From NCBI GenBank assembly GCA_963715505.1, contig OY970242.1, positions 2,683,788 through 2,747,787 on the forward strand: a stretch of DNA of 64,000 nucleotides, read 5' to 3'. Of the stretch, positions 1 through 64,000 are shown one piece after another. Source of the stretch: an uncultured Microthrixaceae bacterium. GTDB lineage: Bacteria; Actinomycetota; Acidimicrobiia; Acidimicrobiales; VFJN01. Positions within the stretch are counted from its first letter, which is position 1, and the number at the start of each line of letters is the position of its first letter. The position numbers and the translations under genes are program-made. The notes below the pieces were generated by a model. It searched no databases, had not been told where the DNA came from, and worked only from the letters and a program-made list of their open reading frames with translations.

Positions 1-734
1 AAGCCCTGGCTGATCGAGCCGCCCGCCGCACCGAGCCCGGAGACCACGAAGACCCGGTCGCCGATCTGGGGCGACGCACCGTCGGCGACCCACGACAGGC
101 GCGGGAGGTCGGGCTTGGCGATCGCCAGGAGGGCGAGGTCGTTCGCCGGGTCCCACTGGATCAGCTCCGCCTCGAGCTCCTCGTCGCCCTTGCGCACGGT
201 GATGCCCGGGATCGGCTGCTGGGTGTCGGCTCGGACGGTGTTGTACGAGGTGAGCAGGAACGACTGCTCCGAGTCGGAGAACACCACGAACGCCGAGCCC
301 ACCGACGGCTGCCCGGCCTCGTCGAGCGTCGAGACGAACCACACCGAGGGCTGGGCCTGCTCGAGCAGGCCGCTGAGCGTCTCGCCGCTGGCGGCGAACT
401 GCTGGAGCTCGTCGAGCTGGCCCTGCACCTGGCCCACGGCCTCCTCGCGCTCGGCGCCGATCCGATCGATGGCTGCATCGACCTCGTCCTCGAAGCCCGC
501 CTCGAAGGCGTCGACGCGGTCCTCCGTGCGGCCCAGCCGGTACTCGTAGAAGGCGTAGAGCACCGCTCCGGTGAAGGCCGACGCCACGCTCATGCAGAAC
601 AGCAGCACCGCCAGACCGAGCGCGGTGCCGGGCAGGAAGCGCTGCCAGGAGGCGTGGGTGCCACCGTCGGATGCGGTGATGGCCCGGCTCCGACGAGGGC
701 GCGAGGCGGCCTGCTTCGCCGGGTCGGTCGCCAT
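1..734 (-). CDS. membrane-anchored trypsin-like (S1C/HtrA-type) peptidase-domain protein; C-terminus lies outside the window
   Basis: Absent from the ORF track because no stop falls inside the window. Hand translation of the minus strand from ATG (734-732) gives MATDPAKQAAS..., one TM helix (LGLAVLLFCMSVASAFTGAVLYAF), then SVGSAFVVFSD..LLTSYNTV..DLALLAI..GDRVFVVSGLGAAGGSISQG. This is the usual layout of trypsin-like peptidase domains. The position normally holding the catalytic His reads N (TSYNTV), so activity is uncertain. Confidence 0.55.
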   Translation of the reverse strand, partial: MATDPAKQAASRPRRSRAITASDGGTHASWQRFLPGTALGLAVLLFCMSVASAFTGAVLYAFYEYRLGRTEDRVDAFEAGFEDEVDAAIDRIGAEREEAVGQVQGQLDELQQFAASGETLSGLLEQAQPSVWFVSTLDEAGQPSVGSAFVVFSDSEQSFLLTSYNTVRADTQQPIPGITVRKGDEELEAELIQWDPANDLALLAIAKPDLPRLSWVADGASPQIGDRVFVVSGLGAAGGSISQG

Positions 735-768
735 CGGGGAGACGGTAGCCCGGCGGTAGGCTGGCTCG

Positions 769-1258
769 ATGGTCGGTCTGCTCGCGCTGCTGTTCCTGGT
801 GGTGCCGATCGCCGAGCTCTACGTCATCGTGCAGGTCGCCGGCGGCATCGGCGTCGGCAACACGATCCTGCTGCTCATCGCCATCAGCGTCGGCGGCGCG
901 TGGCTCGCGAAGTGGTCCGGGGTCGGGGTGCTGCGGCGCCTGCAGGCCACCGTCCGCCAGGGGCGGGTGCCCTCCGCAGAGCTGGTCGACGGCGCGCTCG
1001 TGCTGCTCGCCGGCGCGCTCATGCTGACGCCGGGGTTCCTGTCCGACGCGCTCGGCGGTCCTGCTGCTGCTGCCGCCCACGCGCGCCGTGTTCCGCGCCA
1101 CCATCCTGCGCCGCATCCGCGCCGGCGGCGGGCTCGTCACGGTCGTCGCCGGCGGCCGCGGCCCGGGCGCGCCGCGCCGCGGCGGCACCGAGGTGTGGGA
1201 CGCCGACAGCTGGGAGGACCCGCCGACGCCGCCCGGGCGTCCGGGCCTCGGCACATGA
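769..1258 (+). pseudogene. fxsA: FxsA family membrane protein, interrupted by an apparent +1 frameshift near 1054-1058
   Basis: ORF 769.. encodes MVGLLALLFLVVPIAELYVIVQVAGGIG...LMLTPGFLSDALG and then turns into Arg/Pro junk. The frame starting at 1052 continues AVLLLLPPTRAVFRATILRRIRAGGGLVTVV...* with its stop at 1256-1258. E. coli FxsA has PGFFTDFLGLLLLLPPV across exactly this junction. Confidence 0.7.
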
Positions 1259-1301
1259 CGACCGCCGCCGACCACCGCGCGGGCGTGCACCGAGGACACC
1301 G

Positions 1302-2168
1302 ATGACCGACCACGCCGAAGCTCCCGAGCCTCCCGGCCCGAAGCCGATCGTCCATGGCGTGGCCAGCGCCCTCAGCCCGCTCGTGCGCCGCATCGTCGCC
1401 CCGAACCCCTCGATGATGACCGGCCCCGGCACCAACACCTACCTCGTCGGCATCGACGAGATCGTGGTCGTCGACCCCGGTCCCGACGACGCGTCGCACC
1501 TCGATGCCATCGCGGGCTGTGGCGGCGACCGCATCCGCTGGATCGTGTGCACCCACACCCACCAGGACCACTCGCCCGGAGCTGCCGGCCTCAAGGAGCG
1601 CACCGGCGCCGAGGTCCTGGCACTCGACGCCCGCGACGACCTCGTGGTCGACCGGGCGCTGGGCGACGGCGACGTGATCGAGGCCACGGAGTTCGTGCTG
1701 CGCGCCGTCCACACGCCCGGCCACGCCTCCAACCACCTCTGCTACCTCCTCGAGCAGGAGCGGATGCTGTTCTCCGGTGACCACATCATGGAGGGCTCCA
1801 CCGTCGTCATCGCGCCCCCCGACGGCGACATGGCCGCGTACCTGCGGTCGCTCGAGCGGCTGAAGGGGCTGCGGCCACGGCTGCGCTCGATCGCGCCCGG
1901 TCACGGCCACCTGATCGAGGACCCGCAGTCGAAGATCGACGAGTACCTGCAGCATCGCCTCGCGCGCGAGGCCCAGGTGCTCGCGGCGCTGCGCGCTGCG
2001 GGCACGACGAAGATCGACGCGATCGTCAAGGAGCTCTACGCCGACGTCCCCGAGGAGCTCCACGGGATGGCCGCCTCGTCGGTCTGGGCGCACCTGCTCA
2101 AGCTGCGCGACGACGGCAAGGCTGCGGGCGACGCGCTCGACGGCGAGTGGTCGGTGGTCGGTCGCTAG
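1302..2168 (+). CDS. MBL-fold metallo-hydrolase
   Basis: Internal ATG of ORF 654..2168 (MTDHAEAPE...). Carries the HxHxDH motif (CTHTHQDHSPG), a later HTPGH, and a C-terminal winged-helix-like tail typical of this family. Confidence 0.85.
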   Translation: MTDHAEAPEPPGPKPIVHGVASALSPLVRRIVAPNPSMMTGPGTNTYLVGIDEIVVVDPGPDDASHLDAIAGCGGDRIRWIVCTHTHQDHSPGAAGLKERTGAEVLALDARDDLVVDRALGDGDVIEATEFVLRAVHTPGHASNHLCYLLEQERMLFSGDHIMEGSTVVIAPPDGDMAAYLRSLERLKGLRPRLRSIAPGHGHLIEDPQSKIDEYLQHRLAREAQVLAALRAAGTTKIDAIVKELYADVPEELHGMAASSVWAHLLKLRDDGKAAGDALDGEWSVVGR

Positions 2169-2169
2169 C

Positions 2170-3348
2170 TCAGGCGTCCTGCGCATCGAGCGCTGCCACG
2201 GCAGCGTCGAGCATGCGGGCCGAGCAGCCCGCCATCTCCGAGGGCGGGATCGCCTCGGTCAGGATCCGCTCGGCGATGGCGCGGAACGCGTCGGCCGCGG
2301 GCCCCTCCCCGAGGGCGACCGGCTCGCCGCTGTCGCCTCCCGCCGCCACCGAGGGCTCGAGGGGGACGGTGCCGAGCAGGGGGACGCCGGCGTCGCCGGC
2401 GAGCTGCGCTCCCCCGCCCTCGCCGAAGAGCGCGTAGGACGTGCCGTGCTCGCAGGTGAAGCTGCTCATGTTCTCGATGACGCCGGCCACGCGCAGGTAG
2501 CTCTTGCGCGCCATCGACACGGCCCGCGTGGCCACCTTCTGCGCGGCCTTGGCGGGGGTGGTGACGACGAGCACCTCGGCGCGCGGGAGCAGCTTGGCGA
2601 CGCCCATCTGCACGTCACCGGTGCCGGGGGGCATGTCGACGAAGAGGTAGTCGAGGTCGTCCCCCCACTCGACGTCCTGCAGGAAGTGGGTGACGCCGCG
2701 GTTGAGCATGAGCCCGCGCCACATGAGCGCCGACTCCTCGTCGTCGACGAGGAAGCCCATCGAGATGATCCGCAGCACGCCCTCGCCGACCGGTCGCTCG
2801 TGGGGCACCATCACCTTCTTGCCCTGGTGCTCGCGACCGGCGAGCCGGCCCTCGACGCCCAGCATGCGCGGCACCGAGAAGCCCCAGATGTCGGCGTCGA
2901 GCACGCCCACCTTGCGACCGGTGGCGGCGATGGCGGCGGCGAGGTTCACGGTGACCGACGACTTGCCGACCCCGCCCTTGCCGGAGGCGACGAGGACGAC
3001 CTTGGTGCTGAGCGCGAGGGAGGTCTCCTCGGGTCGCTGCGAGACGTTGAAGCGGGCCTTCGCCATCGCGGAGGAGCGCTCCTCCTGGGTCATCTCGGTC
3101 CAGTCGAGCTTGACGTGGGTGACCCCGGGGAGCGACCCGACGCGGGCCCGCACGTCGCGCTGGATCTGCGCTCGCAGAGGACAACCCGCCGTGGTGAGGG
3201 CGATCGTGACGTCGACGCGCCCGTCGTCGTGGATCCTCGCGCCCTTGGCCATCCCGAGGTCGACGATGTCGCTGCCCAGCTCGGGGTCGATGACGCCGCG
3301 CAGCACCGCGACGACGTCGTCGGGGGTCGGGCGCTCGGTCTCGGCCAC
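2170..3348 (-). CDS. mrp: Mrp/ApbC-type Fe-S cluster carrier ATPase with an N-terminal DUF59/MIP18 domain
   Basis: GTG start at 3348 is in frame with ORF 2170..3537 (VAETERPTPDDVVAVLRGVIDPELGSDIVDLGM...). Deviant Walker A is VASGKGGVGKSS. The conserved CxxC region reads SSFTCEHGTSYALFG. Confidence 0.9.
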   Translation of the reverse strand: MAETERPTPDDVVAVLRGVIDPELGSDIVDLGMAKGARIHDDGRVDVTIALTTAGCPLRAQIQRDVRARVGSLPGVTHVKLDWTEMTQEERSSAMAKARFNVSQRPEETSLALSTKVVLVASGKGGVGKSSVTVNLAAAIAATGRKVGVLDADIWGFSVPRMLGVEGRLAGREHQGKKVMVPHERPVGEGVLRIISMGFLVDDEESALMWRGLMLNRGVTHFLQDVEWGDDLDYLFVDMPPGTGDVQMGVAKLLPRAEVLVVTTPAKAAQKVATRAVSMARKSYLRVAGVIENMSSFTCEHGTSYALFGEGGGAQLAGDAGVPLLGTVPLEPSVAAGGDSGEPVALGEGPAADAFRAIAERILTEAIPPSEMAGCSARMLDAAVAALDAQDA

Positions 3349-3389
3349 GACCCGGATTCTACCGGCAGCACCCGTGTAAACTCTACGTC

Positions 3390-4076
3390 GTGACCGTCGC
3401 GGCCTCAGGCTCCTCCGACGCCCCGCGCCTCGAGCTGCTGAAGGCGCTCGGCGACAACACGCGCTACGCGATCTACCTGGAGCTGGCGCGCGCGGCGGTC
3501 CCCTTGGCGACGGCGGAGATCGCCGAGACGCTGGCACTGCACGCCAACACCGTGCGGCCGCACCTGGAGCGCATGCGCGACGTCGGCCTCCTCGAGGTGG
3601 TCACCGACGCGCGCGGCACGGTGGGCCGGCCGCAGCACCGCTACTCCCTGGCCGCGGATGCGCCGTCGCTCGGCTTCGAGCCGCCTGCGTTCCCCGTCCT
3701 CGCCCGGATGCTGCTGCGCCTCGCCGCGTCGGCCGACGTGCCGCCCGCCGACGCCGTCGAGGCCGGGCGCGAGCACGGCGCCCTCGACGCCGACCGCCCG
3801 GACCGGGCCGGAACCTGCCAGGAGGCGCTGACCGCCGAGCTGGCGGCACTGGGCTTCGATCCGGAGTCGGTGGTCGACGACGTCGGGATCACCGTCGCCT
3901 TCACCCGCTGCCCGTTCCGGGAGCTCGCCGAGGCCAACCCCGACCTCGTGTGCAGCCTCCATCGGGGGCTCGTCGAGGGCTTCGTCGACGCCCGCGGCGA
4001 CGGGGTCGTCGTCGACTTCCACGACCTCGCCCACCGGACCCCCTGCCAGGTCGAGATCGAGCTCGCGCCCCGGTAG
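3390..4076 (+). CDS. ArsR-type winged-helix regulator with C-terminal Cys ligands (SufR-like)
   Basis: N-terminal wHTH (LKALGDNTRYAIYLELA...ATAEIAETLALHANTVRPHLERM) and four C-terminal Cys (TCQE, RCPF..LVCSLH, TPCQ). It sits between mrp and erpA. Confidence 0.65.
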   Translation: MTVAASGSSDAPRLELLKALGDNTRYAIYLELARAAVPLATAEIAETLALHANTVRPHLERMRDVGLLEVVTDARGTVGRPQHRYSLAADAPSLGFEPPAFPVLARMLLRLAASADVPPADAVEAGREHGALDADRPDRAGTCQEALTAELAALGFDPESVVDDVGITVAFTRCPFRELAEANPDLVCSLHRGLVEGFVDARGDGVVVDFHDLAHRTPCQVEIELAPR

Positions 4077-4114
4077 GATCTCCAGTGCAACCAGTCCTGC
4101 AGGAGGACCCTGAC

Positions 4115-4435
4115 GTGATCACGCTCACCGACACCGCCGCCACCAAGGTGAAGGACCTCATCGACGCCGAGGGCACGCCCGACCTCGCCCTGCGCGTCGC
4201 CGTGCGCCCCGGTGGCTGCTCGGGCTTCAGCTACGAGATGTTCTTCGACAGCGACGTGGCCGACGACGACACGCTGAGCGACGCCTCGGGTGTTCGGGTG
4301 GTGGTCGACCAGTCCAGCGCCGAGCTGCTCCAGGGCGCCACGCTCGACTACAAGGACGGCCTCCAGGGCGCCGGCTTCGCCATCGAGAACCCCAACGCGC
4401 AGCGCAGCTGCGGCTGCGGCAAGTCCTTCAGCTAG
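4115..4435 (+). CDS. erpA: HesB/IscA-family iron-sulfur cluster insertion protein
   Basis: GTG at 4115 is preceded by AGGAGG (4101-4106) and is in frame with ORF 3950..4435. Sequence: VITLTDTAATKVKDLI...RPGGCSGFSY...NPNAQRSCGCGKSF (the C-X..-CGCG signature). Confidence 0.9.
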   Translation: MITLTDTAATKVKDLIDAEGTPDLALRVAVRPGGCSGFSYEMFFDSDVADDDTLSDASGVRVVVDQSSAELLQGATLDYKDGLQGAGFAIENPNAQRSCGCGKSFS

Positions 4436-5508
4436 CACCCTCGGGCGCTGAGCGCTCCAGCGCGCTGGGCACGGACAGCACCTCGTCGTCGAGCACGATC
4501 ACCGGTGCCGACGGAGCGACCCGGGCGAGCTCTGCGGCGCGCGCGATGGCCGGGCCGACGACGACCAGCGGGCGCGTGAGCTGTTCCGCCAGCCTGGCCA
4601 CCGCCGCCTGCGCGTCGAGGGGGCCCGGTGCCGGCCGGCCGAGGCTGCGCCATGCCGACGCCCACCGGAGGCGCTGCTCACCCGTGTCGCCGGCGCTGGC
4701 GCGCACGTCGCTGTCCTGCGCGGCGACCGCCTCGGCGACGCCGTGCTGGGGTTCGGTCCGGTTCACGACGTCGTCGACCGCTCCCCCGTCGACGTCACCG
4801 GCGACGGCGGACCAAGCCCGCTCGGCGCCGCGCAGCTCCTCCTGACAGCGGGCGTGGCGCAGGGCCAGGGCCGCCCGCGCCGCATCGTGGGCGCGGCGCT
4901 CCGCGGCGGGCGGCGGCACCGGGCCCGACGGTGCCTGGAGCTGACGCAGCGCCCAGAGGCATGCCAACAGGGCGGGGACGAGCGCCAGCCACAGGGGCGC
5001 GAGGTCCAGGCCGAGCAGCATGAGCCCGAGCCCGAAGGCGGTGACGATGACCCCGATGGCACGGCTGTGGCGCGGGCCGAGCTCGGCCGCCGACACCGGT
5101 GCCGCCACGGCTGCGTCGTGGTCGGCCAGCGCGCCGCGCCGCCTGGTCGGCGTCGGCCCGGGCTGCGCGCAGCGCTGCAGCGCGCGCCCGGACGGTGTCG
5201 GGAGGCACCGCGACCGGTCGGCGCGGGGGCTGGGACGGTTCGGCGCTGGCGCGGGCCCGTTCCGCGACGCGCTCGGCTCGGGCCACGCGCTCGGCGAGGC
5301 CCCGCAGGGCGTCGAGCTGCTCCGTGGCGACCTGCGGGAGCGCCGCGCGTGCCGCGATGGCCGCATCGGCCTGCGGCAGCGTGGCGCACAGCTCGGCGCG
5401 GAGCCGCACGGCGAGAGGACCGGCGCGCCGCAGCGGTGCGGCGTCGCGCAGGAGGTGCAGGCCGGGCCCGAGGGTGGCGTGGTCGGCATCGACGGGCACC
5501 GCCCGCAG
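4428..5508 (-). pseudogene. hypothetical membrane protein, apparently split over two frames (junction near 5128-5147)
   Basis: The protein-like N-half is in the frame of ORF 4795..5622 (GTG at 5508: VPVDADHATLGPGLHLLRDAAPL...ARADADQAARR). The protein-like C-half is in the frame of ORF 4428..5489 (GALADHDAAVAAPVSAAELGPRHSRAIGVIVTAFGLGLMLLGLDLAPLWLALVPALLACLW...). Each frame is Arg/Pro/Cys junk on the other side of the junction. No homology was recognised. Confidence 0.35.
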
Positions 5509-5522
5509 GATACCGAGCGCCC

Positions 5523-6434
5523 TCAGACGAGCCGGCTGAGGCGCTCGCCGAGCTCGGTCCGGTCGTAGATGACGTCGACGCGATCCGCCACGGTCCCGTC
5601 GGCCCCGACCAGGACCAGGCACGGCTCGAAGTGCAGCCCGAGCTCGGTCAGGACCGGCGCGTAGGTGTCGACGCTCGTGGCGGGGTCGCTGTACACCTCG
5701 GCGTGCAGGAAGTGGATGTCGGGGTGGGCGGGAACGAGGTCGAGGAGCACGTCGAGCACGGGCCCGCAGATGGCGATCTTGCAGAACGCCGGGCTGGCGA
5801 CCAGCAGGGCGAGCGGAGTGCCCGCGGTGAGCACCTCCGCCACCGTCGCGTCGTGGAGCGGGCAGACCGGCTCGCTCGTGCAGATGGGCTCGACGCCACG
5901 GGGGTCGGCCGCGGTGGGGGTCTCGACGGAGGGCATCGGTGCGCCCGGCTGGATCACCGCGACGTCGCCGGCCGCATCGACCTTGATCGCCATCTCCGCG
6001 GCGGCGTCGCCGACCTCGGTGCGCGCCGTGTAGATGCCCGGTTCCTCGACGGTGAAGGTGAGCGGGAAGTAGGCGCGGGGCAGGCCATCGGCGTGGCGCG
6101 CGACGTCGATGCCGTCGGCCACGGGATCGCCGGCCGGGTCGAGCAGGGTGATGGTGAGCCGGTCGGGCGTGCGCTCGACGGGGAGCAGCCCGTCGACGTC
6201 CGCCACGCCGAACGGGGCGCGGGCGGGCCGGCCGGCCACGAGCACCGGGCCGCCGAAGAACTGGGCGAGCGCCAAGCCCTCGATGGCGGCACCCGCGTCG
6301 CCGCCGTCGGTGCCCTCCGCCGCGCCGTCACCGTCGTCGCTGCCGCAGGCACCGAGCAGGTAGGCGCCGGCGGCGGCACCGCCCGCCAGGCGGAGGAAGC
6401 GTCGCCGGTCGAGCACGTTCGGGGGGAGCGACAT
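5523..6434 (-). CDS. Tat-exported lipoprotein, possibly with a thioredoxin-like C-terminal fold
   Basis: Twin-arginine signal plus lipobox (MSLPPNVLDRRRFLRLAGGAAAGAYLLGAC). Conserved Cys pairs lie in the C-terminal half (PICTSEPVCP, PAFCKIAICGP). Confidence 0.7.
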   Translation of the reverse strand: MSLPPNVLDRRRFLRLAGGAAAGAYLLGACGSDDGDGAAEGTDGGDAGAAIEGLALAQFFGGPVLVAGRPARAPFGVADVDGLLPVERTPDRLTITLLDPAGDPVADGIDVARHADGLPRAYFPLTFTVEEPGIYTARTEVGDAAAEMAIKVDAAGDVAVIQPGAPMPSVETPTAADPRGVEPICTSEPVCPLHDATVAEVLTAGTPLALLVASPAFCKIAICGPVLDVLLDLVPAHPDIHFLHAEVYSDPATSVDTYAPVLTELGLHFEPCLVLVGADGTVADRVDVIYDRTELGERLSRLV

Positions 6435-8025
6435 GGGGCGAACCTATCCTCGCCTCATGGATCCTCGCAGTCGCCCCCCGCTGCAGCTCGAGGTCGACGG
6501 TCGCCAGGTGGAGGTCGGAGACCGCGGGCAGTCGCTGCTCGACGTCTTGCGCGAGGACCTCGGCCTGCGGTCGCCCAAGGACGGCTGCAGCCCGCAGGGC
6601 CAGTGCGGCTGCTGCACCGTCCTCGTCGACGGGCAGCCCCGCGTGGCGTGCGTGACGCCCGCCCGCCGGGTGGCAGGGCGCAGCGTCTGCACGGTCGACG
6701 GCCTGGCGGAGGACGTGCGCGACACCTGGGCGGAGGCGATCTGCGCCACGGGTGCCAGCCAGTGCGGCTTCTGCACGCCGGGGATCATCTGCCGGCTCGA
6801 GGGCCTGCGCTCGAAGGATGCCGACGCCGGTCATCCCGCCGTGGAGCAGGCGCTGCTCGCCCACCTCTGCCGCTGCACCGGGTGGCGCACCCTCCTCGAC
6901 GCCTGGGACGCCGTCGCCGGCGCCGAGCCGGCGAGCTCGGCGGGCCGCTCGCTGGTCCGGGCCAGCGAGCGGGCCACCATCGAGGGCGGTGTGCCCCAGT
7001 CGGTCTCGCCCGCCGTCGCCCTCGGCCGGGGTGGCTTCGCCGACGACTCGGCGCCACCGGGTGCGCTGGTGGCGGTGCCCGACCGAGCCGGGGGCTGGGC
7101 GGTCGGCGAGACGCTCGCCGAGGCGCGCGCCGCCGCCGGCAAGGTGCAGGGCCGGCGCACGACGGTGGAGGCGCGCCCGCCGATCGAGCTCCCGCCGGGC
7201 AGCTGGGACGCCGCGCTGCGAACCTGCTGGGTGGAGCCCGCCTACCTGGAGCCCGATGCCTCCTGGTGCGCACCGGGCGGCGAGCCGGCCTCGCCGCTCG
7301 CCAACGGCGGCGCCTTCGGCGGCAAGGTCGACACCACGGTGCAGGCGGCCGCCCGCGAGCTCGCCGACCGGCACGGCCGCCCGGTGCGGGTGCTGCTCGA
7401 CCGCGAGGCGGTCGTGCAGCGCGGCCCCAAGCGCCCCCCGGTCGCCGGAGGCGCGCTCGCCGACGGGACCGGGGTGCTGCGGGTGGCGCGCACGCCCGGG
7501 ATCGCAGCCGCGGTGGCCTCGGTCGCGCCCGACCTCGTGGTGGAGGAGATCGAGGTCGCGGGCCCGTCGACCTCAGCCGCCCTCCGCGCGGCTGGCTGGG
7601 CCGAGGCGTCGGTCCTCCTCGCCGGCGCGCGTGGTGCCCTGGCGCCGGTGGTCGACCCGTCCACCGGTGCGGTGGCCGAGGCCGCGATCGGCCTCGACGG
7701 CGTGGTGCGCGTCCGCGTCGAGGCGGGCGAGCCACTCGACGAGGTGGCGCTGCGCTCGTACTGCACGGGTGCGGCGCACATGGCGCTGTCGTGGGTGCGC
7801 TCCGAAGGCCTGGCGGTCGACGAGTCGGGGCTGGTGCACGACCTCACGATCCGCTCCCTCGGCGTCCTGCGCGCCGTCGACATGCCGCCCGTCGAGATCG
7901 AGATCGCGCCCGGCGATGGCCCTGCCGTGCGCGGATCCGACGCGGTCTTCGTCGCCGTCGCGGCTGCGGCGTGGCTGCACGCCGGAACCCCCGCCGACTG
8001 GCCCACCGGCGATCGGCGTCGCTGA
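6433..8025 (+). CDS. [2Fe-2S]-binding protein fused to a shortened xanthine-dehydrogenase/aldehyde-oxidase-type molybdopterin-binding domain
   Basis: The N-terminus has both 2Fe-2S motifs of CoxS/XdhA-type small subunits (CSPQGQCGCCTV; CGFCTPGI...CRCTGW). The C-terminus has GGAFGGKVD and a tail like the Moco-binding C-domain. An alternative start is ATG 6457. Confidence 0.75.
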   Translation: MGRTYPRLMDPRSRPPLQLEVDGRQVEVGDRGQSLLDVLREDLGLRSPKDGCSPQGQCGCCTVLVDGQPRVACVTPARRVAGRSVCTVDGLAEDVRDTWAEAICATGASQCGFCTPGIICRLEGLRSKDADAGHPAVEQALLAHLCRCTGWRTLLDAWDAVAGAEPASSAGRSLVRASERATIEGGVPQSVSPAVALGRGGFADDSAPPGALVAVPDRAGGWAVGETLAEARAAAGKVQGRRTTVEARPPIELPPGSWDAALRTCWVEPAYLEPDASWCAPGGEPASPLANGGAFGGKVDTTVQAAARELADRHGRPVRVLLDREAVVQRGPKRPPVAGGALADGTGVLRVARTPGIAAAVASVAPDLVVEEIEVAGPSTSAALRAAGWAEASVLLAGARGALAPVVDPSTGAVAEAAIGLDGVVRVRVEAGEPLDEVALRSYCTGAAHMALSWVRSEGLAVDESGLVHDLTIRSLGVLRAVDMPPVEIEIAPGDGPAVRGSDAVFVAVAAAAWLHAGTPADWPTGDRRR

Positions 8026-8075
8026 AGCGCGTGCGGGCCCATGCCCGACGTCCACGGACGTTGTTTACTGGGGGC

Positions 8076-8432
8076 ATGTCGAGGCCCGTCGGTCCGTACA
8101 CGCCCGTCGTCCGCGTCGGTGCGTGGCTCATCGTGTCAGGACAGGTCGGGCTCCTCGAGGGGAAGCTGGTCGGCGGGGGCCTCGAGGCGGAGCTGCGCCA
8201 GGCGATCGCCAACCTGGCGGGGCTGCTCGCCGCCGAGGGCGCATCGCTGACCGACGTGGTGAAGACGACCGTCTTCCTCCGACACCTCGGCGGCGACTAC
8301 CCGAAGATGAACGAGGTCTACATGGCCTGCTTCGGCGACCACCGGCCGGCGCGCTCGGCGGTCGGCGTGGCCGAGCTGCCGCTCGGCGCGCTGGTGGAGG
8401 TGGAAGCGTGGGCCCACGTCGGGGCACACTGA
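8076..8432 (+). CDS. ridA: RidA/YjgF-family reactive-intermediate deaminase
   Basis: ATG 8076 is in frame with the tail of ORF 4743..8432. Sequence: MSRPVGPYTPVVRVGAWLIVSGQVG...VKTTVFL...PARSAVGVAELPLGALVEVEAWA. Confidence 0.9.
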   Translation: MSRPVGPYTPVVRVGAWLIVSGQVGLLEGKLVGGGLEAELRQAIANLAGLLAAEGASLTDVVKTTVFLRHLGGDYPKMNEVYMACFGDHRPARSAVGVAELPLGALVEVEAWAHVGAH

Positions 8433-8436
8433 CGCC

Positions 8437-8592
8437 ATGCTCGGTGCCGCCCTCATCGCCCTCGTCATCCTGGTCGTCATCCCCGTCGCGGTCGCCATGA
8501 CGGGCGCCGTCGTGGCGGCGATCCTCGGTTGGGCGCTGACCGAGCACGCCGAAGCCACCCACGCCGGCAGCGAGCTGGTCGAGCTCAGCTAG
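8437..8592 (+). CDS. small hydrophobic membrane protein (51 aa)
   Basis: Hand-translated and below the track's size cut-off: MLGAALIALVILVVIPVAVAMTGAVVAAILGWALTEHAEATHAGSELVELS*. It starts 5 nt after the ridA stop. GC3-rich codons. Confidence 0.3.
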   Translation: MLGAALIALVILVVIPVAVAMTGAVVAAILGWALTEHAEATHAGSELVELS

Positions 8593-8604
8593 CAGCGCGG
8601 CGCA

Positions 8605-9279
8605 TCACCAGCGGGTCTGACCGAAGCGGTAGCCGACCGAGCGGACCGTCTGGATGAGGTTCGCGTGCTCCTCGCCGAGCTTGGCGCGCAACCGCCGGAC
8701 GTGGACGTCGACCGTGCGGGCGCCGCCGTAGTACTCGTACCCCCAGACCCGCGAGAGCAGCGTCTCGCGGGTGAAGACCTTGCCGGGGTGGGAGGCGAGG
8801 AACTTCAGCAGCTCGTACTCCATGTAGGTGAGGTCGAGCGGCTTGCCGGCCATGACCGCCTGGTAGGTCTCGACGTTGAGCGCCAGGTCGCCGTACTCCA
8901 CCAGCTCGGGGCGCGTGCCGCGACCGGTCCGTCGGAAGAGGTGCTTGAGCCGCGCCTCGAGCTCGCGTGGGTGGAACGGGTGCAGGCAGAAGTCGTCGAA
9001 GAGGTCGTCACGCAGATCGAGGTCGTGCAGCTGGGAGCCGGACACGAGCACGAGCAGCGGCTCGAGCGGGACATCGCCCTTGCGCAGGGCGCGGCAGATC
9101 GCGAAGGCGCCTTCGGGGTCCTCGGCGGCCAGCACGATGGCGCCGGCCCACCCCTCGTCGGGCTCCGCGCCGGCGATCGCCGCCACGGACGCCACGCCCT
9201 TCCAGCCGTAGCCGCCCAGGTCGAGGCACTGGGCGAGCTCCGGCGGGACCGGGTCCGGGAAGATCAGCAGCGATTCCAT
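8605..9279 (-). CDS. glnR: OmpR-family orphan response regulator of the GlnR type
   Basis: ATG 9279 is in frame with ORF 8605..10644. It has an atypical receiver domain (MESLLIFPDPVPPELAQ...DDFCLHPFHPRELEARLKHLF) and a C-terminal winged-helix (LTYMEYELLKFLASHPGKVFTRETLLSRVWGYEYYGGARTVDVHVRRLRAKL). It lies directly downstream of a GS gene. Confidence 0.8.
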   Translation of the reverse strand: MESLLIFPDPVPPELAQCLDLGGYGWKGVASVAAIAGAEPDEGWAGAIVLAAEDPEGAFAICRALRKGDVPLEPLLVLVSGSQLHDLDLRDDLFDDFCLHPFHPRELEARLKHLFRRTGRGTRPELVEYGDLALNVETYQAVMAGKPLDLTYMEYELLKFLASHPGKVFTRETLLSRVWGYEYYGGARTVDVHVRRLRAKLGEEHANLIQTVRSVGYRFGQTRW

Positions 9280-9299
9280 GCCGTGGGTGGCCGGCGGCG

Positions 9300-10637
9300 T
9301 CAGAGCCGGGGCAGGTACCGGTCCAGCTCGAACTGCGACACGTGCCGCTTGTACGCCTGCCACTCGGCGCGCTTGTTGCGGATGAACCACGTGAAGACGT
9401 GCTCCCCGAGCGCCTCCGCGACGAGCTCGGAGCGCTCCATCTCGTCGAGCGCCTCGGCCAGGGACCCGGGCAGGATCGCCATGCCCTCGGCCAGCCGCTC
9501 CTGCTCGGTGAGCTGGTAGAGGTTGGCCGACGTCTCCGCGGGCAGGTCGTAGCCCTCCTCCACGCCCTTCAGGCCAGCGGCGAGGATCACCGAGAAGGCG
9601 AGGTAGGGGTTGCAGGACGGGTCGGGCGCCCGGAACTCGATGCGCGTGGAGTCGGCCTTGCCGACCTTGATCGGCGGCACGTTGACCACGACCGAGCGGT
9701 TGTTGCGCGCCCAGGCCACGTAGATGGGCGCCTCGAAGCCGATGACGAGGCGCTTGTACGAGTTGACCCACTGGTTGGTGACCGCGGCGATCTCGCGGGC
9801 GTGGTGGAGCACGCCGGCGATGAACCCGCGGGCGACCTTCGACAGGTTGCGGTCGTCGCCCGGGTCGTAGAAGGAGTTGGTGTCGCCCTCGAACAGCGAG
9901 AAGTGGGTGTGCATGCCCGAGCCCTGCACCTCGGCGAGGGGCTTGGGCATGAAGGTGGCGTGCACGCCGGCTTCGAGCGCCACCTCGCGCACCACGAGGC
10001 GGAACGTCATGACGTTGTCCGCCATGGTGAGCGCATCGGTGTAGCGCAGGTCGATCTCGTGCTGGCTCGGCGCGTCCTCGTGGTGGCTGTACTCCACGGG
10101 GATGCCCATCGCCTCGAGGGTGTGGATCGTGCGCTGGCGGAGGTCGGACGCCACGTCGGCGGTGGTGAGGTCGAAGTACGAGGCCTGGTCGAGCGGCTTG
10201 GGCGGACCCTCCGCCGGGTCGCCGTTGGCGAAGTAGAAGAACTCGACCTCGGGGGCGGCGTAGAAGCTGAAGCCTCGCTCGCGCGCCTTGTCGAGGTTGC
10301 GACGCAGCACCTGGCGGGGATCGCCCTCGAAGGCGGTGCCGTCGATGTTCGTGATGTCGCAGAACATGCGCGCCGAGGTGCCGTAGGAGTCGGCCCACGG
10401 GAGCAGCTCGAAGCTGTTCGGGTCGGGGCGGGCGAGCACGTCGCTCTCCTGGACGCGGCTGAAGCCGTCGATCGCCGATCCGTCGAAGCGCATGCCCTCG
10501 TCGAAGGCGCCCTCGAGCTCGGCGGGCGAGATGGCGAAGGACTTGAGCTGGCCGAGGACGTCCGTGAACCAGAGCCGGATGAGCCGGACCCCTCGCTCCT
10601 CGACCGTGCGCAGGACGTAGTCTCGCTGCCGCTCCAT
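9300..10637 (-). CDS. glnA2: type I glutamine synthetase paralogue (GlnA2-like, 445 aa)
   Basis: ATG 10637 (MERQRDYVLRTVEERGVRLIRLWFTDVLGQLKSF...). GS signatures are HHEDAPSQHEIDL, KPLAEVQGSGMHTHFSL, NSYKRLV and RIEFRAPDPSCNPYLAF. Confidence 0.85.
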   Translation of the reverse strand: MERQRDYVLRTVEERGVRLIRLWFTDVLGQLKSFAISPAELEGAFDEGMRFDGSAIDGFSRVQESDVLARPDPNSFELLPWADSYGTSARMFCDITNIDGTAFEGDPRQVLRRNLDKARERGFSFYAAPEVEFFYFANGDPAEGPPKPLDQASYFDLTTADVASDLRQRTIHTLEAMGIPVEYSHHEDAPSQHEIDLRYTDALTMADNVMTFRLVVREVALEAGVHATFMPKPLAEVQGSGMHTHFSLFEGDTNSFYDPGDDRNLSKVARGFIAGVLHHAREIAAVTNQWVNSYKRLVIGFEAPIYVAWARNNRSVVVNVPPIKVGKADSTRIEFRAPDPSCNPYLAFSVILAAGLKGVEEGYDLPAETSANLYQLTEQERLAEGMAILPGSLAEALDEMERSELVAEALGEHVFTWFIRNKRAEWQAYKRHVSQFELDRYLPRL

Positions 10638-10676
10638 GGCGCAATGATGACAGCCAGCCACGACGAGCGACACTCC

Positions 10677-10724
10677 GTGACGGTCGTTCACATTCCGTTC
10701 ACACGAGCGAAAAGGCCGGGAAAC
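10677..10724. promoter_or_regulatory. candidate GlnR-box array in the glnA2/glnII divergent intergenic region
   Basis: Five 5-nt half-sites at about 11-bp phasing: GTGAC(10677) n6 TCACA(10688) n5 TTCAC(10698) n6 GAAAA(10709) n6 GAAAC(10720). This resembles the Streptomyces GlnR consensus gTnAc-n6-GaAAc. Confidence 0.35.
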
Positions 10725-10812
10725 CGCCCGCTGCGAGCGTGGAGCCGCCACCGCCGGGCCATGTGCCGGCGATCCCTCTGCCCACCACTCCTACCTGGAG
10801 GAACGAAACCCG

Positions 10813-11826
10813 ATGGCGTACAAGGCTGAGTACATCTGGATCGACGGCACCCAGCCGACGGCCAAGCTCCGCTCGAAGACGAAGGTCCTCGACGACGGCG
10901 TGCAGGCAGCAGACCTGCCGATCTGGGGCTTCGACGGCTCCTCCACCAACCAGGCTCCGGGCGACGCGTCGGACTGCGTGCTGCAGCCCGTGTTCACCTG
11001 CCCCGACCCGATCCGGGGCGGCAGCAACATCCTCGTGCTCTGCGAGGTGCTCTACATCGACATGACGCCGCACGAGAGCAACACCCGCCGGGCGTGTGCC
11101 GAGACGGCCGAGCGCTTCGCCGCCCACGAGCCGATCTTCGGCATCGAGCAGGAGTACACGTTCTTCAAGGACGGGCGCCCCTACGGCTTCCCGTTCGGCG
11201 GCTTCCCGGCGCCCCAGGGCGGCTACTACTGCGGTGTGGGCGACGACGAGGTCTACGGCCGCGACGTCGTCGAGGCGCACCTCGACGCCTGCCTCGCTGC
11301 CGGGCTGCACATCTCCGGCATCAACGCCGAGGTGATGCCCGGGCAGTGGGAGTTCCAGGTCGGCCCGGTGGCGCCGCCCCAGGTCGGCGACGAGCTGTGG
11401 GTGGCCCGCTGGCTTCTCTACCGCATCGCCGAGGACTTCGGGATCTCGGCCACGCTCGACCCCAAGCCGGTGAAGGGCGACTGGAACGGTGCCGGGGCCC
11501 ACACCAACTTCTCGACCAAGGCCATGCGCGAGGGCTACGACCCGATCATCGCGGCGTGCGAGGCCCTCGGCACCAGGGTCAAGGAGCACGTGGAGCTCTA
11601 CGGCCACGGCATCGAGGATCGCCTCACCGGTCAGCACGAGACGGCGCCCTACGACCAGTACAGCTACGGCGTCTCCGACCGGGGTGCCTCAGTGCGCATC
11701 CCCTGGCAGGTCGAGGTCGACAAGAAGGGCTACATCGAGGATCGCCGGCCCAACGCCAACTGCGATCCGTACGAGGTGACCCGCATCATCGTCGACACGG
11801 TCTGCGGCGCCGCCCTGGAGGCGTAG
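10813..11826 (+). CDS. glnII: type II (eukaryote-like) glutamine synthetase
   Basis: MAYKAEYIWIDGTQPTAKLRSKTKVL...GFDGSSTNQA...EQEYTFF...GPYYCGVG-like GGYYCGVG...NAEVMPGQWEFQVGP...HTNFST: a collinear GSII signature set. 337 aa. Confidence 0.9.
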   Translation: MAYKAEYIWIDGTQPTAKLRSKTKVLDDGVQAADLPIWGFDGSSTNQAPGDASDCVLQPVFTCPDPIRGGSNILVLCEVLYIDMTPHESNTRRACAETAERFAAHEPIFGIEQEYTFFKDGRPYGFPFGGFPAPQGGYYCGVGDDEVYGRDVVEAHLDACLAAGLHISGINAEVMPGQWEFQVGPVAPPQVGDELWVARWLLYRIAEDFGISATLDPKPVKGDWNGAGAHTNFSTKAMREGYDPIIAACEALGTRVKEHVELYGHGIEDRLTGQHETAPYDQYSYGVSDRGASVRIPWQVEVDKKGYIEDRRPNANCDPYEVTRIIVDTVCGAALEA

Positions 11827-11845
11827 CCCACCCACCCCCCGCCGC

Positions 11846-11934
11846 GTTCCTGCGGCACCTCGTCGTTCCTACGACACACCTCGTCGTTCCTGCGGCAGCT
11901 GATCAAGGTCTTGCTGAGCTTCTGCCGCAGGAAC
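11846..11934 (+). repeat. three direct GTTCC-headed repeats ending in a GGTCTTG-loop hairpin (dispersed hairpin family, copy 1); may double as the glnII terminator
   Basis: GTTCCTGCGGCACCTCGTC / GTTCCTACGACACACCTCGTC / GTTCCTGCGGCAGCTGATCAA-GGTCTTG-CTGAGCTTCTGCCGCAGGAAC. GTTCC occurs at 11846, 11865 and 11886; the loop is 11907-11913. The hairpin is followed by GACGGGTTTTGG. Confidence 0.7.
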
Positions 11935-11988
11935 GACGGGTTTTGGCAGCGACTACCGTGCCTGGTCGGTCGAACCGAGGAGGCAACG

Positions 11989-13413
11989 ATGGAGGAGCGC
12001 ACCGCCAACGAGGTGCTCGAGCTGGTCGGGTCCGAGGCGGTCGAGTTCGTCGACCTCCGGTTCTGCGACCTGCCCGGCGTCATGCAGCACGTGACCATCC
12101 CGGCCGGCGTGCTCGACGAGGGCCAGTTCGAGGATGGCCACGCGTTCGACGGGTCCTCGGTCCGTGGGTTCCAGGAGATCCAGGAATCCGACATGGTGCT
12201 CATCGCCGACCCCAACACCGCCTACCTGGACCCCTTCCGCGCCCGCAAGACGCTGGTGATGCACTGCTACGTCGCCGATCCGGTCACGGGTGAGCGCTAC
12301 AGCCGCGACCCGCGCTACGTCGCGCAGAAGGCACAGGAGCACCTGTTCTCCACGGGCCTCGCCGACACCGCCTACTTCGGACCCGAGCCCGAGTTCTTCA
12401 TCTTCGACGACGTGCGGTTCGAGACGAAGCCGAACGGCAGCTTCTACCAGGTCGACTCCGTCGAGGGTCAGTGGAACACCGGCAAGGACGAGGGCCCGAA
12501 CCTCGGCTACAAGCCCCGCACCAAGGAGGGCTACTTCCCGGCGCCGCCGATGGACCACTACATGGACCTGCGCTCGGAGATGTCGGCCACCCTGCACCAG
12601 GTCGGCATCGAGACCGAGCTGCACCACCACGAGGTCGCCTCGGGCGGACAGGGCGAGATCGGCATGCGCTTCGACACGCTGCTGGCGATGGCCGACAAGC
12701 TGATGACGTTCAAGTACGTGCTGAAGAACGTCGCCTGGGCGGCCGGCAAGAGCCTCACGTTCATGCCGAAGCCGATCTTCGAGGACAACGGCTCGGGCAT
12801 GCACACGCACCAGTCGCTCTGGAAGGGCGGGGAGCCGCTCTTCTACGACGAGGCCGGCTATGCGGGCCTGTCGGACCTCGCCCGCTGGTACATCGGCGGG
12901 CTGCTGCACCACGCCGACGCCGTCATCGCCTTCACGAACCCGACGACCAACAGCTTCAAGCGGCTGGTGCCGGGCTACGAGGCGCCGGTGAACCTCGTCT
13001 ACAGCCAGCGCAACCGCTCTGCCGCCTGCCGGATCCCCCTCGGTCAGCGCAGCCCGAAGGCCAAGCGCGTCGAGTTCCGCTGCCCCGACAACACCTCGAA
13101 CCCGTACCTTGCCTTCTCCGCGATGATGCTCGCCGGCCTCGACGGCATCACGAACCGCATCGAGCCGCCGACGCCGATGGACAAGGACCTCTACGACCTG
13201 CCGCCCGAGGAGCTGGCGCAGGTCCCCCAGGTCCCCGGCTCGCTCGAGGCCGCGCTCGACGCGCTCGAGGCCGACAACGACTTCCTCCGGGTCGGCGGCG
13301 TCTTCACCGACGACCTGCTCGACACCTGGATCGCCTACAAGCGCTCCCATGAGGTCGACGCCCTCCGCCTGCGCCCGCACCCCTACGAGTTCACCCTCTA
13401 CTACGACATCTGA
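11989..13413 (+). CDS. glnA: type I glutamine synthetase (GSI-beta, adenylylatable)
   Basis: ATG 11989 is preceded by GAGGAGG. Sequence: [30 protein letters not shown]...; [45 protein letters not shown]. The adenylylation-site context is [12 protein letters not shown]. Confidence 0.95.
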
Positions 13414-13440
13414 GCGGGAAGGGCGCTGGGCGTGCCCTGG

Positions 13441-15126
13441 TCAGAAGGGGGCGAGCATGCAGTAGTAGACGGGCGAGAGGAGCGCGTCGAGCGGTGAGCG
13501 GGCGCGCATCGCTTGGCTGGCGGCGGGGCGCGGTGGTGCGCCGTCGGGCCACGCCGCTTCCCTCGGCGGGAGACCGAGGGCGGCACGGATCTGGGGTTGG
13601 AGCTCGAGCACCCAGAAGCCACCCGTGCGCGTCGTCAGCCAGATGTGGCCGGTGTCGGGCAGGTAGCGCACGTGCCCCCACGCCTGGTCGAAGCCTCGCT
13701 GGCCCTCGAGGTTCAGCACGGGGTCGAGCGGCGACCCGGAGAGGTCGAGGAGCGGGACGTCGAACAGGCCGGGGCTGAAGTAGGCGACCTCGACCGGGGC
13801 ATCGGCATCCCGGATGTCGAACACCCGCAGGCCGGCGTTCCACATCGACACCATGGCGAAGGTGGTGTCGTTCGGATCGTCGACGTCGTGGTAGTGCGCT
13901 GAGGCGTTGACGCCCGACGCCAGCTGGTCGAGGCAGTGGGCCGGGTCGTTGATCGCAAGGGTCAGGCGGCCCCGGTCGACCGGCGCGGTCTCGTCGCTGA
14001 TGTCGGTGAGGAAGGCCTGGGCCACGCCGCCGACGGGCGTGAGGTCCGGCAAGCAGCCGTTGGCGGTGAGGTTGACGACCGACTCGTCCGAACGGAGCAG
14101 GAACGGGCGGCCTTCGATGGTCGCGGTGCGGATCGAGTGGCCCGGTCCCGCGAAGCGCGACACGAGCCGGGCCGGGCGGGTGGGCCAGCCTCCGATGTCG
14201 ATGACCATGGACGCCTCGTCGCCGGGGAACTGGCCACCGATGTACAGCCGCGTGCCGTCGGCCGACGGCCAGGCCTCGTGCGCGAACTCGAGCTGCTGCA
14301 CCCCCTGAGCCCGCAGCTGGTTCTCCAGGCTGCCGAGGTACGCCGGCCGGGTGGGGTCCGTGAGGTCGAAGGCCTGGAGCGGGAGCGTGCCCCACACGGT
14401 GCGCGCATCGGGCGAGAGCGTCAGGTTGTGCACGCTCTGCGGGAAGTCGATGGACGACAGGAGCCGGGGGTGCTCGCAGTCGGAGACGTCGTAGACGTCG
14501 ACCGGCGCCGACTGGACGGGGGGCTGGAAGTTGAAGAACAGGCCGTAGCGCCCGACGACGAGGATGGAGCGGTCGGGCGCGTCGACGGCGTGGAGGGTCT
14601 CGAGCGCGTCCTTGGATCCCTGCGTCGTGAGGGTGCCGACCTGCCGTGGCGCCGAGGGCTCGGACACGTCCACCACCGCGACGCCCTCGCCCGCCACGTA
14701 GGCGCAATGACCGGCCCAGGCCATGTTGGCGTTGGCGCCCCTCCCGCCGAGCGAGCTGTAGCCGACGACCGAGAGGCCGCAGCTGTAGCCCTCGCGAGCT
14801 CGACCGGAGCGCTGGTCCGCGAGCGGGATGTCGCCCTGGATCCCCGTCTCGGGCCGGTCGTTCGCTCCGCAGTGGGGCTGGGGATCGGCCGGCGCCGCAC
14901 CGGGGGGCTCGACGGTCACCTGGAGCGCTTGGTCCCCGCCGGCCGACGCAGCAGCGCTGGGTCCCGCGCCGCCCGGCCCGACCGACGCGGAGGCGGCGAT
15001 CGAGCCGTCGCGCGCGCTCGGCTCGCGATCGGGCGCGGCGGTCCCGGAGGTGCGTGCCCCAACCGCGCCGAGCTGGAGCGCGAGCGACATCACGACTGCT
15101 CCAGCCAACGCCCGCGTCCTGCGCAT
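13441..15126 (-). CDS. secreted protein, probably a beta-propeller (LVIVD-repeat-like)
   Basis: Signal peptide MRRTRALAGAVVMSLALQLGAVGA. Repeated V-D-V/S-D motifs (VAVVDVSEPSAP, VDVYDVSDCEHP, AFDLTDPTRP, VFDIRDADAP). 561 aa with consistent GC3. Confidence 0.65.
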   Translation of the reverse strand: MRRTRALAGAVVMSLALQLGAVGARTSGTAAPDREPSARDGSIAASASVGPGGAGPSAAASAGGDQALQVTVEPPGAAPADPQPHCGANDRPETGIQGDIPLADQRSGRAREGYSCGLSVVGYSSLGGRGANANMAWAGHCAYVAGEGVAVVDVSEPSAPRQVGTLTTQGSKDALETLHAVDAPDRSILVVGRYGLFFNFQPPVQSAPVDVYDVSDCEHPRLLSSIDFPQSVHNLTLSPDARTVWGTLPLQAFDLTDPTRPAYLGSLENQLRAQGVQQLEFAHEAWPSADGTRLYIGGQFPGDEASMVIDIGGWPTRPARLVSRFAGPGHSIRTATIEGRPFLLRSDESVVNLTANGCLPDLTPVGGVAQAFLTDISDETAPVDRGRLTLAINDPAHCLDQLASGVNASAHYHDVDDPNDTTFAMVSMWNAGLRVFDIRDADAPVEVAYFSPGLFDVPLLDLSGSPLDPVLNLEGQRGFDQAWGHVRYLPDTGHIWLTTRTGGFWVLELQPQIRAALGLPPREAAWPDGAPPRPAASQAMRARSPLDALLSPVYYCMLAPF

Positions 15127-15279
15127 CCGATGGTTCTTCGACGCCCGCTGGGCGACTCCTGTCTGCAGGCGCCACGCCCGGGCGCGATCTTCCCAAGCAG
15201 GAGCGGGCGTCCTAGTCTCGACTCAGCGTTGAGCAGGAGCGCCGGCGGGATCGGACGTGGGGGAAGGATCTGCGGGCAG

Positions 15280-15642
15280 GTGAACGGTGACTACGGGGTG
15301 GACGTCTCGAACGAGGGACGTGGCGACGTGCGGCTGTCGGTGTGGGGCATCGTGGACGGGGCGACGGCGCCCGAGATGCTCGACGCCATCCTCTGCGCCG
15401 CGTTCACCTACGACCAGGGTCAGGTCATCATCGATCTCGCCGGCGTGTCGCACCTGGACCCGACGGGGCTCGCTGCCCTGCGCGCGGCGCACCGCAACCT
15501 CGTCGCCGACGGCACGCGCCTCTCCGTGCGCAACCCGAACGCCGAGGTGACCAAGGTGCTCCACGTCAGCGGCCTCGACACCTATCTCAACATCGAGTCC
15601 GACCTCGAGCCCGGTCCCCCGGTGCTGCGGCGCGTCGGCTAG
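15280..15642 (+). CDS. STAS-domain anti-sigma-factor antagonist
   Basis: Tail of ORF 13936..15642; GTG 15280 follows GGGGGAAGGA. Sequence: ...VIIDLAGVSHLDPTGLAALRAAHRNLVADGTRLSVRNPNAEVTKVLHVSGLDTYLNI. The stop TAG (15640-15642) lies inside the IS target duplication. Confidence 0.7.
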   Translation: MNGDYGVDVSNEGRGDVRLSVWGIVDGATAPEMLDAILCAAFTYDQGQVIIDLAGVSHLDPTGLAALRAAHRNLVADGTRLSVRNPNAEVTKVLHVSGLDTYLNIESDLEPGPPVLRRVG

Positions 15643-15643
15643 C

Positions 15644-16704
15644 TGTAGGTCCCATGGACGTTGCTGACAGGTAGGCGGGTCCACCGATGAGTTGAGCCTC
15701 CGAGGAAACGTGTGGCTGTCGAGGTCACAACGCTTCCAAGGAGGCTCGATTGCACCGTAACGCCAGGCTCACCGAGTGGGGCCGACAAGAGCTCGTTCGT
15801 CGAATGGACGCCGGGACTCCGGCCGCGACGGTCGCCCGGCAGATGAACGTGTCGCGAGACACGGTCTACAAGTGGTGGCGGCGCGCCCATGCCGAACCTG
15901 ACGGCGCGTGGTGGCGGGACCGGTCCAGCCGCCCCCACCGCTCGCCGGCGAAGACCCGCCGGAAGCTCGAACGGAAGATCCTGAGCCTTCGTCGCAACAA
16001 GAAGCTTGGCCCCGGCCGCATCGCGGGGCGTCTGGAGATCGCCCCATCGACAGTGCACGCGGTCCTCGTCCGCAACGAGGTCTCTCGGTTGGCGTGGATG
16101 GACCGCCCGACCGGTCGGGTGATCCGCCGCTACGAGCACGACCACCCCGGCGACCTGGTCCACGTCGACATCAAGAAGCTCGGTCAGATCCCACCGGGCG
16201 GCGGCTGGCGCGCCAACGGTCGCACGACCGAGAGCCGCTCGGCGGCCCGCCGACGCAAGGTCGGCTACTGCTACGTGCACTCAGCCATCGATGACCACTC
16301 CCGACTCGCCTACAGCGAGATCCACGACGACGAACAAGCCGTCACGGCCGCCGGGTTCTGGCGGCGAGCCCGCACCTTCTTCGAAGCCCACGACGTCACC
16401 GTGCGTGCCGTGCTCACCGACAACGGCGGCTGCTACCGCTCTCGCGAGTGGCTGAAGGAAGTCGTCGCCGGAGGCGCCTCCGCCCGCTACACCCGGCCCT
16501 ACCGGCCCCAGACCAATGGCAAGGTCGAACGCTTCAACCGCACCCTCCTCGAGGAATGGGCCTACACCCGCACCTACCGCTCAGAAGCCGAACGACGTCG
16601 ACGACTCGACACCTGGCTCCACCTCTACAACCATCACCGCTGCCACACCGCCCTCGGCGGCCAACCACCCATCACCCGCGTCGACAACGTGTCTGGGACC
16701 TACA
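15644..16704 (+). mobile_element. IS481-family insertion sequence, 1061 bp, intact, with a 6-bp GCTAGC target-site duplication
   Basis: The ends are TGTAGGTCCCA...TGGGACCTACA (imperfect IRs, 20/25 identical). It is flanked by GCTAGC at 15638-15643 and 16705-16710. It contains one DDE transposase ORF. Confidence 0.9.
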
Positions 16705-16709
16705 GCTAG
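15750..16709 (+). CDS. IS481-family DDE transposase
   Basis: MHRNARLTEWGRQELVRRM... (HTH), ...LVHVDIKKLG...HSAIDDHSRLAY...TDNGGCY...RPQTNGKVERFNRTLLEEW. TTG start. The stop TAG (16707-16709) is supplied by the duplicated CTAG target. Confidence 0.9.
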   Translation: MHRNARLTEWGRQELVRRMDAGTPAATVARQMNVSRDTVYKWWRRAHAEPDGAWWRDRSSRPHRSPAKTRRKLERKILSLRRNKKLGPGRIAGRLEIAPSTVHAVLVRNEVSRLAWMDRPTGRVIRRYEHDHPGDLVHVDIKKLGQIPPGGGWRANGRTTESRSAARRRKVGYCYVHSAIDDHSRLAYSEIHDDEQAVTAAGFWRRARTFFEAHDVTVRAVLTDNGGCYRSREWLKEVVAGGASARYTRPYRPQTNGKVERFNRTLLEEWAYTRTYRSEAERRRRLDTWLHLYNHHRCHTALGGQPPITRVDNVSGTYS

Positions 16710-18049
16710 CGACCGGCGGCGCCGACGGAGTCGTCGGTCGCAGCGAGGTGCCAGCGGCCGCGCCCCGCGGCCTTGGCGGCGTAGAGCGCCGCGTCGGACC
16801 GCTCGAGGAGCGAGTCGATCGACGCCCCGGCCGTGCACATGGCGATCCCCACGCTGGCGCCGATCTCGAGGCTCGCGTCGTCCAACACGACCGGCCGTTG
16901 CAGCGCCTCGATGATGCGCTGCGCCACGCCGACGGCTTCGAGCTCGTCGACGAGGCCGACGCACTCCACCACGAACTCGTCGCCACCCATCCGCGTGATG
17001 CGGTCGCCGGGACGCACCGCCCCCCGGAGGCGGTCCGCGACGGTGACGAGGACGAGGTCGCCGGCGCTGTGCCCGTGGCGGTCGTTGACCCGCTTGAAGT
17101 CGTCGAGGTCCACGTAGAGCAGCGCGGCGTCGGGGTGGCTGCCTCCACCGGAGCGGTCGAAGAAGCGCTCTCGGTTGGCGAGCCCCGTCAGGGAGTCGTG
17201 GAAGGCGGCGTGGGACAGGCGCTCCTGCATCGCCGTGCGCTCGAAGGCCAGGCCCGCCGCCGTCACGATGTGGCCGAGCTGCTCGGCCTGGTTGGGGCTC
17301 ATGACTCCGGCCGTGCGCCGCGTCACGACCACGCCCGCCCGGCCGGCGCCCGTGAGGGCCCGGGGCAGGGGGTGCAGCCACCAAGCGGACACGCCGGCGG
17401 CGGCCAGCAGCCGGTGGTGGTCGTCGGTCTCGGCGGCGACGTCGGCGACCTGCGTGACCGCACCGCCGTCGAGCGCGCGCCACCACGGACCGGGGGTCTT
17501 CAAGGCCACCTGCACGGGCTCGGAGATGTGCTCCCCGCCCACCAGCCGCCGGCCGACGTCGTCCTGCACGAGCCAGCATCCCGCGGCCGAGAAGGGGCTG
17601 GCCCGGAGCGACTCCGCGAGCACCTCGAGCGTGGCGTCGACCGCGCCGCCGGCCGCGACCGACGACAGCGCGGCGGAGATGTGGGGCGCCGTCGACTCCG
17701 GGGTGATCACCACCACGATGGCCTCGACGTCCGGATCGGCGAGGAGGTTCTGCGCCCAGAGGTCACCGTGGCGGACGCTGCCGTCGACGTGGCGATAGCG
17801 GATCTTCACGGGTCCCATGGCGACGTCGGGGTTCTCCGTCCCGAACGCCAGCAGGCCGGAACTCCGCGCCGCTTCCGCCGTGCTGAACTCGACGATGTTG
17901 CGCCCGACCACGTCGGACGCCGCCACGCCCACGAGCCGCAGCGCAGCCGCGTTGGCGTCGAGGATCGTGCCGTCGGGGCTCAAGTGCAGCACCCCGACCG
18001 GAAGGCGGTCCAGGACTGCGCCCGGCTCGCCCGTCGCCTCCGAGCTCAT
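16706..18049 (-). CDS. PAS-sensor diguanylate cyclase (PAS + GAF-like + GGDEF)
   Basis: ATG 18049 follows GGAGGA. PAS region: LDRLPVGVLHLSPDGTILDANAAALRLVG. GGDEF domain: DSLTGLANRERF...LLYVDLDDFKRVNDRHGHSAGD...RMGGDEFVV...ALYAAKAAGRG. The minus-strand stop TAG (16708-16706) lies in the other TSD copy. Confidence 0.85.
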   Translation of the reverse strand: MSSEATGEPGAVLDRLPVGVLHLSPDGTILDANAAALRLVGVAASDVVGRNIVEFSTAEAARSSGLLAFGTENPDVAMGPVKIRYRHVDGSVRHGDLWAQNLLADPDVEAIVVVITPESTAPHISAALSSVAAGGAVDATLEVLAESLRASPFSAAGCWLVQDDVGRRLVGGEHISEPVQVALKTPGPWWRALDGGAVTQVADVAAETDDHHRLLAAAGVSAWWLHPLPRALTGAGRAGVVVTRRTAGVMSPNQAEQLGHIVTAAGLAFERTAMQERLSHAAFHDSLTGLANRERFFDRSGGGSHPDAALLYVDLDDFKRVNDRHGHSAGDLVLVTVADRLRGAVRPGDRITRMGGDEFVVECVGLVDELEAVGVAQRIIEALQRPVVLDDASLEIGASVGIAMCTAGASIDSLLERSDAALYAAKAAGRGRWHLAATDDSVGAAGR

Positions 18050-18108
18050 GGGTCCTCCGTCGCCGCGGCGGCGCAGCCGCTCCTGCCGGGAGAGAGGATA
18101 CGACGCGC

Positions 18109-18585
18109 TCAGCAGCAGGCGGAAACCGTGGTGGTGGGATCCTGGTCGGACGCCACCTGCCCGGTCGGGCAGCCCCCGGCACCGCACGCGTCGACCTGGC
18201 GCAGGTCGTCGGCGGGCTCGGTGGCGTCGGCGAGCACGGTGTAGATCTCCCATGGCGCCCCGTCGGGGTCGTCGACCCAGACCTTGTCCTGCAGCGCGTA
18301 GCAGCAGGTGACGTTCTCCTCGGTGGCCGTGGCCAGGCCTTCGCCCGAGATGCGCTGCTGGGCCGCCGCCACCTCCTCGCTCGAGAACACCTCGACGCCG
18401 AGGTGGTTGAGCGACCCGCCGCCCTCGGCGCTCTCGATGAGCACGAGCTTGAGCGGGGGCGATTCGACCGCGAAGTTGGCGTAGCCGGGTCGCCGCTTGG
18501 CGGGCTCGGTGGCGAAGAGCTTCGAGTAGAAGGCCACGGCCTCGTCGATGTCGGACACGTTGAGGGCGAGCTGCACGCGTGACAT
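18109..18585 (-). CDS. ArsI/CadI-family VOC (glyoxalase-fold) metal-resistance protein with a Cys-rich tail
   Basis: MSRVQLALNVSDIDEAVAFYSKLF...LNHLGVEV...CCYALQDKVWVDDPDGAPWEIY, with a C-terminal CGAGGC...SACC. It is divergent from an ArsR/SmtB gene. Confidence 0.8.
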   Translation of the reverse strand: MSRVQLALNVSDIDEAVAFYSKLFATEPAKRRPGYANFAVESPPLKLVLIESAEGGGSLNHLGVEVFSSEEVAAAQQRISGEGLATATEENVTCCYALQDKVWVDDPDGAPWEIYTVLADATEPADDLRQVDACGAGGCPTGQVASDQDPTTTVSACC

Positions 18586-18615
18586 GGATGCCTCCGATAT
18601 CGTCTATGGACAGCC

Positions 18616-18643
18616 ATCAATATATCGATTGATGTCGATCAAT
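18616..18643. promoter_or_regulatory. nested AT-rich palindromes; likely ArsR/SmtB operator
   Basis: ATCAAT-ATATCG-ATTGAT-GTCG-ATCAAT (6-6-6 and 6-4-6 inverted repeats sharing ATTGAT). It lies in the 96-bp divergent intergenic region, which is strikingly AT-rich for this genome. Confidence 0.5.
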
Positions 18644-18681
18644 GCAACCTGTGGACCGGACCACGAGCGAGGAGCGCCACC

Positions 18682-19011
18682 GTGGACGTCAAGCTGATCG
18701 AGTCCTGCTGCCCGCCGCTGCTCGAGGCGCCGCTCGACGAGGCCGGGGCGGCCGAGCTCGCGCGGGCCTTCAAGGTCCTCGCCGACCCGGTCCGGCTCCG
18801 CCTGCTGTCGTTGATCGCCGCCTCGCCCGGTGGCAGCGCCTGCAGCTGCGACCTCGAGGAACCGGTCGGCAAGAGCCAGCCCACCGTCAGCCACCACCTC
18901 TCCCTGCTGGCCGATGCCGGGCTCATCACCAAGTCGAAGCAGGGTCGCTGGGTCTACTGCAGCGTGGTGCCCGAGCGCCTCGCCGTGCTGCGCGACGCGC
19001 TCGGCGGCTGA
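18682..19011 (+). CDS. ArsR/SmtB-family metalloregulator
   Basis: ELARAFKVLADPVRLRLLSLIAASPGGSACSCDLEEPVGKSQPTVSHHLSLLADAGLI. Includes the CxC metal site and an N-terminal CC pair. Confidence 0.85.
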   Translation: MDVKLIESCCPPLLEAPLDEAGAAELARAFKVLADPVRLRLLSLIAASPGGSACSCDLEEPVGKSQPTVSHHLSLLADAGLITKSKQGRWVYCSVVPERLAVLRDALGG

Positions 19012-19036
19012 CGCCGCATCGGCGCTGCGCGGCGCG

Positions 19037-19675
19037 TCAGCCGAGCCGGGCGAAGGCCTCCGCCGCGCTGGTCGGCCCGGCGACGACGAGCACGTCGCCG
19101 TCCTGGAGCACGGTGTCGGCGGTGGCGTAGGTGAACGAACCGCCGGTCGGCTTCACGCAGACGACCGTCACGCCGTAGTTCGCTCGCACCCCGACATCGG
19201 TCAGCGACCGCCCGACCATCTCGTCGGGCGCGACGGTCTCGACCATGGCGAACTGCTCATCGAGCTGGAACCACTCGATCATCCGTCCGCCGAGCAGGTG
19301 CGCCACCCGGTGACCCATGTCGTGCTCCGGGTAGACGACGTGGTGGGCGCCGACGCGTTCGAGGATGCGCCCGTGCGCCTTGGTGACGGCCTTGGCCCAG
19401 ATGTTCTGCACGCCGAAGTCCTCGAGGGCGGCGGTGGCGAGGATGCTGGCCTCGATGTCGGAGCCGATCGCCACGATGGCGTGGCGGATGTCGGTCACCC
19501 CGAGCTGGCGGAGGGCCTCGCTGTTGGTGGCATCGGCTTCGACGACGTGGGTGACGAGCCTGGCGTACTCCTGCACGTTGCGCGGGTTGCTGTCGATCCC
19601 CAGCACCTCGAAGCCCAGGCGGACCAGCTCGGCCGCCACGGCGCCGCCGAAGCGCCCCAGTCCCACGACGAGCAC
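19037..19675 (-). CDS. trkA: Trk/Ktr potassium uptake system, NAD-binding peripheral subunit
   Basis: GTG start. VLVVGLGRFGGAVAAELVRLGFEVLGID (Rossmann GxGxxG) plus a TrkA-C domain. It lies 70 nt downstream of trkH. Confidence 0.85.
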   Translation of the reverse strand: MLVVGLGRFGGAVAAELVRLGFEVLGIDSNPRNVQEYARLVTHVVEADATNSEALRQLGVTDIRHAIVAIGSDIEASILATAALEDFGVQNIWAKAVTKAHGRILERVGAHHVVYPEHDMGHRVAHLLGGRMIEWFQLDEQFAMVETVAPDEMVGRSLTDVGVRANYGVTVVCVKPTGGSFTYATADTVLQDGDVLVVAGPTSAAEAFARLG

Positions 19676-19744
19676 CTGCTCGCCGTCGCGGGGGTCGGCC
19701 CGTGCGACTTGCCCAGTGAGCGGGCGAGATCCCGTAGGTGACGT

Positions 19745-21097
19745 TCAGCCAATGAGGGGCCTCTCTTCCGGACGACGGTACAGACGATCACGCGAGCGCA
19801 GCACCAGCGCGGCGAACAAGGTCGGCGGGCCGACGCGGCCGAGGATCATGAGGCCGATCACCACCAGCTGCGCCGCCGCCGAGAGGACCGGCGTGACGCC
19901 CGTGCTGAGCCCGACGGTGCCGAAGGCCGAGACCACCTCGAAGAGCAGGTCCGACCTCGGGAGCGGGCTGATCGCCAGCAGGAGCATCGTCGACGCCACG
20001 ACCGCACCGACGGCGAGCAGGGCCATGGCGAGCGCCTGGCGGTGCGCGCCGGTCGGCACGCGGCGCTCGAACACCACCACGTCGGGGTCGCCCCGGACCT
20101 CCGCCCAGATCACGAAGCCGAGCAGCGCGAAGGTCGTCACCTTGATGCCACCTGCCGTCGAGCCGCTGCCACCCCCGATGAACATGAGGACCTCGGTCAG
20201 CAGCTTCGAGGGTTCGGTCATCGCCGCGAGGTCGACCGAGTTGAAGCCCGCGGTGCGGGGCACGACGCTGTGGAAGAAGCCGTTCACCAAGGAGTCGCCT
20301 GCCGACAGGCCGCCGAGCGTGTCGACGTTGGTCCACTCGAACCAGCTGAAGAGCACCCAGCCGGCCAGGAGGAGCACGACCGTCGTCGACACGGTGAGCT
20401 TGGCATGGAGGTCCCAGTGGCGCACCGCGGCGCGGTGGCGGGCGATCTGGATCCACACGGGGAACCCGAGGCCGCCGACGATGATGGAGGCGGCGATCAC
20501 CAGGAGGATGACCGGGTCGGTCTGGAACCGCACGACGCTGTCGCTGTAGAGCCCGAACCCCGCGTTGTTGAAGGCCGACACGGCGTGGAAGACGCCCAGG
20601 TACACCGCCCGTCCGAACGGTTCGTCGTGCATGGTCCAGAAGCGCAGCAGCAGCACGATCGCCGCCACCACCTCGGAGGCGAGGGTGAGCCGCGCCACCC
20701 CCAGCAGCACGCTGCGCAGGTCGCCGAGGTCGAACGAACCCGTCTCCGCGGCCGCGATCAGGCGCTGGCGCAGCCCGAGGCGCCGGGCGAGCACCACCAC
20801 GATCAGCGACGAGAGGGTCATGATCCCCAGGCCGCCGATCTGGATGAGGATCAGGATGGTCCACTCGCCGAGCGCGCTCCAGTGACCGGCCGTGTCGACC
20901 ACGGCCAGCCCGGTCACGCACACCGCGGAGGTCGCGGTGAACAGCGCGGTCATGAAGCTCGTGCTGCCGGGATCCTCCGAAGCAGCCGGGATGAGCAGCA
21001 GCAGGGCCCCGACCAGGCTCGCGAGGACGAAGGCCACCACGACGTACTGGGCCGGGTGGCGCAGCGCGATGCTCGTACCACCGAACCGTCCTGGCAC
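19745..21097 (-). CDS. trkH: Trk/Ktr-type potassium transporter, membrane subunit
   Basis: 450 aa and polytopic. Repeated selectivity-filter-like motifs are present (SAVCVTGLAV, SAFNNAGFGL, PRTAGFNSVD, FGTVGLSTG). Confidence 0.9.
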   Translation of the reverse strand: MPGRFGGTSIALRHPAQYVVVAFVLASLVGALLLLIPAASEDPGSTSFMTALFTATSAVCVTGLAVVDTAGHWSALGEWTILILIQIGGLGIMTLSSLIVVVLARRLGLRQRLIAAAETGSFDLGDLRSVLLGVARLTLASEVVAAIVLLLRFWTMHDEPFGRAVYLGVFHAVSAFNNAGFGLYSDSVVRFQTDPVILLVIAASIIVGGLGFPVWIQIARHRAAVRHWDLHAKLTVSTTVVLLLAGWVLFSWFEWTNVDTLGGLSAGDSLVNGFFHSVVPRTAGFNSVDLAAMTEPSKLLTEVLMFIGGGSGSTAGGIKVTTFALLGFVIWAEVRGDPDVVVFERRVPTGAHRQALAMALLAVGAVVASTMLLLAISPLPRSDLLFEVVSAFGTVGLSTGVTPVLSAAAQLVVIGLMILGRVGPPTLFAALVLRSRDRLYRRPEERPLIG

Positions 21098-21130
21098 GAC
21101 CGGGGAGGCTACGTCTGCGCGCGGGGGATG

Positions 21131-21340
21131 TCAGGTACGCACGACGTTGCCGTCCGCGTCGAGGCAGCCGGCGGGCGGCGTGGTCTCGTCGGGGCCCCCC
21201 GGGGGGCACGGCTGGAGCGTCCGCGACGTCGTCTCGGTCGCGTCCGCCGGGCCAGGCGCGATGCCGGGATCCTGCTCGGAGGAGCACCCCGCCACCACAG
21301 CCACCAGGGCGACCGCCAGCACCCCGATGGCGCTCCTCAC
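21131..21340 (-). CDS. small lipoprotein (69 aa)
   Basis: Lipobox: MRSAIGVLAVALVAVVAGCSSE. The GTG start overlaps the esterase stop (GTGA), suggesting translational coupling. Confidence 0.4.
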   Translation of the reverse strand: MRSAIGVLAVALVAVVAGCSSEQDPGIAPGPADATETTSRTLQPCPPGGPDETTPPAGCLDADGNVVRT

Positions 21341-22284
21341 GCGAGCACGGCCCGCAGCGCTGCCCCGGCGCGGTCGAGCGCGTCCGCTCCGTCGTCGACC
21401 ATCGCGCCCATGCGCCAGAACTCGTGGATCTGACCCTCGTAGCGCAGCAGCTCGACGGGCACGCCGGCGTCCTGCAAGGCCGCGGCATAGGCCTCGCCCT
21501 CGTCGCGGAGGGGGTCGAACTCGGCGGTGATGATCATCGCCGGGGGGAGGCCCGCGAAGCTCTCGGCGTGGAGGGGCGACACGGCCGCCGACTTGGGATC
21601 GGCGTCGCCGAGGTAGTTGCCGGCGAACCAGATCATCGTCTCGCGGGTGAGCAGGTAGCCCTCGCCGTTCTCCTCGATCGACGGTTGGCTCAGCGTGAGG
21701 TCGGTGACGGGGTACACGAGGAGCTGGAAGTCGATCTCCGGACCGAACTCGTCACGGACGCGGTGGCAGACGAGCGCCGCCAGGTTGCCGCCGGCGGAGT
21801 CGCCCCCCACCGCGACCTTGCTGACGTCGACGCCGAGGAGCTCGCCGTTCTCCACCGTCCACATGAGCGCCGTCAGGCAGTCCTCCAGCGCGGCAGGGGC
21901 CGAGTGCTCCGGTGAGAGCCGGTAGTCGACCGACACGACGACGGCCCCGGACCGGTTGGCCAGGGCGCGGCACGTCGGGTCGGCGGTGTCGAGGCCGCCG
22001 ATCGTCCAGCCGCCGCCGTGGAACCACAGCAGCACGCCGACGTGCCCGGCGACGGCGTCGGCGGGTGTGTACACGCGCACGGGGATGTCGCCGGCCACGC
22101 CCGGCACCAGGCGGTCGTCGACGCGGGCCACCTCCTCGATCTCCTGCAGCAGGGCGAGGCGCCGGTAGGACGCGCGCGCCTCCTCGAGGGGCATCTGGCT
22201 GACCGGCGGGCTGTCGAGCTTGGCCATCGCGTCGAGCAACGACCTCACCTGCGGATGGAGCGGCACGCGGTTCCCCTTCCCCAT
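21337..22284 (-). CDS. alpha/beta hydrolase, hormone-sensitive-lipase-type esterase
   Basis: HGGG oxyanion motif (LWFHGGGWTIG), nucleophile elbow GDSAGG, and C-terminal DPLRDEG...H. Confidence 0.85.
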   Translation of the reverse strand: MGKGNRVPLHPQVRSLLDAMAKLDSPPVSQMPLEEARASYRRLALLQEIEEVARVDDRLVPGVAGDIPVRVYTPADAVAGHVGVLLWFHGGGWTIGGLDTADPTCRALANRSGAVVVSVDYRLSPEHSAPAALEDCLTALMWTVENGELLGVDVSKVAVGGDSAGGNLAALVCHRVRDEFGPEIDFQLLVYPVTDLTLSQPSIEENGEGYLLTRETMIWFAGNYLGDADPKSAAVSPLHAESFAGLPPAMIITAEFDPLRDEGEAYAAALQDAGVPVELLRYEGQIHEFWRMGAMVDDGADALDRAGAALRAVLA

Positions 22285-22332
22285 CCGCCCTCGGCTGGAT
22301 GGTGCGACATCATCGCGCAGGCGACTACCCCG

Positions 22333-25017
22333 TCACCGCTGGTCGTAGAACCGACGCTCGACGACACGACGGGCGCGGCGGGTGACGCGCCGGTACTCCT
22401 CGCGCAGCTCGGGGACCGAGCACCCCAGCGAGCGCGCCAGCGGTGCGAGCTGCTCGGGCCGGCTCGGCAGGGAGTCGCCCGCCCCCGCGACGAGGAAGCT
22501 GCGGTTCCGGGTGCCCTCGCAGAAGCGGTAGGACTCGGCGAGGATGTCCGCCTCGTCCGCGGGGAGGTGCCCCGCGTCGACGAGCGCCTCCAGCGCAGCC
22601 ATCGTCGCCACGCCGGGCACGCCGTGCTGCAGCTGGAGGAGCTGCACGGTGAACTCGACGTCGGACAGCGAGCCGGGACCGAGCTTCAGGTGGAACTCCG
22701 GGTCCTCGCCGGGCGGGATCCGCTCCTGCTCGATGCGCACCTTCATGCGCCGGATCTCGAGCGCCTCGGCGCTCGTGAACGGCCGGTCCCAGACCGCCTG
22801 GTGGATGTGACGCACGAGCTGCTCGCCGAGCGCTGCGTCACCGGCCACGGCGCGCACGCGCACGTAGGCCTGCCGCTCCCACGTCGACGCCCACCGCGCC
22901 AGGTAGGCCTGCCAGCCCTCGAGGCTGCGCGTCAGCGGACCGTTGCGGCCCTCCGGCCGCAGGCCCGGGTCGACCGGCCAGATGCGCTCGGCAGGCGTGT
23001 CGCCACCGACGAAGCGCAGCATGCCGCTGGCGACGCGCTCGGCGTCGTCGGCGTCGCCCTCGTGGACGAAGGCGATGTCGAGGTCGCTGGCGTAGCCGAG
23101 CTCCGCGCCGCCGAAGCGCCCGAAGGCCACCACCGCCAGCGCGGCCTTCGGGTCCAGGACGGCCAGCGCGCTCTCCAGCGAGGCCTCCGCCAGCGCCGAG
23201 AGATCGGCGCCGACCCCCGGCACCGAGGTCTCGCCGAGCACGTCGCGCGCCGCGATGCCGAGCAGGTGGCGTTGCTTCCATCGCTGGAGCGCGCGGCGAC
23301 GCTCAGCACGGTCCTCGCGCCAGCCGATGCTCGACAGCGCGCTCGCCACCAGATCCGGCCGGAGCCGGGTGCGCAACCGGTCGGGGTCATCGAGGCGCTC
23401 GATCAGGTCGGGGTTGGCTTCGAGCACCTCGCCGACGAGCCGGCTGGTGCCGAGCAGCAGGGCCAGTCGTCGCGCCACCTCGGGTGAGTCGCGGAAGGCG
23501 GTGGCGAGCTCCGCCGCCCGCCGGTCGCCGGACGCGATCCGTCGCAGGCCGAGGAGGCCCAGATCGGGGTTGGGCGACGACGACAGCCAGTCGAGCAGCA
23601 GCGGGAGGAGCTGCTGCATCATGCGCGACGAGCGGGTCAGCCCGCGGGTCAGCTCCGTGACGGCCTGGCGGGTCCGCTCGAGGTCGGTGAAGCCGAACGC
23701 CTCCAGCCGCTCCGTCGCAGCCTCGGCCCCCAACGGGCCGGCGCCGGAGAGCGACGCCAGCAGCGGCCGGAACCAGAGCCGCTCGTGCACCGACCGCACG
23801 ATCGAGCGGTGCTCCGCCAGGGCACGATCGAAGGCCTCCGTGGGGCCGGCGGCCGGCTCGCCCCGGAAGCCCAGCGCTCGGGCGATCCGGCGGCGGGCGA
23901 CGCGATCCGCCGGAACGGTGTGCGTCTGGTGCTCCTCGTCGAGCTGCAGCACGTGCTCGACGCGCCGCAGGAAGCGGTACGAGTCGGCGAGCGACGTCGC
24001 GTCGTCGGGGTCGACGTAGCCGCCGCGTGCCAGCGCATCGAGCGCGTCGAGCGTGGAGGGGGAGCGGATCTCTGCGTCGACCGGCCCGTGGACCAGCTGC
24101 AGCAGCTGCGCAGGGAACTCGACGTCGCGGATGCCGCCGGGCCCGCGCTTGACCTCGCGCTCGGCGGTGCCGCGCTCACGAACGGCCTGCTCGGAGCGTG
24201 CCTTGAGGGCGCGCACGTAGCGCAGCTCGTCGGCCGAGAACGGCCGGCTCCAGACGAAGTGGGCGGCTGCCTCCGCCCAGCGCGCGCCGAGCGCCGCGTC
24301 GCCGGCGACGGGGGTGGCCTTCAGGTGGGCCTGGCGCTCCCAGGGGTCCGCCCAGCGCTGCCAGTAGGCCGCGTAGGACTCCACGGTGCGGACCAGGGGA
24401 CCGTCGCGGCCCTCCGGGCGGAGGTCGGCATCGACGCGGAAGCAGCGGGAGGCGAGCTCGAGGAAGGTGCGGCCCGCCCTGGCGAGCGCGGCCCCGTCTC
24501 CCTCGCCCACCAGCAGCACGTCGACGTCGCTGGCGTAGTTCAGCTCCTCGCCGCCCAGCTTGCCCATGCCGACCACCGCCAACCTGCCGGCGTCGCCGAG
24601 CTCGTCGGCCACGACCGCGTGCGCGGCGGCCAGCACGTCACGGGCGCGCGCCGACAGCGAGCTCGTGACCACCTCCACCTCGTCGCGACCCGTCAGGTCG
24701 CGCGCCGCGATGCGGAGCAGCTCACGTCGGGCCCAGGGCACGACGAGCTCCATGTCGGCACCGAGCTCGGGGGGCTCGGCGCGCCGTTCGAGGTCGTGCA
24801 GGCACGCTGCCGCGAGGGGATCGGTCTCCAGCAGGCGGGTCAGGCTCCGGCTGGCGGCGAGCACCGCCACCACCGCGGCCGCCACCGAAGGGTCGACCTC
24901 GACCGCCGCCGCCAGCTCGGGCTGGGTGTCGCGGATCCGTGCCAGGGCGGCGCGGACCCGGGTCGGGTCGGCCGAGCGGGGGATGAGCTCGGCGGCGGGG
25001 ACGGGCACCACAGCCAC
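22333..25017 (-). CDS. glnE: bifunctional glutamine synthetase adenylyltransferase/adenylyl-removing enzyme
   Basis: 894 aa with two tandem nucleotidyltransferase halves. Each has G-[RK]-x-GG-x-E-L-x-Y-x-SD-[LV]D (GMGKLGGEELNYASDVDVL; FGRFGGAELGYASDLDIAF) and GPGGIRDVEF / GPGSLSDVEF. Confidence 0.9.
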   Translation of the reverse strand: MAVVPVPAAELIPRSADPTRVRAALARIRDTQPELAAAVEVDPSVAAAVVAVLAASRSLTRLLETDPLAAACLHDLERRAEPPELGADMELVVPWARRELLRIAARDLTGRDEVEVVTSSLSARARDVLAAAHAVVADELGDAGRLAVVGMGKLGGEELNYASDVDVLLVGEGDGAALARAGRTFLELASRCFRVDADLRPEGRDGPLVRTVESYAAYWQRWADPWERQAHLKATPVAGDAALGARWAEAAAHFVWSRPFSADELRYVRALKARSEQAVRERGTAEREVKRGPGGIRDVEFPAQLLQLVHGPVDAEIRSPSTLDALDALARGGYVDPDDATSLADSYRFLRRVEHVLQLDEEHQTHTVPADRVARRRIARALGFRGEPAAGPTEAFDRALAEHRSIVRSVHERLWFRPLLASLSGAGPLGAEAATERLEAFGFTDLERTRQAVTELTRGLTRSSRMMQQLLPLLLDWLSSSPNPDLGLLGLRRIASGDRRAAELATAFRDSPEVARRLALLLGTSRLVGEVLEANPDLIERLDDPDRLRTRLRPDLVASALSSIGWREDRAERRRALQRWKQRHLLGIAARDVLGETSVPGVGADLSALAEASLESALAVLDPKAALAVVAFGRFGGAELGYASDLDIAFVHEGDADDAERVASGMLRFVGGDTPAERIWPVDPGLRPEGRNGPLTRSLEGWQAYLARWASTWERQAYVRVRAVAGDAALGEQLVRHIHQAVWDRPFTSAEALEIRRMKVRIEQERIPPGEDPEFHLKLGPGSLSDVEFTVQLLQLQHGVPGVATMAALEALVDAGHLPADEADILAESYRFCEGTRNRSFLVAGAGDSLPSRPEQLAPLARSLGCSVPELREEYRRVTRRARRVVERRFYDQR

Positions 25018-25046
25018 GCACGCCAGTCTGGCGGCCCCGCCTACGC

Positions 25047-26774
25047 TTGGGAGTCGTGGCCAGCATCCGCCTCGCGCTCTGCCAGATCGACCCGGTCGTC
25101 GGCGACCTCGACGGCAACGTCGAGCGCATCCTGGCTGCCTACGACGAGGCCGAGGCGGCGGGCTGCGACCTCGCGGTGTTCCCCGAGCTGGCGATCCCCG
25201 GCTACCCGCCCGAGGACCTGGTGCTGCGGCCCGGGTTCATCGCGGACAACCAGGCTGCCCTCCAGAAGGTGGCAGCGCGCACCGGGCGCTGCGCGGCCGT
25301 CGTCGGGTTCGTCGACGCCGACCGCGACCTGCGCAACGCCGCGGCGCTGTGCGCGTCGGGCGAGGTCGTCGGCAGCTACCACAAGCGCCTGCTGCCCAAC
25401 TACGGCGTCTTCGACGAGCAGCGGTACTTCGCGCCGGGCATCGAGCCCTACGCGCTGTACGAGGTGGCGGGCGTGAAGGTGGCGATGGCGATCTGCGAGG
25501 ACCTGTGGAGCCCCGAGGGCGCCATCGCCGACCAGTCCGCGGGAGGCGCCGAGCTCGTCGTGATCCCCAACGCCTCCCCCTACTTCCAGGGCCGTCACGG
25601 CGAGCGGGAGCGGATGGTGGCCACCCGCGCCGAGGACGCGCACTGCCACATCGCCTACGTGAACCAGGTGGGCGGCCAGGACGAGCTGATCTTCGACGGC
25701 ACCTCGTTCGTGGTCGACGAGCGGGGCGATCTCGTGGCGCGCTCGCCGCAGCTGCGCGAGCACGTCCAGATCGTCGACCTCGACATCCGGCCCGTCTTCC
25801 GCAGCCGCCTGCTCGACCCGCGCGGGCGCGACACGGGCCCAGCGCTGCCCGTGATCCCCGTGTCCGGCCCGGTCGCCGACCATCCCGGACCCGCGCACCC
25901 GCCGGCCATCGCGCCGCTGCTCGACCCCGTCGCCGAGACCTACGACGCGCTCGTGCTCGCCACGCGCGACTACGTCGCCAAGAACGGCTTCACCGACGTC
26001 GTGCTCGGGCTGTCGGGTGGCGTCGACTCCTCGCTCGTCGCGGTGATCGCCGCCGACGCCGTGGGCCCCGAGCACGTGCACGCCGTGTCGATGCCGAGTC
26101 GGTACTCGTCCGAGCACTCCCGCACCGACGCGGAGCGGCTCTGCGAGGCCGCCGGCATCGAGCTGCGGACCATCGCCATCGAGCCGGGCTACACCGCCTT
26201 CGTCGACATGCTGGCACCGAGCTTCGAGGGCCGAGCCGAGGACCTCACCGAGGAGAACCTGCAGCCGCGCATCAGGGGCACGCTGCTCATGGCGCTCTCC
26301 AACAAGTTCCCTGGCTGGCTGGTCCTCACGACCGGCAACAAGAGCGAGCTCGCCGTCGGCTACTCCACGCTCTACGGCGACACCGCCGGCGGCTTCGCGG
26401 TCATCAAGGACATCCCCAAGCTGCTCGTGTACGAGCTGTGCCGCCTGCACAACGAGCGGGCCGGACGCGCCGTCGTGCCGGAGTCGGTGCTCACGAAGCC
26501 GCCCTCAGCCGAGCTCCGGCCCGACCAGCGCGACGACCAGTCCCTCCCCCCCTACGAGGTGCTCGATCCGCTCCTCGAGGGCTACGTCGAGCGCGACCTG
26601 ACGCGCGACGAGCTCGTCGCCGCCGGCTTCGATCGCGCGCTCGTCGAGCGGGTCAGCCGGCTCGTCGACGCCGCCGAGTTCAAGCGGCGGCAGATGCCGC
26701 CGGGGCCGCGCGTGACCCCGAAGGCGTTCGGCAAGGATCGCCGGATGCCGATCACCAACGGCTACCGCGGATGA
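25047..26774 (+). CDS. nadE: glutamine-dependent NAD+ synthetase (nitrilase domain + NAD synthase domain)
   Basis: IRLALCQIDPVVGDLDGN...FPELAIPGYPPEDL...ICEDLW (CN hydrolase) followed by LGLSGGVDSSLVA (the SGGxDS PP-loop). The start could be GTG 25056. Confidence 0.9.
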   Translation: MGVVASIRLALCQIDPVVGDLDGNVERILAAYDEAEAAGCDLAVFPELAIPGYPPEDLVLRPGFIADNQAALQKVAARTGRCAAVVGFVDADRDLRNAAALCASGEVVGSYHKRLLPNYGVFDEQRYFAPGIEPYALYEVAGVKVAMAICEDLWSPEGAIADQSAGGAELVVIPNASPYFQGRHGERERMVATRAEDAHCHIAYVNQVGGQDELIFDGTSFVVDERGDLVARSPQLREHVQIVDLDIRPVFRSRLLDPRGRDTGPALPVIPVSGPVADHPGPAHPPAIAPLLDPVAETYDALVLATRDYVAKNGFTDVVLGLSGGVDSSLVAVIAADAVGPEHVHAVSMPSRYSSEHSRTDAERLCEAAGIELRTIAIEPGYTAFVDMLAPSFEGRAEDLTEENLQPRIRGTLLMALSNKFPGWLVLTTGNKSELAVGYSTLYGDTAGGFAVIKDIPKLLVYELCRLHNERAGRAVVPESVLTKPPSAELRPDQRDDQSLPPYEVLDPLLEGYVERDLTRDELVAAGFDRALVERVSRLVDAAEFKRRQMPPGPRVTPKAFGKDRRMPITNGYRG

Positions 26775-27409
26775 GCGGCGTCTCGGCGGTGCTCTTCGAC
26801 TTCGCGGGCGTGCTGACGTCGTCGCCGTGGGCGGCGATGACCGCGGCGGGCGGAGGATCGCTCGAGCTGATCGTCGGCTCCTACGACGAGGATGGCGACC
26901 ACCCCTGGCACCAGGTCGAGCGCGGCGAGATGGCGATCGCCGACTGGGCGCTCGCCGTCACCGAGCTCGGCCGCGCGCAGGGCATCGAGGTCGACTTCAC
27001 ACCCATGCAGACCATGCTCGGCGAGATGACGGTCAACCAGCAGGTGCTCGACCGCATCCGCTCGCTGCGCGCCGAGGGCTACCGCGTCGGGCTCGTCACC
27101 AACAACGTCAAGGAGGGTTCGGCGACGTGGCGAGCGCTCGTCCCCGTCGACGAGCTCTTCGAGGTCGTCGTCGACAGCTGCGAGGTGGGCATGCGCAAGC
27201 CGAACCCGGCGATCTTCCACCATGCGCTGGAGCTGCTCGGCGGCGTCGCCCCGCACGAGGCGGTGTTCCTCGACGACAGCCCCGGCAACGTGGTCGGCGC
27301 CCAGCGCGCCGGCTTGCACGCCATCCTCGTCGACGACCCGGATGTCGCCCTCGCCGAGCTCGACGCGCTCCTGCTCCGCGAGCCCCCACCCTCGAACCTG
27401 CGGCACTGA
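26771..27409 (+). CDS. HAD-superfamily hydrolase (subfamily IA-like)
   Basis: Its ATG overlaps the nadE stop (ATGA). Motifs: VLFDFAGVLT (motif I DxxG variant), VTNN, GMRKPNPAIF, FLDDSPGNV. Its last 16 nt lie inside hairpin repeat copy 2. Confidence 0.8.
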   Translation: MSGVSAVLFDFAGVLTSSPWAAMTAAGGGSLELIVGSYDEDGDHPWHQVERGEMAIADWALAVTELGRAQGIEVDFTPMQTMLGEMTVNQQVLDRIRSLRAEGYRVGLVTNNVKEGSATWRALVPVDELFEVVVDSCEVGMRKPNPAIFHHALELLGGVAPHEAVFLDDSPGNVVGAQRAGLHAILVDDPDVALAELDALLLREPPPSNLRH

Positions 27410-27448
27410 GACGAGGTCTTGTCGTCTGAGTGCCGCAAGTTCAGGGGG
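27394..27448. repeat. GGTCTTG-loop hairpin element, copy 2 (55 nt)
   Basis: GAACCTGCGGCACTGAGACGA-GGTCTTG-TCGTCTGAGTGCCGCAAGTTC + AGGGGG. The stem is about 21 bp with one G-U pair and one mismatch. Confidence 0.8.
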
Positions 27449-27464
27449 TCGTCACCCCACGACC

Positions 27465-27519
27465 GAACCTGCGGCACTGAGACGAGGTCTTGTCGTCTGA
27501 GTGCCGCAAGTTCAGGGGG
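27465..27519. repeat. GGTCTTG-loop hairpin element, copy 3 (55 nt, identical to copy 2, 71-nt period)
   Basis: An exact 55-nt duplicate of 27394-27448, separated from it by a mini-palindrome (GGTCGTCACCCCACGACC). The pair fills the convergent gap between the HAD gene and the ABC exporter. Confidence 0.8.
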
Positions 27520-27529
27520 TGCGGGGTCT

Positions 27530-29443
27530 TCAGGTGGCGTGGGACGCCCAGGTGGCGACCATGGCGGCGTAGCGGCCACCGCTCGCCACGAGCTCGTCGT
27601 GGGTCCCCAGCTCGACGACCCGGCCGTCGTGGATCACCGCGATGCGGTCGGCACGCATCGCCGTGGCCAGCCGGTGCGCGATGAGGATGGCGGTGCGACC
27701 TTCGAGCAGCGTGTCGAGCGCCTCCTCGATCTTGGCCTCCGAGCGGAGGTCGAGGTTGGAGGTGGCCTCGTCGAGCACGAGGATCCGCGGCCGGGCGAGG
27801 AAGGCGCGCGCCAGCGCCAGCAGCTGGCGCTCACCTGACGACAGCGACACGCCACGCTCGTGCACGGGGGTGTCGAGGCCCTCGGGGAGCCGGTCGAGCA
27901 GATCGCCCAGGCCGACGAGTCGGCACGCCTCGACGACCTCGGCGTCCTCGGCCTCTGGCCGGGCGAAGGACACGTTGGTGCGTATCGATCCGCCGAAGAG
28001 GAACGGCTCCTGGGGCACGGTGCCGACCTGGCGGCGCACCGACGCGAGGGTCACCCCGCGCAGGTCGACGCCGTCGAGCCGCACCGTTCCCTGGGTGGGG
28101 TCGTAGAGCCGGTTGACGAGCTTGGCGATGGTCGACTTGCCGGCGCCGGTCTCGCCGACGAAGGCGAACGTCTCGCCCGGGGCGATGGTGAGGTCGACGT
28201 CGCGCAGCACGGGACGACCCGGCTCGTACGCGAACGTCACGGACTCGAGCCGCACCTCGCCGTCGAGCTCGGGCAGCTCGGCTGCCCCGGGCTGCTCCAG
28301 CACCGAGGGCTGCTCCGCCAGCAGGTCGCGCAGCTTGCGGACCGACGCCTGCCCCTGCTGGTAGGTGTTGTAGAGCTGCACCAGCTGCTGGATCGGCGCG
28401 AAGAAGGCGGTCAGGTAGAGGACGAACGCCACCAGGGTGCCGAGCTCCATCGAGCCGTCGAGCACCCACCGCCCGCCCACGACGAGGATGACGACCTGAC
28501 CGCCGAGCCCGACGGCCTCGGTGATGCCGCCGTAGGCGGCACCGACCGTGGCGGTGGCGTCGTTGGCGCGCTGGTAGGCGTGCACGATCGTGCGGTGCTC
28601 GGCGGTGTTCCGGCGCTGGCGGTTGTGACCCGTGACGATGCGCACACCGGAGAGGCTCTCCTGCAGGTGGGCGAGCACGTCGGCGATCCGGTCGCGGACG
28701 GCGTCGAACGTGGAGTCCGACGCCACCCGGTACCAGAGCGTTGCGGCCACCATCGGAGGCAGCACGACGAGCAGGGTCACGGCCGCGAGCCCCGGGTGGA
28801 GGAAGAACAGCACGCCCGTGACGAACACCATCGTCAGGCCCTGCACGAAGAGCTGGACCAGGCCCTCCTGGAGCAGCTGCGTGAGGTTGTCGAGGTCGCT
28901 CGTCATGCGCGTCATCAGGCGTCCCGCCTTCTCCCGCGAGAAGAAGTCGACGGACAGCCGTTGGAAGTGGGCGAAGACCTTGAGGCGCAGGTCGTAGAGC
29001 AACCGCTCCCCCACCCGCCCGGTCCAGGCGATGCGGAGCCGGCTGGCGACGGCGCCGACCACGACGCTCAGGAGGTAGGCGACGGCGACGGCGACCACGA
29101 CGCCGCGCTCGCCGGCGCGGATGCCGTCGTCGATGGCGATCTGCGTCAGCAGCGGCCCCGCCTGGAGTGTGACGGTCTCGAGGACGACCAGCACGATGGC
29201 CCCGACCAGCGCAGCGCGGTGCGGGCGCAGCAGGTGCCGGAGCGAGAACCGTCGGCGATCGGTCTGCACCTGGTCGTAGGCGACCGGCTGCCCGTCGTGG
29301 TCGGGCTCGCCGCGGAGCAGCCGGTCGACGCGCGACTGCATCTCCGGCGGCACGCCCGCGAAGGGCAGCCGAGCGCCACCGGCACCACCGGGCCCACCGA
29401 AGGGCGCGCCACCACCACCGAAGCCGCCACCACCCCAGGCCAC
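27530..29443 (-). CDS. ABC exporter, fused permease-ATPase subunit (second gene of a heterodimer pair)
   Basis: GTG 29443 is preferred, giving a 16-nt gap after the upstream stop, over the track start at 29482. Gly-rich N-terminus (VAWGGGGFGGGGAPFGGPGG). Six TM helices, Walker A GETGAGKST, signature LSSGERQ, Walker B ILVLDEATS. Confidence 0.85.
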   Translation of the reverse strand: MAWGGGGFGGGGAPFGGPGGAGGARLPFAGVPPEMQSRVDRLLRGEPDHDGQPVAYDQVQTDRRRFSLRHLLRPHRAALVGAIVLVVLETVTLQAGPLLTQIAIDDGIRAGERGVVVAVAVAYLLSVVVGAVASRLRIAWTGRVGERLLYDLRLKVFAHFQRLSVDFFSREKAGRLMTRMTSDLDNLTQLLQEGLVQLFVQGLTMVFVTGVLFFLHPGLAAVTLLVVLPPMVAATLWYRVASDSTFDAVRDRIADVLAHLQESLSGVRIVTGHNRQRRNTAEHRTIVHAYQRANDATATVGAAYGGITEAVGLGGQVVILVVGGRWVLDGSMELGTLVAFVLYLTAFFAPIQQLVQLYNTYQQGQASVRKLRDLLAEQPSVLEQPGAAELPELDGEVRLESVTFAYEPGRPVLRDVDLTIAPGETFAFVGETGAGKSTIAKLVNRLYDPTQGTVRLDGVDLRGVTLASVRRQVGTVPQEPFLFGGSIRTNVSFARPEAEDAEVVEACRLVGLGDLLDRLPEGLDTPVHERGVSLSSGERQLLALARAFLARPRILVLDEATSNLDLRSEAKIEEALDTLLEGRTAILIAHRLATAMRADRIAVIHDGRVVELGTHDELVASGGRYAAMVATWASHAT

Positions 29444-29459
29444 TAGCGCGCCACCCCCG

Positions 29460-31424
29460 TCACGGCAGGTCCCCGAGGCCACCGAGGCGGGGCGCGGGCG
29501 CGTCGGTGTCGGCCAGCTCCGAGCGCCGTGCCGCCGCGGCCGCCGCCAGCTCCGCTCGCTCCCGACGCTCCGCGTCGGTCTCCTCGATCTGGGCGAGCAC
29601 CTCGGCGTAGCGGGGCTCGGTGGCCATCAGCTCGGCGTGGGTGCCGTCGGCCACGATGCGACCGCCGTCGAGCAGCACCACCCGCTTTGCCAGGTTGATC
29701 GTAGACATCCGGTGGGCGATCACCAGCGTCGTGCGCCCCTCCATGAGGACGCGCAGGGCCGCGTGGATCTCCTCCTCCACGCGCACGTCGATGGCGCTCG
29801 TGGCGTCGTCGAGGATCAGGACCGCCGGGTCGTCGAGCAGCGTCCGGGCGATGGCGATGCGCTGGCGCTGTCCGCCCGAGAGCGTGTAGCCGCGCTCGCC
29901 GACCTCGCTGTCGAAGCCGTCGGGCAGCTCGTCGATGAACGCCTCGGCACCGGCTGCGCGCGCCGCCGCGCGCACCTCCTCGTCGCTGGCGTCGGGCCGG
30001 CCGTAGGCGATGTTCTCGCGGACCGACGCAGAGAAGAGGAACGGCTCGTCGAGCACCAGGCCGACCGCGGCCCGCAGGCTCCGCACGGTGAGATCGCGCA
30101 CGTCGTGGCCGTCGACGCGCACGGTTCCCGAGGAGACGTCGTAGAAGCGCGGCACGAGCCGGGCGATCGTCGACTTGCCGCTGCCGGTCCGTCCGATGAG
30201 CGCCACGGTCTCGCCCGGCGCGAGGCGCAGGTCGAGGTGCTCCAGCACGGGCCCGGCCTCGCCGTAGCGGAAGGTGACGTCGTCGAAGGCCACCGCACCG
30301 CGCGGCTCGACGAGGTCGACGGCACCCGGCCGATCGACGATGTCGGGCTCGGCGTCGAGGATCTCGTAGATGCGGTCGGCCGAGGCGGCGGCGCGCTGGC
30401 CGAGCAGCAGCATGAAGCCGAGGACCCGGAACGGCGCCTGGAGGAGCACCACATAGGTGCTGAACGCCACGATGGTGCCCACGGTGACGGTGCCGTCGAG
30501 GGCGAGGAGCCCGCCGTAGAGCAGCACCGCCGCCAGGCCGAGCCTCGGCAGCGCCTCCATGAGCGGGGCGTAGCGCGCCCGCACGTCGACCTGGCGGATC
30601 GACGCCCATCGCAGGCGTCGTGCGGCGAGGGCCAGAGCGTCGAGCTGCTGGGGCTCCGCCGCGAAGGACTTCACGACCCGCGCACCCGTCACGTTCTCCT
30701 CCACGATCGTGGCGACGTCGGCCGTGCGAGCCTGCACCACCCACGAGATGGGGAACATGAGCTCGCGCATCTTCACCCCCACCACGTAGACCAGCGGGAT
30801 CGGGGCCACCGCCACCAAGGTGAGCGGCACGTGCACCGAGAGCATGATCGCGAGCGCGACGACGAAGCTGGTGAGGCTCAGCGCCACGATCGGCATGAAC
30901 GTCAGGAACATCTGGACGGAGCGGATGTCGCTGTTGGCGCGGGAGATGAGCTGGCCCGACTGGACCCGGTCGTAGAACGTGAACGACAACCGGCCCAGGT
31001 GCTCGTAGATCGAGGTGCGCAGGTCGTACTCGAGGCCGAAGGCGACCTTGAAGATCGTCGAGCGGTACAGGAAGGTCAGCACGCCGCGCGCCACGGCCAG
31101 CACGACCAGGACGACCAGGAACGGACCGAGCGCGCTCGTGCGCTGCGTGAGGGCCCGGTCGATGGCGGCCATGAGGACCCGCGGCGCGACCACCTGGGCG
31201 ACCATGGCGACGAAAGCGCACGCCAGGCCGAAGGCCAGCCGCCCGCGGCGTGCCACCAGCAGCGGCAGCACGCGGCGGACCCACCCGAGCGAGCGGTCCG
31301 GGTCGATGCTGGCGACAGGCGTGGGGGCGGCCGGCCCGCCCGGGAGCGGTGGCTCGTAGGGCCGCGGCGCGTCGGCCAAGGCAGCGAGGTCGCGGTCGAG
31401 CGCCGTCACAGGGTCGGGGAACAC
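29460..31424 (-). CDS. ABC exporter, fused permease-ATPase subunit (first gene of the pair)
   Basis: 654 aa. Walker A GRTGSGKST, signature LSGGQRQR, Walker B LILDDATSAID. ISRANSDIRSVQMF lies in the TMD. Confidence 0.85.
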   Translation of the reverse strand: MFPDPVTALDRDLAALADAPRPYEPPLPGGPAAPTPVASIDPDRSLGWVRRVLPLLVARRGRLAFGLACAFVAMVAQVVAPRVLMAAIDRALTQRTSALGPFLVVLVVLAVARGVLTFLYRSTIFKVAFGLEYDLRTSIYEHLGRLSFTFYDRVQSGQLISRANSDIRSVQMFLTFMPIVALSLTSFVVALAIMLSVHVPLTLVAVAPIPLVYVVGVKMRELMFPISWVVQARTADVATIVEENVTGARVVKSFAAEPQQLDALALAARRLRWASIRQVDVRARYAPLMEALPRLGLAAVLLYGGLLALDGTVTVGTIVAFSTYVVLLQAPFRVLGFMLLLGQRAAASADRIYEILDAEPDIVDRPGAVDLVEPRGAVAFDDVTFRYGEAGPVLEHLDLRLAPGETVALIGRTGSGKSTIARLVPRFYDVSSGTVRVDGHDVRDLTVRSLRAAVGLVLDEPFLFSASVRENIAYGRPDASDEEVRAAARAAGAEAFIDELPDGFDSEVGERGYTLSGGQRQRIAIARTLLDDPAVLILDDATSAIDVRVEEEIHAALRVLMEGRTTLVIAHRMSTINLAKRVVLLDGGRIVADGTHAELMATEPRYAEVLAQIEETDAERRERAELAAAAAARRSELADTDAPAPRLGGLGDLP

Positions 31425-31546
31425 CTCCTCGAGGGGCGCGCGGTGGGGCTGCGATGCCGCGCTTGACCAGCGGGTCAGGCGTCCATCAGGCTAGTCTCGA
31501 TAACGACCGTTCTCAGCAGGCACGACCGACGATCCGGGGGATTGCG

Positions 31547-32206
31547 TTGGCGGATCCGACCAAGCCACGCGCACCGTTCGCACCGTGGGACCGGCGCGAG
31601 CTGCCGGGAAGCTTCACGGTGGAGGAGTCGGCGCGGCGCGTCGGGCACTACAAGTGGATCGAGATGCGCCTCTTCGAGGTGCTCGGCGGGTGGGTCGCCA
31701 CCGTTCCCGAGCTCGACGTGAAGCTGCGCCTCGGCACCCACTGCTACCACCACGCGTGGCACGCCGAGCTGTGGCACAAGCGCCTCCCCGAGCTGCGCGA
31801 GATGAACCCCGAGCGGCTCACCGTCCCGCCCAACGACGAGCTCGTGGCCTTCGTCGACGCCCTCACCGAGCCCGAGGGGCCCGAGCTCACCATCGAGAAG
31901 CTGGTGGGCGCCTACCGGGTGCTGATCCCGGCCAAGATCGCCGCCTACACCTACCACCGCAACAACACGTCGACGATCACCGACGCGCCCACGATCCGCT
32001 CCCTCGGGTTCATCCTGCAGGACGAGCTCGACGACTGGCGCGACGGCGAGATGATGCTGCAGTCGCTCATCGAGACCGAAGCGGAGCTGCAGCGCGCCGT
32101 CGACCACCAGGCCCGGCTGCAGCAGCTCCTGCTGGCGGCCGGCGGCATCGCCGGCCCCGGCACGATCGGCGACTCCTACTCCACCGATACGGAGGCCCAC
32201 GCATGA
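31547..32206 (+). CDS. hypothetical all-helical protein; possible degenerate ferritin-like partner of the following gene
   Basis: Tail of ORF 31250..32206; the only plausible start is TTG 31547. Sequence: ...HYKWIEMRLFEVLGGW...GTHCYHHAWHAELWHKRL...FILQDELDDWRDGE. Its stop overlaps the next ATG (ATGA). Confidence 0.5.
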   Translation: MADPTKPRAPFAPWDRRELPGSFTVEESARRVGHYKWIEMRLFEVLGGWVATVPELDVKLRLGTHCYHHAWHAELWHKRLPELREMNPERLTVPPNDELVAFVDALTEPEGPELTIEKLVGAYRVLIPAKIAAYTYHRNNTSTITDAPTIRSLGFILQDELDDWRDGEMMLQSLIETEAELQRAVDHQARLQQLLLAAGGIAGPGTIGDSYSTDTEAHA

Positions 32207-33063
32207 GGAAGTCCTTCCCCGTCGAGGAGCTGGCCCGCGACGGCCGCTTCGTCCGCGTCCCGATGATGGAGCGGCTCAACGACCCGCGCACCGCTCGGCA
32301 GGAGCAGGCCGGTGCCAAGGGCAAGCGCGGTCCAGGTCGCCTCACCCCCGACCGCCCCGACGCGCCCGACGCCGCCCGGGCGCTGATGCACGGCATCTTC
32401 GTGGGCGAGATCCAGGCGCTCGAGGGCGCGGGACGCACGTGCTGGGACTTCGAGGTCGGCGCGGGCAACGGTGAGGGCATCCCCGAGGTGCCCTTCGAGC
32501 TGAAGCTCGACATGGCGCGCCAGTGCTGGGACGAAGCCCGTCACTGCGAGATCTCCATCAAGCTCAGCGGCCACATGGGCACCGAGCTCGGCGAGTTCTC
32601 CGAGAACACCTTCCTCTACGAGGCGGCCTGCAACCCCGACCCGGTGCTGCGCCTCACCGGCGTCAACCGGGCGCTCGAGGGCCTCGCCATCGACGTCTTC
32701 AACACGATGCGGGAGTTCGGCGACGTGGCCGGCGACCCGGTGCTGGAGTTCTGCGAGGACTGGATGCTCGCCGACGAGGTCACCCACGTGAAGATGGGCT
32801 CCGACTGGCTGCGCCGCCTCACGGCCGACGACAAGGACCGCCAGGCGCGCGCCCTGGAGTTCCAGCGCGTCGTCGACAAGCTCTTCTCGCTGGGAGGCTT
32901 CCGCGGCGAGGAAGAGGACAGCCCGGTCCGCCTGGCCCGTCGCTTCCGGGAGCTGGCCGGCTTCAAGGAAGACGAGATGGACACCCTCGCCGACATCGCC
33001 CGCGAGGCGCGCGAGGAGATGGAGGCCCGGGTCGAGGCCAACCGCACCGCGGTCGCCGGCTGA
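32203..33063 (+). CDS. ferritin-like diiron-carboxylate-fold protein (DUF455-like)
   Basis: MRKSFPVEELARDG...FVGEIQALEGAGRT...CWDEARHCEI...NRALEGLAIDVF...MLADEVTHVKMG. This gives two E...ExxH-type half-sites. Confidence 0.7.
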   Translation: MRKSFPVEELARDGRFVRVPMMERLNDPRTARQEQAGAKGKRGPGRLTPDRPDAPDAARALMHGIFVGEIQALEGAGRTCWDFEVGAGNGEGIPEVPFELKLDMARQCWDEARHCEISIKLSGHMGTELGEFSENTFLYEAACNPDPVLRLTGVNRALEGLAIDVFNTMREFGDVAGDPVLEFCEDWMLADEVTHVKMGSDWLRRLTADDKDRQARALEFQRVVDKLFSLGGFRGEEEDSPVRLARRFRELAGFKEDEMDTLADIAREAREEMEARVEANRTAVAG

Positions 33064-33074
33064 GCGCGCCTGCC

Positions 33075-33629
33075 ATGCCGGTGGAGATCCGGCCCGAGCA
33101 GTTCTCCATGGTGTTCTTCGACACCGCCGAGATCCGGGCCCTCGTCGAGCAGCTCGTCCGCGAGGTCGGCCTTCCCGCCGAGCTTGCCGTCGCGGTAGAG
33201 ATCGACGAGACCACCCCGCTCGGCCATGCCCGCGTGACCTCGATCGATCCCGTCGTGCTGCGCCTCGAGTCGGGGGCCCTCGAGGACCCGAAGCGCCCGC
33301 GCCAGCTCGACGCCGACGGCGCCGCCGACGTGCTCGGCCGCCTGCTGCTCGAGGTGCGCGACCGCCTCGACCCCGCCTTCGGCACGCCACCGCTCGAGGG
33401 CGAGCTCACCCTCCCCCAGGCTTCGGCGTGGCAGGTCTACTGCGTGGGCCGTCTCGGCCGGCTCGGCCACCGCGTGCAGCGCCAGCGCCGGCTCTACCAG
33501 TTCCGCAACCGGCACGGCTTCACCGACGTCGCCGACGCCGCCTTCGATCGGCTCTGGACCGGCGAGTCCCTCACCTGGGCCGACATCGACGAGATCTCCG
33601 CCGGCGCGAGGGCGGCGCGATCCGCCTGA
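33075..33629 (+). CDS. hypothetical protein (184 aa), third gene of the ferritin-like operon
   Basis: ATG 33075 is 12 nt after the previous stop. Sequence: MPVEIRPEQFSMVFFDTAEIRALVEQLVREVGLP.... No motif recognised. Confidence 0.5.
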   Translation: MPVEIRPEQFSMVFFDTAEIRALVEQLVREVGLPAELAVAVEIDETTPLGHARVTSIDPVVLRLESGALEDPKRPRQLDADGAADVLGRLLLEVRDRLDPAFGTPPLEGELTLPQASAWQVYCVGRLGRLGHRVQRQRRLYQFRNRHGFTDVADAAFDRLWTGESLTWADIDEISAGARAARSA

Positions 33630-33636
33630 GGGCTCG

Positions 33637-34626
33637 CTAGGGCTGACCGCCGGCGTTGGGGTTGCGGTTGGCCTGTCCGGTGTCGCTGGCGTTGCCCGCG
33701 TTGCCGTTGGCGTTGGCGTTGCCCTGGCCGTTGGCGTTGGCGTCGTCCTGCGCATCCGCGTTGCCCTGGCGGTGGGCGTTGGCGTTGGCGTTGCCCGCGC
33801 TGCCGTTGGCGCTGCCCTGGCCGTTGGCGTTGCCCGCGCTGCCGTTGGCGCTGCCCTGGCCGTTGGCGTTGCCCTGGCCGTTGCTGGCGGGCGGGTCGGC
33901 GGGCGCCCCGGAACCGCCCGGCGTCGCAGGGTCGGAGCTGTTGCCACCGGCGTTGCTGTGCTCCGGCGGGGCTCCCGGGTCAGGGTTGCCACCGGCGCCG
34001 GGTGGTTCGGGCGGTGCGGCCGGGGTCGCCGGCTCTCCGTCGCCAGGCGTGCCCGGGTCCCCCGGCGTGGCGCCGCCGGGCGTCGGTGCCTCGATCCCGT
34101 CCTCGCCCTCGGCGCCACGCTCGCGCGCTTCGTCGCCGCGCCCGCGCCCCTTGTCGAGGCGGCCGCCGTCGTCACGCTCCTCGGCGCGGGGCACCTCGAC
34201 GCCGACGAGCTCCGCGGCCGACGACACCACGTTCTGGACGCCCGCCGGGAGGCTGTTCTGCGACGCACCCACACCGACCCCCACGAGCATCGCGGCCGCT
34301 GCGCCCGCGACGATGGCGGTCTTCGCCGCGGCGAGGGTCAGGGCCCGGCGTGGCGCGAGTGGCGTGACCACCGACTCGGCCAGCTGGCGGCGCAGCGCCG
34401 CGCCCATCTCGGGCACGTCGTCGTGGCGCACGTGGCGCCGCAGGGCCCGCGCCAGCTCGGCGATGGGCGCGAGGTCCTCGCCGCCCGCGGGCACGGACCC
34501 GCGGAGCAGCTTGTCCACGTCGCGATCGGAGAGTGCGCCGAGCCTTGCCATCCAGGCATGGTCAACGTCGTCGGGCGAGGCCGAGATACGGCCGGTGAGG
34601 TCGGCGGGGCGATGCTCGTCAGTCAC
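33637..34626 (-). CDS. putative anti-sigma factor: N-terminal cytoplasmic domain, one TM helix, and a long disordered Pro/Gly then Asn/Gly/Ala/Gln repeat tail
   Basis: GTG 34626 overlaps the sigma-factor stop (GTGACTGA). TM helix: TAIVAGAAAAMLVGVGVGA. The tail reads ...GNANGQGSANGSAGNANGQGSANGSAGNANANAH.... Confidence 0.55.
   Translation of the reverse strand: MTDEHRPADLTGRISASPDDVDHAWMARLGALSDRDVDKLLRGSVPAGGEDLAPIAELARALRRHVRHDDVPEMGAALRRQLAESVVTPLAPRRALTLAAAKTAIVAGAAAAMLVGVGVGASQNSLPAGVQNVVSSAAELVGVEVPRAEERDDGGRLDKGRGRGDEARERGAEGEDGIEAPTPGGATPGDPGTPGDGEPATPAAPPEPPGAGGNPDPGAPPEHSNAGGNSSDPATPGGSGAPADPPASNGQGNANGQGSANGSAGNANGQGSANGSAGNANANAHRQGNADAQDDANANGQGNANANGNAGNASDTGQANRNPNAGGQP
33790..33867. 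repeat. perfect 39-bp tandem duplication inside the anti-sigma tail
   Basis: GTTGCCCGCGCTGCCGTTGGCGCTGCCCTGGCCGTTGGC occurs twice (33790-33828, 33829-33867). It is embedded in degenerate GTTGGC/GTTGCC hexamer repeats from about 33655 to 33895. Confidence 0.85.
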
Positions 34627-35200
34627 GGCTGGCGTCCTCGCGCTCGAGGTGTCGGCGCAGCGTGGCCAGCGCCCGGTGCTGCAGGGACTTGATGGCGCCC
34701 CGACGCTTGCCCAGCGCGATGGCGGTGTCCTCCAGCGAGAGGTCGGCGACGACGCGCAGCAGCAGCACGTCGCGCTGGTCGGGGGAGAGCACCTCGAGCA
34801 GCGCGCGGAGGCGGTCGTCGCCGAGCGCGTCGAGCGCGTCGACCTCCACGTCGCCGACGATGGCGCCCTCGGTGATCTCGGCGTCGACCAGGCGGGGCCG
34901 CCGGCCGGTGGCCCGGCGCTCGTCGACCATGCGGTGGTGCGCGATCGTGAAGACCCACGACCGGAAGCCCGCCGCGTCGCCCGTGAAGCGGGCCAGGTTG
35001 CGGTGGACCTGCGCCAGCACCTCGTTGGTGACGGCGTCGACGTCGTGCACGCCGTGCCAGCGCAGGTAGCCGGCGACCGACGGGGCCAGCGACCGGTAGA
35101 TGCGCTCGAAGGCGCCGACCGAGCCCGCCTTCGCCGCGTCGACATCGCCCGCCAGCGGATCCGACCCGGCATCCCGCGGCGTCACCACGACCGCCGGCAA
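34619..35200 (-). CDS. ECF-type RNA polymerase sigma factor
   Basis: Region 2: FERIYRSLAPSVAGYLRWHGVHDVDAVTNEVLAQVHRNLARF...FRSWVFTIAHHRMVDERR. Region 4: LSPDQRDVLLLRVVADLSLEDTAIALGKRRGAIKSLQHRAL. The start is TTG 35200 or GTG 35188/35185. Confidence 0.85.
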   Translation of the reverse strand: MPAVVVTPRDAGSDPLAGDVDAAKAGSVGAFERIYRSLAPSVAGYLRWHGVHDVDAVTNEVLAQVHRNLARFTGDAAGFRSWVFTIAHHRMVDERRATGRRPRLVDAEITEGAIVGDVEVDALDALGDDRLRALLEVLSPDQRDVLLLRVVADLSLEDTAIALGKRRGAIKSLQHRALATLRRHLEREDASRD

Positions 35201-35203
35201 GGC

Positions 35204-35530
35204 TCAGGCGAGGTCATGGGCGCTGATGGGCTCGAGCAGGTCGATCCGGGGCGGCGCTGCCAGGAGCCCCTCGCAGGCCGTCGCCATGGCCACCATGTCG
35301 GCGGAGTCGAAGTGGGCGCGCTGGGCTTGCGGGCTCTCCCACTTCTGCACGACCACGAACCGATCCGGCGTGGTGGCCGAGAGCGCCAGGTCGATGTTGC
35401 GACATCCGGGATGGCCTCGGCTCACGACGACGTAGCGCGCGAGGACCGACTGGAGCGCTTCTGCGTCCGCGGCATCGAAGGCCATCGTGACCATCATCAG
35501 CTCGACGCCCTCGTCGCTCGCTCGCGCCAT
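35204..35530 (-). CDS. ABM-domain (antibiotic-biosynthesis-monooxygenase-like) protein
   Basis: ...LMMVTMAFDAADAEALQSVLARYVVVSRGHPGCRNIDLALSATTPDRFVVVQKWESPQAQRAHF. The start is ATG 35530 or 35497. Its stop is 3 nt before the sigma-factor start. Confidence 0.6.
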   Translation of the reverse strand: MARASDEGVELMMVTMAFDAADAEALQSVLARYVVVSRGHPGCRNIDLALSATTPDRFVVVQKWESPQAQRAHFDSADMVAMATACEGLLAAPPRIDLLEPISAHDLA

Positions 35531-35751
35531 TCCGTCATCGACCTCCGCCGTGCAGCAGCGTACGCTGGTCGGCATCGGCTCTGGTCGCCCTGGCCTTGAC
35601 CAGCGCTTTTGCCCGCACGGCGGTGGGTCCCCGAGCAAGGGGTTGGGACCCTTGACCGAATCGGTATCGTAGATCCGTACCCGGGTCCGGATGGTCCCAG
35701 CCCCAGCGGTGGGCGCCCGCCAGCTGGCCTCACCCGCAACCGAGCAAGAAG

Positions 35752-36699
35752 GTGCATCCGTTGCCCAAGGAGCGCGTCGAACGCGACGAGGAGGATCTCG
35801 TCCGCCTCTATCTGACCGACATCGGTCAGTACCCGCTGCTGACGAAGGACGACGAGGTCCGGCTTGCCCAGGCGATCGAGGCGGGCAACGAGGCACGCAC
35901 CGAGCTCGACGCCGGCGGCAAGGACGTCACCCCCGCCCGCCGTCGCGAGCTGCGCCGCACGGCGCGCCACGGCGAGACGGCCGAGCGCACGTTCGTGCAG
36001 TCGAACCTGCGCCTCGTGGTGTCGATCGCCAAGAAGTACCAGGCGTCGGGCCTGCCCCTCCTCGACCTCATCCAGGAGGGCAACCTCGGGCTGATGCACG
36101 CCGTCGAGAAGTTCGACTGGCGCAAGGGGTTCAAGTTCTCCACCTACGCCACGTGGTGGATCCGCCAGGCGATCACCCGCGGCATCGCCAACACCGGCCG
36201 CACGATCCGCCTCCCCGTCCACGCCGGCGACACCCTCGCCCGGCTCCAGAAGGCCCGCGCCCGCCTCGAGCTGAAGCTGGGCCGGCCCGCCACCCTCGCG
36301 GAGCTCTCGGCCGAGGTCGAGATGCCCGAGGACAAGGTCACCGAGGCACTGCGCTTCGCCGCCGAACCGCTGTCGCTGTCCGAGCCCCTGCGCGAGGACG
36401 GCGACGCCGAGCTCGGCGACGTCGTGGAGGACCGCTCCGCCGAGTCGCCCTTCGAGGTGGCCGCCACGGCGCTGCTCCCCGAGGAGATCAACCGGCTCCT
36501 CGCGCCGCTCGACGACCGCGAGCGGGAGATCCTCAAGCTCCGCTTCGGGCTCGACCGCGGCGAGCCGCGCACGCTCGAAGAGGTCGGCGAGCACTTCAAC
36601 CTGACACGTGAGCGCATCCGCCAGATCGAGGCGCGCGCCATGTCGAAGCTGCGCCACCCCTCGTCAGACACCGGCGCTCGCGACCTGCTGGCGGTCTAG
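35752..36699 (+). CDS. sigB: group-2 (principal-like) sigma-70 factor
   Basis: DLVRLYLTDIGQYPLLTKDDEV...NLRLVVSIAKKY...LDLIQEGNLGLMHAVEKFDWRKGFKFSTYATWWIRQAITR...TLEEVGEHFNLTRERIRQIE. Confidence 0.9.
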   Translation: MHPLPKERVERDEEDLVRLYLTDIGQYPLLTKDDEVRLAQAIEAGNEARTELDAGGKDVTPARRRELRRTARHGETAERTFVQSNLRLVVSIAKKYQASGLPLLDLIQEGNLGLMHAVEKFDWRKGFKFSTYATWWIRQAITRGIANTGRTIRLPVHAGDTLARLQKARARLELKLGRPATLAELSAEVEMPEDKVTEALRFAAEPLSLSEPLREDGDAELGDVVEDRSAESPFEVAATALLPEEINRLLAPLDDREREILKLRFGLDRGEPRTLEEVGEHFNLTRERIRQIEARAMSKLRHPSSDTGARDLLAV

Positions 36700-37643
36700 C
36701 GGCGCGGCGCCGGGAGCCGGCGCCGCCAGGTGTGGCTAGCCTCGCGCTCCATGAAGAAGCTGCTCCTCCTCATCGCCCTCATCGCCCTCGCCAGCGTCGC
36801 CGCCAAGAAGGTCCGCGCCGTCTGAGCCGTGCTGGGCGGGGCGACTGCCCCCGCCCGCCGCCACAGCCACCACGCGCCCGCCGCCGCCCCGAGCGCGGCC
36901 GCGCCCCCACCCATGGCCGCGGCCTGGCGGGCCCCCGGCATCGGCACTCGCTCCCGGAGCGGCACCTCGAGCCGGAAGCGCTCCACCTGCCACCCGCGCT
37001 GGCGCGCCACCCGCTCGAGCTCGCGGTCGGGGTTCACGGCGACGGCGTGCCCGACCGCCGCGAGCATCGGGATGTCGGTCGCCGAGTCGGAGTAGGCCCA
37101 GCAGTGATCGAGGTCCAGGCCGTCACGAGCGGCCACCTCCTCGATGACGAGCGCCTTCTCGGGCCCGTACACGTAGCGCTCGGTGCGACCCGAGTAGCGG
37201 CCCTCCTCGTCGAGCTCCGCGCGGGTGGCGATGGCCTCGTCGGCGCCGAGCAGCCGGGCGATGGGCGCCACCACCTCCTCGGGTGACGCCGACACGATGA
37301 AGACCTTGTGCCCCCATGCCCGGTGGGCGCGGATCCGCTCCAGCGCCTCGTCGAAGACGATCGGTTCGATGATGTCGCCGAGCGTGTCGCGCACGAGGGC
37401 GGAGATCTCCGACTGGTCCCATCCCTTCGTGAGGCGCAGCACCGACGCCCGCAGCTTCTCCAGCTTCTCGGGCGTGGCACCGAACTGCGCGTAGAGGAGC
37501 TGCCCCCAGGCTGCCCGGAGCATGAGGCGACGGGTCAGCATCCCGGCACGGTGCAGCGGTCGGCTGAAGGCCACCATCGACGCCTTCGCGATGACCGTCT
37601 TGTCGAGGTCGAAGAATGCGGCGGCGCGGCGCTCGGGGACCAC
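36696..37643 (-). CDS. HAD-IB family hydrolase with a C-terminal membrane anchor
   Basis: GTG 37643. Sequence: VVPERRAAAFFDLDKTVI (motif I), FIVSASPEEVV, AYSDSATDIPML, then AAMGGGAAALGAAAGAWWLW. The last ~45 aa are of doubtful quality. Its stop overlaps the sigB stop in CTAG (36696-36699). Confidence 0.75.
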   Translation of the reverse strand: MVPERRAAAFFDLDKTVIAKASMVAFSRPLHRAGMLTRRLMLRAAWGQLLYAQFGATPEKLEKLRASVLRLTKGWDQSEISALVRDTLGDIIEPIVFDEALERIRAHRAWGHKVFIVSASPEEVVAPIARLLGADEAIATRAELDEEGRYSGRTERYVYGPEKALVIEEVAARDGLDLDHCWAYSDSATDIPMLAAVGHAVAVNPDRELERVARQRGWQVERFRLEVPLRERVPMPGARQAAAMGGGAAALGAAAGAWWLWRRAGAVAPPSTAQTARTFLAATLARAMRAMRRSSFFMEREASHTWRRRLPAPRR

Positions 37644-37798
37644 CGTCCGAGGGTACCGGCGGCGCCGCGCTCCACCCGCGACGACCTCTTGTGCCGCCCC
37701 ACCCGCAGACCTACGGTCGCACCTGCTGGCCCGGGGCGCTGAGCGCAGGGCCGGATCCCTTCCCCCGATGCAGCCCGTCGCGCCCATCGGAGGGATTC

Positions 37799-38446
37799 AT
37801 GCTCGTCGCCTGCTGGTCGTCGAAGGGCGGCTCGGGGACCACCGTGGTCGCCGCCTCGCTGTCGTTGCTGCTCGCCCGGCGCGGCGCCGGGGGCGCGGTG
37901 CTGGCCGACCTGGCCGGCGACGCGCCAGCCGCGCTCGGGCTCCCGGAGCCGACGGGGCCCGGGCTGGCGGGTTGGCTTGCCACCGGGCCCGACGTGCCGG
38001 CCGACGCGCTCGCCCGCCTCGAGATCAACGCCGAGCCGGGCCTGGCGCTGCTGCCTCGCGGCGACGGCCCGCTGGCGGAGGAGCGCGCCGAGGTGCTCAC
38101 GGCACTGCTGACCAGCGACCCGCGCGCCGTCGTCGTCGACTGCGGCGTCGACCCCGCCGGGGCAGCCCGGGCCGTCGCTGCGGGCGCCACGCGCTCCGTC
38201 CTCGTCACGCGTGCCTGCTTCCTGGCGCTGCGCCGGGCCCTCGCCGCGGCGATCCGACCCTCCGAGATCGTGCTGCTCACCGAACCCGGGCGCTCCCTCA
38301 CCCGCATCGACGTCGAGGACTGCATCGGTGCGCCCGTCGTCGCCGAGGTCACCGTCGATCCCGTCGTCGCCCGCGCCGTCGACGCGGGCCTGCTCGCCGC
38401 CCGCCTGCCGCGCGGCCTCGCCCGGGAGCTGGGCCGTGCGGCCTGA
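37799..38446 (+). CDS. TadZ/Ssd-like ParA/MinD-fold protein with a degenerate P-loop
   Basis: ATG 37799 follows GGAGGGA. Sequence: MLVACWSSKGGSGTTVVAASL (KGGSGTT in place of KGGxGKT). It is the first gene of the tad operon. Confidence 0.65.
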   Translation: MLVACWSSKGGSGTTVVAASLSLLLARRGAGGAVLADLAGDAPAALGLPEPTGPGLAGWLATGPDVPADALARLEINAEPGLALLPRGDGPLAEERAEVLTALLTSDPRAVVVDCGVDPAGAARAVAAGATRSVLVTRACFLALRRALAAAIRPSEIVLLTEPGRSLTRIDVEDCIGAPVVAEVTVDPVVARAVDAGLLAARLPRGLARELGRAA

Positions 38447-39608
38447 CGATCCTGAGGCGTCGACCCTCGTCGAGGAGGTCCACGGGCGGCTGCTCCATGC
38501 CGACCCGGCGCAGGTCGCCGACCTCACCCGCATCACCGAGCACGTGCGCTGCGTGCAGCCCCTGCTGCCCGAGGCCCAGGTCGCCGCCATCGCCACGGCC
38601 GTGTGGGCCCGCGCCACGGGCCTCGGGCCGCTCGAGCAGGTCGTCGCCGACCCCGCCGTCACCGAGGTGATGGTCAACGGCGCCGGTGACGTGTGGACCG
38701 AGCGGGCTGGGCGCCTGGAGCGATCCGACGTCGTGCTCGAGCGGTCCGAGGTGGCGCTGCTCGTGGAGCGCATCGTCGGGCCGCTCGGCCTGCGGGTCGA
38801 TCGCACGTCGCCGATCGCCGACGCACGACTCCCCGACGGCTCGCGGGTCAACGTCGTCGTCCCGCCGCTGGCGGTCGACGGGCCCTGCATCACGGTCCGG
38901 CGCTTCGGCGCACGACCGATCCCGCTCGCCGAGCTGTGCCCGCCGGGGATCGCCGAGCTGCTCGCCTGGGCGGTGGGGGCCCGGAGCAACATCATGGTGA
39001 GCGGCGGTACGGGAGCGGGCAAGACGACCGTGCTCAACGCGCTGGGCGCCGTCCTGCCGCCCGAGGAGCGCATCATCACGGTCGAGGACACTGCGGAGCT
39101 GCGCCTCCCCGGACGGCACGTGGTGCGCCTCGAGGGCCGCCCGGGCACCGCCGACGGGCTCGGCGCCATCACCGTGCGCCAGATGGTGCGCAACGCCTTG
39201 CGCATGCGCCCCGACCGCATCGTCGTCGGCGAGGTCCGGGGCCCCGAGGCGCTCGACATGCTCTGGGCGATGAACACGGGCCATGAGGGCTCGCTGTCGA
39301 CCTGCCACGCCAACTCGCTCGTCGATGCGCTCCGCCGGCTGGAGGTCATGGTGCTCTCCGCCGGGCTCGACCTGCCCCTGGCCGCAGTCCGCGACCAGCT
39401 CACCTCCGCCCTCGATCTCGTGGTGCAGGTCGCTCGCCTCCCCGGCGGTCGGCGTGGCGTCGTGGCCGTCGGCGAGGTGATCGATCCGCCACCGACCCGC
39501 GGCCCCCGCATCCGAGAGCTGGCCGGTCCGGCCGGCCTCGACTGCCTGCCGGAGCGCCCCGTGCGAGCAGCCGACGCACCGGCGCCGCAGCGGCGGTGGT
39601 GCCGGTGA
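38436..39608 (+). CDS. tadA: Tad/Flp pilus assembly ATPase (CpaF/TadA family)
   Basis: GTG 38436 overlaps the previous gene by 11 nt. Sequence: VTEVMVNGAGDVW...DARLPDGSRVNVV..., Walker A SGGTGAGKTT, ITVEDTAEL, RMRPDRIVVGEVRG, MNTGHEGSLST.H. Confidence 0.9.
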   Translation: MRPDDPEASTLVEEVHGRLLHADPAQVADLTRITEHVRCVQPLLPEAQVAAIATAVWARATGLGPLEQVVADPAVTEVMVNGAGDVWTERAGRLERSDVVLERSEVALLVERIVGPLGLRVDRTSPIADARLPDGSRVNVVVPPLAVDGPCITVRRFGARPIPLAELCPPGIAELLAWAVGARSNIMVSGGTGAGKTTVLNALGAVLPPEERIITVEDTAELRLPGRHVVRLEGRPGTADGLGAITVRQMVRNALRMRPDRIVVGEVRGPEALDMLWAMNTGHEGSLSTCHANSLVDALRRLEVMVLSAGLDLPLAAVRDQLTSALDLVVQVARLPGGRRGVVAVGEVIDPPPTRGPRIRELAGPAGLDCLPERPVRAADAPAPQRRWCR

Positions 39609-40480
39609 CGCCGCTCGTGGCCGGCGCCGCCGGCGCCGTCGCCGTCGTCGTCGTGGCGCTCGCCGTCGGCCCGACGCCGGCCGGTCGGCCCCGTCCGCTG
39701 CCCGCCACGGCCGTGGCGCGCTCGCCCCGGGGCGGATGCCCTGCCTGGGTGGCCGAGGGCTGCCGGCAGCTCGGCGGCGCGATCGCGCCGGGCCACGCCT
39801 GGACGGTGCTCCGCTGCGCCGCGGCCGGGGCGGCACTGGTGGCGGCCTCCACGGCCGGACCCGCCGGAGCGGCGATCGTGATCGCTGCCGCCCTCGGCTG
39901 TCCGCCGCTGCTGCGTCGCGGCCTGCGCCGCCGGCGCCTCCTCGAGCGAGACCTGCAGCTCCCCGGCGCGGTCGAGCGCATCGCTTCGGCCGTGCGATCC
40001 GGCGCAGCCCTCGGGCCGGCGCTGGTCGACGTGGCAGAGCTGAGCGACGGCCCGCTCGGTGAGGAGCTGCGGATGGTCGCAGCTCGGATCCGCCACGGCG
40101 CGGGCGTCGATGCGGCGCTGGCGGGGTGGTCGTCGCACGCGGATGCCTCGCCTGACGTCGTGCTGGTGGCATCGGCGCTCGGCCTGGGGGCCGAGTCCGG
40201 CGGGCAGGTGGCGCGCGCCATCGACGCGGTGGCAGCCACCTTGCGCGAGCGCCGGGAGCTGCGCGGCGAGGTGCGGGCCCTGGCGACGCAGGCGCGCAGC
40301 TCGGCGTGGGTGCTCGCCGCGGCACCGCTGCTCTTCGCCGCTCTCGTCGCCAGCATCGAGCCGGGCGCCCTGCGCTTCCTGCTCACCACGCCGGTCGGGG
40401 TGGGCTGCCTCCTCGCCGGTCTGCTCCTCGACGCCGCCGGCACGATGTGGATGGCACGCATCGTCCGCGAGGCGTCATGA
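39596..40480 (+). CDS. tadB: type II secretion system F-family membrane protein (TadB-like)
   Basis: Overlaps the tadA stop. T2SSF-type core (LPGAVERIASAVRSGAALGPAL...) with TM segments at both ends. Confidence 0.7.
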   Translation: MVPVTPLVAGAAGAVAVVVVALAVGPTPAGRPRPLPATAVARSPRGGCPAWVAEGCRQLGGAIAPGHAWTVLRCAAAGAALVAASTAGPAGAAIVIAAALGCPPLLRRGLRRRRLLERDLQLPGAVERIASAVRSGAALGPALVDVAELSDGPLGEELRMVAARIRHGAGVDAALAGWSSHADASPDVVLVASALGLGAESGGQVARAIDAVAATLRERRELRGEVRALATQARSSAWVLAAAPLLFAALVASIEPGALRFLLTTPVGVGCLLAGLLLDAAGTMWMARIVREAS

Positions 40481-41247
40481 GCCTGGCCGTGGCTGTCGGT
40501 GCCCTGGCGGCGGCGGTGGTCGGCTGCGCCGTGGCGCCGAGCCGACCCAGCCGCCGCCCGGTGCGCCCGGTGGCGCTGCGTCCCCCGGCGACGCCGCCGA
40601 TGGCGCTCGCCCGCTGGGGGGCGCGCTTCCGGGCCGTCGCCCGGATCCCCGCCTCGCCGCTGCCCGACGCGGGTCTCGGCGTGGTCGCCGCCTTGCTCGT
40701 GGCGCTGTTCGCCTGGGCTCCCCCGCTCGCCCTCCTCGCCGGCCTGGGGGTGTGGGCACACGCCCGGATCCGGGCCCGACGGGCGCATCGAGCTCGCAGC
40801 CGGCAGATCATCGAGGCGCTGCCCGACGGCGTCGACCTGCTCCTCCTCTGCGTCGGCGCGGGCCTCTCGCTCCCCCTCGCGCTCCCGCTCGTCGCCTCCC
40901 GCTCGGCCTCGCCGCTGGCCGGCGCGCTCGCGTCGGCGCATCGCGCCGCGGCGCGTGGGAGCCCTCGCGCCGATGCGCTGCTCGACGCCCTGCATCCGCT
41001 GGGCGACCGCGCCCTCGCGCTCGGCCACGTCCTCGTCGACCACCTCCGCTACGGCACACCCCTCGCAGCCGGCCTCGAACGACTCGGCAGCGAGCTGCGC
41101 TCGGATCGGCGGCGGCGGGCGGAGGAGGCGGCGCGGCGGGTGCCCGTGCGCCTCCTGGTCCCGCTCGTCACCTGCGTGCTGCCCGCCTTCGCGCTCCTCA
41201 CCGTCGTCCCGCTGCTCGCCGCCTCGCTCCGCTCGCTCCCCACCTGA
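40477..41247 (+). CDS. tadC: type II secretion system F-family membrane protein (TadC-like)
   Basis: Its ATG overlaps the tadB stop (ATGA). Sequence: QIIEALPDGVDLLLLCVGAGLSLPLAL...PVRLLVPLVTCVLPAFALLTVVPLL. Confidence 0.7.
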   Translation: MSLAVAVGALAAAVVGCAVAPSRPSRRPVRPVALRPPATPPMALARWGARFRAVARIPASPLPDAGLGVVAALLVALFAWAPPLALLAGLGVWAHARIRARRAHRARSRQIIEALPDGVDLLLLCVGAGLSLPLALPLVASRSASPLAGALASAHRAAARGSPRADALLDALHPLGDRALALGHVLVDHLRYGTPLAAGLERLGSELRSDRRRRAEEAARRVPVRLLVPLVTCVLPAFALLTVVPLLAASLRSLPT

Positions 41248-41341
41248 CCCCCGCGACCACTCGTACCGCCGGCTCCCCCGCGGCGGGCCGACTCGGGCCC
41301 ACGGCCCCGCACCGCAACCCGCCATCCCATGGAGGTCAACC

Positions 41342-41566
41342 ATGCTCCGGACCCTCGTGTCCCTCCAGGTCCTCGCCCTCACGGCGAGCGACCACATCCA
41401 GCAGCGGCTCCGCGCCGACCGCGGCCAGTCCACCGCCGAGTACGCGCTCGTGCTGCTCGGCGCGGCCGGCGTGGCGCTCCTGCTCGCCGCCTGGGCGACG
41501 AAGTCGGACCGCATCACCCGGCTGCTCAACTCGGTGCTCGACCGCGTCCTCGCGCAGGTCAGCTGA
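41342..41566 (+). CDS. flp: Flp-type prepilin (actinobacterial DUF4244-like, 74 aa)
   Basis: GGAGGT lies 5 nt upstream of the ATG. Sequence: ...ADRGQSTAEYALVLLGAAGVALLLAAW, i.e. the G/xxxxEY processing motif followed by a hydrophobic helix. Confidence 0.65.
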   Translation: MLRTLVSLQVLALTASDHIQQRLRADRGQSTAEYALVLLGAAGVALLLAAWATKSDRITRLLNSVLDRVLAQVS

Positions 41567-41974
41567 GTGCGGCGGCGGCGCGGCGGCTCCGGTCGCCAGG
41601 ACGGGCAGGCGTCGGTGGAGCTGGCGCTGCTGCTCCCCGTCGTCGTCCTGCTGCTCCTGGCGGTCCTCCAGGTCGGGCTCCTCGCACGTGACGTCGTGCT
41701 GGTCACCCATGCATCCCGGGAGGCCGTCCGCGCCGCCGCCACCGACCACGATCCCGCTGCGGCCCGTCGCGCGGCCGCCTCCTCCAGCGGTCTCGACGGC
41801 GACCGTCTCCGCGTGGCGGTCACCGGCCGTGGAGCGCCCGGCAGCCGCGTGTCGGTGGTCGTGACGTACCGGGCGCCGACCTCGGTGCCGCTGGTCGGCG
41901 CGCTGCTGGGCGATCGAACCCTGCGGGCGGCGGCGACGATGCGCGTGGAGGGCCCGAGCCCTGAACGGGGCTGA
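41567..41974 (+). CDS. TadE-like pseudopilin
   Basis: GTG immediately follows the flp stop. Sequence: GQASVELALLLPVVVLLLLAVLQVGLLARDVVLVTHASREAVRAA, a typical TadE N-terminus. Confidence 0.7.
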   Translation: MRRRRGGSGRQDGQASVELALLLPVVVLLLLAVLQVGLLARDVVLVTHASREAVRAAATDHDPAAARRAAASSSGLDGDRLRVAVTGRGAPGSRVSVVVTYRAPTSVPLVGALLGDRTLRAAATMRVEGPSPERG

Positions 41975-42159
41975 CCGAACGGGATAAATCGGGATCAACC
42001 ACCGCGAAGGGCACAAGATTCAGGCCACGCACAGTGGTCACCGTGGAAGGATTGCGCCCACACCCTGTCGAACCAGCAGCCACAGCACGATGCGGGCAGG
42101 GCTCTAGCATCACGACATTGCACCACGGGGGCCTCGGGCCCGGCGGGAAGGACCTCGAC

Positions 42160-43542
42160 ATGCGTACGCGGATCACAGCGATCGTTGCCATCACCTCGGT
42201 GCTGGCCCTGACCCTCATGAGCCCAGCAGCGGCCCAGACGCCCGATGCGCCCGACCAGTTCGGGTCCTACGGCGCCGCGGGCACCGCCACGGCGCTCACC
42301 CTGACCCTGCTGGGCCAGGAGCTCGCGGTCTCCAACACCTCCGCCGGCGTCGGCTCCGGCGCCGCCGGCGAGGGCCCGCAGGCCATCGCCAACGGCGCAG
42401 CCCTGCTGCTCGCCGGCACCCCCGTGCCCGGCGACGCACTCGCCACCGCGCCCGGCGGCCCCGCCGAGAACGAGGCCTGCGCGGCCGACGTGAACCTCGG
42501 CGAGCTGACGGGCGGGGCGCTCTCCGCCCTCGACCTCGGCCTGGCCTGCGTGCACACGTCGGCGACCGACGCCGGTGGTGCCCCCGGAGCCCACAGCGAG
42601 TCAGGCGAGCTGATCATCACCATCACCTCGCCGGCGGGCACGGCACTCGAGCCCATCCTCACCCCGCTCTTCGAAGGCGTGGAGCAGATCACGACGCCGG
42701 TGCTCGACGCGCTCGCACCGCTGCTCGACGGTGTCGAGGAGGTCACCCAGATCGAGCTCGACACGATCCTCGACGACCTCATCACCGACCTCCAGGACGA
42801 GCTGTTCGTGCTCGCCCAGATCGTCGTCGCACCCACCGCCAGCCAGGCGGCGGCCACCGGCGACGGCGTGTTCGCCCGGGCGGGCGGCAACGGCGTCACG
42901 ATCAACCTCCTGCCGGGCCTCGCCGCGACGCTGGCCGACCTGGGCCTCGACATCGCCCCGACGGTGGCCCCGCTCCTCAGCGTGCAGCTCGGTCAGGGCG
43001 TCGCCGAGGTGTCCCGGGACCCCGAGTCGGCGGAGGCGTCCACCGACGGCAGCGCCGCCCAGCTCCTCTCGATCGAGGCCACCGACGAGCTCGGCATCCT
43101 CCAGGAGCTCACCGGCCAGCTCACCGGCGCCATCAACGGCCTGGCGATCGACCAGCTCGCCTGCGAGGCGGGCAACCCCCTCGCCGACGTGCTCTGCATC
43201 GACCTCGGCAGCGTGCGCGACCTGAGCGACGCCGAGCTCGCCGCTCGCGGGCTCGACTTCGGTCCCGGCACCGCCGGTGTCGAGGCCAGCGCCGCCAGCA
43301 TCCAGATCCTGCCGATCGCGGCCGACGCCCTTGGCGGCTCGGTGCTGGGCCTCAGCCTCGCCTCCGCCACGGCGGCCGCCAACGCCGAGCTGGTCAGCCC
43401 CTCCTCAGGCCCCGGACCCGACGTCGAGGAGCAGCGCTCGCTGCCGCGGACCGGTGGCGAGGCAGCGCTGCCCGTCACCCTCGGCCTGCTCGCCGCCGCC
43501 TCGGCCGGCTTGGTCCTCGTTCGACGCACGCGTACCGTCTGA
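42160..43542 (+). CDS. LPXTG-anchored surface protein, acidic Ala/Leu/Thr/Gly-rich, no recognisable domain
   Basis: ATG 42160 is in frame with ORF 42034... Signal peptide: MRTRITAIVAITSVLALTLMSPAAAQ. C-terminal sorting signal: LPRTGGEAALPVTLGLLAAASAGLVLVRRTRTV. Confidence 0.75.
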   Translation: MRTRITAIVAITSVLALTLMSPAAAQTPDAPDQFGSYGAAGTATALTLTLLGQELAVSNTSAGVGSGAAGEGPQAIANGAALLLAGTPVPGDALATAPGGPAENEACAADVNLGELTGGALSALDLGLACVHTSATDAGGAPGAHSESGELIITITSPAGTALEPILTPLFEGVEQITTPVLDALAPLLDGVEEVTQIELDTILDDLITDLQDELFVLAQIVVAPTASQAAATGDGVFARAGGNGVTINLLPGLAATLADLGLDIAPTVAPLLSVQLGQGVAEVSRDPESAEASTDGSAAQLLSIEATDELGILQELTGQLTGAINGLAIDQLACEAGNPLADVLCIDLGSVRDLSDAELAARGLDFGPGTAGVEASAASIQILPIAADALGGSVLGLSLASATAAANAELVSPSSGPGPDVEEQRSLPRTGGEAALPVTLGLLAAASAGLVLVRRTRTV

Positions 43543-43600
43543 TGTCGATCGGCCGGCGATCCGACGACCGCTCGGATCGCCGGCCCGACTCCCCCACGCC

Positions 43601-44380
43601 ATGGCCCCGCTGATCGCCACCGTCGCCATCGTCATCGTGGTTGCCGCGCTCTCGGTCTACGGGCCGCTGGCACGGGCCCCCCGCCCGGCGCACCTGCGCA
43701 GCGACTCGGAGCCGATCCCCGTGCCGAGCCCCGAGCTGGGCGACGACCCGATCAGCCGGCTCATCGGCGTGCTGCGCCAGCGGCGCTGGGCGCGCATGGG
43801 CCTGACCACGCTGTCCGTGGGCCTGCTCGTGGGTGCGGTGGCCACCATCGGCTACCCCTTCTACACGAACCTCTACCAGCAGCGGCTGCAGGGCGAGCTC
43901 GACCGCCAGCTGGCCAGCCCCGACCTGAAGCAGGCGTACATCGAGCGTCAGGTCGGCGTCGGCGACAGCCTCACGCAGCTGCTCATCCCCGACATCGACG
44001 TCGATGTCGTCGTCGTGGAGGGCACCACCGCCAGCGCCCTGCGAGCCGGGGCCGGGCACTACGCCGACACCCCGCTGCCCTGCGAGATCGGCAACGTGGC
44101 GATCGCCGGGCACCGGACCACCTACGGCCGGCCCTTCCACAACGTCGACCTCCTCGAGGTGGGAGACGAGATCACCCTCAACACGCCCATCGGCAGCTGC
44201 ACCTACGCCGTGAGCGAGGAGCCCTTCACGGTGTCGCCCAGCCAGATCGAGGTGGTCGCCAACACGCCCGACGAGGCGATGCTGACCCTCACCACGTGCC
44301 ACCCCAAGGGCAGCGCCCGGCAGCGCCTCATCATCAAGGCGACGCTGGTTCGCAGCGACATCGGATCGACCGCCACATGA
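43601..44380 (+). CDS. class E-like sortase (transpeptidase)
   Basis: N-terminal TM helices, then LLIPDIDVDVVVVEGT...GAGHYADTPLP...GNVAIAGHRTTYG.PF...LTLTTCHP...RLIIKATL (His, TLxTC Cys, Arg triad). Confidence 0.85.
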   Translation: MAPLIATVAIVIVVAALSVYGPLARAPRPAHLRSDSEPIPVPSPELGDDPISRLIGVLRQRRWARMGLTTLSVGLLVGAVATIGYPFYTNLYQQRLQGELDRQLASPDLKQAYIERQVGVGDSLTQLLIPDIDVDVVVVEGTTASALRAGAGHYADTPLPCEIGNVAIAGHRTTYGRPFHNVDLLEVGDEITLNTPIGSCTYAVSEEPFTVSPSQIEVVANTPDEAMLTLTTCHPKGSARQRLIIKATLVRSDIGSTAT

Positions 44381-45528
44381 TGCGCCGCACCGTCCTCGCG
44401 GCCACCACGATCGTGCTCGCCGCGGTGACGGCCGCTCCGGCCGCGCTCGCGGCACCCCAGGACTGGAACGGGTCGCAGGTCACGATGCCGGTGCCCCCGG
44501 AGCGGGTCTCGTCGTCGTCGTTCACCATCGCCTCGTCGATCCTGCGCGACTACGACGGGCGCTTCTACCGCGTCGACGCCACCACCGAGCTGCTCGCCCC
44601 GCCCGAGCAGGAGGCGGGCTGCACCACCAGCGCCGGGGCCACCGAGGTGGCGCGCGACGGCGCCAGCAACCGCCATGCCGCGGCCGCGCCGGGTCAGGCG
44701 AGCTGCAACGGCGTGTACACGATCAGGGTCACGGCCCGGCTGATCCAGACCACCACCTTCGGCGGTGGCGAGCGCGTGACCGACACCTACGTCCTCCCGC
44801 CCCATGAGATCCATGTGGTCGTGCCCCCGCCCGATGTGACCGCGGCGGCGGCCGCACCCTCCGACGACCGCTCGGTCGTCGTGGGCTGGACCCCCGTGGC
44901 CAACCCGCCGCCGGACATGCTGGGCTACGTCGTGGAGCGCGTCACCGCGAGCGGCGAGACGGCGACGATCGCCACGATCGACGACCCTGCCGCGAGCTCC
45001 TACACCGACACCGACACCCCTGCGGAGGGCGGCACGACGACCTACCGCGTGCGGGCCCGACGCTCCAGCCCCCAGGGCGAGGTCACCTCCGCCGCCGCTG
45101 CCGAGGCGCCGGCCGAGGTCGCGCCAGCGCCCCAGGAGCCCGACGATCCCGGCGGCGATCCCGATCCCGACGCACCCGGCGGCGACAGCGCTGGGGCCGG
45201 AGGCGGCGGCACCACGGGCGGAACGCCAGGCGGCGGTCGTGGGGCGCCGTTCCGGGCCCCGAACGTCGGTCGCAGCTCCGGCCGCGTCGTCCCGCCGCTC
45301 AGCGCGACGGTGACCACCCTCGACACCGGCTTCGATCAGGAGCTGCCCTTCGGTGACCGTGAGCTCGGTGGGGAGGACCCGGTGCTCCCCGACGACGAGT
45401 TCGCGTCGATGATCTACGACGACGAGGCAGGGCGCGGGCTGCTCATCCCGATCGCCACGGGCCTGCTGCTCGCCGTGTGGGCCGTCCACCTGCGCTACCT
45501 GGCCGCGGCCGCCAAGCCTCAGGAGTAG
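44377..45528 (+). CDS. secreted FN3-domain protein with a C-terminal TM anchor
   Basis: Its ATG overlaps the sortase stop (ATGA). Signal peptide: MMRRTVLAATTIVLAAVTAAPAALAAP. FN3-like block: VVVGWTPVANPPPDMLGYVVERV...TTTYRVRAR. A Pro/Gly/Asp linker follows, then the TM helix LLIPIATGLLLAVWAV. Confidence 0.65.
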   Translation: MMRRTVLAATTIVLAAVTAAPAALAAPQDWNGSQVTMPVPPERVSSSSFTIASSILRDYDGRFYRVDATTELLAPPEQEAGCTTSAGATEVARDGASNRHAAAAPGQASCNGVYTIRVTARLIQTTTFGGGERVTDTYVLPPHEIHVVVPPPDVTAAAAAPSDDRSVVVGWTPVANPPPDMLGYVVERVTASGETATIATIDDPAASSYTDTDTPAEGGTTTYRVRARRSSPQGEVTSAAAAEAPAEVAPAPQEPDDPGGDPDPDAPGGDSAGAGGGGTTGGTPGGGRGAPFRAPNVGRSSGRVVPPLSATVTTLDTGFDQELPFGDRELGGEDPVLPDDEFASMIYDDEAGRGLLIPIATGLLLAVWAVHLRYLAAAAKPQE

Positions 45529-45550
45529 CGCGCCGGGCCGGCCCGGTCCG

Positions 45551-47890
45551 TCACCCCTGGAGGATCCGGCGCAGCAGGGCGACGGCGGCGTGCTTGTCGA
45601 GGTGCTCGTTGCCGTTGCCGCACTTGGGCGACTGGACGCACGAGGGGCAGCCGGACTCGCAGGGGCAGGCGGCGATGCTCTCGAGCGTCGCCGCCAGGTG
45701 GCGGTCGCCGGCCTCGTAGCCGAGCTCGGCGACACCGGCACCGCCGGGCATGGCGTCGTAGATCACGATCGTCGGCCGGCCGGTGTCGGCCTGGCATGCC
45801 GTCGACACGCCGCCGACGTCCCACCGGTCGCAGATGGCGAACAGCGGCAGCATGCCGATGGCAGCGTGCTCGATGGCGTGGAGGGCGGCGGGCAGCCGGG
45901 TGCGGTCGAGCGCGGCCTCCTCGGCGAGGCGCGGGTCGACGACGTACCACAGTGCCCGCGTGTCGAGGCGTGCGCTGGGCAGGTCGAGCGCGGCGGTGGC
46001 CACCACGACGCCGGACAGCGACTCCTTGCGCTGGTAGCCCACGACCTGCGTCTCGACCTCTGCCTCGCCGAGGAACAGCCACGCCGCCCCGACCGGGCGC
46101 ACCTGCTCGGCCGACCGGAGCCGGATCCGCGTGTCGCTGCGCGCGACGGTGTAGGTCGATCCGTCGTCTGCCTCGACCACGGCCACGCCGGCATCGAGAT
46201 CGAGCGACTGCACGCGCCAGTGCTGGCCCTGATGGAGGTAGGAGGCACCGGGGTGGACCTGGGCCGGGGCCCGTGCCCGGTCGACGTCGCCGACCTGGCG
46301 CCCGCTGCCGGCGGCGACGATGCGCACGGGTGCACCCCCGGCGTTGCGCAGCCCCACGCCGTGCGTCGGCCAGCCGCTGCCGTTCCAGACCGCCATCGGC
46401 TCGCCGCGCCGGCCCCGGTGGCGCACGAGCAGCTCCTCGGCCAGGACCAGCCGCCGCACGCCGTCGTCGAGCGACCCCGGCCACCAGCGCGCATCGGCAT
46501 GGGTGAGGGGCAGCTCGTGCGCGGCGCAGCGCAGGTGCGGGTCGAGCACGAAGGGGTTCTCAGGGTTCACGACGGCGGGCTCGGGGCCGCGCTCGAGCAG
46601 CGCGTCGGGATGCGCCGCCAGCCACTGGTCGAGCTGGTCGTCGCCGGTGACCAGCACCGCCGCGGAGGCCTCACCATGGCGGCCGGACCGCCCCGCCTGC
46701 TGCCAGAACGACGCGATGGTGCCCGGGAAGCCGTCGAGGACGACGGCGTCGAGGCCGCCGACGTCGATGCCGAGCTCGAGGGCGGACGTGGCGATCACGC
46801 CGGAGAGCCTCCCGGCGAACAGGTCGTCCTCGATGGCGCGTCGCTCCTCGGCGAGGTAGCCGCCGCGGTAGGCCCGGATGCGGTTGGCGAGCCGGCGTGG
46901 CAGGCGACGGCGCACGTCGGCGGCCACGATCTCCACGCCTCGCCGGCTGCGAGCGAAGCCGAGCGTCGTGCAGCCCGCCTCCACCAGGCCCGCCACCACC
47001 GTGGCGGCCTCACCGTGGACCGACGCCCTGGCACCCGTGCGGGCGTCGAGCAGCGGTGGCTGCCAGAGGGCGAGCGTGCGAGGCCCGCGCGGCGACCCGT
47101 CGTCGAGCACCGGGGTGGTGTCGACCCCGGTGAGCGCAGAGGCCAGCCGCTGCGGTTCGCCGATGGTGGCCGAGGTGCAGATGAACACCGGATCGGCGCC
47201 GTGGTGCACCGCGAGTCGCCGCAGGCGCCGCAGCAGCTGCGCGACGTGGCTGCCGAAGACCCCCCGGAAGGCGTGGAGCTCGTCGACGACGACGTAGCGC
47301 AGGCGCCCGAGGAAGGTGGACCAGCGCTCGTGGTGGGGCAGCAGGCCGGCGTGGAGCATCTCCGGGTTGGTGAGCACGACCGTCGCGGTCTTGCGGATCC
47401 AGCTGCGCTCCTCGGAGCTGGCGTCACCGTCGTAGGCACCGGCCACCACCCCCGGGAGGTCGAGCTCGGTGAGGGCGCGGAGCTGGTCGTGTGCGAGCGC
47501 CTTGGTGGGGAACAGGACCAGGGCGGTACCGGGCCGGATGGGCGCCACGGCCGCCTCGGCGATCGGCAGCTGGTAGCAGAGCGACTTGCCCGAAGCCGTC
47601 CCGCTGGCCACGACGACGGAGCGCCCCGAGCGCGCCAGGTCGATCGCCTCGACCTGGTGGGTCCACAGCCGATGCTCGAGGCGCGCGCGGACCGAGGGCG
47701 GGAGCGGGCGGGCGAGCTCCGCGTGCCGCCCCGGGCGCGCCGGGAGCTCCACGAGGTGGATGAGCCGGGCCGGCAGCTGGTCGGGGGTGGGCCGCGAGGA
47801 CGCGGCGCGCGCCCGGTCGAGGCGCTCCAGCACTCCCGCGAACGAGGTGGCGCCGGCGCGATCGGGGAGCGGCAGGGGCAGGATGGCCAT
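45551..47890 (-). CDS. DEAD/DEAH-box helicase with a C-terminal DUF1998 zinc module (MrfA/YprA-like)
   Basis: ATG 47890 (MAILPLPLPDRAG...). Motif I ASGTASGKSL, motif II VVVDELH, then SATIG. C-terminal four-Cys module: CPCESGCPSCVQSPKCGNGNEHLDK. Confidence 0.9.
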   Translation of the reverse strand: MAILPLPLPDRAGATSFAGVLERLDRARAASSRPTPDQLPARLIHLVELPARPGRHAELARPLPPSVRARLEHRLWTHQVEAIDLARSGRSVVVASGTASGKSLCYQLPIAEAAVAPIRPGTALVLFPTKALAHDQLRALTELDLPGVVAGAYDGDASSEERSWIRKTATVVLTNPEMLHAGLLPHHERWSTFLGRLRYVVVDELHAFRGVFGSHVAQLLRRLRRLAVHHGADPVFICTSATIGEPQRLASALTGVDTTPVLDDGSPRGPRTLALWQPPLLDARTGARASVHGEAATVVAGLVEAGCTTLGFARSRRGVEIVAADVRRRLPRRLANRIRAYRGGYLAEERRAIEDDLFAGRLSGVIATSALELGIDVGGLDAVVLDGFPGTIASFWQQAGRSGRHGEASAAVLVTGDDQLDQWLAAHPDALLERGPEPAVVNPENPFVLDPHLRCAAHELPLTHADARWWPGSLDDGVRRLVLAEELLVRHRGRRGEPMAVWNGSGWPTHGVGLRNAGGAPVRIVAAGSGRQVGDVDRARAPAQVHPGASYLHQGQHWRVQSLDLDAGVAVVEADDGSTYTVARSDTRIRLRSAEQVRPVGAAWLFLGEAEVETQVVGYQRKESLSGVVVATAALDLPSARLDTRALWYVVDPRLAEEAALDRTRLPAALHAIEHAAIGMLPLFAICDRWDVGGVSTACQADTGRPTIVIYDAMPGGAGVAELGYEAGDRHLAATLESIAACPCESGCPSCVQSPKCGNGNEHLDKHAAVALLRRILQG

Positions 47891-47998
47891 GGGGCACGAC
47901 GAGCGTACGCCTCCCGGGCGCCGCATCACAGTGCTGTAGTTCCATCGATGTCGTGCGACGGAGCGCTGGCGCGCGGCGATAGGTTCCTGGCCGTGGAC

Positions 47999-48344
47999 AT
48001 GACGGTCGAGGTGGAGCTGGTGGGCGATTGGAGCGTCATCCGCGTCGCCGGGGAGATCGACGTCGCCACCGCGCCACGCCTGCCGCGAGCAGATCGTCGC
48101 CCTGGTGACCAACGGCCAGCGCCGGCTCGTGCTCGACCTCGAGTCCGTCGAGTTCATGGACTCCACGGGCCTGGGCGTCGTCGTGGGCGCGCTCAAGCGG
48201 ACCCGCTCGCACGGCGGCGATCTGCGCTTGGTCTCGACGCGGCCGGCGCTGCGCCGACTCTTCGAGCTCACCTCCCTCGACCGCGCGCTTCCGTTGGCGG
48301 ACAGCGTCGCCGACGTGGTCTCGGGCGGGACGGCCGAGGGCTGA
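47999..48344 (+). pseudogene. STAS-domain anti-sigma-factor antagonist with an apparent +1 frameshift at about 48083
   Basis: The N-terminus ([28 protein letters not shown]) is in the frame of ORF 45590..48526. The remainder ([39 protein letters not shown]...) is in the frame of ORF 48105..48344. The junction reads CGC CTG C CGC GAG. Confidence 0.65.
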
Positions 48345-48347
48345 GCC

Positions 48348-48779
48348 GTGACCCGCGTGGTGGAGCTCGAGATCCCGCCGCGCAGCGATCACCTGGCCCT
48401 GGTGCGACTCGTCGTCACCAGCGCGGCCAGCCTCGGCGGCGGGTTCGCGGATCGCCGCGTCGACGACCTGCGCCTGGCCGTCTCGGAGGCGTGCGCCAAC
48501 GCCGTCGACGCTGCGCTGGGGGCTGATGGCGGTGGCGTGGTGACGGTTCGCATCGAGGTCGACGAGGCGGCGGTGGCGGTCACGGTCACCGATCACGCCG
48601 GTGGCTTCGAGCCTGCCGAGGTCGAGGCGATCCCGGGCGCCACCGAGCCCGGCCGGCTGCGCCACGAGCACGGGCTGGGCATCCCGCTGATGCGCTCGCT
48701 GGTCGACGAGGTGACCTTCACGCGCACCGCCGACGGCACAGCCGTGCGCCTCACGGTGCGCGAGGACAGCGCCCGCTGA
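48348..48779 (+). CDS. anti-sigma-factor serine kinase (RsbW/SpoIIAB-like HATPase)
   Basis: Starts 4 nt after the STAS stop. Sequence: LRLAVSEACANAV (N-box), VTDHAGGF, GLGIPLMRSLVDEV (G-boxes). Confidence 0.8.
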   Translation: MTRVVELEIPPRSDHLALVRLVVTSAASLGGGFADRRVDDLRLAVSEACANAVDAALGADGGGVVTVRIEVDEAAVAVTVTDHAGGFEPAEVEAIPGATEPGRLRHEHGLGIPLMRSLVDEVTFTRTADGTAVRLTVREDSAR

Positions 48780-48792
48780 GCGCCCGCCCGGC

Positions 48793-48825
48793 GTCGCAGG
48801 AATTTCTTCCTCCGACGGGTTTGGG
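48793..48825 (+). terminator. possible intrinsic terminator of the STAS/RsbW operon
   Basis: GTCGCAGGAA-TTTC-TTCCTCCGAC hairpin (one 2-nt internal mismatch) followed by GGGTTTGGG. Confidence 0.35.
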
Positions 48826-48887
48826 CTGCGATCGAGTGGGGTACACCGTTCACTACACCCCCGTGCAGCCATGCGTTGACCAGGGGC

Positions 48888-48916
48888 TTGTCATCTAATC
48901 GAAACCGTTGTAACGT
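48888..48916 (+). promoter_or_regulatory. sigma-70-type promoter candidate (TTGTCA-17 nt-TAACGT)
   Basis: -35 TTGTCA (48888-48893), a 17-nt spacer, and -10 TAACGT (48911-48916, fits TANNNT). It lies in a locally AT-rich patch with no downstream ORF. Confidence 0.35.
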
Positions 48917-48922
48917 GATCGC

Positions 48923-49043
48923 AATCTTGCTGGAGGGGCACGCCGAAGGCGCCCAAGCCAGCAGCTGGATCTCGGGGCACCGGTCCCGCCGTCGGTCTGT
49001 CCGCCCGCCCCGACGGCGTAGGGCCGGTGCCTCGGGCGTTTTC
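48923..49043 (+). ncRNA. candidate small RNA (~120 nt) bounded by the promoter above and a strong intrinsic terminator
   Basis: Hairpin 1: GCTGGAGGGGCACGCCGAAGGCGCCCAAGCCAGC. The terminal compound hairpin spans 48974-49031: GGGGCACCGGTCCC / GCCGTCGG - C-rich 14-nt loop - CCGACGGC / GGGCCGGTGCC. It is followed by TCGGGCGTTTTCG. No credible ORF; sits in a 308-bp convergent gap. Confidence 0.3.
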
Positions 49044-49087
49044 GCCGCCATCGCCGGCGACCTGCTGGCCCAGCAAGCGCGAGCGCC

Positions 49088-49696
49088 CTACGCGCCGACC
49101 TCCCGGCGGCCCTCCAGCGCCCGTCCGAGGGTCAGCTCGTCGGCGTACTCGAGGTCGCCTCCGACGGGGAGGCCGCTGGCGATGCGCGTGACGCGCACGT
49201 CGAGGTCCTTGAGCAGCCGCCCCAGGTACATCGCGGTGGCCTCTCCCTCGAGGTTGGGGTTCGTGCAGAGGATGACCTCCACGACGCCTTCGGCGTCGAT
49301 GCGGGTCAGCAGCTCGCGGATCCGCAGCTGCTCGGGGCCGATGCCCTCGATGGGGCTGATGGCGCCCTGCAGCACGTGGTAGCGGCCGTGGAACTCCTGG
49401 GTCTTCTCCACGGCCACGATGTCGCGCGGCTCCTCGACGACGCAGAGGATCGTGGGATCGCGCCGAGCGTCGTCGCAGAGCGCGCAGGCATCGCCCTCGG
49501 CGATGTTGAAGCAGCGCTGGCAGAAGCGCACGCGGTCCTTGGCCACCACGATGGCGTTGGCGAGGCGCAGGGCGTCGGGCTTGTCCAGCTTCAGGAGGTG
49601 GAACGCGATGCGCTGCGCGGACTTGGGGCCGATCCCCGGCAGACGGCCCAGCTCATCGATCAGCTCCTGCACCGACGCTGCGTAGACGCTCGGCAT
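49088..49696 (-). CDS. recR: recombination protein RecR
   Basis: [24 protein letters not shown] (HhH), Zn finger [16 protein letters not shown], Toprim [22 protein letters not shown]. Confidence 0.95.
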
Positions 49697-50067
49697 CAGC
49701 CACCTCCGAGCAGGTCGCCGAGGGGCCCCATCGCCTCGCGCTGGACGTCCTGCAGCCGGGCGTTCACGTCGTGCAGGGCGGCGAGCACGAGGTCCTCCAG
49801 CATCCCGACGTCGTCGGGGTCGACCGCCGCGGGGTCGATCGTCACGCCGAGCACCTGGCCCGTGCCCGTGGCGCGGATGCGAACCACGCCGCCGCCCGCG
49901 ACGCCCTCCACCTCGCGCTCGGCGGCCTGCGCCTGGGCAGCCATCAGCTCCTGGGCCTGTGCCAGCAGGCCGCCGAGCCCCTCACCGCCGAGCGCGTCGA
50001 GGCCGGGCAGGGCAGGCAGCGACGACCCGCTGTCGGGGTGGTCTGGCTGGTCGGGCGCGTCGCTCAC
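49696..50067 (-). CDS. ybaB: YbaB/EbfC-family nucleoid-associated protein
   Basis: GTG 50067 is in frame with ORF 49696..50496. Sequence: ...[68 protein letters not shown]. Its stop overlaps the recR ATG. Confidence 0.85.
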
Positions 50068-50089
50068 GTCGGAAGCGTACGCGCCAGCC

Positions 50090-51871
50090 TCAGGCTCCAG
50101 GCTCCTCGACGAGCTCGGCACCCGGGAAGGCCTCCGACAGCCGGTCGACGCCGCTGGTCGCGTCCGGCGCGTCCTCGAGCGCGTGGACGTCGATGGCCTC
50201 GTCGTCCTCGGCCGCCGGCGCAGGGGCAGCGGGACCGGCGCCTGCCGGGGGCGGCCCGCCCGCCTCGACGTCGGTGACGAGGCGCAGCGGGACGGGTCGC
50301 CCGAAGTGCGCGGCCAGGGCGGCCTCGACCTCGGGACGCTTCTTCTCGCAGTGATCGCGCGTCGGCGCGTTTGCGAGCGCGAACACCGCCGACCGCGGCT
50401 CGGACTCGGCGAAGCGCCCCGTGCCGAACACCGCCTTGGTGCCAGGCTTGAGGGCCCCGCGCACGGCCCCGGCCCAGGCCTGCTCGAGCTCCTCACGGGT
50501 GGGAACGCCTCCGGTGCCGGCGTCGGGGTCCGGGGCGGGCCGGGGCTCGTCGCGCGGTGGCGCGCTCGCCGGAGGTGCGGCCGCCTTCTTCACCGGCGCA
50601 CGGACCGGGGCCACCTTCGCCGCCGCTGCCGGCGCCGCTGTGGCAGCGGGTGACGCCTTGGCCTTGGCGAGCTCCTCACGGGCCGCTGCCGCCGGCCCAG
50701 CGCCCGGCGCGGGGGCGACCGCGCCCGCGCCCTCGGGCCGCGCCGGCGCGGTCGGGGCGCCCGAGGCGAGGGCGCGCTCGATGCGCTCGAGGCGATCGAA
50801 GACCGCGTCGAGCGAGCGGTCGGCCGCCGGGCGGCACAGCCGCACCAGCGCCACCTCCAGCACGATCCGCGGATCTGGCTTCTTCGGGAGCTCGACGAGC
50901 GCGTCGCCCAGCACCTCCAGCGCCCGGGTGAGACCGGCCGCGCCGAGCTGCCCGCCGAGCGCGGCCGCTCGCTGGAGATCGCTCGGGGGCAGGTGCCGGT
51001 CGGGTGCCTGCATCTCCGCCAGGAAGGCGTCGCGCAGCCGACCGATGAGCACCTCACCGAGCGCTCGCGGATCGCGCCCGGCTGCGGTTGCCTCCGCCAC
51101 CGCGACCAGCGCCGCGCCGGCGTCGTGCACGGCGAGCGCGTCGAGGATCGCCTCGACCGGCTGCGCGTCCGGCAGCACCCCACCCATGGCGGCGACCTGG
51201 TCGAGCGCCGACAGCGTGTCGCGCGCCGATCCGCCACCCCGGCGCACGACGTGCTCGATGGCCTCCTCGCCGAGCTCGAGCCCGGCGTCGGCGATGACGT
51301 GGCGGACGTGGTCGGCGAGCTCCTCGGCGGGGAGCAGGTGGAACTCGAAGTGCTGGGTGCGGCTGCGGATGGTCGGCAGCACCTTCTGCGGGTCGGTGGT
51401 GGCGAGGATGAACACGACGTGGGACGGGGGCTCCTCCAGCGACTTCAGCAGGGCGTTGGACGCGCCGGTGCTGAGCATGTGGACCTCGTCGAGGATCACC
51501 ACCTTGCGGTTGCCCGACGTGCCGAGGGGGATGCGCTCGATCAGCTCGCGGATGTTGGCCACGCCGTTGTTGGAGGCGGCATCGAGCTCGAGCAGCCAGT
51601 CGACGATGCGGCCCTCATCGACCGCCACGCAGTTGGCGCACTCGCAGCACGGCTCGCCGTCGACGGGTGCCTCGCAGTTGAGGACCTTGGCGAGGATGCG
51701 GGCGGTCGAGGTCTTGCCGGTGCCCCGCGGCCCGCTGAAGAGGTAGGCGTGCCCGACGCGGTCCTCGAGCACGGCGGTGCGCAGCGCGCGCATGACGTGG
51801 TCCTGCCCGCGCTGCTCGCCGAAGCGCTTGGAGCGGTAGCGCCGGTACAGCGCCTGGTACCCATCGGCCAT
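50090..51871 (-). CDS. dnaX: DNA polymerase III subunits gamma/tau
   Basis: ATG 51871. Sequence: MADGYQALYRRYRSKRFGEQRGQDHVMRAL...YLFSGPRGTGKTSTARILAK.LNC (Walker A, Zn module CCECANC), ILDEVHML, and a Pro/Ala-rich tau linker. Confidence 0.9.
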   Translation of the reverse strand: MADGYQALYRRYRSKRFGEQRGQDHVMRALRTAVLEDRVGHAYLFSGPRGTGKTSTARILAKVLNCEAPVDGEPCCECANCVAVDEGRIVDWLLELDAASNNGVANIRELIERIPLGTSGNRKVVILDEVHMLSTGASNALLKSLEEPPSHVVFILATTDPQKVLPTIRSRTQHFEFHLLPAEELADHVRHVIADAGLELGEEAIEHVVRRGGGSARDTLSALDQVAAMGGVLPDAQPVEAILDALAVHDAGAALVAVAEATAAGRDPRALGEVLIGRLRDAFLAEMQAPDRHLPPSDLQRAAALGGQLGAAGLTRALEVLGDALVELPKKPDPRIVLEVALVRLCRPAADRSLDAVFDRLERIERALASGAPTAPARPEGAGAVAPAPGAGPAAAAREELAKAKASPAATAAPAAAAKVAPVRAPVKKAAAPPASAPPRDEPRPAPDPDAGTGGVPTREELEQAWAGAVRGALKPGTKAVFGTGRFAESEPRSAVFALANAPTRDHCEKKRPEVEAALAAHFGRPVPLRLVTDVEAGGPPPAGAGPAAPAPAAEDDEAIDVHALEDAPDATSGVDRLSEAFPGAELVEEPGA

Positions 51872-51920
51872 CGGACGGACCCTACCGGTCCGGCCGGGCA
51901 CAGCGACGGGCCCGCTCCCC

Positions 51921-52032
51921 CATGTGACGGTCAGGCGATCTGCGGCACACCGCAGGCTCCGCTGAGAGCTGCTGCCTCCCGGCCCTGACTCGGTTCACGG
52001 ACTGCGATTGCACAGGACCCGACCGCCACATG
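51921..52032 (-). ncRNA. ffs: signal recognition particle RNA (small/4.5S type); ends +/-10 nt
   Basis: The minus strand reads ...GUGAACCGAGUCAGGGCCGGGAGGCAGCAGCUCUCAGCGG..., matching the domain IV core GUCAGGUCCGGAAGGAAGCAGC of E. coli 4.5S. The closing helix pairs CAUGUGGCGGUC with GACCGUCACAUG. It is in the classical position upstream of dnaX. Confidence 0.75.
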
Positions 52033-52096
52033 CGAGAGCGGGCCGACCGACACGATAGCCTCATCGGTCCTGGCTGCCACCCCCGGGTGGACCCCT

Positions 52097-52184
52097 GGAG
52101 GGGTGCGAGAGCGGCCGAATCGGCACGCTTGGAAAGCGTGTGAGGGGCAACCCTCCGTGGGTTCGAATCCCACCCCCTCCGCCA
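52097..52184 (+). tRNA. tRNA-Ser (anticodon GGA), CCA encoded
   Basis: Acceptor GGAGGGG/CCCCTCC. Anticodon arm CACGC-TTGGAAA-GCGTG. Long variable arm. T-arm GTGGGTTCGAATCCCAC. Confidence 0.9.
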
Positions 52185-52198
52185 CGCTCGTCGCTGCG

Positions 52199-53285
52199 TC
52201 AGCGGCGCGAGCAGAGCAGCACGCCGAGCGCGCAGCGCCGCTCCGGCGCCTCCTCCGAAGGGGGTGGCGATGGCGGCTCGGAGGGCTGCGTGGGCTCCGA
52301 CGAGGGTGGCGAGCTGCGCCCGTCGAACCGCACCGTGCCCGCCTGGTCGAGCTGCACCGGCCGCCGATCCGGGCAGCGACGCGGCCAGCTGCGAGTCGGC
52401 GTAGGCGAAGGCCTGCTGCACGGTGGGACCGGCGCGGCCTTGCAGCCACCCCTCGCGGATCATGTGGTGCACGAGGTACGACGCGCCGTGGCTGCTGCTC
52501 TCGTAGGCGAGCTGGTTCGCGCCCGCCGCCCCCGTGAGGACCCGTCCGGGTGCGAGCGCCTCCGTGAAACCACCCGCGTAGCAGGTGGCGAGCAGCAGCC
52601 AGACCTTGTCGGCGACCGTCGGGGCGAGCAGGGCGGCAAGATCCTCGTCGGTGAGGAGCGCGCCGTCGGCGGTGATGATCGCCTCGGTGTCGTCGTCGAG
52701 CTTGCGGACGTGACCGGCGTAGGCCAAGACCATCGTCGACGCGGGTCCGGCACGGGCGACGAGCGCGCGGACGGACGCGACGAGCTGGCGGTGCGTGGCC
52801 TGACTGTCCCGCAGCACGACGCGGTTGCCCCGCGGCACGTCGAAGCCGGCGAGCGCCGCGTCGATGGCGTTGGCGTCGGCGACCGCGAACCGCAGGTCCG
52901 ACGCGCTGCCCGGGTAGTCGTCGATGCCGACGACGAGGGCGTACACCCCGTCGTCCGACGTGCCGACGCTCGCCGGAGCGAACGTGGTGGCCGGCGCCGC
53001 AGGCTCTGCCACCGGGCCGGAGAGCTCGACCGGCGGCACGATCGGCACCTCGTCGACGGGAGCGGCGGGCGGGGGCGCTGCCGCCACGGGAGGCGCAGCG
53101 ATGATGCGCGGCTCGGACGCTCCAGCGGTGCCCGGCGGTGACCGCCGCTCAGCAGGTGGCGCCCCGGGCGCGGCCTCCATGGCCGCTCGGTCGAGCCAGC
53201 GCCCGTCGGGCACCACCTGGATGGCGCCGGGGATGGCGGCGAGGGCAACCGCGACGACGGTCGCCTTCAGCCGACCCGATCGCAT
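52199..53285 (-). pseudogene. secreted caspase-like (peptidase C14) protein with an apparent +1 frameshift near 52366-52374
   Basis: ATG 53285 (MRSGRLKATVVAVALAAIPGA...). Caspase-type core: YALVVGIDDYPGS...LAYAGHV...LLLATCYAGGF. The track ORF (51882..53408) then reads antisense through tRNA-Ser and ffs. Shifting one base at CTG CC(C) GAT gives PDRRPVQLDQAGTVRFDGRSSPP...CALGVLLCSRR*, with its stop at 52201-52199, 15 nt from the tRNA. Confidence 0.6.
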
Positions 53286-53395
53286 CCCGCCCGCCCTCCG
53301 ACCATCCGCCCGGACGGCCCCAGCGCCGTCCGATCGAACCCCTCCATGCAAGGTTCGACACCGCTGCGCCCCTTCCTGCCAACCCCAAACCCCGC

Positions 53396-53444
53396 GTTTC
53401 GGCGGCACTTGCTACGGGTCTTGCTGGACTTCTGCCGCAGGAAC
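53396..53444. repeat. GGTCTTG-loop hairpin element, copy 4 (degenerate left arm)
   Basis: GTTTCGGCGGCACTTGCTACG-GGTCTTG-CTGGACTTCTGCCGCAGGAAC. The right half is near-identical to 11907-11934. Confidence 0.65.
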
Positions 53445-53474
53445 GTGGGGTGGGTGCCCGGTTAGCGTCGTGAC

Positions 53475-53942
53475 GTGGCGGACAACGCGGTCACCCCAGG
53501 CGACGAGGCCGCCATGGAGGCGGCGCTGGAGGAGGCGCGCCGTGCCGGCGACGCCGGGGACGTGCCGATCGGCGCCGTCGTGGTGGTGGGCGGCGAGATC
53601 GTGGCGCGCGCGGGCAACGAGCGCGAGCGCCGACACGACCCCACCGCGCATGCCGAGCTCCTGGCGCTGCGGGCGGCAGCCGAGGCGCTCGGCCGCTGGC
53701 GGCTCGACGACGCGACGGTGGTCGTGACGCTCGAGCCGTGCCCGATGTGCGCGGGCGCGCTGGTGGCGGCACGCGTGGCACGCCTGGTCTACGGCGCCGC
53801 CAACGTCGACAGCGGCGCGTGCGGCACGCTCTACAACCTCTGCACCGACCCCCGCCTCAACCACGAGGTCCAGGTCGTGCCCGGCGTCAGCGCTGGAGCC
53901 GCCGCGGCGTTGCTCGACGCCTTCTTCTCGACGCGGCGCTGA
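53475..53942 (+). CDS. tadA: tRNA-specific adenosine deaminase
   Basis: MEAALEEARRA...DVPIGAVVV...DPTAHAELLALR...TLEPCPMCAGAL (the HAE...PCxxC CDA signature). Confidence 0.9.
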   Translation: MADNAVTPGDEAAMEAALEEARRAGDAGDVPIGAVVVVGGEIVARAGNERERRHDPTAHAELLALRAAAEALGRWRLDDATVVVTLEPCPMCAGALVAARVARLVYGAANVDSGACGTLYNLCTDPRLNHEVQVVPGVSAGAAAALLDAFFSTRR

Positions 53943-53987
53943 CCGGCCCGTTCGGAGGCCGAGGGGCGGCCAGGTATCCTCCGGAGC

Positions 53988-54074
53988 GGAGAGCTGCCAG
54001 AGCGGACGAATGGGACGGTCTCGAAAACCGTTGTGGCTTTCGGGTCACCGTGGGTTCGAATCCCACGCTCTCCG
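53988..54074 (+). tRNA. tRNA-Ser (anticodon CGA)
   Basis: Acceptor GGAGAGC/GCTCTCC. Anticodon arm ACGGT-CTCGAAA-ACCGT. Long variable arm. T-arm GTGGGTTCGAATCCCAC. No encoded CCA. Confidence 0.9.
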
Positions 54075-54080
54075 CCGCGC

Positions 54081-54108
54081 GAAGGGCGGCCCGCCGGGGC
54101 CGCCCTTC
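54081..54108. terminator. perfect 11-bp GC hairpin between tRNA-Ser and the convergent gene
   Basis: GAAGGGCGGCC-CGCCGG-GGCCGCCCTTC. No clear U-tract, so its function as a terminator is inferred from position only. Confidence 0.45.
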
Positions 54109-54118
54109 AGGCCACGCC

Positions 54119-54523
54119 TCAGCTCGACGGCGGCTCGCTCTCGCCGACGCAGCCGTCGGAGATGGTGAGCAGCGCGTTGCGCCCGAGCGTTCCGGAGAAG
54201 GTGGCGAAGGCGCTGTCGATGTCCTCCGGGTCGACGTCGGGGGTCAGGAAGTGGAAGGCGCCGCCGCCGCCACCGGGGCGGAACCCGGCGTAGGTCTCCC
54301 CGTCCACGTGCAGGGTCGCGGCCGACACGTCGGCCCGCCCGCCCGGCGTCAGGATCCAGTGCAGGTAGGGGTCCTGGTCCGGCGCGCACTCGACGACGCT
54401 GTCGAGACCTCGCGTGCCGTCCCAGTGGACCTGCTGGTTGGCCCATGCGGGGGCCGCCACCGCCGACACGCCAAGCACCACGAAGAGCGCGACGAGCACG
54501 CTCCAGAGCTTCTTGCTCATCAT
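54119..54523 (-). CDS. small secreted protein of unknown function (134 aa)
   Basis: Signal peptide MMSKKLWSVLVALFVVLGVSAVAAPAWA. A GAGAGG RBS lies 9-12 nt upstream of ATG 54523/54520. Confidence 0.55.
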   Translation of the reverse strand: MMSKKLWSVLVALFVVLGVSAVAAPAWANQQVHWDGTRGLDSVVECAPDQDPYLHWILTPGGRADVSAATLHVDGETYAGFRPGGGGGAFHFLTPDVDPEDIDSAFATFSGTLGRNALLTISDGCVGESEPPSS

Positions 54524-54758
54524 CTCGTCCATCCTCTCGGGGCCTTGCGAGCCCGATGGCCATGGACGCCGGTTTCGCCGTTCGCTCCCCACCAGGCCAG
54601 GCGACCAGGTACAGCCAGGCGGATCGTCACGTTCGCCCTTCGACGGAGGTACCGCCGATGAAGGCACTATCGCGACGAACGGCCGAGCGCGCAAGGGTTC
54701 CCTCGGCCGGCCCGCGTGCCTCGCCCGCAAGGCGGGGAACCGCCCGTACGCTCGGCGC

Positions 54759-56634
54759 ATGCGGCGCGGGGGTCACCACAGCATGATCGGCTCGGATCCC
54801 GCCGCTGTCGCGGGCGCCAGGCTCGATCCGTCGGTGCTGCGGCGGGTGTGGCGCTTCGCCCGGCCCTACCGCACGATGCTGGCCGGGTTCCTCGTCACGA
54901 TCGTGGCCGCCGCGCTCATCAGCCTGGCGCCGCCGCTGCTCTTCCGCGAGATCCTCGACGAGGCCATCCCCCGCGGCGACCGCCGCCTGCTCCACCTGCT
55001 GGCCGGCCTCATCGTGCTGGCAGCGGTCGCCGACGCCGGGCTCGCGCTCGTGGAGCGCTACCTGTCCGCCCGCATCGGCGAGGGGGTCATCTACGACCTC
55101 CGCGTGGCGCTGTTCGACCACGTGCAGCGCATGCCCATGTCGTTCTTCACCCGCGCCCAGACCGGCGCGCTCGACGAGCCGGCTGAGCAACGACGTGATG
55201 GGCGCGCAGCGCGCCGTCACCGGGACCCTCGGGTCGGTCGTGTCCAACGTCGTCACGCTGCTTGCCAACGGCACGGCCATCGTGCTGCTCGAGTGGCGCC
55301 TCGCCGTCATCTCGGTGGTGCTGCTCCCGCTGTTCATCGTCCCGGCCAAGCGCGTCGGTCGCCGCCTGCAGGAGCTCACCCGCGACCAGATGGAGCTCAA
55401 CGCGTCGATGAGCACGACCATGACGGAGCGCTTCAACGTGTCGGGCGCGCTGCTGGTGAAGCTCTTCGGCCGCGCGGAGGCCGAGACGACCGACTTCGCC
55501 GGCCGCGCCGACGGCGTGCGCTCGGTCGGGGTGCGCTCCGCGGTGTACGGCCGCACGTTCTTCGTGGCGCTCGGGCTCGTCGGCGCGCTCGCCACGGCCG
55601 CCGTCTACTGGATCGGCGGCCTGCTCGCCATCTCCGGCTCGGTCACCCCGGGGACCCTGGTGGCGCTGGCGGCGTTCGTGGGCCGCATCTACGGGCCGCT
55701 CACGTCGCTCACCAACGCGCGGGTCGAGGTCATGACCGCCTTCGTCAGCTTCGAGCGGGTGTTCGAGGTGCTCGACGCGCCCAGCCCGATCCAGGATCGA
55801 CCAGGTGCGGTCGACCTCGTCGCCCCGCGCGGCCGCATCGAGCTCGAGGACGTCCGCTTCGCCTACCCGACCACCTCCATCGTGGCCAGCCTCGAGTCGG
55901 GCGGATCGGTGCTCCACGAGCCGGACGCACCGACCTTCGTGCTCGACGGCGTCAGCGCCACCATCGAGCCGGGCCAGCTCGTGGCGCTCGTGGGGCCGTC
56001 GGGCGCGGGGAAGACGACCCTCTCCCAGCTCGTCCCGCGCCTCTACGACGTGACCGACGGCGCGGTGCGGATCGACGGCACCGACGTGCGCGACCTGACC
56101 CAGGAGAGCCTGCGCGCTGCGGTCGGCGTGGTGAGCCAGGACCCGCACATGTTCCACGACACGATCGGCAACAACCTGCGCTACGGCCGCCCCGACGCCA
56201 GCGACGACGAGGTCATGGCCGCTGCGACCGCCGCGCAGATCGGGCCGCTGATCCGGTCGCTGCCGAACGGGTTCGACACCATCGTGGGCGAGCGCGGGCA
56301 CCGCCTCTCCGGTGGCGAGAAGCAGCGGCTCGCCATCGCGCGCATGCTCCTGAAGGACCCCGCCATCGTGATCCTCGACGAGGCGACCAGCCACCTCGAC
56401 TCCGAGAACGAGGCGCTCGTGCAGCGGGCGCTCGCCGAGGCGCTCGCGGGCCGCACCAGCGTGGTGATCGCGCACCGGCTCTCGACCATCGTCGCGGCCG
56501 ACAACATCCTCGTGCTCGACCAGGGCCGCGTCGTGCAGCAGGGCACCCACGAGGAGCTCATCGAGGCCGGCGGCCTCTATGCCGACCTCTACCGGACGCT
56601 GCTGCACGCCGAGCTCACCGGCGAGGCGGTCTGA
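54759..56634 (+). pseudogene. ABC exporter (fused permease-ATPase) with an apparent +1 frameshift at about 55172-55173
   Basis: The N-part is in the frame of ORF 54414.. (MRRGGHHSMIGSDP...FFTRAQTGAL). The C-part is in the frame of ORF 55195.. (TSRLSNDVMGAQRAVTGTLGS...GPSGAGKTT...LSGGEKQR...ILDEATS). The conserved block TGAL-TSRLSNDV is split by a single extra base. Confidence 0.75.
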
Positions 56635-56697
56635 CCCCACGTCCTTGCGAGCGCGTCGGCGCGGCCTCGATCGGCTGCCGCCGGAGCTGGGGTGCCG

Positions 56698-56720
56698 GGA
56701 TCTGACGGCGCGTCAGGTCG
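56698..56720. promoter_or_regulatory. CTGACG-N3-CGTCAG palindrome, site A (19 nt upstream of the acyl-CoA dehydrogenase ATG)
   Basis: GGGATCTGACGGCGCGTCAGGTCG. Confidence 0.5.
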
Positions 56721-56738
56721 GCCGGTAGCGTCGCGCCG

Positions 56739-57926
56739 ATGGACCTGGGGTTCAGCGCCGAGGACGAGGCCTTCCGCCACGAGGTCCGCAGCTTCCTCGA
56801 GGACAGCTTGGCCGGAGACTTCGCCGAGGTCCGCGGCCGCGGCGGCCCTGGTGACGACGACTGCCTCTTCGAGGAGCGCCTGGCCTGGGAGCGCCACCTC
56901 GGCGCCAACGGCTGGACCTGCGTGGCGTGGCCCAAGGAGCACGGCGGGCGCGAGCTGTCGCTGCACCAGCAGGTCGTCTACTTCGAGGAGTACGCCCGGG
57001 CGCGCGCGCCGGGTCGCATCGGTCACATCGGCGAGACGCTGCTCGGGCCCACGCTGATCGCCTTCGGCAGCGAGGCGCAGCAGGCGCGCTTCCTGCCGGG
57101 CATCGTGGCGGGCACCGAGCTGTGGTGCCAGGGCTACAGCGAGCCCGGCGCCGGGTCCGATCTCGCCAACGTGCAGACCCGCGCCGAGCTCGTCGACGGC
57201 CAGTGGGTGGTGGAGGGCCAGAAGGTGTGGACGAGCCAGGCGCACTGGGCGGACTGGTGCTTCGTCCTGGCGCGCACGAACCGCGACGCCGCCAAGCACA
57301 AGGGCATCTCCTACCTCCTCGTGCCGATGCGCCAGGACGGTGTCGAGATCCGCCCGATCCACCAGGTGACCGGCGACTCGGAGTTCAACGAGGTGTTCTT
57401 CAGCGGCGCCCGCACCGAGGAGGCGAACGTGGTCGGCGAGGTCGACGGTGGGTGGCGCGTGGCGATGGGCACGCTCGCCTTCGAGCGGGGCGCGTCGACG
57501 CTCGGGCAGAACCTGATGTTCCTCAACGAGTGGGACGAGGTGGTGGCGGTCGCCCGTGCCAACGGCCGCATCGACGACGCCGCGCTGCGCCAGCGCATCG
57601 TCGACTGCTGGGTGCGCTTGCGGCTGATGCGGCTCAACGCCATGCGCATCATGTCGTCGACCCACGAGGCGCCGCCCGCCGCGATGGTCACGAAGCTGTT
57701 CTGGGCCACCCTGCACCGCGACCTCGGCGAGCTGGCGATGGACGTCCTCGGCGCCGAGGCCACCCTGCGCACCGGTGCCCCACGGCCCGACGGCACCGCC
57801 GACTTCTCGCGCCTGCAGCGGCTCTTCCTCTTCAGCCGCAGTGACACCATCTACGCCGGCACGAACCAGATCCAGCGCAACATCATCGGCGAGCGCGCGC
57901 TCGGCCTGCCCAAGGAGCCGTCATGA
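56739..57926 (+). CDS. acyl-CoA dehydrogenase
   Basis: 395 aa. WCQGYSEPGAGSDLA, a C-terminal QRLFLFSRSDTIYAGTNQIQRNIIGERALGLP, and typical ACAD N/M/C domain order. Confidence 0.9.
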   Translation: MDLGFSAEDEAFRHEVRSFLEDSLAGDFAEVRGRGGPGDDDCLFEERLAWERHLGANGWTCVAWPKEHGGRELSLHQQVVYFEEYARARAPGRIGHIGETLLGPTLIAFGSEAQQARFLPGIVAGTELWCQGYSEPGAGSDLANVQTRAELVDGQWVVEGQKVWTSQAHWADWCFVLARTNRDAAKHKGISYLLVPMRQDGVEIRPIHQVTGDSEFNEVFFSGARTEEANVVGEVDGGWRVAMGTLAFERGASTLGQNLMFLNEWDEVVAVARANGRIDDAALRQRIVDCWVRLRLMRLNAMRIMSSTHEAPPAAMVTKLFWATLHRDLGELAMDVLGAEATLRTGAPRPDGTADFSRLQRLFLFSRSDTIYAGTNQIQRNIIGERALGLPKEPS

Positions 57927-57993
57927 CCCGTCCCGGCGCGATGCTCGAGCGGGTGCGATGCCCGAACCGCCCGAGAGCCAGGAGCGACCGACG

Positions 57994-58779
57994 ATGACAA
58001 CACCGGCACCCACTCGGCCCCCCGCCGGGCGCGACCTGCTGGCGGGCAAGGTCGTGCTGGTGACGGCGGCGGCGGGCACCGGGATCGGCAACGCGACGGC
58101 GCGCCGCTGCATCGAGGAGGGCGCCACCGTGGTGCTCAGCGATGCCCACGAGCGGCGCCTCGGCGAGGCAGCCGACGAGCTCGAGGCGCTGGCCGGCAGC
58201 GGTCTGCTCAGCGTGGCCTGCGACGTGACGGTGGAGGCTCAGGTGCAGGCCATGGTCGACGCCACCGTCGCCGAGCACGGGCGCATCGACGTGGTGGTCA
58301 ACAACGCGGGCCTCGGCGGCACGGCCGAGCTCGTCGACATGACCGACGAGCAGTGGTCGAAGGTGCTCGACATCACGCTGACCGGCACGATGCGCTGCAT
58401 GCGCGCCACCCTGCGGCAGATGTACGAGCAGCGGTCTGGCGTGATCGTCAACAACGCGTCGGTGCTCGGCTGGCGGGCACAGGCGGGCCAGGCCCACTAC
58501 GCCGCCGCCAAGGCGGGCGTCATGGCGCTGACTCGCTGCGGCGCGATCGAGGCGGCCCGGCACGGCGTGCGCATCAACGCCGTGGCGCCGTCGCTGGCCA
58601 TGCACCCCTTCCTCGCCAAGGTCACGACCGGCGAGCTGCTCGACGAGCTGACCAGCCGCGAGGCGTTCGGTCGGGCGGCCCAGCCGTGGGAGGTGGCGAC
58701 CGTCATCGCCTTCCTGGCGAGCGACTACTCCACGTACATGACCGGCGAGGTCGTGTCGGTGTCGTCGCAGCGGGCGTGA
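57994..58779 (+). CDS. SDR-family oxidoreductase
   Basis: AGGAG lies 9 nt upstream of ATG 57994. VLVTAAAGTGIGNA (TGxxxGxG variant), NNAG, and the YAAAK catalytic motif. Confidence 0.85.
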   Translation: MTTPAPTRPPAGRDLLAGKVVLVTAAAGTGIGNATARRCIEEGATVVLSDAHERRLGEAADELEALAGSGLLSVACDVTVEAQVQAMVDATVAEHGRIDVVVNNAGLGGTAELVDMTDEQWSKVLDITLTGTMRCMRATLRQMYEQRSGVIVNNASVLGWRAQAGQAHYAAAKAGVMALTRCGAIEAARHGVRINAVAPSLAMHPFLAKVTTGELLDELTSREAFGRAAQPWEVATVIAFLASDYSTYMTGEVVSVSSQRA

Positions 58780-59234
58780 TGGCGGCGTTCGAGACGCTCG
58801 ACGCGCTGCGCGGCGCGGTCGGCGACCACCTCGGCTGGACCGAGTGGGTCGAGGTCGACCAGGCCCGCGTCGACCGCTTCGCCGAGGCCACCGGCGACCA
58901 CCAGTGGATCCACGTCGACGTGGCGCGCGCCCGCGCCGAGAGCCCCTTCGGTGGCCCGATCGCCCACGGCTACCTCACGCTGGCGCTGTCGAACCTGTTC
59001 CTGCCGCAGCTGCTGCAGGTGCCCGGCGCGTCGGCAGGGGTGAACTACGGCACCGGCAGGGTGCGCTTCCCGGCGCCGGTGTCCGTGGGCAGCCGCGTCC
59101 GGGCCGGCGCCGAGATCGCCGCCGTCGAGGAGATCGCGGGCGGCGTCCAGACCACGATCACCATCACGATCGAGGTCGAGGGCGGCGACAAGCCCGCCTG
59201 CGTCATCGAGTCGCTCAGCCGTTGGCTCGAGTAG
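58779..59234 (+). CDS. MaoC-like (R)-specific enoyl-CoA hydratase/dehydratase
   Basis: Its ATG overlaps the SDR stop (TGATG). Sequence: FAEATGDHQWIHVDVARARAESPFGGPIAHGYLTLAL (hot-dog fold motif). Confidence 0.85.
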   Translation: MAAFETLDALRGAVGDHLGWTEWVEVDQARVDRFAEATGDHQWIHVDVARARAESPFGGPIAHGYLTLALSNLFLPQLLQVPGASAGVNYGTGRVRFPAPVSVGSRVRAGAEIAAVEEIAGGVQTTITITIEVEGGDKPACVIESLSRWLE

Positions 59235-59398
59235 CCGGCAGCTCGGCCTCGGCGAGGTTCTCGATGGGGCTGGGCGAGGTCCCCTCAGGCGCCGTCGGGC
59301 TGCAGCTGGAGGACCATCGGCCCCCCGGTCGTGGCGTCGAAGAACCGGCTCGGCTCGGTGGGCTGGCGCATGGCGCCATGGTGCCCGAAGCGGTCTCG

Positions 59399-60595
59399 TC
59401 AGGTCGTCAGCAGGACGGCGCTCCCGTGGCCGAAGAGGCCCTGGTTGACGGTGATGCCGGCGGTGGCGCCCTCGACCTGGCGCCCCTCCGCCTGGCCGCG
59501 CAGCTGCCAGGTGACCTCGCAGACCTGGGCGATGGCCTGGGCGGGCACCGCCTCGCCGAAGCAGGCCAGCCCGCCTGACGGGTTGACGGGCACGCGGCCG
59601 CCGATGGTGGTGTCGCCGTCGTTGAGGAGGCGCTCTGCCTCGCCCTCCTTGCAGAGCCCGATGTTCTCGTACCAGTCGAGCTCGAGCGCCGTGGAGAGGT
59701 CGTACACCTCGGCCAGGCTCAGCTCGTCGGGGCCGATGCCGGCCTCGTCGTAGGCGCCCTGCGCGATCGAGTCGCGGAAGGTGCGCTCGGGCGGGGCGAG
59801 GGCCGCCGCGGAGTCGGTGGCGAAGTTGGGCATCTCGATCACCGTGTTCGGGAACTGCGGCGTGACCGTGGAGATGGCGCGGACGCGCACCGGCGCCGCG
59901 ATGCCATGGGCGCGGGCGTAGTCCATCGAGGTGAGGACGACCGCGGCGGCGCCGTCGGAGGTGGCGCAGATCTCGAGCAGCCGCAAGGGGTCGGCGACCA
60001 TCGGCGAGGCCAGCACCTCCTCCTCGGTGACCTCCTTGCGGTAGCGCGCGTTCGGGTTGTGCAGCCCGTGACGGGCGTTCTTCACCTTGACCTTGGCGAA
60101 GTCGGCGTCGGTGGCGCCGTAGAGGTCGATGCGGCGACGGGCGTAGAGCGCGAAGTACGTCGGGTTGGTGGCGCCGAGCAGCCGGAAGCGCAGCCAGTCG
60201 GGGTCGTCCCAGCGCTCGCCGGCCACGGGCGCGAGGAACCCCTTCGGCGTCGTGTCGGCGCCCACCACGAGCGCCACGTCGCACAGCCCGGCGAGGATGC
60301 GCGTGCGCGCCGCCTCGAGCGCGGTGGCCCCCGACGCGCACGCCGCGTAGCACGACGCCACCCGCGCGCCGTTCCAGCCGAGCGCCTGCGTGAGCGTCGA
60401 GGCGGCGACGTAGCCCGGGTAGCCGTTGCGGACCGTCTCGCCGCCGGCCACGAACTGCACGTCGGTCCAGTCGATGCCCGCGTCGTCGAGCGCGGCGAGC
60501 GCGGCGTCGATGCCGTACTCGTGGAAGGGCCGGCCCCACTTGCCCCACGGGTGCATGCCGACGCCGGCGACGGCGACGGGCTCGGGCGCGCTCAC
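59399..60595 (-). CDS. thiolase-like lipid-transfer (SCP-x/Ltp-type) protein
   Basis: GTG 60595 overlaps the stop of the DUF35 gene (GTGA). Sequence: VAVAGVGMHPWGKW...SCYAACASGATAL...NPSGGLACFGEAVPAQA. Confidence 0.85.
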   Translation of the reverse strand: MSAPEPVAVAGVGMHPWGKWGRPFHEYGIDAALAALDDAGIDWTDVQFVAGGETVRNGYPGYVAASTLTQALGWNGARVASCYAACASGATALEAARTRILAGLCDVALVVGADTTPKGFLAPVAGERWDDPDWLRFRLLGATNPTYFALYARRRIDLYGATDADFAKVKVKNARHGLHNPNARYRKEVTEEEVLASPMVADPLRLLEICATSDGAAAVVLTSMDYARAHGIAAPVRVRAISTVTPQFPNTVIEMPNFATDSAAALAPPERTFRDSIAQGAYDEAGIGPDELSLAEVYDLSTALELDWYENIGLCKEGEAERLLNDGDTTIGGRVPVNPSGGLACFGEAVPAQAIAQVCEVTWQLRGQAEGRQVEGATAGITVNQGLFGHGSAVLLTT

Positions 60596-61026
60596 GAGCT
60601 GACCGGCTTCCAGCGGTAGATGAGGTGCTCGACGCCGTCGACCTCGTACAGCGGCTCGACGACGAGCTCGACGGCCGCCCCGACCGACAGGTCGTCGACG
60701 CCGAAGCCCTTCGCCACCTGGCCGAGCACGACGAGCTGCTCGGCAGCGAGCTCCACAGCGGCGAGCGCGAAGGGCTCGTAGGGGTCCGACGCCGGGAGGT
60801 AGGGCGGCGGCGGCTGGTACTGCGCGTCGGTGTAGCTCCACACCGTGCCGGTGCGGGACAGCTCGATGTCGTCGAACTGGCGGCCGCGGCACGCCGGGTT
60901 GCGGCAGAAGCCGGCCGAGCGCGGGAAGAACACGGTGCCGCAGGTGGTGCAGCGCGTGCCCAGCAGCCGCGGTTCGGCCTCGGTGGTGAACCAGCCCTCG
61001 ACGGCCGGCACCGGGGTGGGAGACAT
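60592..61026 (-). CDS. Zn-ribbon + OB-fold protein (DUF35 family), partner of the thiolase-like protein
   Basis: LLGTRCTTCGTVFFPRSAGFCRNPACRG (rubredoxin-like Zn ribbon) followed by an OB-fold segment. Confidence 0.85.
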   Translation of the reverse strand: MSPTPVPAVEGWFTTEAEPRLLGTRCTTCGTVFFPRSAGFCRNPACRGRQFDDIELSRTGTVWSYTDAQYQPPPPYLPASDPYEPFALAAVELAAEQLVVLGQVAKGFGVDDLSVGAAVELVVEPLYEVDGVEHLIYRWKPVSS

Positions 61027-61047
61027 CGTCGCTCCTCGTGGCGAGTC

Positions 61048-61070
61048 GGTTCCTGACGGAGCGTCAGATC
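61048..61070. promoter_or_regulatory. CTGACG-N3-CGTCAG palindrome, site B (22 nt upstream of the DUF35 start)
   Basis: GGTTCCTGACGGAGCGTCAGATC. Confidence 0.5.
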
Positions 61071-61200
61071 ATTGGCGAGTCTCGCACACGCCTGATGGCC
61101 CTCGCCGCTTTGCCCACCCGGGCGCGCGTCTGGTGGGATGACCCCTCGGGATGCCGGCAGGGCGAATCCTGGGTTTCGAACGACCGAAGAACGGCCATCG

Positions 61201-61881
61201 GTGGACGACGCACTCACCAAGTCGGAACGAGAGGCGCTCAAGGCGATCTACCGCCTCACCCGGGAGGGCGCCGACGCCCACACCGGAGCGCTCGCCGACG
61301 TGCTCGGCCTCTCCCCCGGCACCGTCACCACCACGGTCAAGCGCCTCGCCGACCGCGGCTTCGTCGACCATCGTCCCTACCAGGGCGTGAGCTTCACGGA
61401 CCGGGGCCGCCAGATCGCCGTGGCTGCCATCCGGCGCCACCGCATCGTCGAGCGCTTCCTCGCCGACATGCTCGGCTACGCCTGGAACGAGGCCGACCGC
61501 TTCGCGGTCAGCTTCGAGCACGAGCTGCCCGACGAGGTGCTCGAGCGGCTCTTCGTCGCGCTGCACCAGCCCGTGACCTGCCCCCACGGCTTCCCGATCC
61601 CCAGCGCCGAGGACGGTGAGCTGCCGGCCACGCCGGCCCTCTACGCGCTCGAACCGGGCGACGTCGCCGAGGTGGCCCTGTCGGGCTCGACCGACCCGGA
61701 GCTGGTCACCTTCCTCGGCACGCTCGGGCTCGTCCCCGGCGTCGAGGTCGTGGTGGTCGAGAAGCACCCCTTCGACGGTCCGCTCGTCGTCAAGGTCGAC
61801 GGCCAGGACCGCACGCTCGGCGAGCGGGTGGCGCGCCAGATCTACGTCACCCGGCGCGACTCCGCCACGAGCGCGTCCTGA
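61201..61881 (+). CDS. DtxR-family metal-dependent regulator (IdeR/MntR-like) with a C-terminal FeoA/SH3-like domain
   Basis: GTG 61201. Sequence: LADVLGLSPGTVTTTVKRLADRGFVDHRPYQGVSFTDRGRQIAVAAIRRHRIVERFL...HELPDEVLERL...CPHGFPIP. Confidence 0.85.
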   Translation: MDDALTKSEREALKAIYRLTREGADAHTGALADVLGLSPGTVTTTVKRLADRGFVDHRPYQGVSFTDRGRQIAVAAIRRHRIVERFLADMLGYAWNEADRFAVSFEHELPDEVLERLFVALHQPVTCPHGFPIPSAEDGELPATPALYALEPGDVAEVALSGSTDPELVTFLGTLGLVPGVEVVVVEKHPFDGPLVVKVDGQDRTLGERVARQIYVTRRDSATSAS

Positions 61882-61884
61882 CGT

Positions 61885-62640
61885 TCAGCCGTCGGCGGCC
61901 GCGGCGAGGAAGGCCGGGCGCTCCCCGCCGCCGTGGAGCAGCAGGTTGGCGCCGGTGGCGTAGCCCGACAGGGGGCTGGCGAGGAACACGACCGCGTCGG
62001 CGACGTCGCCCGGCGTGCACATGCGCCCGTTCGGCACCGTTGCCGCAACCCGCGCGACGCCCTGCGCGCCGCCGTAGTGCTCGAGGCTGTCGTCGGTGGC
62101 GACGAGGCCGGCGGACACCGCGTTGACGCGCACCTTGGGCGCCCACTCGACGGCGAGCGTCTGCGTGAGGTTGAGCAGTCCGGCCTTCGCTGCGCCGTAG
62201 GCGGCCGTGCCCGGCGAGGGACGCAGGCCGCTCACGCTGGCCACGTTGACGACGGCACCGCCGTCCGCCTGCGCCTGCATCACGCGGTTGGCGGCCTGCG
62301 CCACGTGGAGCGGAGCCAGCAGGTTGAGGCGGATGATGGCCTCGCTGAAGCGCGGCGAGGCATCGGCGGCGTCGGCGCTGGGGGACCCGCCGGCGTTGTT
62401 GACCGCCACGTCGAGCCGGCCGTGGCGCGCGACCACGGCGTCCACGAGCGCGCCGACCTGGTCGGGGTCGCGCACGTCGCACGCCACGAACTCGTGCTGC
62501 GGCTGGGCCGGCTCGTTGCGACCGCAGACCACCACGGCGGCACCTGCCTCGGTGAGGCGGTCGGCGATGGCGGCGCCGATGCCCTTGGTGCCGCCGGTGA
62601 CGAGGGCCACCCGGCCGCTGAGGTCGACGCTGATCGCCAT
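61885..62640 (-). CDS. SDR-family oxidoreductase
   Basis: ATG 62640. ALVTGGTKGIGAAIA, NNAG, YGAAKAG. Confidence 0.85.
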   Translation of the reverse strand: MAISVDLSGRVALVTGGTKGIGAAIADRLTEAGAAVVVCGRNEPAQPQHEFVACDVRDPDQVGALVDAVVARHGRLDVAVNNAGGSPSADAADASPRFSEAIIRLNLLAPLHVAQAANRVMQAQADGGAVVNVASVSGLRPSPGTAAYGAAKAGLLNLTQTLAVEWAPKVRVNAVSAGLVATDDSLEHYGGAQGVARVAATVPNGRMCTPGDVADAVVFLASPLSGYATGANLLLHGGGERPAFLAAAADG

Positions 62641-62674
62641 CGGCGAAGGTGTACCAGACCGGGGCCGCCAACTA

Positions 62675-62698
62675 GGTTCCTGACGACCCGTCAGAACC
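62675..62698. promoter_or_regulatory. CTGACG-N3-CGTCAG palindrome, site C (SDR/enoyl-CoA hydratase divergent region)
   Basis: GGTTCCTGACGACCCGTCAGAACC. It lies 18 nt upstream of ATG 62716 and 35 nt upstream of the minus-strand ATG 62640. Confidence 0.5.
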
Positions 62699-62715
62699 GC
62701 AGCGAGGCCGCCCGC

Positions 62716-63477
62716 ATGCCGACCACGAGCACCACCCACGACGACGGCGTCGCCGAGGTCGTGATGGACAACCCGCCGGTCAACGCCCTGACGGTGGCCG
62801 GCTGGTTCGAGCTGGCCGACCTGCTCGGCGAGCTCGGGCGCGACCCGCAGGTGCGCGCGGTGGTGCTCCGGGCCGAGGGGCGCGGCTTCAACGCCGGGGT
62901 CGACATCAAGGAGATGCAGGCGACCGAGGGCTTCGAGGCGCTGATCGGCGCCAACCGCGGCTGCTACGCCGCCTTCGCGGCGGTCTACGACTGCCCGGTG
63001 CCCGTCGTCGCCGCGGTCAACGGGTTCTGCCTGGGCGGCGGCATCGGCCTGGTCGGCAACGCCGACGTGATCGTCGCCGCCGACGACGCCACCTTCGGGC
63101 TGCCCGAGGTCGACCGCGGGGCGCTGGGCGCTGCCACGCACCTGTCGCGCCTCGTGCCCCAGCACAAGATGCGGGCGATGGTCTACACGTCGGCCACCGC
63201 GTCGGCGCAGGAGCTGCACCACTTCGGGTCGGTGCTCCAGGTCGTTCCTGCGGGCGAGCTGCGCGACGCCGCCATGGCGGTCGCACGGCAGATCGCGGCC
63301 AAGTCGCCGACGGTGATCCGGGCCGCCAAGGAGAGCCTCAACGGGATCGACCCCTGGGACGTCAAGCGGTCGTACCGCTTCGAGCAGGGTTTCACGTTCG
63401 AGCTCAACCTCTCCGGCGTGGCCGACGAGCACCGCGACGCCTTCGTCACCAAGCGCGAGACCGACACGTCGACATGA
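62716..63477 (+). CDS. enoyl-CoA hydratase/isomerase (crotonase fold)
   Basis: VVLRAEGRGFNAGVDIKEM...AAVNGFCLGGGIGLVGNADVIVAADDATFGLPEVDRG. Confidence 0.85.
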   Translation: MPTTSTTHDDGVAEVVMDNPPVNALTVAGWFELADLLGELGRDPQVRAVVLRAEGRGFNAGVDIKEMQATEGFEALIGANRGCYAAFAAVYDCPVPVVAAVNGFCLGGGIGLVGNADVIVAADDATFGLPEVDRGALGAATHLSRLVPQHKMRAMVYTSATASAQELHHFGSVLQVVPAGELRDAAMAVARQIAAKSPTVIRAAKESLNGIDPWDVKRSYRFEQGFTFELNLSGVADEHRDAFVTKRETDTST

Positions 63478-64000
63478 CCGAGGCCCGCGACAAGCGCTGC
63501 ACCGAGGACGAAGCCGTCGCCGAGCTGCGCTCGGGCATGACGATCGGCTTCGGCGGCTGGGGATCGCGGCGCAAGCCGATGTCGATCGTGCGGGCCATCC
63601 TGCGCAGCGACCTGACCGACCTGACCGTCGTGTCGTGGGGCGGGCCCGACGTGGGCCTGCTCTGCGCGGCGGGCAAGGTGAAGCGGCTGCTCTACGCCTT
63701 CGTGTCGCTCGACTCGATCCCCCTCGAGCCGCACTTCCGGGCCGCACGCCAGAGCGGTGCGATCGAGGACGAGCCCTACGACGAGGGCATGTTCCTGCTC
63801 GGCCTGCAGGCGGCGGCGTGGCGGGTGCCGTTCCTGCCGACGCGGGTCGGGCTGGGTTCGGACCTGCTGCGCGACAACCCCCGCCTGCGCACGGTCACCT
63901 CGCCCTACGACGACGGCGAGGAGCTCGTGGCAGCACCCGCCATCACGATGGACGCCGCCTTCGTGCACATGAACCGCGCCGACGCCCGCGGCAACGGCCA
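63474..64000 (+). CDS. CoA-transferase subunit A (IpdA-like); C-terminus outside the window
   Basis: Its ATG overlaps the echA stop (ATGA). Sequence: AVAELRSGMTIGFGGWGSRRKPMSIVRAILRS..LTVVSWGG.... Confidence 0.75.
   Translation, partial: MTEARDKRCTEDEAVAELRSGMTIGFGGWGSRRKPMSIVRAILRSDLTDLTVVSWGGPDVGLLCAAGKVKRLLYAFVSLDSIPLEPHFRAARQSGAIEDEPYDEGMFLLGLQAAAWRVPFLPTRVGLGSDLLRDNPRLRTVTSPYDDGEELVAAPAITMDAAFVHMNRADARGNG

Follow-up and report, generated by a model that had tools for sequence, protein, structure and literature searches.

The 64-kb stretch of DNA analysed here (64,000 nt, the window) carries four copies of a long hairpin at three loci: between glnII and glnA, in the convergent gap between a HAD hydrolase gene and an ABC exporter gene, and upstream of tadA. 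These contexts, proposed in an initial annotation, proved correct by Pfam. The search pattern GCGGCA-N(7-11)-GGTCTTG-N(7-11)-TGCCGC returned the four copies that had been claimed, at 11892-11928, 27400-27436, 27471-27507 and 53402-53438, all on the + strand and all spaced 9/9, versus 0 in 100 shuffles; in the form GCGGCA-N9-GGTCTTG-N9-TGCCGCA there were likewise 4 + strand matches in the window and 0 in shuffles. The copies are the strongest inverted repeats of the window (fold z-scores of -4.4 to -7.9), and a covariance model run over it recovered no copy beyond the four.

Copy 1 (11876-11944, + strand, by pattern match) is a ~69-nt hairpin with its conserved core at 11886-11934 and its GGTCTTG loop at 11907-11913, scoring 78 bits with covariance model R1 and folding as RNA at -41 kcal/mol (z -7.9). 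Pfam matches to the flanking genes place it 50 nt past the glnII stop and 45 nt ahead of the glnA start. A run of four T (TTTT, 11941-11944, + strand), found at this copy only among those of the window, abuts the 3' side of the stem. Ahead of the core, 11846-11885 (+ strand) holds the two additional half-repeats noted earlier, GTTCCTGCGGCACCTCGTC and GTTCCTACGACACACCTCGTC, each repeating part of the 5' arm in direct orientation, and GTTCC heads are seen at 11846, 11865 and 11886; judging by their sequence, the half-repeats probably represent what is left of an adjacent copy that decayed or was duplicated only in part. Copy 2 (27384-27452, + strand; core 27394-27442, loop 27415-27421) is a near-perfect hairpin (-43.2 kcal/mol; 82 bits with R1) covering the final codons of the HAD hydrolase gene, identified by its Pfam match, whose TGA stop (27407-27409) lies within the hairpin. 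Copy 3 (27455-27523, + strand) is its direct tandem duplicate and ends 7 nt short of the ABC exporter gene, which is convergent and has its stop-codon end at 27530. The exact tandem pair with a 71-nt period was borne out, the exact stretch measuring 57 nt (27393-27449 = 27464-27520) and the whole 71-nt units being identical at 63/71 positions. Copy 4 (53386-53454, + strand; core 53396-53444, loop 53417-53423; 68 bits) is the most degenerate and occupies the divergent gap between a caspase-domain gene (- strand) and tadA (+ strand), 21 nt upstream of the tadA start. Its + strand RNA, which contains 3 G.U pairs, gives a far more stable fold than the - strand (-34 vs -23.8 kcal/mol). Copies 1, 2 and 4 differ considerably from one another and so are not recent copies of one master.

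The ~50-nt unit first described matches the conserved core, but the full hairpin reaches ~69 nt through its flanks, and across the family the unit is a near-palindrome of ~69-71 nt whose C-rich 5' flank pairs into a G-rich 3' flank. From the outside in, an arm consists of the C-rich flank, GWWC-N-TGCGGCA and a variable 9-nt segment with its last 3-4 nt paired, followed by a 7-nt subfamily-specific loop and the mirror arm. Flanks of CTGCGGCA/TGCCGCAG had been ascribed to all copies; in fact copy 4 has CGGCGGCA and copies 2 and 3 have TGCCGCAA. The inner stem, said to be complementary throughout, pairs well in the tandem copies only, whereas copies 1 and 4 carry an internal loop and copy 1 (CAGCTGATCAA / CTGAGCTTCTG) is complementary at 7/11. 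The TGCGGCA/TGCCGCA half-sites are invariant and their 25-nt spacing strictly fixed in all members, an invariance that is partly a product of the search patterns used. The arms are themselves only marginally palindromic, with a 4-bp CCGC/GCGG stem in a subset and a variable centre that is partly paired.

Compensatory changes in the stem, also claimed from the outset, were found, at the outer stem (GTTC:GAAC vs GAAC:GTTC), the pair adjoining TGCGGCA and the three loop-closing pairs. In an alignment of 18 members with GGTCTKS loops, columns 12/58 and 13/57 are UA in 9 vs AU in 7-8, columns 15/55 are CG in 8 vs UA in 5, and covariation is also seen at apical pairs 28-30; the alignment has a covariation score of 0.317, compared with 0.18 in shuffles and <=0.14 when the partners were slid. 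The 4 nt 5' of GWWC, which are paired with the 3' flank, vary in these 18 members (CGTC, CCTC, GACC, CCGC, GCTC, TCGC and others). Among 36 metagenome hairpins the WW dinucleotides were complementary in 31 (p≈2e-14), under a pattern that left WW unconstrained and permitted 16 combinations. Islands of sequence are conserved, and the segments between them vary yet stay paired.

The palindrome family is wider than the four copies and apparently undescribed so far. A loop-anchored pattern gave seven members with an identical loop: the four of the window, two from L079, a Microthrixaceae MAG, and one from L036, an Iamiaceae MAG. A loop-free scan of soil-type metagenomes (GWWCNTGCGGCA-N25-TGCCGCANGWWC) provided the 36 distinct hairpins, which fall by loop into four subfamilies, GGTCTKS, GATATTC, CAGGATC and CGTGGCG. 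The supposedly invariant GGTCTTG loop is therefore constant in the window and in all seven loop-anchored members, but subfamily-specific in the wider family. All taxonomically placeable members are from Acidimicrobiales, and a protein encoded beside a GATATTC-type copy shares 90% identity with a protein of an Acidimicrobiales MAG. A search of 2.9 million viral contigs returned zero matches. As expected from the first impression that this was no named family, Rfam gave zero matches at gathering thresholds and, in E-value mode, only generic miRNA-precursor hairpins far under threshold; a literature search found no description of the family.

All window copies and 33 of the 36 metagenome hits are intergenic. 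With neighbouring gene calls validated by Pfam, the metagenome hits lie mostly just past stop codons or in convergent gaps, many of them 10-60 nt from two convergent stops. Divergent (5') gaps hold copy 4, the L036 copy and L151, a locus with copies on both sides of a DUF559 nuclease-like gene. Judged against flanking genes that were validated, GGTCTKS-type copies point either way: those of L079 are directly 3' of atpC in sense orientation, and the L138 copy, located between MerR and a nuclease gene, is in antisense orientation. The HAD gene runs into the copy 2 element, giving a C-terminal extension of 9-10 codons relative to L165, and at the junction with the copies a CLC gene that L164 and L165 possess is absent. 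A Pfam scan of 28 window and locus proteins revealed no transposase, RAYT/IS200-like or other, and no integrase among the scanned neighbours; the genes checked were ordinary chromosomal ones, including housekeeping genes (glnII/glnA, tadA, atpC).

Evidence of turnover comes from several comparisons. L125, L133 and L143 share one identical 49-nt core, set in different flanks in each, and the window, L121 and L126 have tandem pairs whose members are nearly identical. Tandem pairs are direct, with a period of 71 nt in five of eight pairs, across subfamilies. Neither the identical-core copies nor the window copies have a target-site duplication, their flanks being mutually complementary or unrelated and never direct repeats. 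Some 100 kb of relatives' sequence contained zero copies. The orthologous glnII-glnA spacers of L160, L161 and L163 hold different hairpins, and that of L163 keeps the GTTTTG and downstream sequence of the copy 1 locus behind its own hairpin; at other 3' gaps of the window and its relatives, unrelated hairpins occupy the equivalent position.

Our favoured reading, to which we give a probability of roughly 55%, is that the four copies belong to a lineage-specific Acidimicrobiales family of repetitive extragenic palindromes that can broadly be called REP/REPIN-like. Copies would spread or be homogenised at the DNA level, presumably because the 71-nt unit duplicates in tandem and identical cores move to new flanks without duplicating a target site, and would accumulate where tolerated, mostly right after stop codons. 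We infer from this pattern both mobility and an enzyme behind it, as well as some effect on RNA 3' ends: transcribed either way, a long G+C-rich stem-loop would probably form a 3'-end structure, one that could block 3' exonucleases and/or act as a factor-assisted or weak terminator. Copy 1, with its TTTT behind glnII, would be the clearest case of such a role. Termination proper is doubtful, because 0 copies pass a consensus hairpin-plus-T-run scan, the TTTT of copy 1 being too short, and mycobacterial RNA polymerase has been reported (Czyz et al. 2014, cited in PMC8355165) to depend on a U-tract; the G+C-rich hairpins lack the immediate T/U-rich tract of an intrinsic (Rho-independent) terminator. 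Published REPs lie between unidirectional or convergent ORFs, downstream of coding regions, are species-specific and have spacers that keep the hairpin (PMC3733652, PMC3337134), and the location, specificity and structure of our family fit that behaviour. On the other side, there are only three loci in 64 kb, no copy has a transposase among the neighbours checked, the unit exceeds classical REPs (20-40 bp), copies 1, 2 and 4 are mutually diverged, and copy 4, L036 and L151 are in divergent gaps. The original label, REP/MITE-like, thus holds in its first half, for a dispersed, intergenic, hairpin-forming repeat present in other Acidimicrobiales genomes and metagenomes; the MITE half is unsupported because the terminal inverted repeats have no flanking target-site duplication. 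A bolder extension, which we regard as improbable, would make this a superfamily of ~71-nt mobile hairpins with a TGCGGCA/TGCCGCA clamp and swappable subfamily loops specifying single-strand DNA enzymes. Elements of such a REPIN/RAYT-like system would be inserted head-to-tail, keeping to a fixed register of 71 nt, and could remodel 3' ends (the HAD extension) and bring about deletions (the missing CLC gene). To our knowledge, no REPIN/RAYT-like host-element system has been described in Actinomycetota.

It should also be considered, as an unlikely account, that the hairpins are site-bound functional RNAs, in-situ terminators or RNA-stability/processing elements whose clamp and loop persist under selection imposed by a trans-acting RNA-binding protein or RNase and not through mobility. 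The compensatory changes, the conserved islands with paired segments between them, the T-tract of copy 1, the + strand folding of copy 4 and the constant presence of some hairpin at the orthologous site in relatives would all suit such a role. However, loop orientation relative to transcription is unfixed, in the GATATTC subfamily the antisense strand gives the better fold, G.U pairs (26) are not in excess over A.C mismatches (21), an identical core lies within unrelated flanks, relatives have unrelated hairpins in place of the family, and some copies are in 5' or divergent gaps. Since the loop is subfamily-specific, its orientation variable and G.U not in excess, its conservation looks like shared descent or DNA-level recognition rather than the reading of an RNA loop, and it loses the weight once given to it as a sign of protein or RNase binding.

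That TGCGGCA-N25-TGCCGCA is a duplex DNA site bound by a dimeric regulator or nucleoid-associated protein seems very unlikely. The invariant half-sites at fixed spacing, the divergent promoter regions of copy 4 and L036, and the position of copy 1 upstream of glnA beside the extra GTTCC direct repeats would favour it, but that invariance is partly imposed by the searches, most copies lie between convergent stop codons with no promoter there, and flanking and apical segments that vary yet remain complementary argue for selection on a hairpin and not a duplex site. Least likely of all is a recombination or transposon-end site folded as single-stranded DNA and marking cassette or element boundaries (cf. 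integron attC, IS200/IS605 subterminal hairpins): conserved boxes around a variable, structured centre, the lack of target-site duplication, the missing CLC gene and the DUF559 gene between the L151 copies recall such sites, but the neighbours are core housekeeping genes, with neither cassette arrays nor an integrase or transposase nearby, viral contigs gave no match, and by inspection the GWWC feet misfit the attC R''/L''-L'/R' boxes (RYYYAAC ... GTTRRRY).

If confirmed genome-wide, the palindromes would provide a poorly studied, largely uncultured actinobacterial order with a REP-like family of modular anatomy (stem clamp, subfamily loops, 71-nt tandem register). In annotation they would flag 3'-end structures and account for odd C-terminal extensions; they would also be a source of strain-typing markers and a handle on transcript ends in genomes of very high G+C content, where U-tract terminators are mostly absent. 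The family alone reveals no new mechanism.

REPs and REPINs are repetitive extragenic palindromes, the latter REP doublets that form hairpins, moved by RAYT transposases (PMC3116915, PMC3337134, PMC3733652). Our family shares with them short, dispersed, extragenic hairpins mostly downstream of co-directional or convergent genes, lineage-specific families with several subfamilies, conserved arms around a less conserved centre that retains pairing, the absence of target-site duplication and a total of ~70-90 nt, typical of REPINs. It differs in having no unpaired GTAG or CGTC tag, the 4 nt before GWWC being variable and paired; in folding into one long hairpin, capped by a conserved 7-nt loop, instead of two recognisable REP palindromes, each arm making at most the 4-bp mini-stem; and in lacking a RAYT among the 28 scanned proteins. 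Published REP dimers are mostly head-to-head or tail-to-tail (PMC3733652), whereas ours are head-to-tail at a 71-nt period. Tagged REPs are reported from >80 species in 8 phyla, with Actinomycetota not named in that survey's main text (PMC3733652). The putative intrinsic terminators of G+C-rich Actinobacteria include hairpin-only 'I-shaped' and tandem 'U-shaped' classes (PMC8355165), which resemble our copies as strong G+C-rich stem-loops just past stops, usually without a U-tract, as tandem hairpins, and in that unrelated hairpins occupy other 3' gaps of the window and its relatives. Ordinary terminators, however, are not a repeat family with a common clamp and loop, some of our copies are in 5' or divergent gaps, and whether actinobacterial RNA polymerase can terminate without a U-tract is disputed. 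Untagged small palindromic families are described in the same survey from M. tuberculosis, D. radiodurans, Bordetella, Brucella and Cyanobacteria (PMC3733652); by description, not sequence, these REP-like stem-loops of non-enterobacterial phyla are like the family presented here.

The four GGTCTTG hairpins of the initial annotation were borne out by a pattern search: GCGGCA-N(7-11)-GGTCTTG-N(7-11)-TGCCGC matches four times in the window, all on the + strand (copy 1, 11892-11928; copy 2, 27400-27436; copy 3, 27471-27507; copy 4, 53402-53438), against none in 100 dinucleotide-preserving shuffles, and the loop lies 9 nt from both arms in every copy. The hairpin itself stands, although its true span is ~69 nt, past the ~50 nt (49-55 nt) first proposed, with a C-rich 5' flank paired to a G-rich 3' flank. 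Fold energies are -34 to -43 kcal/mol and z-scores -4.4 to -7.9, and the 64 kb, which come from an Acidimicrobiales bacterium and have a G+C content of 73%, contain no stronger inverted repeats. The 71-nt period given for tandem copies 2 and 3 is correct, but the exact repeat is 57 nt rather than 55 (27393-27449 = 27464-27520), and the full 71-nt units are 63/71 identical. The two additional GTTCC half-repeats described before copy 1 are indeed present, with heads at 11846 and 11865 preceding the third at 11886; each of these first two opens an incomplete repeat of the 5' arm. Flanks thought to be shared as CTGCGGCA/TGCCGCAG are not uniformly so, since copy 4 carries CGGCGGCA and copies 2 and 3 carry TGCCGCAA. 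Likewise the inner stem, said to differ between loci yet stay complementary, is well paired in copies 2 and 3 only and forms an internal loop in copies 1 and 4. A covariance model from seven members (R1), run on the window with filters off, recovered the four copies and no further one, the next best match scoring 18 bits in coding sequence.

Pfam assignment of the flanking genes agrees with the intergenic placement claimed earlier, including the clipping of the HAD gene. Copy 1 lies between glnII (10813-11826) and glnA (from ~11989), with TTTT directly 3' of it at 11941-11944. The closest glnII relatives are 86-91% identical, the named ones being Acidimicrobiales MAG proteins. In the surrounding nitrogen cluster (8605-13413), glnII and glnA are joined by an OmpR-type regulator and a third glutamine synthetase (9300-10637, -), and the same set is found in the relatives L157 and L161. 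Upstream of glnA the three GTTCC heads are spaced 19 and 21 nt, and a GlnR-type operator is a possibility there. Copies 2 and 3 occupy the gap on which a HAD hydrolase gene (26771-27409) and an ABC exporter gene (27530-29443, -) converge. The TGA stop of the former (27407-27409) falls within the copy 2 hairpin and its protein ends ...LLREPPPSNLRH, as against ...LLAG in the relative L165, so copy 2 provides the final codons of the gene. Copy 4 sits in a divergent gap 21 nt upstream of tadA (53475), which is followed directly by tRNA-Ser(CGA) (53988-54076, +). Nearby are an SRP RNA (51926-52024, -) and tRNA-Ser(GGA) (52097-52184, +); both are overlapped by a long - strand ORF (51882-53408), of which therefore only the caspase-domain part is likely real. 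A c-di-GMP-II riboswitch aptamer (Rfam RF03169; 54559-54643, -), scoring 44.1 bits where the gathering threshold is 40, sits just 5' of a small gene on the - strand (54119-54532).

Beyond the window, scanning genome contigs with a loop-anchored, variable-gap pattern returned at least 118 loci, nearly all chance matches inside coding sequence; among the matches listed, the only real members are a tandem pair with a 71-nt period in a Microthrixaceae MAG (L079) and one copy in an Iamiaceae MAG (L036). For an unbiased test of loop invariance, metagenome contigs were scanned with the loop-free self-complementary pattern GWWCNTGCGGCA-N25-TGCCGCANGWWC, which gave 39 hits at 38 loci, 36 of them distinct. 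These sort into distinct loop subfamilies: GGTCTTG/GGTCTTC/GGTCTGG/GGTCGTG (9 loci; 18 distinct members including the window, L079 and L036), a GATATTC type with apical stem GGGC/GCCC, a CAGGATC type, a CGTGGCG type and a few singletons. The loop is thus a subfamily marker; its reported invariance holds for the four window copies but not for the wider family. One gene adjoining a GATATTC-type hairpin encodes a protein 90% identical to one from an Acidimicrobiales MAG, and all placeable members fall in Acidimicrobiales. Viral contigs yielded no match to either pattern, so nothing points to a phage origin.

The compensatory stem changes proposed initially persist when many copies are compared. 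The WW dinucleotides of the GWWC arms are complementary in 31 of the 36 distinct metagenome hits (p≈2e-14), where the pattern permitted 16 combinations, and both GTTC...GAAC and GAAC...GTTC occur, also inside the GGTCTKS subfamily. In an 18-member alignment of that subfamily (A3; pairing scheme i:70-i), 75% of cells pair, against 66% when shuffled and at most 46% with partners slid, and the covariation score is 0.317 against 0.18 and at most 0.14, respectively. Double changes are clear at columns 12/58, 13/57 and 15/55 and at three apical pairs (28-30/40-42), while columns 23-27, about half paired, form the internal loop. For most members the search patterns themselves required the TGCGGCA/TGCCGCA clamp and GWWC, whose invariance therefore does not count as evidence. 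A REPIN-style flip of a REP unit was rejected as the source of the GTTC/GAAC swap, because WW stays at the same place relative to TGCGGCA; GTAC forms in L079 could represent halfway stages of a compensatory change made one base at a time. Some copies (window 11876-11944; L079 6966-7105; L138 968-1036; others) carry CCGC 5' and GCGG 3' outside GWWC, so each arm could also self-fold as a tiny CCGC-GWWCNT-GCGG hairpin, faintly resembling a REP doublet.

Intergenic calls, made with a codon-usage gene caller and Pfam spot checks, place 33 of the 36 distinct metagenome hits between genes, usually at a distance of 10-100 nt from a stop codon and in very many cases between two convergent stops; a few are in divergent gaps. 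Direct tandem pairs occur at 8 loci in various subfamilies; the period is 71 nt in the window, L079 (directly 3' of atpC), L131, L151 and L155, and 72, 60 or 91 nt in other pairs. The same 49-nt core stands in three unrelated flanks (L125, L133, L143), and no flanking direct repeats were seen there or at the window copies; of the REP/MITE-like proposal, it is the REP-like part that stands. No member of the family is present in ~100 kb of sequence from close relatives. The orthologous glnII-glnA spacers of L160, L163 and L161 (glnII identity to the window 91%, 90% and 87%) each hold a strong hairpin of different sequence, L163 sharing with the window a GTTTTG tract and downstream sequence, and other 3' gaps of the window hold unrelated hairpins. 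When window positions 26771-29443 are compared with L164 11776-14075 and L165 11716-16099, both relatives have a CLC-channel gene (Voltage_CLC + CBS) between the HAD hydrolase and what comes next, which in L165 is the ABC exporters. This gene is missing from the window, where tandem copies 2 and 3 lie exactly at the junction, and a repeat-associated deletion could account for its absence. In L165 the convergent gap between CLC and ABC (14058-14170) carries another hairpin family, GTGCTGCTCAGTCAG-CCGCGTC-CTGACTGAGCAGCAC, as a tandem pair ~70 nt apart; a comparable tandem spacing is thus also found in other hairpin families of related genomes.

The conserved loop had been read as a protein- or RNase-binding RNA site, and such a site-bound RNA motif we rank lower. 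Relative to validated genes the loop occurs in both orientations: sense in copy 1 and L079, antisense in L138, whose neighbours are a MerR gene and a nuclease gene. G.U pairs (26) are not in excess over A.C mismatches (21), and for the GATATTC subfamily the antisense strand gives the better fold. A strand-specific RNA signal was rejected, as neither the pair counts nor the orientation is consistently biased. Together with a scan for canonical hairpin-plus-T-run terminators, in which no copy qualified, these data disfavour a strand-specific, factor-read RNA loop. They favour a loop kept by common descent or by being recognised as DNA, and any RNA-level effect of the stem would be orientation-independent. 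In the cell the element would likely form a stable 3' stem-loop that blocks exonucleases, terminates transcription weakly or with the help of a factor, or does both. Terminators made of a hairpin alone, or of hairpins in tandem, have been proposed for G+C-rich actinobacteria (PMC8355165); evidence cited within that article has mycobacterial RNA polymerase requiring a U-tract. A duplex operator is also ranked lower, as are attC-like or transposon-end sites.

Rfam searches at gathering and E-value thresholds returned nothing meaningful, in keeping with its not having been recognised initially as a named family, and the searchable literature on REP or hairpin families in Acidimicrobiia and Actinobacteria does not describe one like it. 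The main text of a tagged-REP survey (PMC3733652) leaves Actinobacteria unmentioned, and a 2025 tool paper counted only generic palindromes in Acidimicrobium ferrooxidans. The modular anatomy, a common clamp with subfamily loops, and the recurrent 71-nt register make the family worth following up.

Lineage-specific REP/REPIN-like extragenic palindromes remain the best fit, with clear departures. Unlike REPs, the family lacks a GTAG or CGTC tag (CGTC was seen at the foot of copy 1 but is not general), its unit is one long hairpin with a conserved loop, its tandems run head-to-tail, and no transposase was found among the neighbours checked. In L151 (2305-3492) CGTGGCG-type hairpins, a single one and a tandem pair, stand at opposite ends of a DUF559/MTES_1575 restriction-endonuclease-like gene (2353-3321, -), whose product is not a transposase; the other neighbours checked by Pfam are metabolic or housekeeping genes. 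As with published REPs (PMC3733652, PMC3337134, PMC3116915), which transpose without target duplication, the copies checked lack flanking direct repeats. Family members lie mostly 3' of genes, in gaps between ORFs that run the same way or converge, and divide into subfamilies, which in published REPs are species-specific, and their centre varies in sequence while part of the hairpin pairing is kept.

Follow-up and report, generated by a model that had tools for sequence, protein, structure and literature searches.

Tad/Flp genes and flanking genes

Two adjoining cell-envelope modules lie on the forward strand of the 64-kb stretch of DNA that was analysed (the window): tad genes at 37799-41974 and a sortase cassette at 42160-45528. 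When the sequence was checked, the gene calls, motifs and junctions of the first-pass annotation were all confirmed, and its naming of the products (TadZ-like, TadA, TadB, TadC, Flp, TadE, LPXTG protein and sortase) agrees with Pfam/NCBIfam matches and with the motifs that it had listed.

The tad module begins with a ParA/MinD-type tadZ-like gene (37799-38446; Walker A motif KGGSGTT at residue 9), which was assigned only from its position, this motif and sub-threshold ParA/BcsQ matches. Its orthologues in related loci show 55-80% identity, and that of locus L021 matches PF01656 (CbiA). An 11-nt overlap leads to the gene of the secretion ATPase TadA (38436-39608, start codon approximate; PF00437 T2SSE, E=1.7e-56), whose Walker A motif is GGTGAGKT and whose best NCBIfam model is TIGR03819 (heli_sec_ATPase) with 296 bits, below the cut-off of 373. 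The platform protein genes tadB (39596-40480; PF00482 T2SSF, E=2.2e-13) and tadC (40477-41247; PF00482 T2SSF, E=1.5e-12) follow, the former overlapping tadA by 13 nt and sharing an ATGA with tadC. The 74-aa Flp prepilin is encoded at 41342-41566 behind a GGAGG Shine-Dalgarno sequence 6 nt upstream; it matches PF14029 (DUF4244, E=2.6e-11) above the cut-off, and a motif scan located its processing site, G/QSTAEYA. The abutting tadE pseudopilin gene (41567-41974; PF07811, E=1.1e-10) is called 16 codons shorter in the source genome (P0254). Its product reaches 24 bits with NF041390 (TadE_Rv3655c), below the cut-off, and the motif scan confirmed its G/QASVE motif. It is the sole pseudopilin gene here, as no second TadE or Flp was detected within the 64-kb window by phmmer (E<=1).

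Upstream and divergent from tadZ, a HAD-IB family hydrolase gene (36696-37640, reverse strand) matches PF12710 (E=2.2e-32) and TIGR01490 (181.6 bits, cut-off 98.3), and its position is common to all related loci with enough flanking sequence. Downstream, a DEAH-box helicase gene (45551-47890, reverse strand) with DEAD, Helicase_C, WHD_HRQ1 and MZB (formerly DUF1998) domains is convergent with the last gene of the cassette. It passes the TIGR03817 cut-off (903 vs 874 bits), which upholds the earlier match of the flanks to the mycobacterial locus and places them in the actinobacterial 'helicase/secretion neighbourhood'. The genes at 37799-41974 are an actinobacterial Tad/Flp (type IVc) pilus system, which is always found beside HAD-IB and TIGR03817 helicase genes. 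Direct reading of the 22-nt convergent gap revealed a palindrome, CCGGGCCGGCCCGG (45533-45546), which was missed by the terminator scan because it lacks a T run. The window, like four relatives, has an ECF sigma / anti-sigma gene pair 7 kb upstream.

The sortase cassette

The first gene of the cassette (42160-43542, forward) encodes a secreted, wall-sorted protein of 460 aa with a Sec signal peptide, a beta-rich ectodomain and a C-terminal LPRTG signal, TM helix and RRTRTV tail. The anchor scored 16.7 bits with TIGR01167 (cut-off 15.9). As the first-pass annotation had said, no other domain is recognisable: no Pfam domain besides the anchor, no known adhesin family and no sequence relative in the PDB were found. 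The AlphaFold model is confident (pLDDT 84.3, pTM 0.78), and no match to it was obtained among PDB and viral folds (TM<=0.25). The protein is therefore a member of an uncharacterised family (221 representatives at 50% identity) without known domain or fold. The sorting signals of the family are mostly LP(R/K)TG (LPRTG 105, LPKTG 45), and LAxTG-type signals, chiefly LARTG (17), occur in about 13% of its members.

The sortase gene (43601-44380, forward; PF04203, E=1.4e-30) most likely starts at ATG 43601 and encodes the catalytic residues His (in AGHR), Cys (in TLTTCHP) and Arg (in RQRL). Its best model is the class E model NF033747 with 134 bits, below the cut-off of 160; class C gave 76 bits. 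The best PDB matches were CpSrtD (4d70), A. oris SrtA (5utt) and C. diphtheriae SrtF (5uus). In the alignment, the beta3/beta4 tyrosine of its GHY motif falls on the GHY of two class E enzymes, SrtA and SrtF, and on the GHF of CpSrtD. The Phe of that GHF (F92) corresponds to the class E Tyr229 according to the SrtE1 paper. Judged from its sequence, the enzyme resembles class E and has retained the tyrosine of that class even though its score is below the family cut-off. The LPRTG signal, which had been noted as atypical for class E, poses no real conflict given this tyrosine and the range of signals in the family. Orthologues with 62-78% identity occupy the same position in 16 loci.

The third gene (44377-45528, forward) encodes a 383-aa type I membrane protein with a signal peptide, two FN3/Ig-like domains, a Gly/Pro-rich disordered stalk and a C-terminal TM helix. 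In the window its start overlaps the sortase stop (shared ATGA), as it does in 11 of 12 complete loci. The protein of the window has no Pfam match, and weak matches to PF00041 (fn3) were found in 6 of 12 family members. The earlier assignment as an FN3 protein with a C-terminal anchor is corroborated by the AlphaFold model (pLDDT 76.8), which consists of two beta-sandwich domains, a disordered linker and the C-terminal TM helix; the beta-sandwich pair matched tandem FN3 structures at a Foldseek probability of 1.0. The most conserved parts are the TM and juxtamembrane regions, including the acidic motif DTGFDxxLPF...DPVLPDDE.

It had been suggested that the LPXTG protein forms a covalently anchored fibril. 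Polymerisation by the sortase into a Gram-positive-type pilus, so that two kinds of fibre would come from one island, might be considered as the LPXTG gene adjoins the sortase gene on the same strand. However, the mature window protein (pI 4.05, GRAVY +0.38, 4 Cys) contains zero lysines, so none is available for isopeptide polymerisation, and no invariant or nearly invariant lysine exists across the family. A single substrate gene accompanies a single sortase, for which class C is not the best class, and the LPXTG model has neither a CnaB nor an Ig-type pilin fold. We regard a sortase-polymerised fibril as very improbable and close to refuted. Because this acidic, hydrophobic protein has no conserved lysine, we conclude that it is anchored to the wall as a monomer and is not built into a fibre by the sortase.

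Spacer and promoter-like motif

The tadE and LPXTG genes are separated by a conserved spacer of 185 bp (41975-42159), mostly 150-250 bp long in relatives. It had been described as AT-rich, and its G+C content is indeed 64.3% compared with 77.4% in the tad genes. No terminator-like site was detected in it by the terminator scan, so read-through from tad into the cassette is possible. The spacer showed no excess of structure over shuffled sequence (z=+1.0) and no match in Rfam. A weakly supported short G+C-rich hairpin, GGGCC-UCG-GGCCC (42129-42141), directly precedes the Shine-Dalgarno sequence GGGAAGGA (42145-42152). Most close relatives have a hairpin in this position, with differing stem sequences (mean z=-0.74 vs shuffles), and no RNAalifold consensus was obtained from the MAFFT alignment.

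A two-part promoter-like motif, GTGGAAGGAT-N16-CGAA, is located at 42043-42072 on the forward strand. It occurs once in the window, with 0.00 occurrences expected by chance. The form (T)GG(G/A/C)AGGA(T/A)(C/T)-N13-14-G(C/T)GAA is present in 17 of 20 loci, about 115-160 nt 5' of the start of the LPXTG gene. The three deep lineages have AGGAAC as first element, and we take the resulting AGGAAC-N13-14-G(C/T)GAA to resemble the AAC...CG type of ECF promoter. The cassette thus probably has its own ECF-sigma-like promoter in the spacer, as far as a conserved motif can indicate.

Such a promoter raises another explanation, in which the LPXTG protein of the wall is induced by stress under an ECF sigma factor responding to envelope damage, has no role in adhesion or hydrophobicity and lies beside tad by historical accident. 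The ECF-like motif and the ECF sigma / anti-sigma pair of the window and four relatives are in line with it. However, that pair is missing from the upstream position in L002, L004, L009, L020, L022 and L023, among which L004, L009 and L020 keep the motif, and a sigma factor cannot be assigned by sequence alone. This explanation is considered quite unlikely.

Conservation in related loci

The nine-gene order of the window was found to be identical in 18 related Acidimicrobiia loci. Since it recurs in 18 independent loci, the arrangement is beyond chance. The same order occurs in deep lineages with LPXTG identity of only 27-29% (TadA 62-67%), and all loci of the tad-adjacent subfamily keep the tad linkage despite this divergence. 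In L019-L021 the genes beyond the core flanks have changed and tad adjacency persists. The close relative L023 contains tadE, sortase and FN3 genes without the LPXTG gene; its tad genes are intact and sortase-FN3 is 88 nt from tadE. Distant LPXTG paralogues with LA/LPxTG signals were found at three unrelated loci (L017, L024 and L025) without tad or sortase genes.

The cassette occupies the place where a second pseudopilin gene was expected, with one TadE-like gene in 64 kb and tadF at this position in M. tuberculosis. The cassette could belong to the Tad pilus machine of these single-membrane bacteria as an accessory component: the wall-anchored and FN3 proteins would steer or hold the Flp filament on its way through the peptidoglycan and replace the missing TadF and the secretin complex of double-membrane bacteria, and the sortase would mainly serve to build this structure. 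The unbroken tad linkage, the short distance to tadE in L023, the absence of a terminator between the modules and the conservation of the TM helix in the FN3 protein, which suggests a membrane partner, agree with such a function. On the other hand, the promoter-like motif between the modules is conserved, L023 has an intact tad module without the LPXTG gene, LPXTG paralogues exist without tad, and nothing in the LPXTG or FN3 protein resembles a pilin or a secretin. Conservation is just as high for the HAD and helicase flanks, so the strict linkage may simply be that of a stable neighbourhood. We consider an accessory role unlikely.

The cassette adjoins the tad genes, and this adjacency is unusually strict; its persistence in L019-L021 and in L023 could be due either to a functional tie or to inertia. 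The first-pass annotation, which is partly supported overall, had proposed a combined adhesion island and had set against it a trio away from tad together with a terminator and an independent promoter in the spacer. In the relatives surveyed, the LPXTG/sortase/FN3 trio was not found away from tad and the spacer has no terminator; the promoter-like motif is present. This motif, the unlinked paralogues and L023 weaken the island in its functional sense.

Proposed role of the cassette

With modest confidence we favour a general ('housekeeping'-type) wall-anchoring operon that settled long ago in the Tad/helicase neighbourhood of actinobacteria. The LPXTG protein would be exported by Sec, and the class-E-like sortase, if correctly paired with it, would cleave LPRT/G and join the threonine to peptidoglycan precursors. 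The outcome would be a monomeric, very acidic yet hydrophobic beta-rich wall protein, probably setting surface hydrophobicity or adhesion. The FN3 protein, apparently coupled translationally to the sortase, would be a single-pass membrane protein whose long disordered stalk bears two FN3-like domains, and its conserved TM/juxtamembrane segment is probably the docking site for the sortase or for the sortase substrate. The cassette probably moved in between tadE and the helicase gene in an ancestor of the sampled Acidimicrobiia, and it has stayed there since. No second sortase substrate was found within the 64-kb window; because paralogues of the LPXTG protein were seen in other genomes, the sortase probably also serves unlinked substrates and is a general enzyme not dedicated to the adjoining gene.

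Comparison with known systems

The Tad locus of M. tuberculosis (Rv3654c-Rv3660c; TIGR03817/TIGR03819) likewise has HAD-IB upstream and the TIGR03817 helicase downstream. It has tadE and tadF, whereas the window has one pseudopilin gene and the three-gene sortase cassette between tadE and the helicase.

Gram-positive conjugative elements encode LPXTG adhesins with secretion ATPase machines, for example PrgA/PrgB/PrgC of pCF10. The likeness lies in wall-anchored proteins encoded on the strand of a VirB11/TadA-family ATPase machine, and TIGR03819 is named 'conjugal transfer-associated' by NCBI. In contrast, the locus of the window is chromosomal and vertically inherited, its machine is a Tad pilus with Flp pilin and not a type IV secretion channel, and its proteins are not known to have sequence similarity to the Prg adhesins. 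Gram-positive sortase pili share the adjoining LPXTG and sortase genes, but the window lacks a class C sortase, a second pilin, the conserved pilin-motif lysine and an Ig/CnaB fold.

The class E sortase systems compared were S. coelicolor SrtE1/SrtE2 with chaplins, A. missouriensis SrtE with CwpA/CwpB, A. oris SrtA with SafA, and C. diphtheriae SrtF. Unlike these, the window sortase sits in a tad locus and scores below the class E cut-off, its family of substrates has mostly LP(R/K)TG instead of LAxTG signals and is unrelated to chaplins, and its downstream partner is the tandem-FN3 protein of 383 aa instead of SafA, which has 52 aa and an FPW motif. What they share is class E as the best HMM match, the catalytic triad, the beta3/beta4 tyrosine (GHY) and a hydrophobic wall-anchored substrate. 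Class E sortases make the cell surface hydrophobic via anchored proteins (PMC13251363, PMC5148588), and by analogy with those of Streptomyces (chaplins) and Actinoplanes (CwpA, CwpB), the cassette probably has a similar role in surface properties.

Gene content of the tad locus

When the ORFs of the window (G+C about 73 %) were listed and compared with Pfam and NCBIfam, the co-directional gene series reported in the first-pass annotation was confirmed. The junctions agreed as well, with overlaps of 11 nt, 13 nt and ATGA, abutting flp and tadE genes, and an ATGA shared by the sortase and FN3 protein genes. The closest named relatives of the window are uncultured Microthrixaceae and Acidimicrobiales MAGs.

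The tad operon starts with a tadZ-like gene (37799-38446, +); the motif KGGSGTT and the conserved position favour this name, whereas the ParA/BcsQ matches were all sub-threshold in both databases. The product of tadA (38436-39608, +) matched PF00437 (T2SSE, E=1.7e-56), and its best model was TIGR03819 'heli_sec_ATPase' with 296 bits, which is under the equivalog cut-off. Both tadB (39596-40480, +) and tadC (40477-41247, +) encode T2SSF proteins (PF00482) above cut-off, flp (41342-41566, +) matched DUF4244 with 43 bits (cut-off 27) and has RG/QSTAEYA at residue 28, and tadE (41567-41974, +) belongs to PF07811. An ordinary actinobacterial Tad/Flp system is the best-supported reading of this operon. 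No credible match to a prepilin peptidase (TadV/PilD, family A24) was obtained when the six-frame ORFs of the window were scanned with the crude pattern GxGD[VAIL][KR]; as in M. tuberculosis, the peptidase may be encoded in another part of the genome.

The sortase cassette follows on the same strand, with genes for a 460-aa LPXTG protein (42160-43542, +; matched by the anchor motif alone), a sortase (PF04203, +; ORF from 43277, first ATG after the upstream stop at 43601, end at 44380) and a 383-aa protein (44377-45528, +) without a Pfam match. The 64-kb window has a single TadE-like gene and a single flp, along with just one sortase gene and one gene for an LPXTG-type protein. The cassette occupies the site at which a second pseudopilin had been expected and at which the M. 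tuberculosis locus carries tadF. An extra TadE-domain gene (176 aa) was seen in one related locus (L007:1259-1789, -), about 8 kb upstream of its tad operon and near an ECF sigma / anti-sigma pair; it has no counterpart in the 64-kb window.

Upstream, the locus is flanked by a gene for a HAD-IB hydrolase (TIGR01490, above cut-off), and downstream by that for a convergent DEAD/Helicase_C/MZB helicase, which passes the cut-off of TIGR03817, a model of the 'helicase/secretion neighbourhood' (903 bits against 874). Just past the helicase gene are genes for a STAS anti-anti-sigma factor and an RsbW-like anti-sigma kinase (48105-48779, +). Most related loci keep them at this place; of the deep lineages, L021 does so and L019 has the STAS gene alone there. 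Farther on, a long ORF (51882-53408, -) next to the SRP RNA gene (51926-52024) encodes a probable secreted protein with a YALVVGIDDYPG stretch that looks caspase-like (peptidase C14). We also observed a c-di-GMP-II riboswitch (RF03169; 54559-54643, -; 44 bits, above the gathering score) just upstream of an ORF (54119-54760, -) for a small secreted protein with a signal peptide and the probable start MDEMMSKKLW... Surface and adhesion genes are often controlled by c-di-GMP.

Conservation of the arrangement

Related loci were drawn from genomes, metagenomes and exact look-up and were compared with the window proteins by tblastn; the metagenome scan gave nine loci with alignment A1 and none that was confirmed with alignment A2. 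The tadE gene lies directly upstream of the LPXTG gene in the window and 18 loci (two more are too short to judge), the sortase gene lies directly downstream in 16 loci (four end too early), and an FN3-type gene followed by the convergent helicase is found in 12. The 18 loci are from related Acidimicrobiia. Among them are three deep lineages (L019, L020 and L021), with LPXTG proteins 27-29 % and TadA 62-67 % identical to those of the window; some of their outer flanks already differ. When TadE was used to search toward other lineages, only near orthologues (67-85 % identical) were found.

Identity to the window was about 97 % for a principal-type sigma factor, 85 % for RecR, 62-78 % for the sortase, 62-75 % for TadA, 27-65 % for the LPXTG protein and 29-42 % for the FN3 protein. 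Such a ranking would be expected if a conserved enzyme served surface proteins that are exposed. Since the HAD and helicase flanks match the cassette in conservation, a functional tie and a stable neighbourhood cannot be told apart by adjacency alone.

The best-supported reading is that of two modules, the tad operon and a separate wall-anchoring operon. Its main rival, which we consider unlikely, takes the cassette as a wall-level accessory of the Tad pilus in the tadF position. Being fixed in the Tad/helicase locus across the whole class, the cassette is a concrete candidate for such a role, and if it were a Tad component, a sortase would for the first time have been found to serve a type IV pilus. 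We know of no mechanism for the passage of a Tad/Flp pilus through the thick wall of single-membrane bacteria. Acidimicrobiia have a single membrane, and the anchored wall protein and the tandem-FN3 protein could form a wall-spanning Tad part that replaces the second pseudopilin and the secretin complex; this proposal, too, we hold to be unlikely.

Besides the equally conserved flanks, two observations stand against the accessory role. The first is that distant members of the LPXTG family occur at unrelated loci, namely a 416-aa paralogue with a LARTG end adjoining a lipoate synthase gene (L017:10001-11251) and paralogues of 534 aa (L024:5761-7365) and 611 aa (L025:7056-8891) beside ABC1 kinase genes. 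No tad or sortase gene was found within 10 kb of these three genes, the products of which have LARTG/LPRTG tails. It had been argued earlier that the LPXTG/sortase/FN3 trio at unrelated loci would speak against a link with tad; this was seen for the lone distant LPXTG-family members and not for the trio. The second comes from two tad loci picked via TadE and not via the LPXTG protein. The tad locus of a close relative (L023:8001-10405; GCA_030681555.1, contig JAUXRW010000026.1) has tadE, an 88-nt gap and the sortase-FN3 pair and lacks the LPXTG gene; this gene may have been naturally deleted or moved elsewhere, or its absence may be an assembly artefact. In the other (L022:8559-9915), the LPXTG gene is split by a frameshift, as a pseudogene or through sequencing error, into two ORFs (281 and 180 aa) that jointly span the whole protein. 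The unlinked paralogues and the locus without an adjacent substrate suggest that the sortase serves several substrates.

Spacer between tadE and the LPXTG gene

The two modules are separated by a 185-bp spacer (41975-42159), which is comparatively AT-rich as claimed (64.3 % G+C against 77.4 % in the tad genes); the spacers of relatives are mostly 150-250 bp long. When 15 spacers were aligned, the motif CGTGG(G/A)AGGAT, about 16 nt, (G)CGAA was recovered. It occurs once in the window (0.00 expected by chance), and in 17 of 20 loci a relaxed form precedes the start codon by about 115-160 nt, with AGGAAC as its first element in the three deep lineages. In ECF-sigma promoters the -35 element contains AAC and the -10 element CG, and we take the spacer motif to resemble such a promoter. 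Neither a sigma-70-type promoter nor an intrinsic terminator was detected in the spacer. Thus, the terminator and independent promoter that were named earlier as evidence against a joint unit were found in part, as a conserved promoter-like motif without a terminator.

At 7 kb upstream in the window, an ECF sigma gene (34619-35200) precedes a probable anti-sigma gene (together 33637-35200, -), the product of which has a long C-terminal tail of low complexity, made up largely of Gly, Asn, Ala, Gln and Pro. Four relatives have the pair at that position and six lack it there. A rule that ties the motif to a nearby ECF sigma gene was rejected because three of the six (L004, L009 and L020) keep the motif.

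Rfam matched no family in the spacer, which folded no better than shuffled sequence (z=+1.0). Most close relatives have a short G+C-rich hairpin with varying stem sequences just 5' of the Shine-Dalgarno sequence. It is a weak observation only, as its energies barely beat those of shuffles and RNAalifold gave no consensus on the MAFFT alignment.

LPXTG protein family

The LPXTG protein has the layout of a wall-sorted protein as judged from its sequence, with a Sec signal peptide and a C-terminus (LPRTGGEAALPVTLGLLAAASAGLVLVRRTRTV) in which LPRTG is followed by a TM stretch and the basic tail RRTRTV. It scored 16.7 bits against the TIGR01167 anchor (cut-off 15.9). A longer reading frame starting upstream at GTG 42034 was considered and discarded, since most relatives have this frame closed. 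An exact look-up of the window protein matched no record.

Relatives were collected by a word-indexed search (94) and by a full profile search (221 cluster representatives). Nearly all of the 221 are 400-475 aa long; they are mostly metagenome sequences, and all recovered organism names are Acidimicrobiia. As the first-pass annotation stated, no domain could be recognized. Pfam gave nothing other than the anchor motif for the window protein or 63 family members, and the family profile had no relative among PDB sequences. The AlphaFold model, built with 63 sequences, is confident (pLDDT 84.3, pTM 0.78). Long antiparallel strands make up most of it, interrupted by three helical inserts, and its only Foldseek matches in PDB and BFVD were spurious porin-like beta meanders (TM<=0.25). 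Internal duplication was also considered and dismissed (hhalign of N-half against C-half, probability 1.6 %).

The mature protein is acidic and hydrophobic (pI 4.05, GRAVY +0.38), with four Cys and no Lys, Met or Trp. In the family alignment, none of the columns that are invariant or nearly so is a lysine, which speaks against polymerisation by a sortase. The fibril of the first-pass annotation, i.e. a sortase-polymerised fibre, is thus very unlikely, and the class C sortase models also reached only about 76-77 bits with the window sortase.

Sortase and FN3 protein

Class E was the best sortase class by about 47 bits (class D, 81-87 bits), with a score of 134 bits against NF033747 that is below the cut-off of 160; the sortases of L021 and L023 behaved likewise. 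The catalytic His-Cys-Arg residues are present, as AGHR, TLTTCHP and RQRL align with solved sortases. In the alignment, the GHY of the window sortase falls on the same tripeptide in A. oris SrtA and C. diphtheriae SrtF and on GHF in C. perfringens SrtD (CpSrtD). Tyr229 of SrtE1 and the analogous F92 of CpSrtD were proposed in the SrtE1 structure paper as the determinant for P3 alanine. By the SrtA/SrtF/CpSrtD alignment, the window sortase appears to have this class E tyrosine of the beta3/beta4 loop.

The adjacent substrate carries LPRTG and not the class E signal LAxTG, as had been pointed out, whereas class E is the best match and part of the family does have LAxTG-type signals. Most sorting signals of the family are LP(R/K)TG; about 87 % of members have Pro at P3, and about 13 % have Ala (chiefly LARTG). 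Therefore, the sortase subgroup seems to accept both. Before the catalytic domain, the region 43601-43870 encodes two hydrophobic segments, MAPLIATVAIVIVVAALSV and GLTTLSVGLLVGAVATIGY, about 45 residues apart. Conservation of the first is doubtful in the deep lineages (the L021 sortase has 207 aa), so the topology and true start of the sortase are uncertain.

The 383-aa protein had been described as an FN3 protein with a C-terminal anchor. Pfam fn3 did not match it and gave weak matches in 6 of 12 relatives. The structure model, however, has two beta-sandwich domains (about residues 30-150 and 155-250), both of which matched tandem FN3 structures in Foldseek (probability 1.0), and the predicted fold agrees with the description, as does a C-terminal TM helix. 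About 90 disordered Gly/Pro-rich residues lie between the FN3 domains and this helix, and the disordered tail accounts for the low whole-chain TM-scores. Conservation is highest in the TM helix and in an acidic juxtamembrane motif, DTGFDxxLPF...DPVLPDDE. The start of this gene is overlapped by the sortase stop, as RTGA or TAGTG, in 11 of 12 complete loci as well as in the window. The convergent FN3 and helicase genes are 22 nt apart, and this gap contains a perfect palindrome, CCGGGCCGGCCCGG (45533-45546), which could be a T-less bidirectional terminator.

Proposed function and comparison with known systems

If the tad operon and the cassette are separate modules, the cassette would be a wall-anchoring operon, probably with its own promoter. 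Its class-E-like sortase would attach a monomeric, acidic, hydrophobic LPXTG protein to peptidoglycan, and the translationally coupled FN3 membrane protein would be a partner of the sortase or of its substrate. All parts are of known kinds, and the novelty lies in the conserved arrangement, the substrate family without a recognizable fold and the sortase/FN3 pair. Even if the modules are independent, they add a family of wall-anchored proteins that is uncharacterised and apparently of new fold (221 cluster representatives), a divergent subgroup of class-E-like sortases with the class E tyrosine yet mostly LPxTG signals, and a conserved gene pair of sortase and FN3 membrane protein.

The actinobacterial Tad/helicase locus has been studied chiefly in mycobacteria, which to our knowledge have no sortases. 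Our literature search found no paper pairing 'Acidimicrobiia' with 'sortase', and nothing describing this arrangement among work on the Tad pilus and sortase. Unlike sortase-assembled pili, the window cassette has neither a class C sortase nor a conserved pilin-motif lysine. SafA, the gene of which directly follows that of the housekeeping sortase, is a small TM protein of about 52 aa that carries PGP and FPW motifs. The window FN3 protein matches it in position alone, being 383 aa long, of opposite topology and without FPW, and is not a SafA homologue; the sortase/FN3 gene pair may be a counterpart of the SrtA-SafA pair.

The organisms that bear the cassette presumably include relatives of Microthrix, the hydrophobic surface of which matters in wastewater foaming. 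The class E sortases of Streptomyces make the surface hydrophobic via chaplins (PMC5148588), and that of Actinoplanes does so via CwpA/CwpB (PMC13251363). By functional analogy, the cassette may act like these class E systems.

Follow-up and report, generated by a model that had tools for sequence, protein, structure and literature searches.

Among described regulatory systems, the KstR2 (Rv3557c) regulon for HIP degradation in Mycobacterium and Rhodococcus is one of the closest parallels to the locus analysed here. In that system a TetR repressor acts on a short palindromic operator placed before several transcription units, an arrangement that we propose for the present locus as well. The pathway roles of the KstR2-regulon genes ipdAB, echA20, ipdC, the ipdF-type SDR gene, fadE and the fadA6-type thiolase gene have been described (PMC5380842), and all of these target genes were found, so that the two systems share the same module of SDR, EchA20, IpdAB, IpdC, FadE and FadA6-type thiolase. 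They also share the divergent layout of SDR and echA-ipdA genes with a common operator. A preliminary description of this DNA had pointed out that the SDR/echA/CoA-transferase order resembles the KstR2 regulon; the resemblance is real at the enzyme level.

The control elements differ. The KstR2 operator AnCAAGnnCTTGnT is distinct from the palindrome CTGACG-N3-CGTCAG found here. In the window, by which we mean the whole stretch of 64,000 nucleotides that was analysed, the KstR2 box has one match, at 11902 upstream of glnA, and none in the 56-64 kb region with one mismatch allowed; the KstR box TnnAACnnGTTnnA has 0 matches in the 64-kb window. The palindrome had been described as matching neither motif, and both boxes are indeed absent from the block. 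Unlike in the KstR2 system, the regulator gene lies outside the cluster, the C-terminal domain of the candidate repressor (see below) is TetR_C_38, and the host lineage is Acidimicrobiia. KstR2 was absent from the candidate's matches in NCBIfam, from those of a sequence search of the PDB and from the listed 50 best fold matches.

Similar to the repressor proposed here, KstR (Rv3574) of the cholesterol regulon belongs to the TetR repressors and acts on many genes of lipid and steroid catabolism. Metagenome genes downstream of the palindrome encode Amidohydro_2, luciferase-like, ACAD, CoA-transferase III and DUF35-thiolase proteins, a set that recalls the make-up of the KstR regulon. The NCBIfam KstR model scored the candidate TetR at 15.6 bits, versus a cut-off of 280.

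The operator architecture is known from Ms6564, a TetR protein of Mycobacterium smegmatis with a footprinted operator, GAGACG-gta-CGTCTC, in its own promoter (PMC3273814). Its inverted repeats are likewise exactly three nucleotides apart and have the same inner half-site core as CTGACG-nnn-CGTCAG, with different bases at the outer half-site positions. The role described for Ms6564 is that of a broad activator of DNA-repair genes rather than of a local catabolic repressor, and no close sequence relationship to the candidate TetR was detectable by PDB sequence search.

With respect to structure, the best PDB fold matches of the predicted TetR are all TetR proteins. EthR is closest (TM 0.75/0.84), followed by FasR and acyl-CoA-sensing FadR proteins of Bacillus and Thermus, all with only ~15-22% sequence identity to the candidate. 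Because these are the closest folds and Pfam also gives a weak EthR_C match, the model suggests a hydrophobic or acyl-CoA-type ligand pocket. The operators differ: the FasR oligonucleotide is unrelated to the palindrome, and EthR has a long operator, to which it binds as a multimer. Unlike the proposed repressor, FasR is an activator.

Gene content and palindromic sites of the block

The features of the block are collected in Table 1. Pfam bore out the gene identities given earlier (ACAD, SDR, MaoC, DUF35/ChsH2-like, thiolase-like, DtxR family, SDR, ECH and CoA_trans). The start of the PRK07831-type SDR was placed from its translation and the orthologue in the related locus L002; frame and start of the PRK07856-type SDR, the position of which is occupied in the mycobacterial cluster by the SDR genes Rv3548c/Rv3549c, were taken from the sequence. 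The PDB matches of the SCP2-type thiolase are SCP2-thiolases and BbsB. The DUF35/ChsH2-like gene is the first gene of a minus-strand operon, an orientation that the preliminary description had left unnoticed.

Table 1. Genes, putative operators and promoter element in the 3' part of the window.
Feature	Position	Strand	Remarks
Putative operator 1, CTGACGgcgCGTCAG	56702..56716		Perfect match; promoter of ACAD-SDR-MaoC operon; its end 22 nt from ACAD ATG (56739)
-10-like hexamer TAGCGT	56726..56731	+	9 nt after operator 1, 7 nt before ATG
Acyl-CoA dehydrogenase (ACAD)	56739..57926	+	Pfam Acyl-CoA_dh_N/M/1
SDR, PRK07831-type	57994..58779	+	Pfam adh_short; NCBIfam NF005880, 419 bits
MaoC-like hydratase	58776..59234	+	Pfam MaoC_dehydratas
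SCP2-type thiolase / lipid-transfer protein	59399..60595	-	Pfam Thiolase_C_1/Thiolase_N; NCBIfam NF004715, 714 bits
DUF35 / ChsH2-like zinc-ribbon + OB-fold protein	60592..61026	-	Pfam zf-ChsH2, OB_ChsH2_C
Putative operator 2, CTGACGgagCGTCAG	61053..61067		Perfect match; 26 nt upstream of DUF35 ATG (61026), in the divergent region between DUF35 and DtxR-family genes
DtxR-family gene	61201-61881		Pfam DtxR family
SDR, PRK07856-type, divergent from echA	61885..62640	-	NCBIfam NF005893, 379 bits
Putative operator 3, CTGACGaccCGTCAG	62680..62694		Perfect match; common to divergent SDR and echA-ipdAB promoters; 21 nt before echA ATG (62716), 39 nt from SDR start (62640)
EchA20-like enoyl-CoA hydratase	62716..63477	+	Pfam ECH_1; NCBIfam NF005925, 440 bits
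IpdA-like CoA-transferase alpha subunit	63474..64000	+	Pfam CoA_trans; cut by window end

In relatives, ipdA is followed by ipdB and then, at a position just past the window end, by a fourth site preceding an ipdC-fadE-fadE-thiolase operon. This site lay outside what the preliminary description covered. The top NCBIfam match of the IpdC-like gene is FabK, which was also reported for IpdC (PMC5380842). Since the full-length IpdA orthologue of L002 scores 350 bits to the IpdA structures 6CO6/6CON, the gene block is, as judged from its sequence, a HIP (steroid rings C/D) module. The regulon content is of the HIP type (SDR, EchA20, IpdAB, IpdC, FadE and FadA6-like thiolase), with the ACAD-SDR-MaoC and DUF35-thiolase units in addition.

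The palindrome CTGACG-N3-CGTCAG occurs in exactly 3 perfect copies in the 64-kb window, versus a mean of 0.02 in shuffled sequences, and 3 or more copies were reached in 0 of 100 shuffles. No further site with up to one mismatch is present elsewhere in the window; at two mismatches there are 3 additional sites, which is chance level (6 found versus 9.6 expected). The recount agrees with the three sites, and no others, claimed before, and the 11-nt left arm said to be identical at two sites is found as GGTTCCTGACG in sites 2 and 3. All three palindromes are intergenic and lie within promoter regions. The 15-bp element has a 6-3-6 layout with additionally conserved flanking Y/R positions, and its two half-sites fit a helix-turn-helix dimer.

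Conservation and promoter context

The palindrome is kept at orthologous promoters, upstream of ACAD, DUF35, echA/SDR and ipdC, in about 25 related Acidimicrobiia genomes, between which protein identity has fallen to about 70-90%; spacer and flanks are variable. Orthologues of site 1 are found in L001, L002, L008, L009, L011, L015, L018, L021 and others, and site 3 is conserved, flanks included, in L004, L008 and L010 and present in L018 and L021. The 28 related loci with the cluster (410 kb) contain 27 perfect and 24 one-mismatch palindromes; 51 related loci without it (814 kb) contain 0 perfect and 4 one-mismatch copies, the latter corresponding to a background of ~5 per Mb. Lack of conservation before orthologous operons, named earlier as what would speak against an operator, is not what these related genomes show. 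Among high-GC metagenome matches, 42 of 60 palindromes are intergenic and face catabolic genes; the genes found downstream of it in other high-GC genomes are of the Amidohydro_2, luciferase-like, CoA_transf_3, F420-dependent and OYE types.

Promoters were assigned by hexamer resemblance. Conserved TANNNT hexamers and start codons adjoin the palindrome in every class, and in the target and TetR promoters such hexamers lie 6-9 nt before start codons beside the palindrome; a stricter sigma-70 consensus scan, requiring a match to both hexamers, found nothing. The TAGCGT hexamer of the ACAD promoter is conserved, together with its spacing, in L002, L007, L008, L009, L011 and L021. Because it stands only 7 nt before the ATG, its placement would imply a leaderless ACAD mRNA, with site 1 between the -35 and -10 positions. 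Site 2 is downstream of a conserved extended -10-like element, TGcGAGACT, and a -10-like hexamer, TAGGTT, abuts the left arm of site 3. In the ipdC class a possible GTG start codon lies inside the palindrome.

TetR genes preceded by the palindrome

A metagenome scan for the palindrome yielded 3 contigs (L149, L151 and L173) on which it precedes TetR genes that are homologous to one another. The distance to the called TetR start is 16 nt in L173 and 32 nt in L151, and in L149 the site is ~80 nt before the first TetR-homologous residues. By a second route, TetR homologues were fetched by protein similarity only, with the motif not used. All five independent loci obtained in this way (L204/205, L206, L207, L208-211 and L212) carry the palindrome (0-1 mismatch) at a distance of 35-110 nt before the TetR start; the sole further site in these loci with up to one mismatch is in L206. 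TetR_C_38 genes with a site directly upstream are accordingly known from 8 species-level loci, 3 found via the motif and 5 via protein homology.

The encoded proteins, members of which are named as Acidimicrobiia in the source records, have in Pfam an N-terminal TetR_N helix-turn-helix and a TetR_C_38 domain, the all-helical C-terminal ligand domain, and the AlphaFold model of the candidate (pLDDT 88) has ten helices and a TetR fold. Two subtypes are only ~40% identical to each other. The recognition helix, G(T/S)SPATFYQYF, is identical between the two different neighbourhoods in which the TetR gene is found: (i) CoA_transf_3 - TetR - LMWPc in L208-L211 and also in L206, where gene calls are partly disrupted, and (ii) Fur / TetR - AMP-ligase in L212 (truncated in L173). 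One neighbourhood adjoins an AMP-ligase gene and a thiolase gene 78% identical to the FadA6-like gene of the cluster, and FadA6-like, ACAD and AMP-ligase genes are found close to the TetR gene in L212 and L149.

The preliminary description had interpreted the palindrome as the operator of a dimeric TetR/GntR-type repressor, had seen no such regulator among the flanked genes and had suggested looking for a regulator gene that itself carries the site. Conservation in about 25 genomes and the TetR genes carrying the palindrome support this interpretation, and the TetR-family gene with the palindrome in its own promoter is such a regulator gene, located elsewhere in related genomes. The extended cluster of relatives encodes no TetR-, GntR- or IclR-type regulator, and the candidate TetR has no match within the 64-kb window. 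Among the best 120 TetR homologues, none is on the long Microthrixaceae contigs bearing the cluster; if this lineage has an orthologue, it may have diverged further.

Candidate binders and proposed circuit

From these comparisons we consider it probable that the palindromes are operators of one autoregulated, unlinked TetR (TetR_N + TetR_C_38) repressor which is not KstR2. Another DNA-binding protein might instead recognise the palindrome, with the TetR_C_38 genes as mere members of its regulon. A palindrome upstream of TetR would be equally expected in that case, the TetR loci also hold catabolic-type genes (CoA_transf_3, SDR, Amidohydro_2, luciferase-like) so that the site could mark another catabolic promoter, and the candidate gene is unmatched in the window. 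We regard this explanation as unlikely, since the palindrome is immediately 5' of the TetR start in every locus examined and is tied to the gene in two unrelated neighbourhoods, types (i) and (ii); moreover, among ~40 intergenic metagenome matches no other regulator family recurs beside the motif, and binding of GAGACG-N3-CGTCTC by Ms6564 is a TetR precedent for a 15-bp 6-3-6 palindrome (PMC3273814). The DtxR-family protein, as a metal-independent relative recruited to lipid catabolism, is a far less probable binder. It is encoded by the only regulator gene inside the cluster, both in the window and in ~25 relatives, and site 2, beside which this member of the DtxR/IdeR/MntR-type metalloregulators is encoded, is inside its divergent intergenic region; the whole DtxR family here is without a ligand at the IdeR Cys102 position (V/I/T/G/P/A), and Asp replaces His98. 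The protein scores ~126 bits to M. tuberculosis MntR (5ZR4). However, the palindrome does not follow the DtxR-family gene across genomes: 51 loci have this gene without catabolic neighbours and without the palindrome, and in L006 and L011 an inserted metY-like gene separates DUF35 from the DtxR-family gene, with the palindrome remaining beside DUF35. In one apparent exception, L005, the palindrome is a deletion relic beside DUF35 and thiolase remnants. In most of 80 loci the DtxR-family gene is immediately upstream of a co-directional ORF of ~750-870 aa, an H+-pyrophosphatase where identified (L005 sequence; PF03030 in L083), which makes hppA its conserved partner. A different palindrome, the AT-rich TTTYG-N4-6-CRAAA, precedes the gene by 20-40 nt in ~60 of 80 loci, among them the window (61174-61189), and in distant loci it is found between TTGAC and TANNNT. 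From site 2 it is ~45 nt downstream to the -35-like hexamer of the DtxR-family gene itself. Because the palindrome tracks the DUF35 operon, and the DtxR-family gene is instead associated with the AT-rich box and with its partner hppA, this gene is probably not the regulator, in line with the earlier doubt about it as binder.

Action at the RNA level, as a hairpin in 5' leaders that affects stability or processing or binds a protein, is slightly less credible still than binding by the DtxR-family protein. Folding of the sites gives hairpins of 6-9 bp and -7 to -13 kcal/mol, the DUF35-class site is probably within a leader, and a G-U pair is retained in most one-mismatch variants, the sequence of which is CTGACG-N3-TGTCAG when read in the direction of the downstream gene. 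This pattern is broken in L006 and L064, and in the ipdC class the invariant T may instead be forced by the possible GTG start codon that the palindrome contains. Four non-homologous operons and the TetR genes share one arm sequence, in which compensatory changes are absent, and this argues for recognition of sequence rather than structure. The palindromes of the ACAD and TetR classes are followed by a -10-like hexamer and, 6-9 nt after it, by a start codon; on this promoter assignment they would not be transcribed. In addition, two divergent genes share a single site in their 74-bp spacer. High-GC intergenic DNA often contains palindromic repeats, but a chance or dispersed repeat devoid of regulatory role has a negligible probability, given three copies versus 0.02 expected, the absence of perfect copies from the 814 kb of related DNA without the cluster, the orthologous positions across diverged genomes and the intergenic location of most metagenome sites (42/60), facing catabolic genes. 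The conservation data had already refuted this explanation.

The palindromes, then, are real conserved sites, and their repressor is most likely a TetR-type protein that had not been characterised before and has its gene elsewhere in the genome. In the circuit that we propose, one sequence-specific dimeric repressor would recognise the three palindromes of the window and the fourth past its end, and would repress its own gene via the same palindrome. The operator would be placed between -35 and -10 of a leaderless promoter in the ACAD class, over the transcription start and start codon in the ipdC class, just downstream of the -10-like element in the DUF35 class and between the divergent promoters in the SDR/echA class; since these positions overlap or abut core promoters, the bound dimer would block RNA polymerase. 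If this reading is true, a non-KstR2 TetR protein occludes leaderless promoters and in this way governs a KstR2-like regulon. The analogy with KstR2, FadR, FasR and EthR suggests that the repressor would be released by an intermediate of the pathway. This effector is probably a CoA thioester, the product of an acyl-CoA ligase, and an acyl-CoA ligase gene adjoins the TetR gene in some genomes.

Gene content and conservation of the palindrome

Three copies of the palindrome CTGACG-N3-CGTCAG, and no more, are present in the 64-kb window (73% G+C), versus 0.02 expected from dinucleotide-preserving shuffles, and a chance origin of the palindromes is excluded. No further copy with one mismatch was present anywhere in the window, and the number of copies with two mismatches was at chance level. 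The ACAD ATG begins 22 nt past the end of site 1, site 2 is located 26 nt 5' of the DUF35 ATG, and site 3 lies 21 nt from the echA ATG and 39 nt from the start of the divergent SDR gene (see table). The preliminary description had the positions, the genes and the number of copies right and needs correction for the strand of the DUF35 operon, which is minus. As an SRP RNA, a tRNA gene and dnaX-like and recR-like genes are found nearby, the catabolic block occupies an ordinary chromosomal setting with no obvious island. The same region carries a c-di-GMP-II-GAG riboswitch (Rfam 44.1 bits, gathering score 40) 5' of a small gene whose product begins with a hydrophobic stretch resembling a signal peptide.

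Features of the window and of related loci (gene identities from Pfam where marked; reading frames from sequence)
Feature	Locus	Position	Strand	Identification
Glutamine-synthetase-family gene	window	9300-10691	-	
Glutamine-synthetase-family gene, short form	window	10813-11826	+	
17-bp inverted repeat, CGTCGTTCCTGCGGCAG ... CTGCCGCAGGAACGACG, then GGGUUUUGG	window	11883-11940		
KstR2-box-like sequence, ATCAAGGTCTTGCT	window	11902-11915		
Glutamine-synthetase-family gene	window	~11990-13413	+	
dnaX-like and recR-like genes	window	49-52 kb		by eye, N-terminal sequence only
SRP RNA	window	51926-52024	-	
tRNA gene	window	53988-54074	+	
Small gene	window	54119-54532	-	
c-di-GMP-II-GAG riboswitch	window	54559-54643	-	Rfam
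ABC exporter	window	ends 56634		
Palindrome, site 1	window	starts 56702		
ACAD	window	56739-57926	+	Pfam
SDR	window	57994-58779	+	Pfam
MaoC	window	58776-59234	+	Pfam
Thiolase-like	window	59399-60595	-	Pfam
DUF35	window	60592-61026	-	Pfam
Palindrome, site 2	window	starts 61053		
AT-rich box, TTTCGaacgacCGAAG	window	61174-61189		
DtxR-family regulator	window	61201-61881	+	Pfam
SDR	window	61885-62640	-	Pfam
Palindrome, site 3	window	starts 62680		
echA	window	62716-63477	+	Pfam
CoA-transferase alpha subunit	window	63474 to window end	+	Pfam
Fourth palindrome	L002	16377-16391		
Fourth palindrome	L004	18473		
Fourth palindrome	L006	19181		
Fourth palindrome	L008	16245		
Fourth palindrome	L010	17663		
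XRE-type HTH gene and second small gene	L002	7304-8132		
XRE-type HTH gene and second small gene	L005	8810-9702		
DUF35, thiolase and ipdC fragments	L005	9650-9850, 18863-19010		
TetR homologue	L149	10071-10700		
Additional one-mismatch palindrome, CTGACGgggCCTCAG	L206	10871-10885		

In relatives, echA is followed by ipdA, ipdB, a fourth palindrome and an operon that encodes an NMO/FabK-like protein, two ACADs and a thiolase; the genes past this operon are unrelated. The fourth palindrome is located 5' of this ipdC-like operon, ~3 kb past the position of the window end. Against the IpdA subunits with solved structures, those from Rhodococcus jostii and M. tuberculosis, the full-length orthologue reaches 350 bits (E ~1e-104). 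For the ipdC-like NMO gene FabK is the best NCBIfam match, and a FabK-type match was likewise reported for IpdC (PMC5380842). The IpdA score, the FabK match and the gene content of the relatives together identify the cluster as a module for HIP (steroid rings C/D). It is of the kind that stands under KstR2 in mycobacteria, with the ACAD-SDR-MaoC and DUF35-thiolase units as additions. To our knowledge the Microthrixaceae and their relatives, abundant Acidimicrobiia of soil and wastewater, are not known as steroid degraders.

Conservation was examined in 80 loci, each surrounding an orthologue of the DtxR-family gene. Homologues of this regulator, like those of the cluster genes, belong to metagenome-assembled genomes of Acidimicrobiia, Acidimicrobiales and Microthrixaceae. 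The 28 loci with catabolic genes (410 kb) contain 27 perfect and 24 one-mismatch palindromes; the 51 loci without such genes (814 kb) contain none that is perfect and four with one mismatch. Palindromes occur at orthologous positions 5' of ACAD, DUF35, echA/SDR and the ipdC-like gene, so that the feature is retained at orthologous operons, one of the points on which the preliminary description had let its operator reading depend. The consensus across loci is a-Y-CTGAC-R-s-n-s-Y-GTCAG-R-t, with a variable 3-base spacer and variable flanks, as would be expected of a protein-binding site. L005 is the one locus that has a palindrome 5' of the DtxR-family gene and no DUF35 operon. Most of the pathway is gone from it, DUF35, thiolase and ipdC being left as fragments, and the perfect palindrome stands beside what remains of the N-terminal part of DUF35 and the C-terminal part of the thiolase; by this arrangement it is a putative relic operator in a deletion remnant. 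Between MaoC and thiolase, L002 and L005 carry an XRE-type HTH gene and a second small gene, which we take to encode a nucleotidyltransferase; the two are possibly a toxin-antitoxin pair, and L005 retains them although the flanking genes are gone.

The DtxR-family gene within the cluster

The DtxR-family protein contains Fe_dep_repress, Fe_dep_repr_C and FeoA domains (Pfam) and scores 126 bits against M. tuberculosis MntR, and by these matches is a true member of its family. The whole family has no metal ligand at the position of IdeR Cys102 and Asp in place of His98. In most of the 80 loci the gene is directly 5' of a co-directional ORF of ~750-870 amino acids, which where identified is an H+-pyrophosphatase gene (hppA; from sequence in L005, by PF03030 in L083), and in most of them catabolic genes are not near it. 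Two relatives, L006 and L011, have a metY-like gene inserted between DUF35 and the regulator, and the palindrome remains with DUF35. A different palindrome, rich in A+T and reading TTTYG(G)-N4-6-(C)CRAAA, is found 20-40 nt 5' of the DtxR-family gene in ~60 of the 80 loci and, in distant loci, lies between TTGAC and TANNNT hexamers; this box is the natural candidate for the operator of the DtxR-family protein itself. Site 2 lies ~45 nt 5' of a -35-like hexamer belonging to the DtxR-family gene. That the DtxR-family protein binds the palindrome, a tempting reading of its place inside the cluster, is very improbable in view of the synteny, the separate AT-rich box and the relic in L005: the gene seems to be a bystander that has a box to itself and hppA as partner.

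A TetR-family candidate regulator

The statement of the preliminary description that the flanked genes include no TetR- or GntR-type regulator was borne out, since apart from the DtxR-family gene no regulator gene was found in the cluster or at its ends; at the far end the cluster stops after the thiolase, with no regulator there. Metagenome contigs were therefore scanned on both strands with the pattern CCTGACGNNNCGTCAGA, which covers ~73% of the known perfect sites, and at least 120 loci matched. Among the matches listed, 59 loci of 62% G+C or more contained 60 sites, 42 of them intergenic, and the genes faced by the intergenic sites encode ACADs, an IpdA, SDRs, Amidohydro_2 proteins (4 loci), luciferase-like oxidoreductases (4 loci), CoA-transferase III, thiolase-DUF35 fusions, an F420H2-dependent reductase and enzymes of the OYE/dienoyl-CoA-reductase type. 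On three contigs among the matches listed (L149, L151 and L173) a site stands directly 5' of homologous TetR-family genes; thus a regulator gene itself carrying the site, which the preliminary description had suggested looking for, is found on related metagenome contigs, the 64-kb window having no such TetR gene. The site is 16 nt from the called TetR start in L173, 32 nt in L151, and in L149 ~80 nt 5' of the point where homology to TetR begins. The L149 homologue, behind a perfect palindrome, lacks ~25 residues that span helix 2-3 of the DNA-binding domain; it is a pseudogene or else the product of faulty assembly.

As an independent test, a search was made with an alignment of two of these TetR proteins, and contigs with homologues were chosen only by length. 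A palindrome was found 35-110 nt 5' of the called TetR start in all five loci, perfect in L204/L205, L207 and L212 and with one mismatch in L206 and L208-L211 (one species). This cannot be chance, because one-mismatch palindromes have a background of ~5 per Mb. The sole other site with at most one mismatch in these loci lies ~55 nt 5' of the aldehyde dehydrogenase gene of L206, which may be a further regulon member.

The TetR proteins consist of TetR_N and TetR_C_38 domains with an invariant recognition helix, G(T/S)SPATFYQYF, and their named sources include Acidimicrobiia. Their genes occur in two types of neighbourhood. The first, complete in L208-L211, reads CoA_transf_3 - TetR - LMW phosphatase - Ppx/GppA - aldehyde dehydrogenase - aldolase II, and its core of TetR, Ppx/GppA and aldehyde dehydrogenase is common to L204/L205, L206, L207 and L151. 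The second, in L212, reads Fur | TetR - AMP-ligase - second TetR - AMP-ligase and adjoins a thiolase 78% identical to the FadA6-like gene of the cluster. Sequence searches ruled out that the proteins are KstR2 or KstR. The predicted structure (pLDDT 88) has a canonical TetR fold, nearest to EthR and then to FasR and acyl-CoA-binding FadR proteins. The result is a conserved predicted operator with a newly paired candidate TetR regulator.

Predicted promoter anatomy, proposed mechanism and known systems

A generic sigma-70 scan found nothing in this DNA, and promoter elements were inferred from conserved hexamers. In the ACAD class the palindrome is followed after 9-10 nt by TAGCGT and, 7 nt further, by ATG; a second clade has an ATATnGT-type hexamer after the palindrome, then 6-7 nt and GTG. 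Such spacing points to a leaderless mRNA, and the operator would lie over the -35/spacer region. In the ipdC class a -10-like hexamer, TAATCT, overlaps the left arm, and a GTG straddles the spacer and right arm; it is the ORF caller's start, and the source's gene call in L083 begins later. This GTG may be the start codon, in which case the operator would hold a leaderless start, and the codon inside the site would account for the TGTCAG that this class invariably has. The palindrome of the DUF35 class lies ~10 nt past a conserved TGcGAGACT and ahead of a Shine-Dalgarno sequence, and at site 3 the hexamer TAGGTT borders directly on the left arm. In the TetR genes a TAGCCT or TACGAT hexamer precedes the start codon by 6-9 nt, and the palindrome lies 2-20 nt further 5'. 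A dimer on the palindrome would in any class block RNA polymerase. The most likely inducer is some pathway intermediate in the form of its CoA thioester, as judged from KstR2 (which responds to HIP-CoA), from the FadR proteins and the structural neighbours, and because an AMP-ligase gene stands beside the TetR gene in some genomes.

Predicted hairpins at the palindromes would be stable, but the arms conserve their sequence and do not covary, a single site is shared by divergent genes, and in the leaderless classes the palindrome would lie outside the transcript; we regard an RNA hairpin role as having next to negligible probability. Another protein might bind the palindrome, with the TetR genes being mere targets, which we consider unlikely. 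Further leads were rejected: the operators of FasR and MftR are both unrelated to the palindrome, a LysR-type T-N11-A reading is opposed by the argument that the sites are too near the start codons, and a LiuR/MerR lead found no support.

With the TetR proteins as repressors, the circuit would be functionally KstR2-like, differing in its regulator, which is not KstR2, and in its box. Both the KstR and the KstR2 boxes are absent from the catabolic block. The operator of Ms6564, a TetR protein of M. smegmatis, has the same architecture as the palindrome (GAGACG-N3-CGTCTC; PMC3273814). Literature searches found nothing relevant on the palindrome itself and no paper linking KstR2 with Acidimicrobiia. 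Whether the Microthrixaceae and related Acidimicrobiia run a HIP-type pathway under a new subfamily of TetR_C_38 proteins, which would have an operator of their own and be a non-orthologous replacement of KstR2, is in our judgement evenly balanced. If so, the wider regulon (Amidohydro_2, luciferase-like/F420, CoA-transferase III, OYE) would belong to a network for the catabolism of alicyclic lipids that is largely undescribed and can be mapped from sequence by one 15-bp motif, a probe that retrieves more of its members straight from metagenomes. A HIP module that is KstR2-regulated in mycobacteria would here be tied to a different candidate TetR protein, giving a candidate regulator-operator pair for a bacterial class with almost no experimental genetics; given a known effector, repressor and operator could become a biosensor part.

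Elsewhere in the window, three glutamine-synthetase-family genes lie side by side. Between two of them, ~50 nt 5' of the glnA start, is a 17-bp inverted repeat, probably a terminator or attenuator (161-nt fold of -79 kcal/mol, z -4.95). Its loop holds the only KstR2-box-like sequence of the window, which is probably due to chance.
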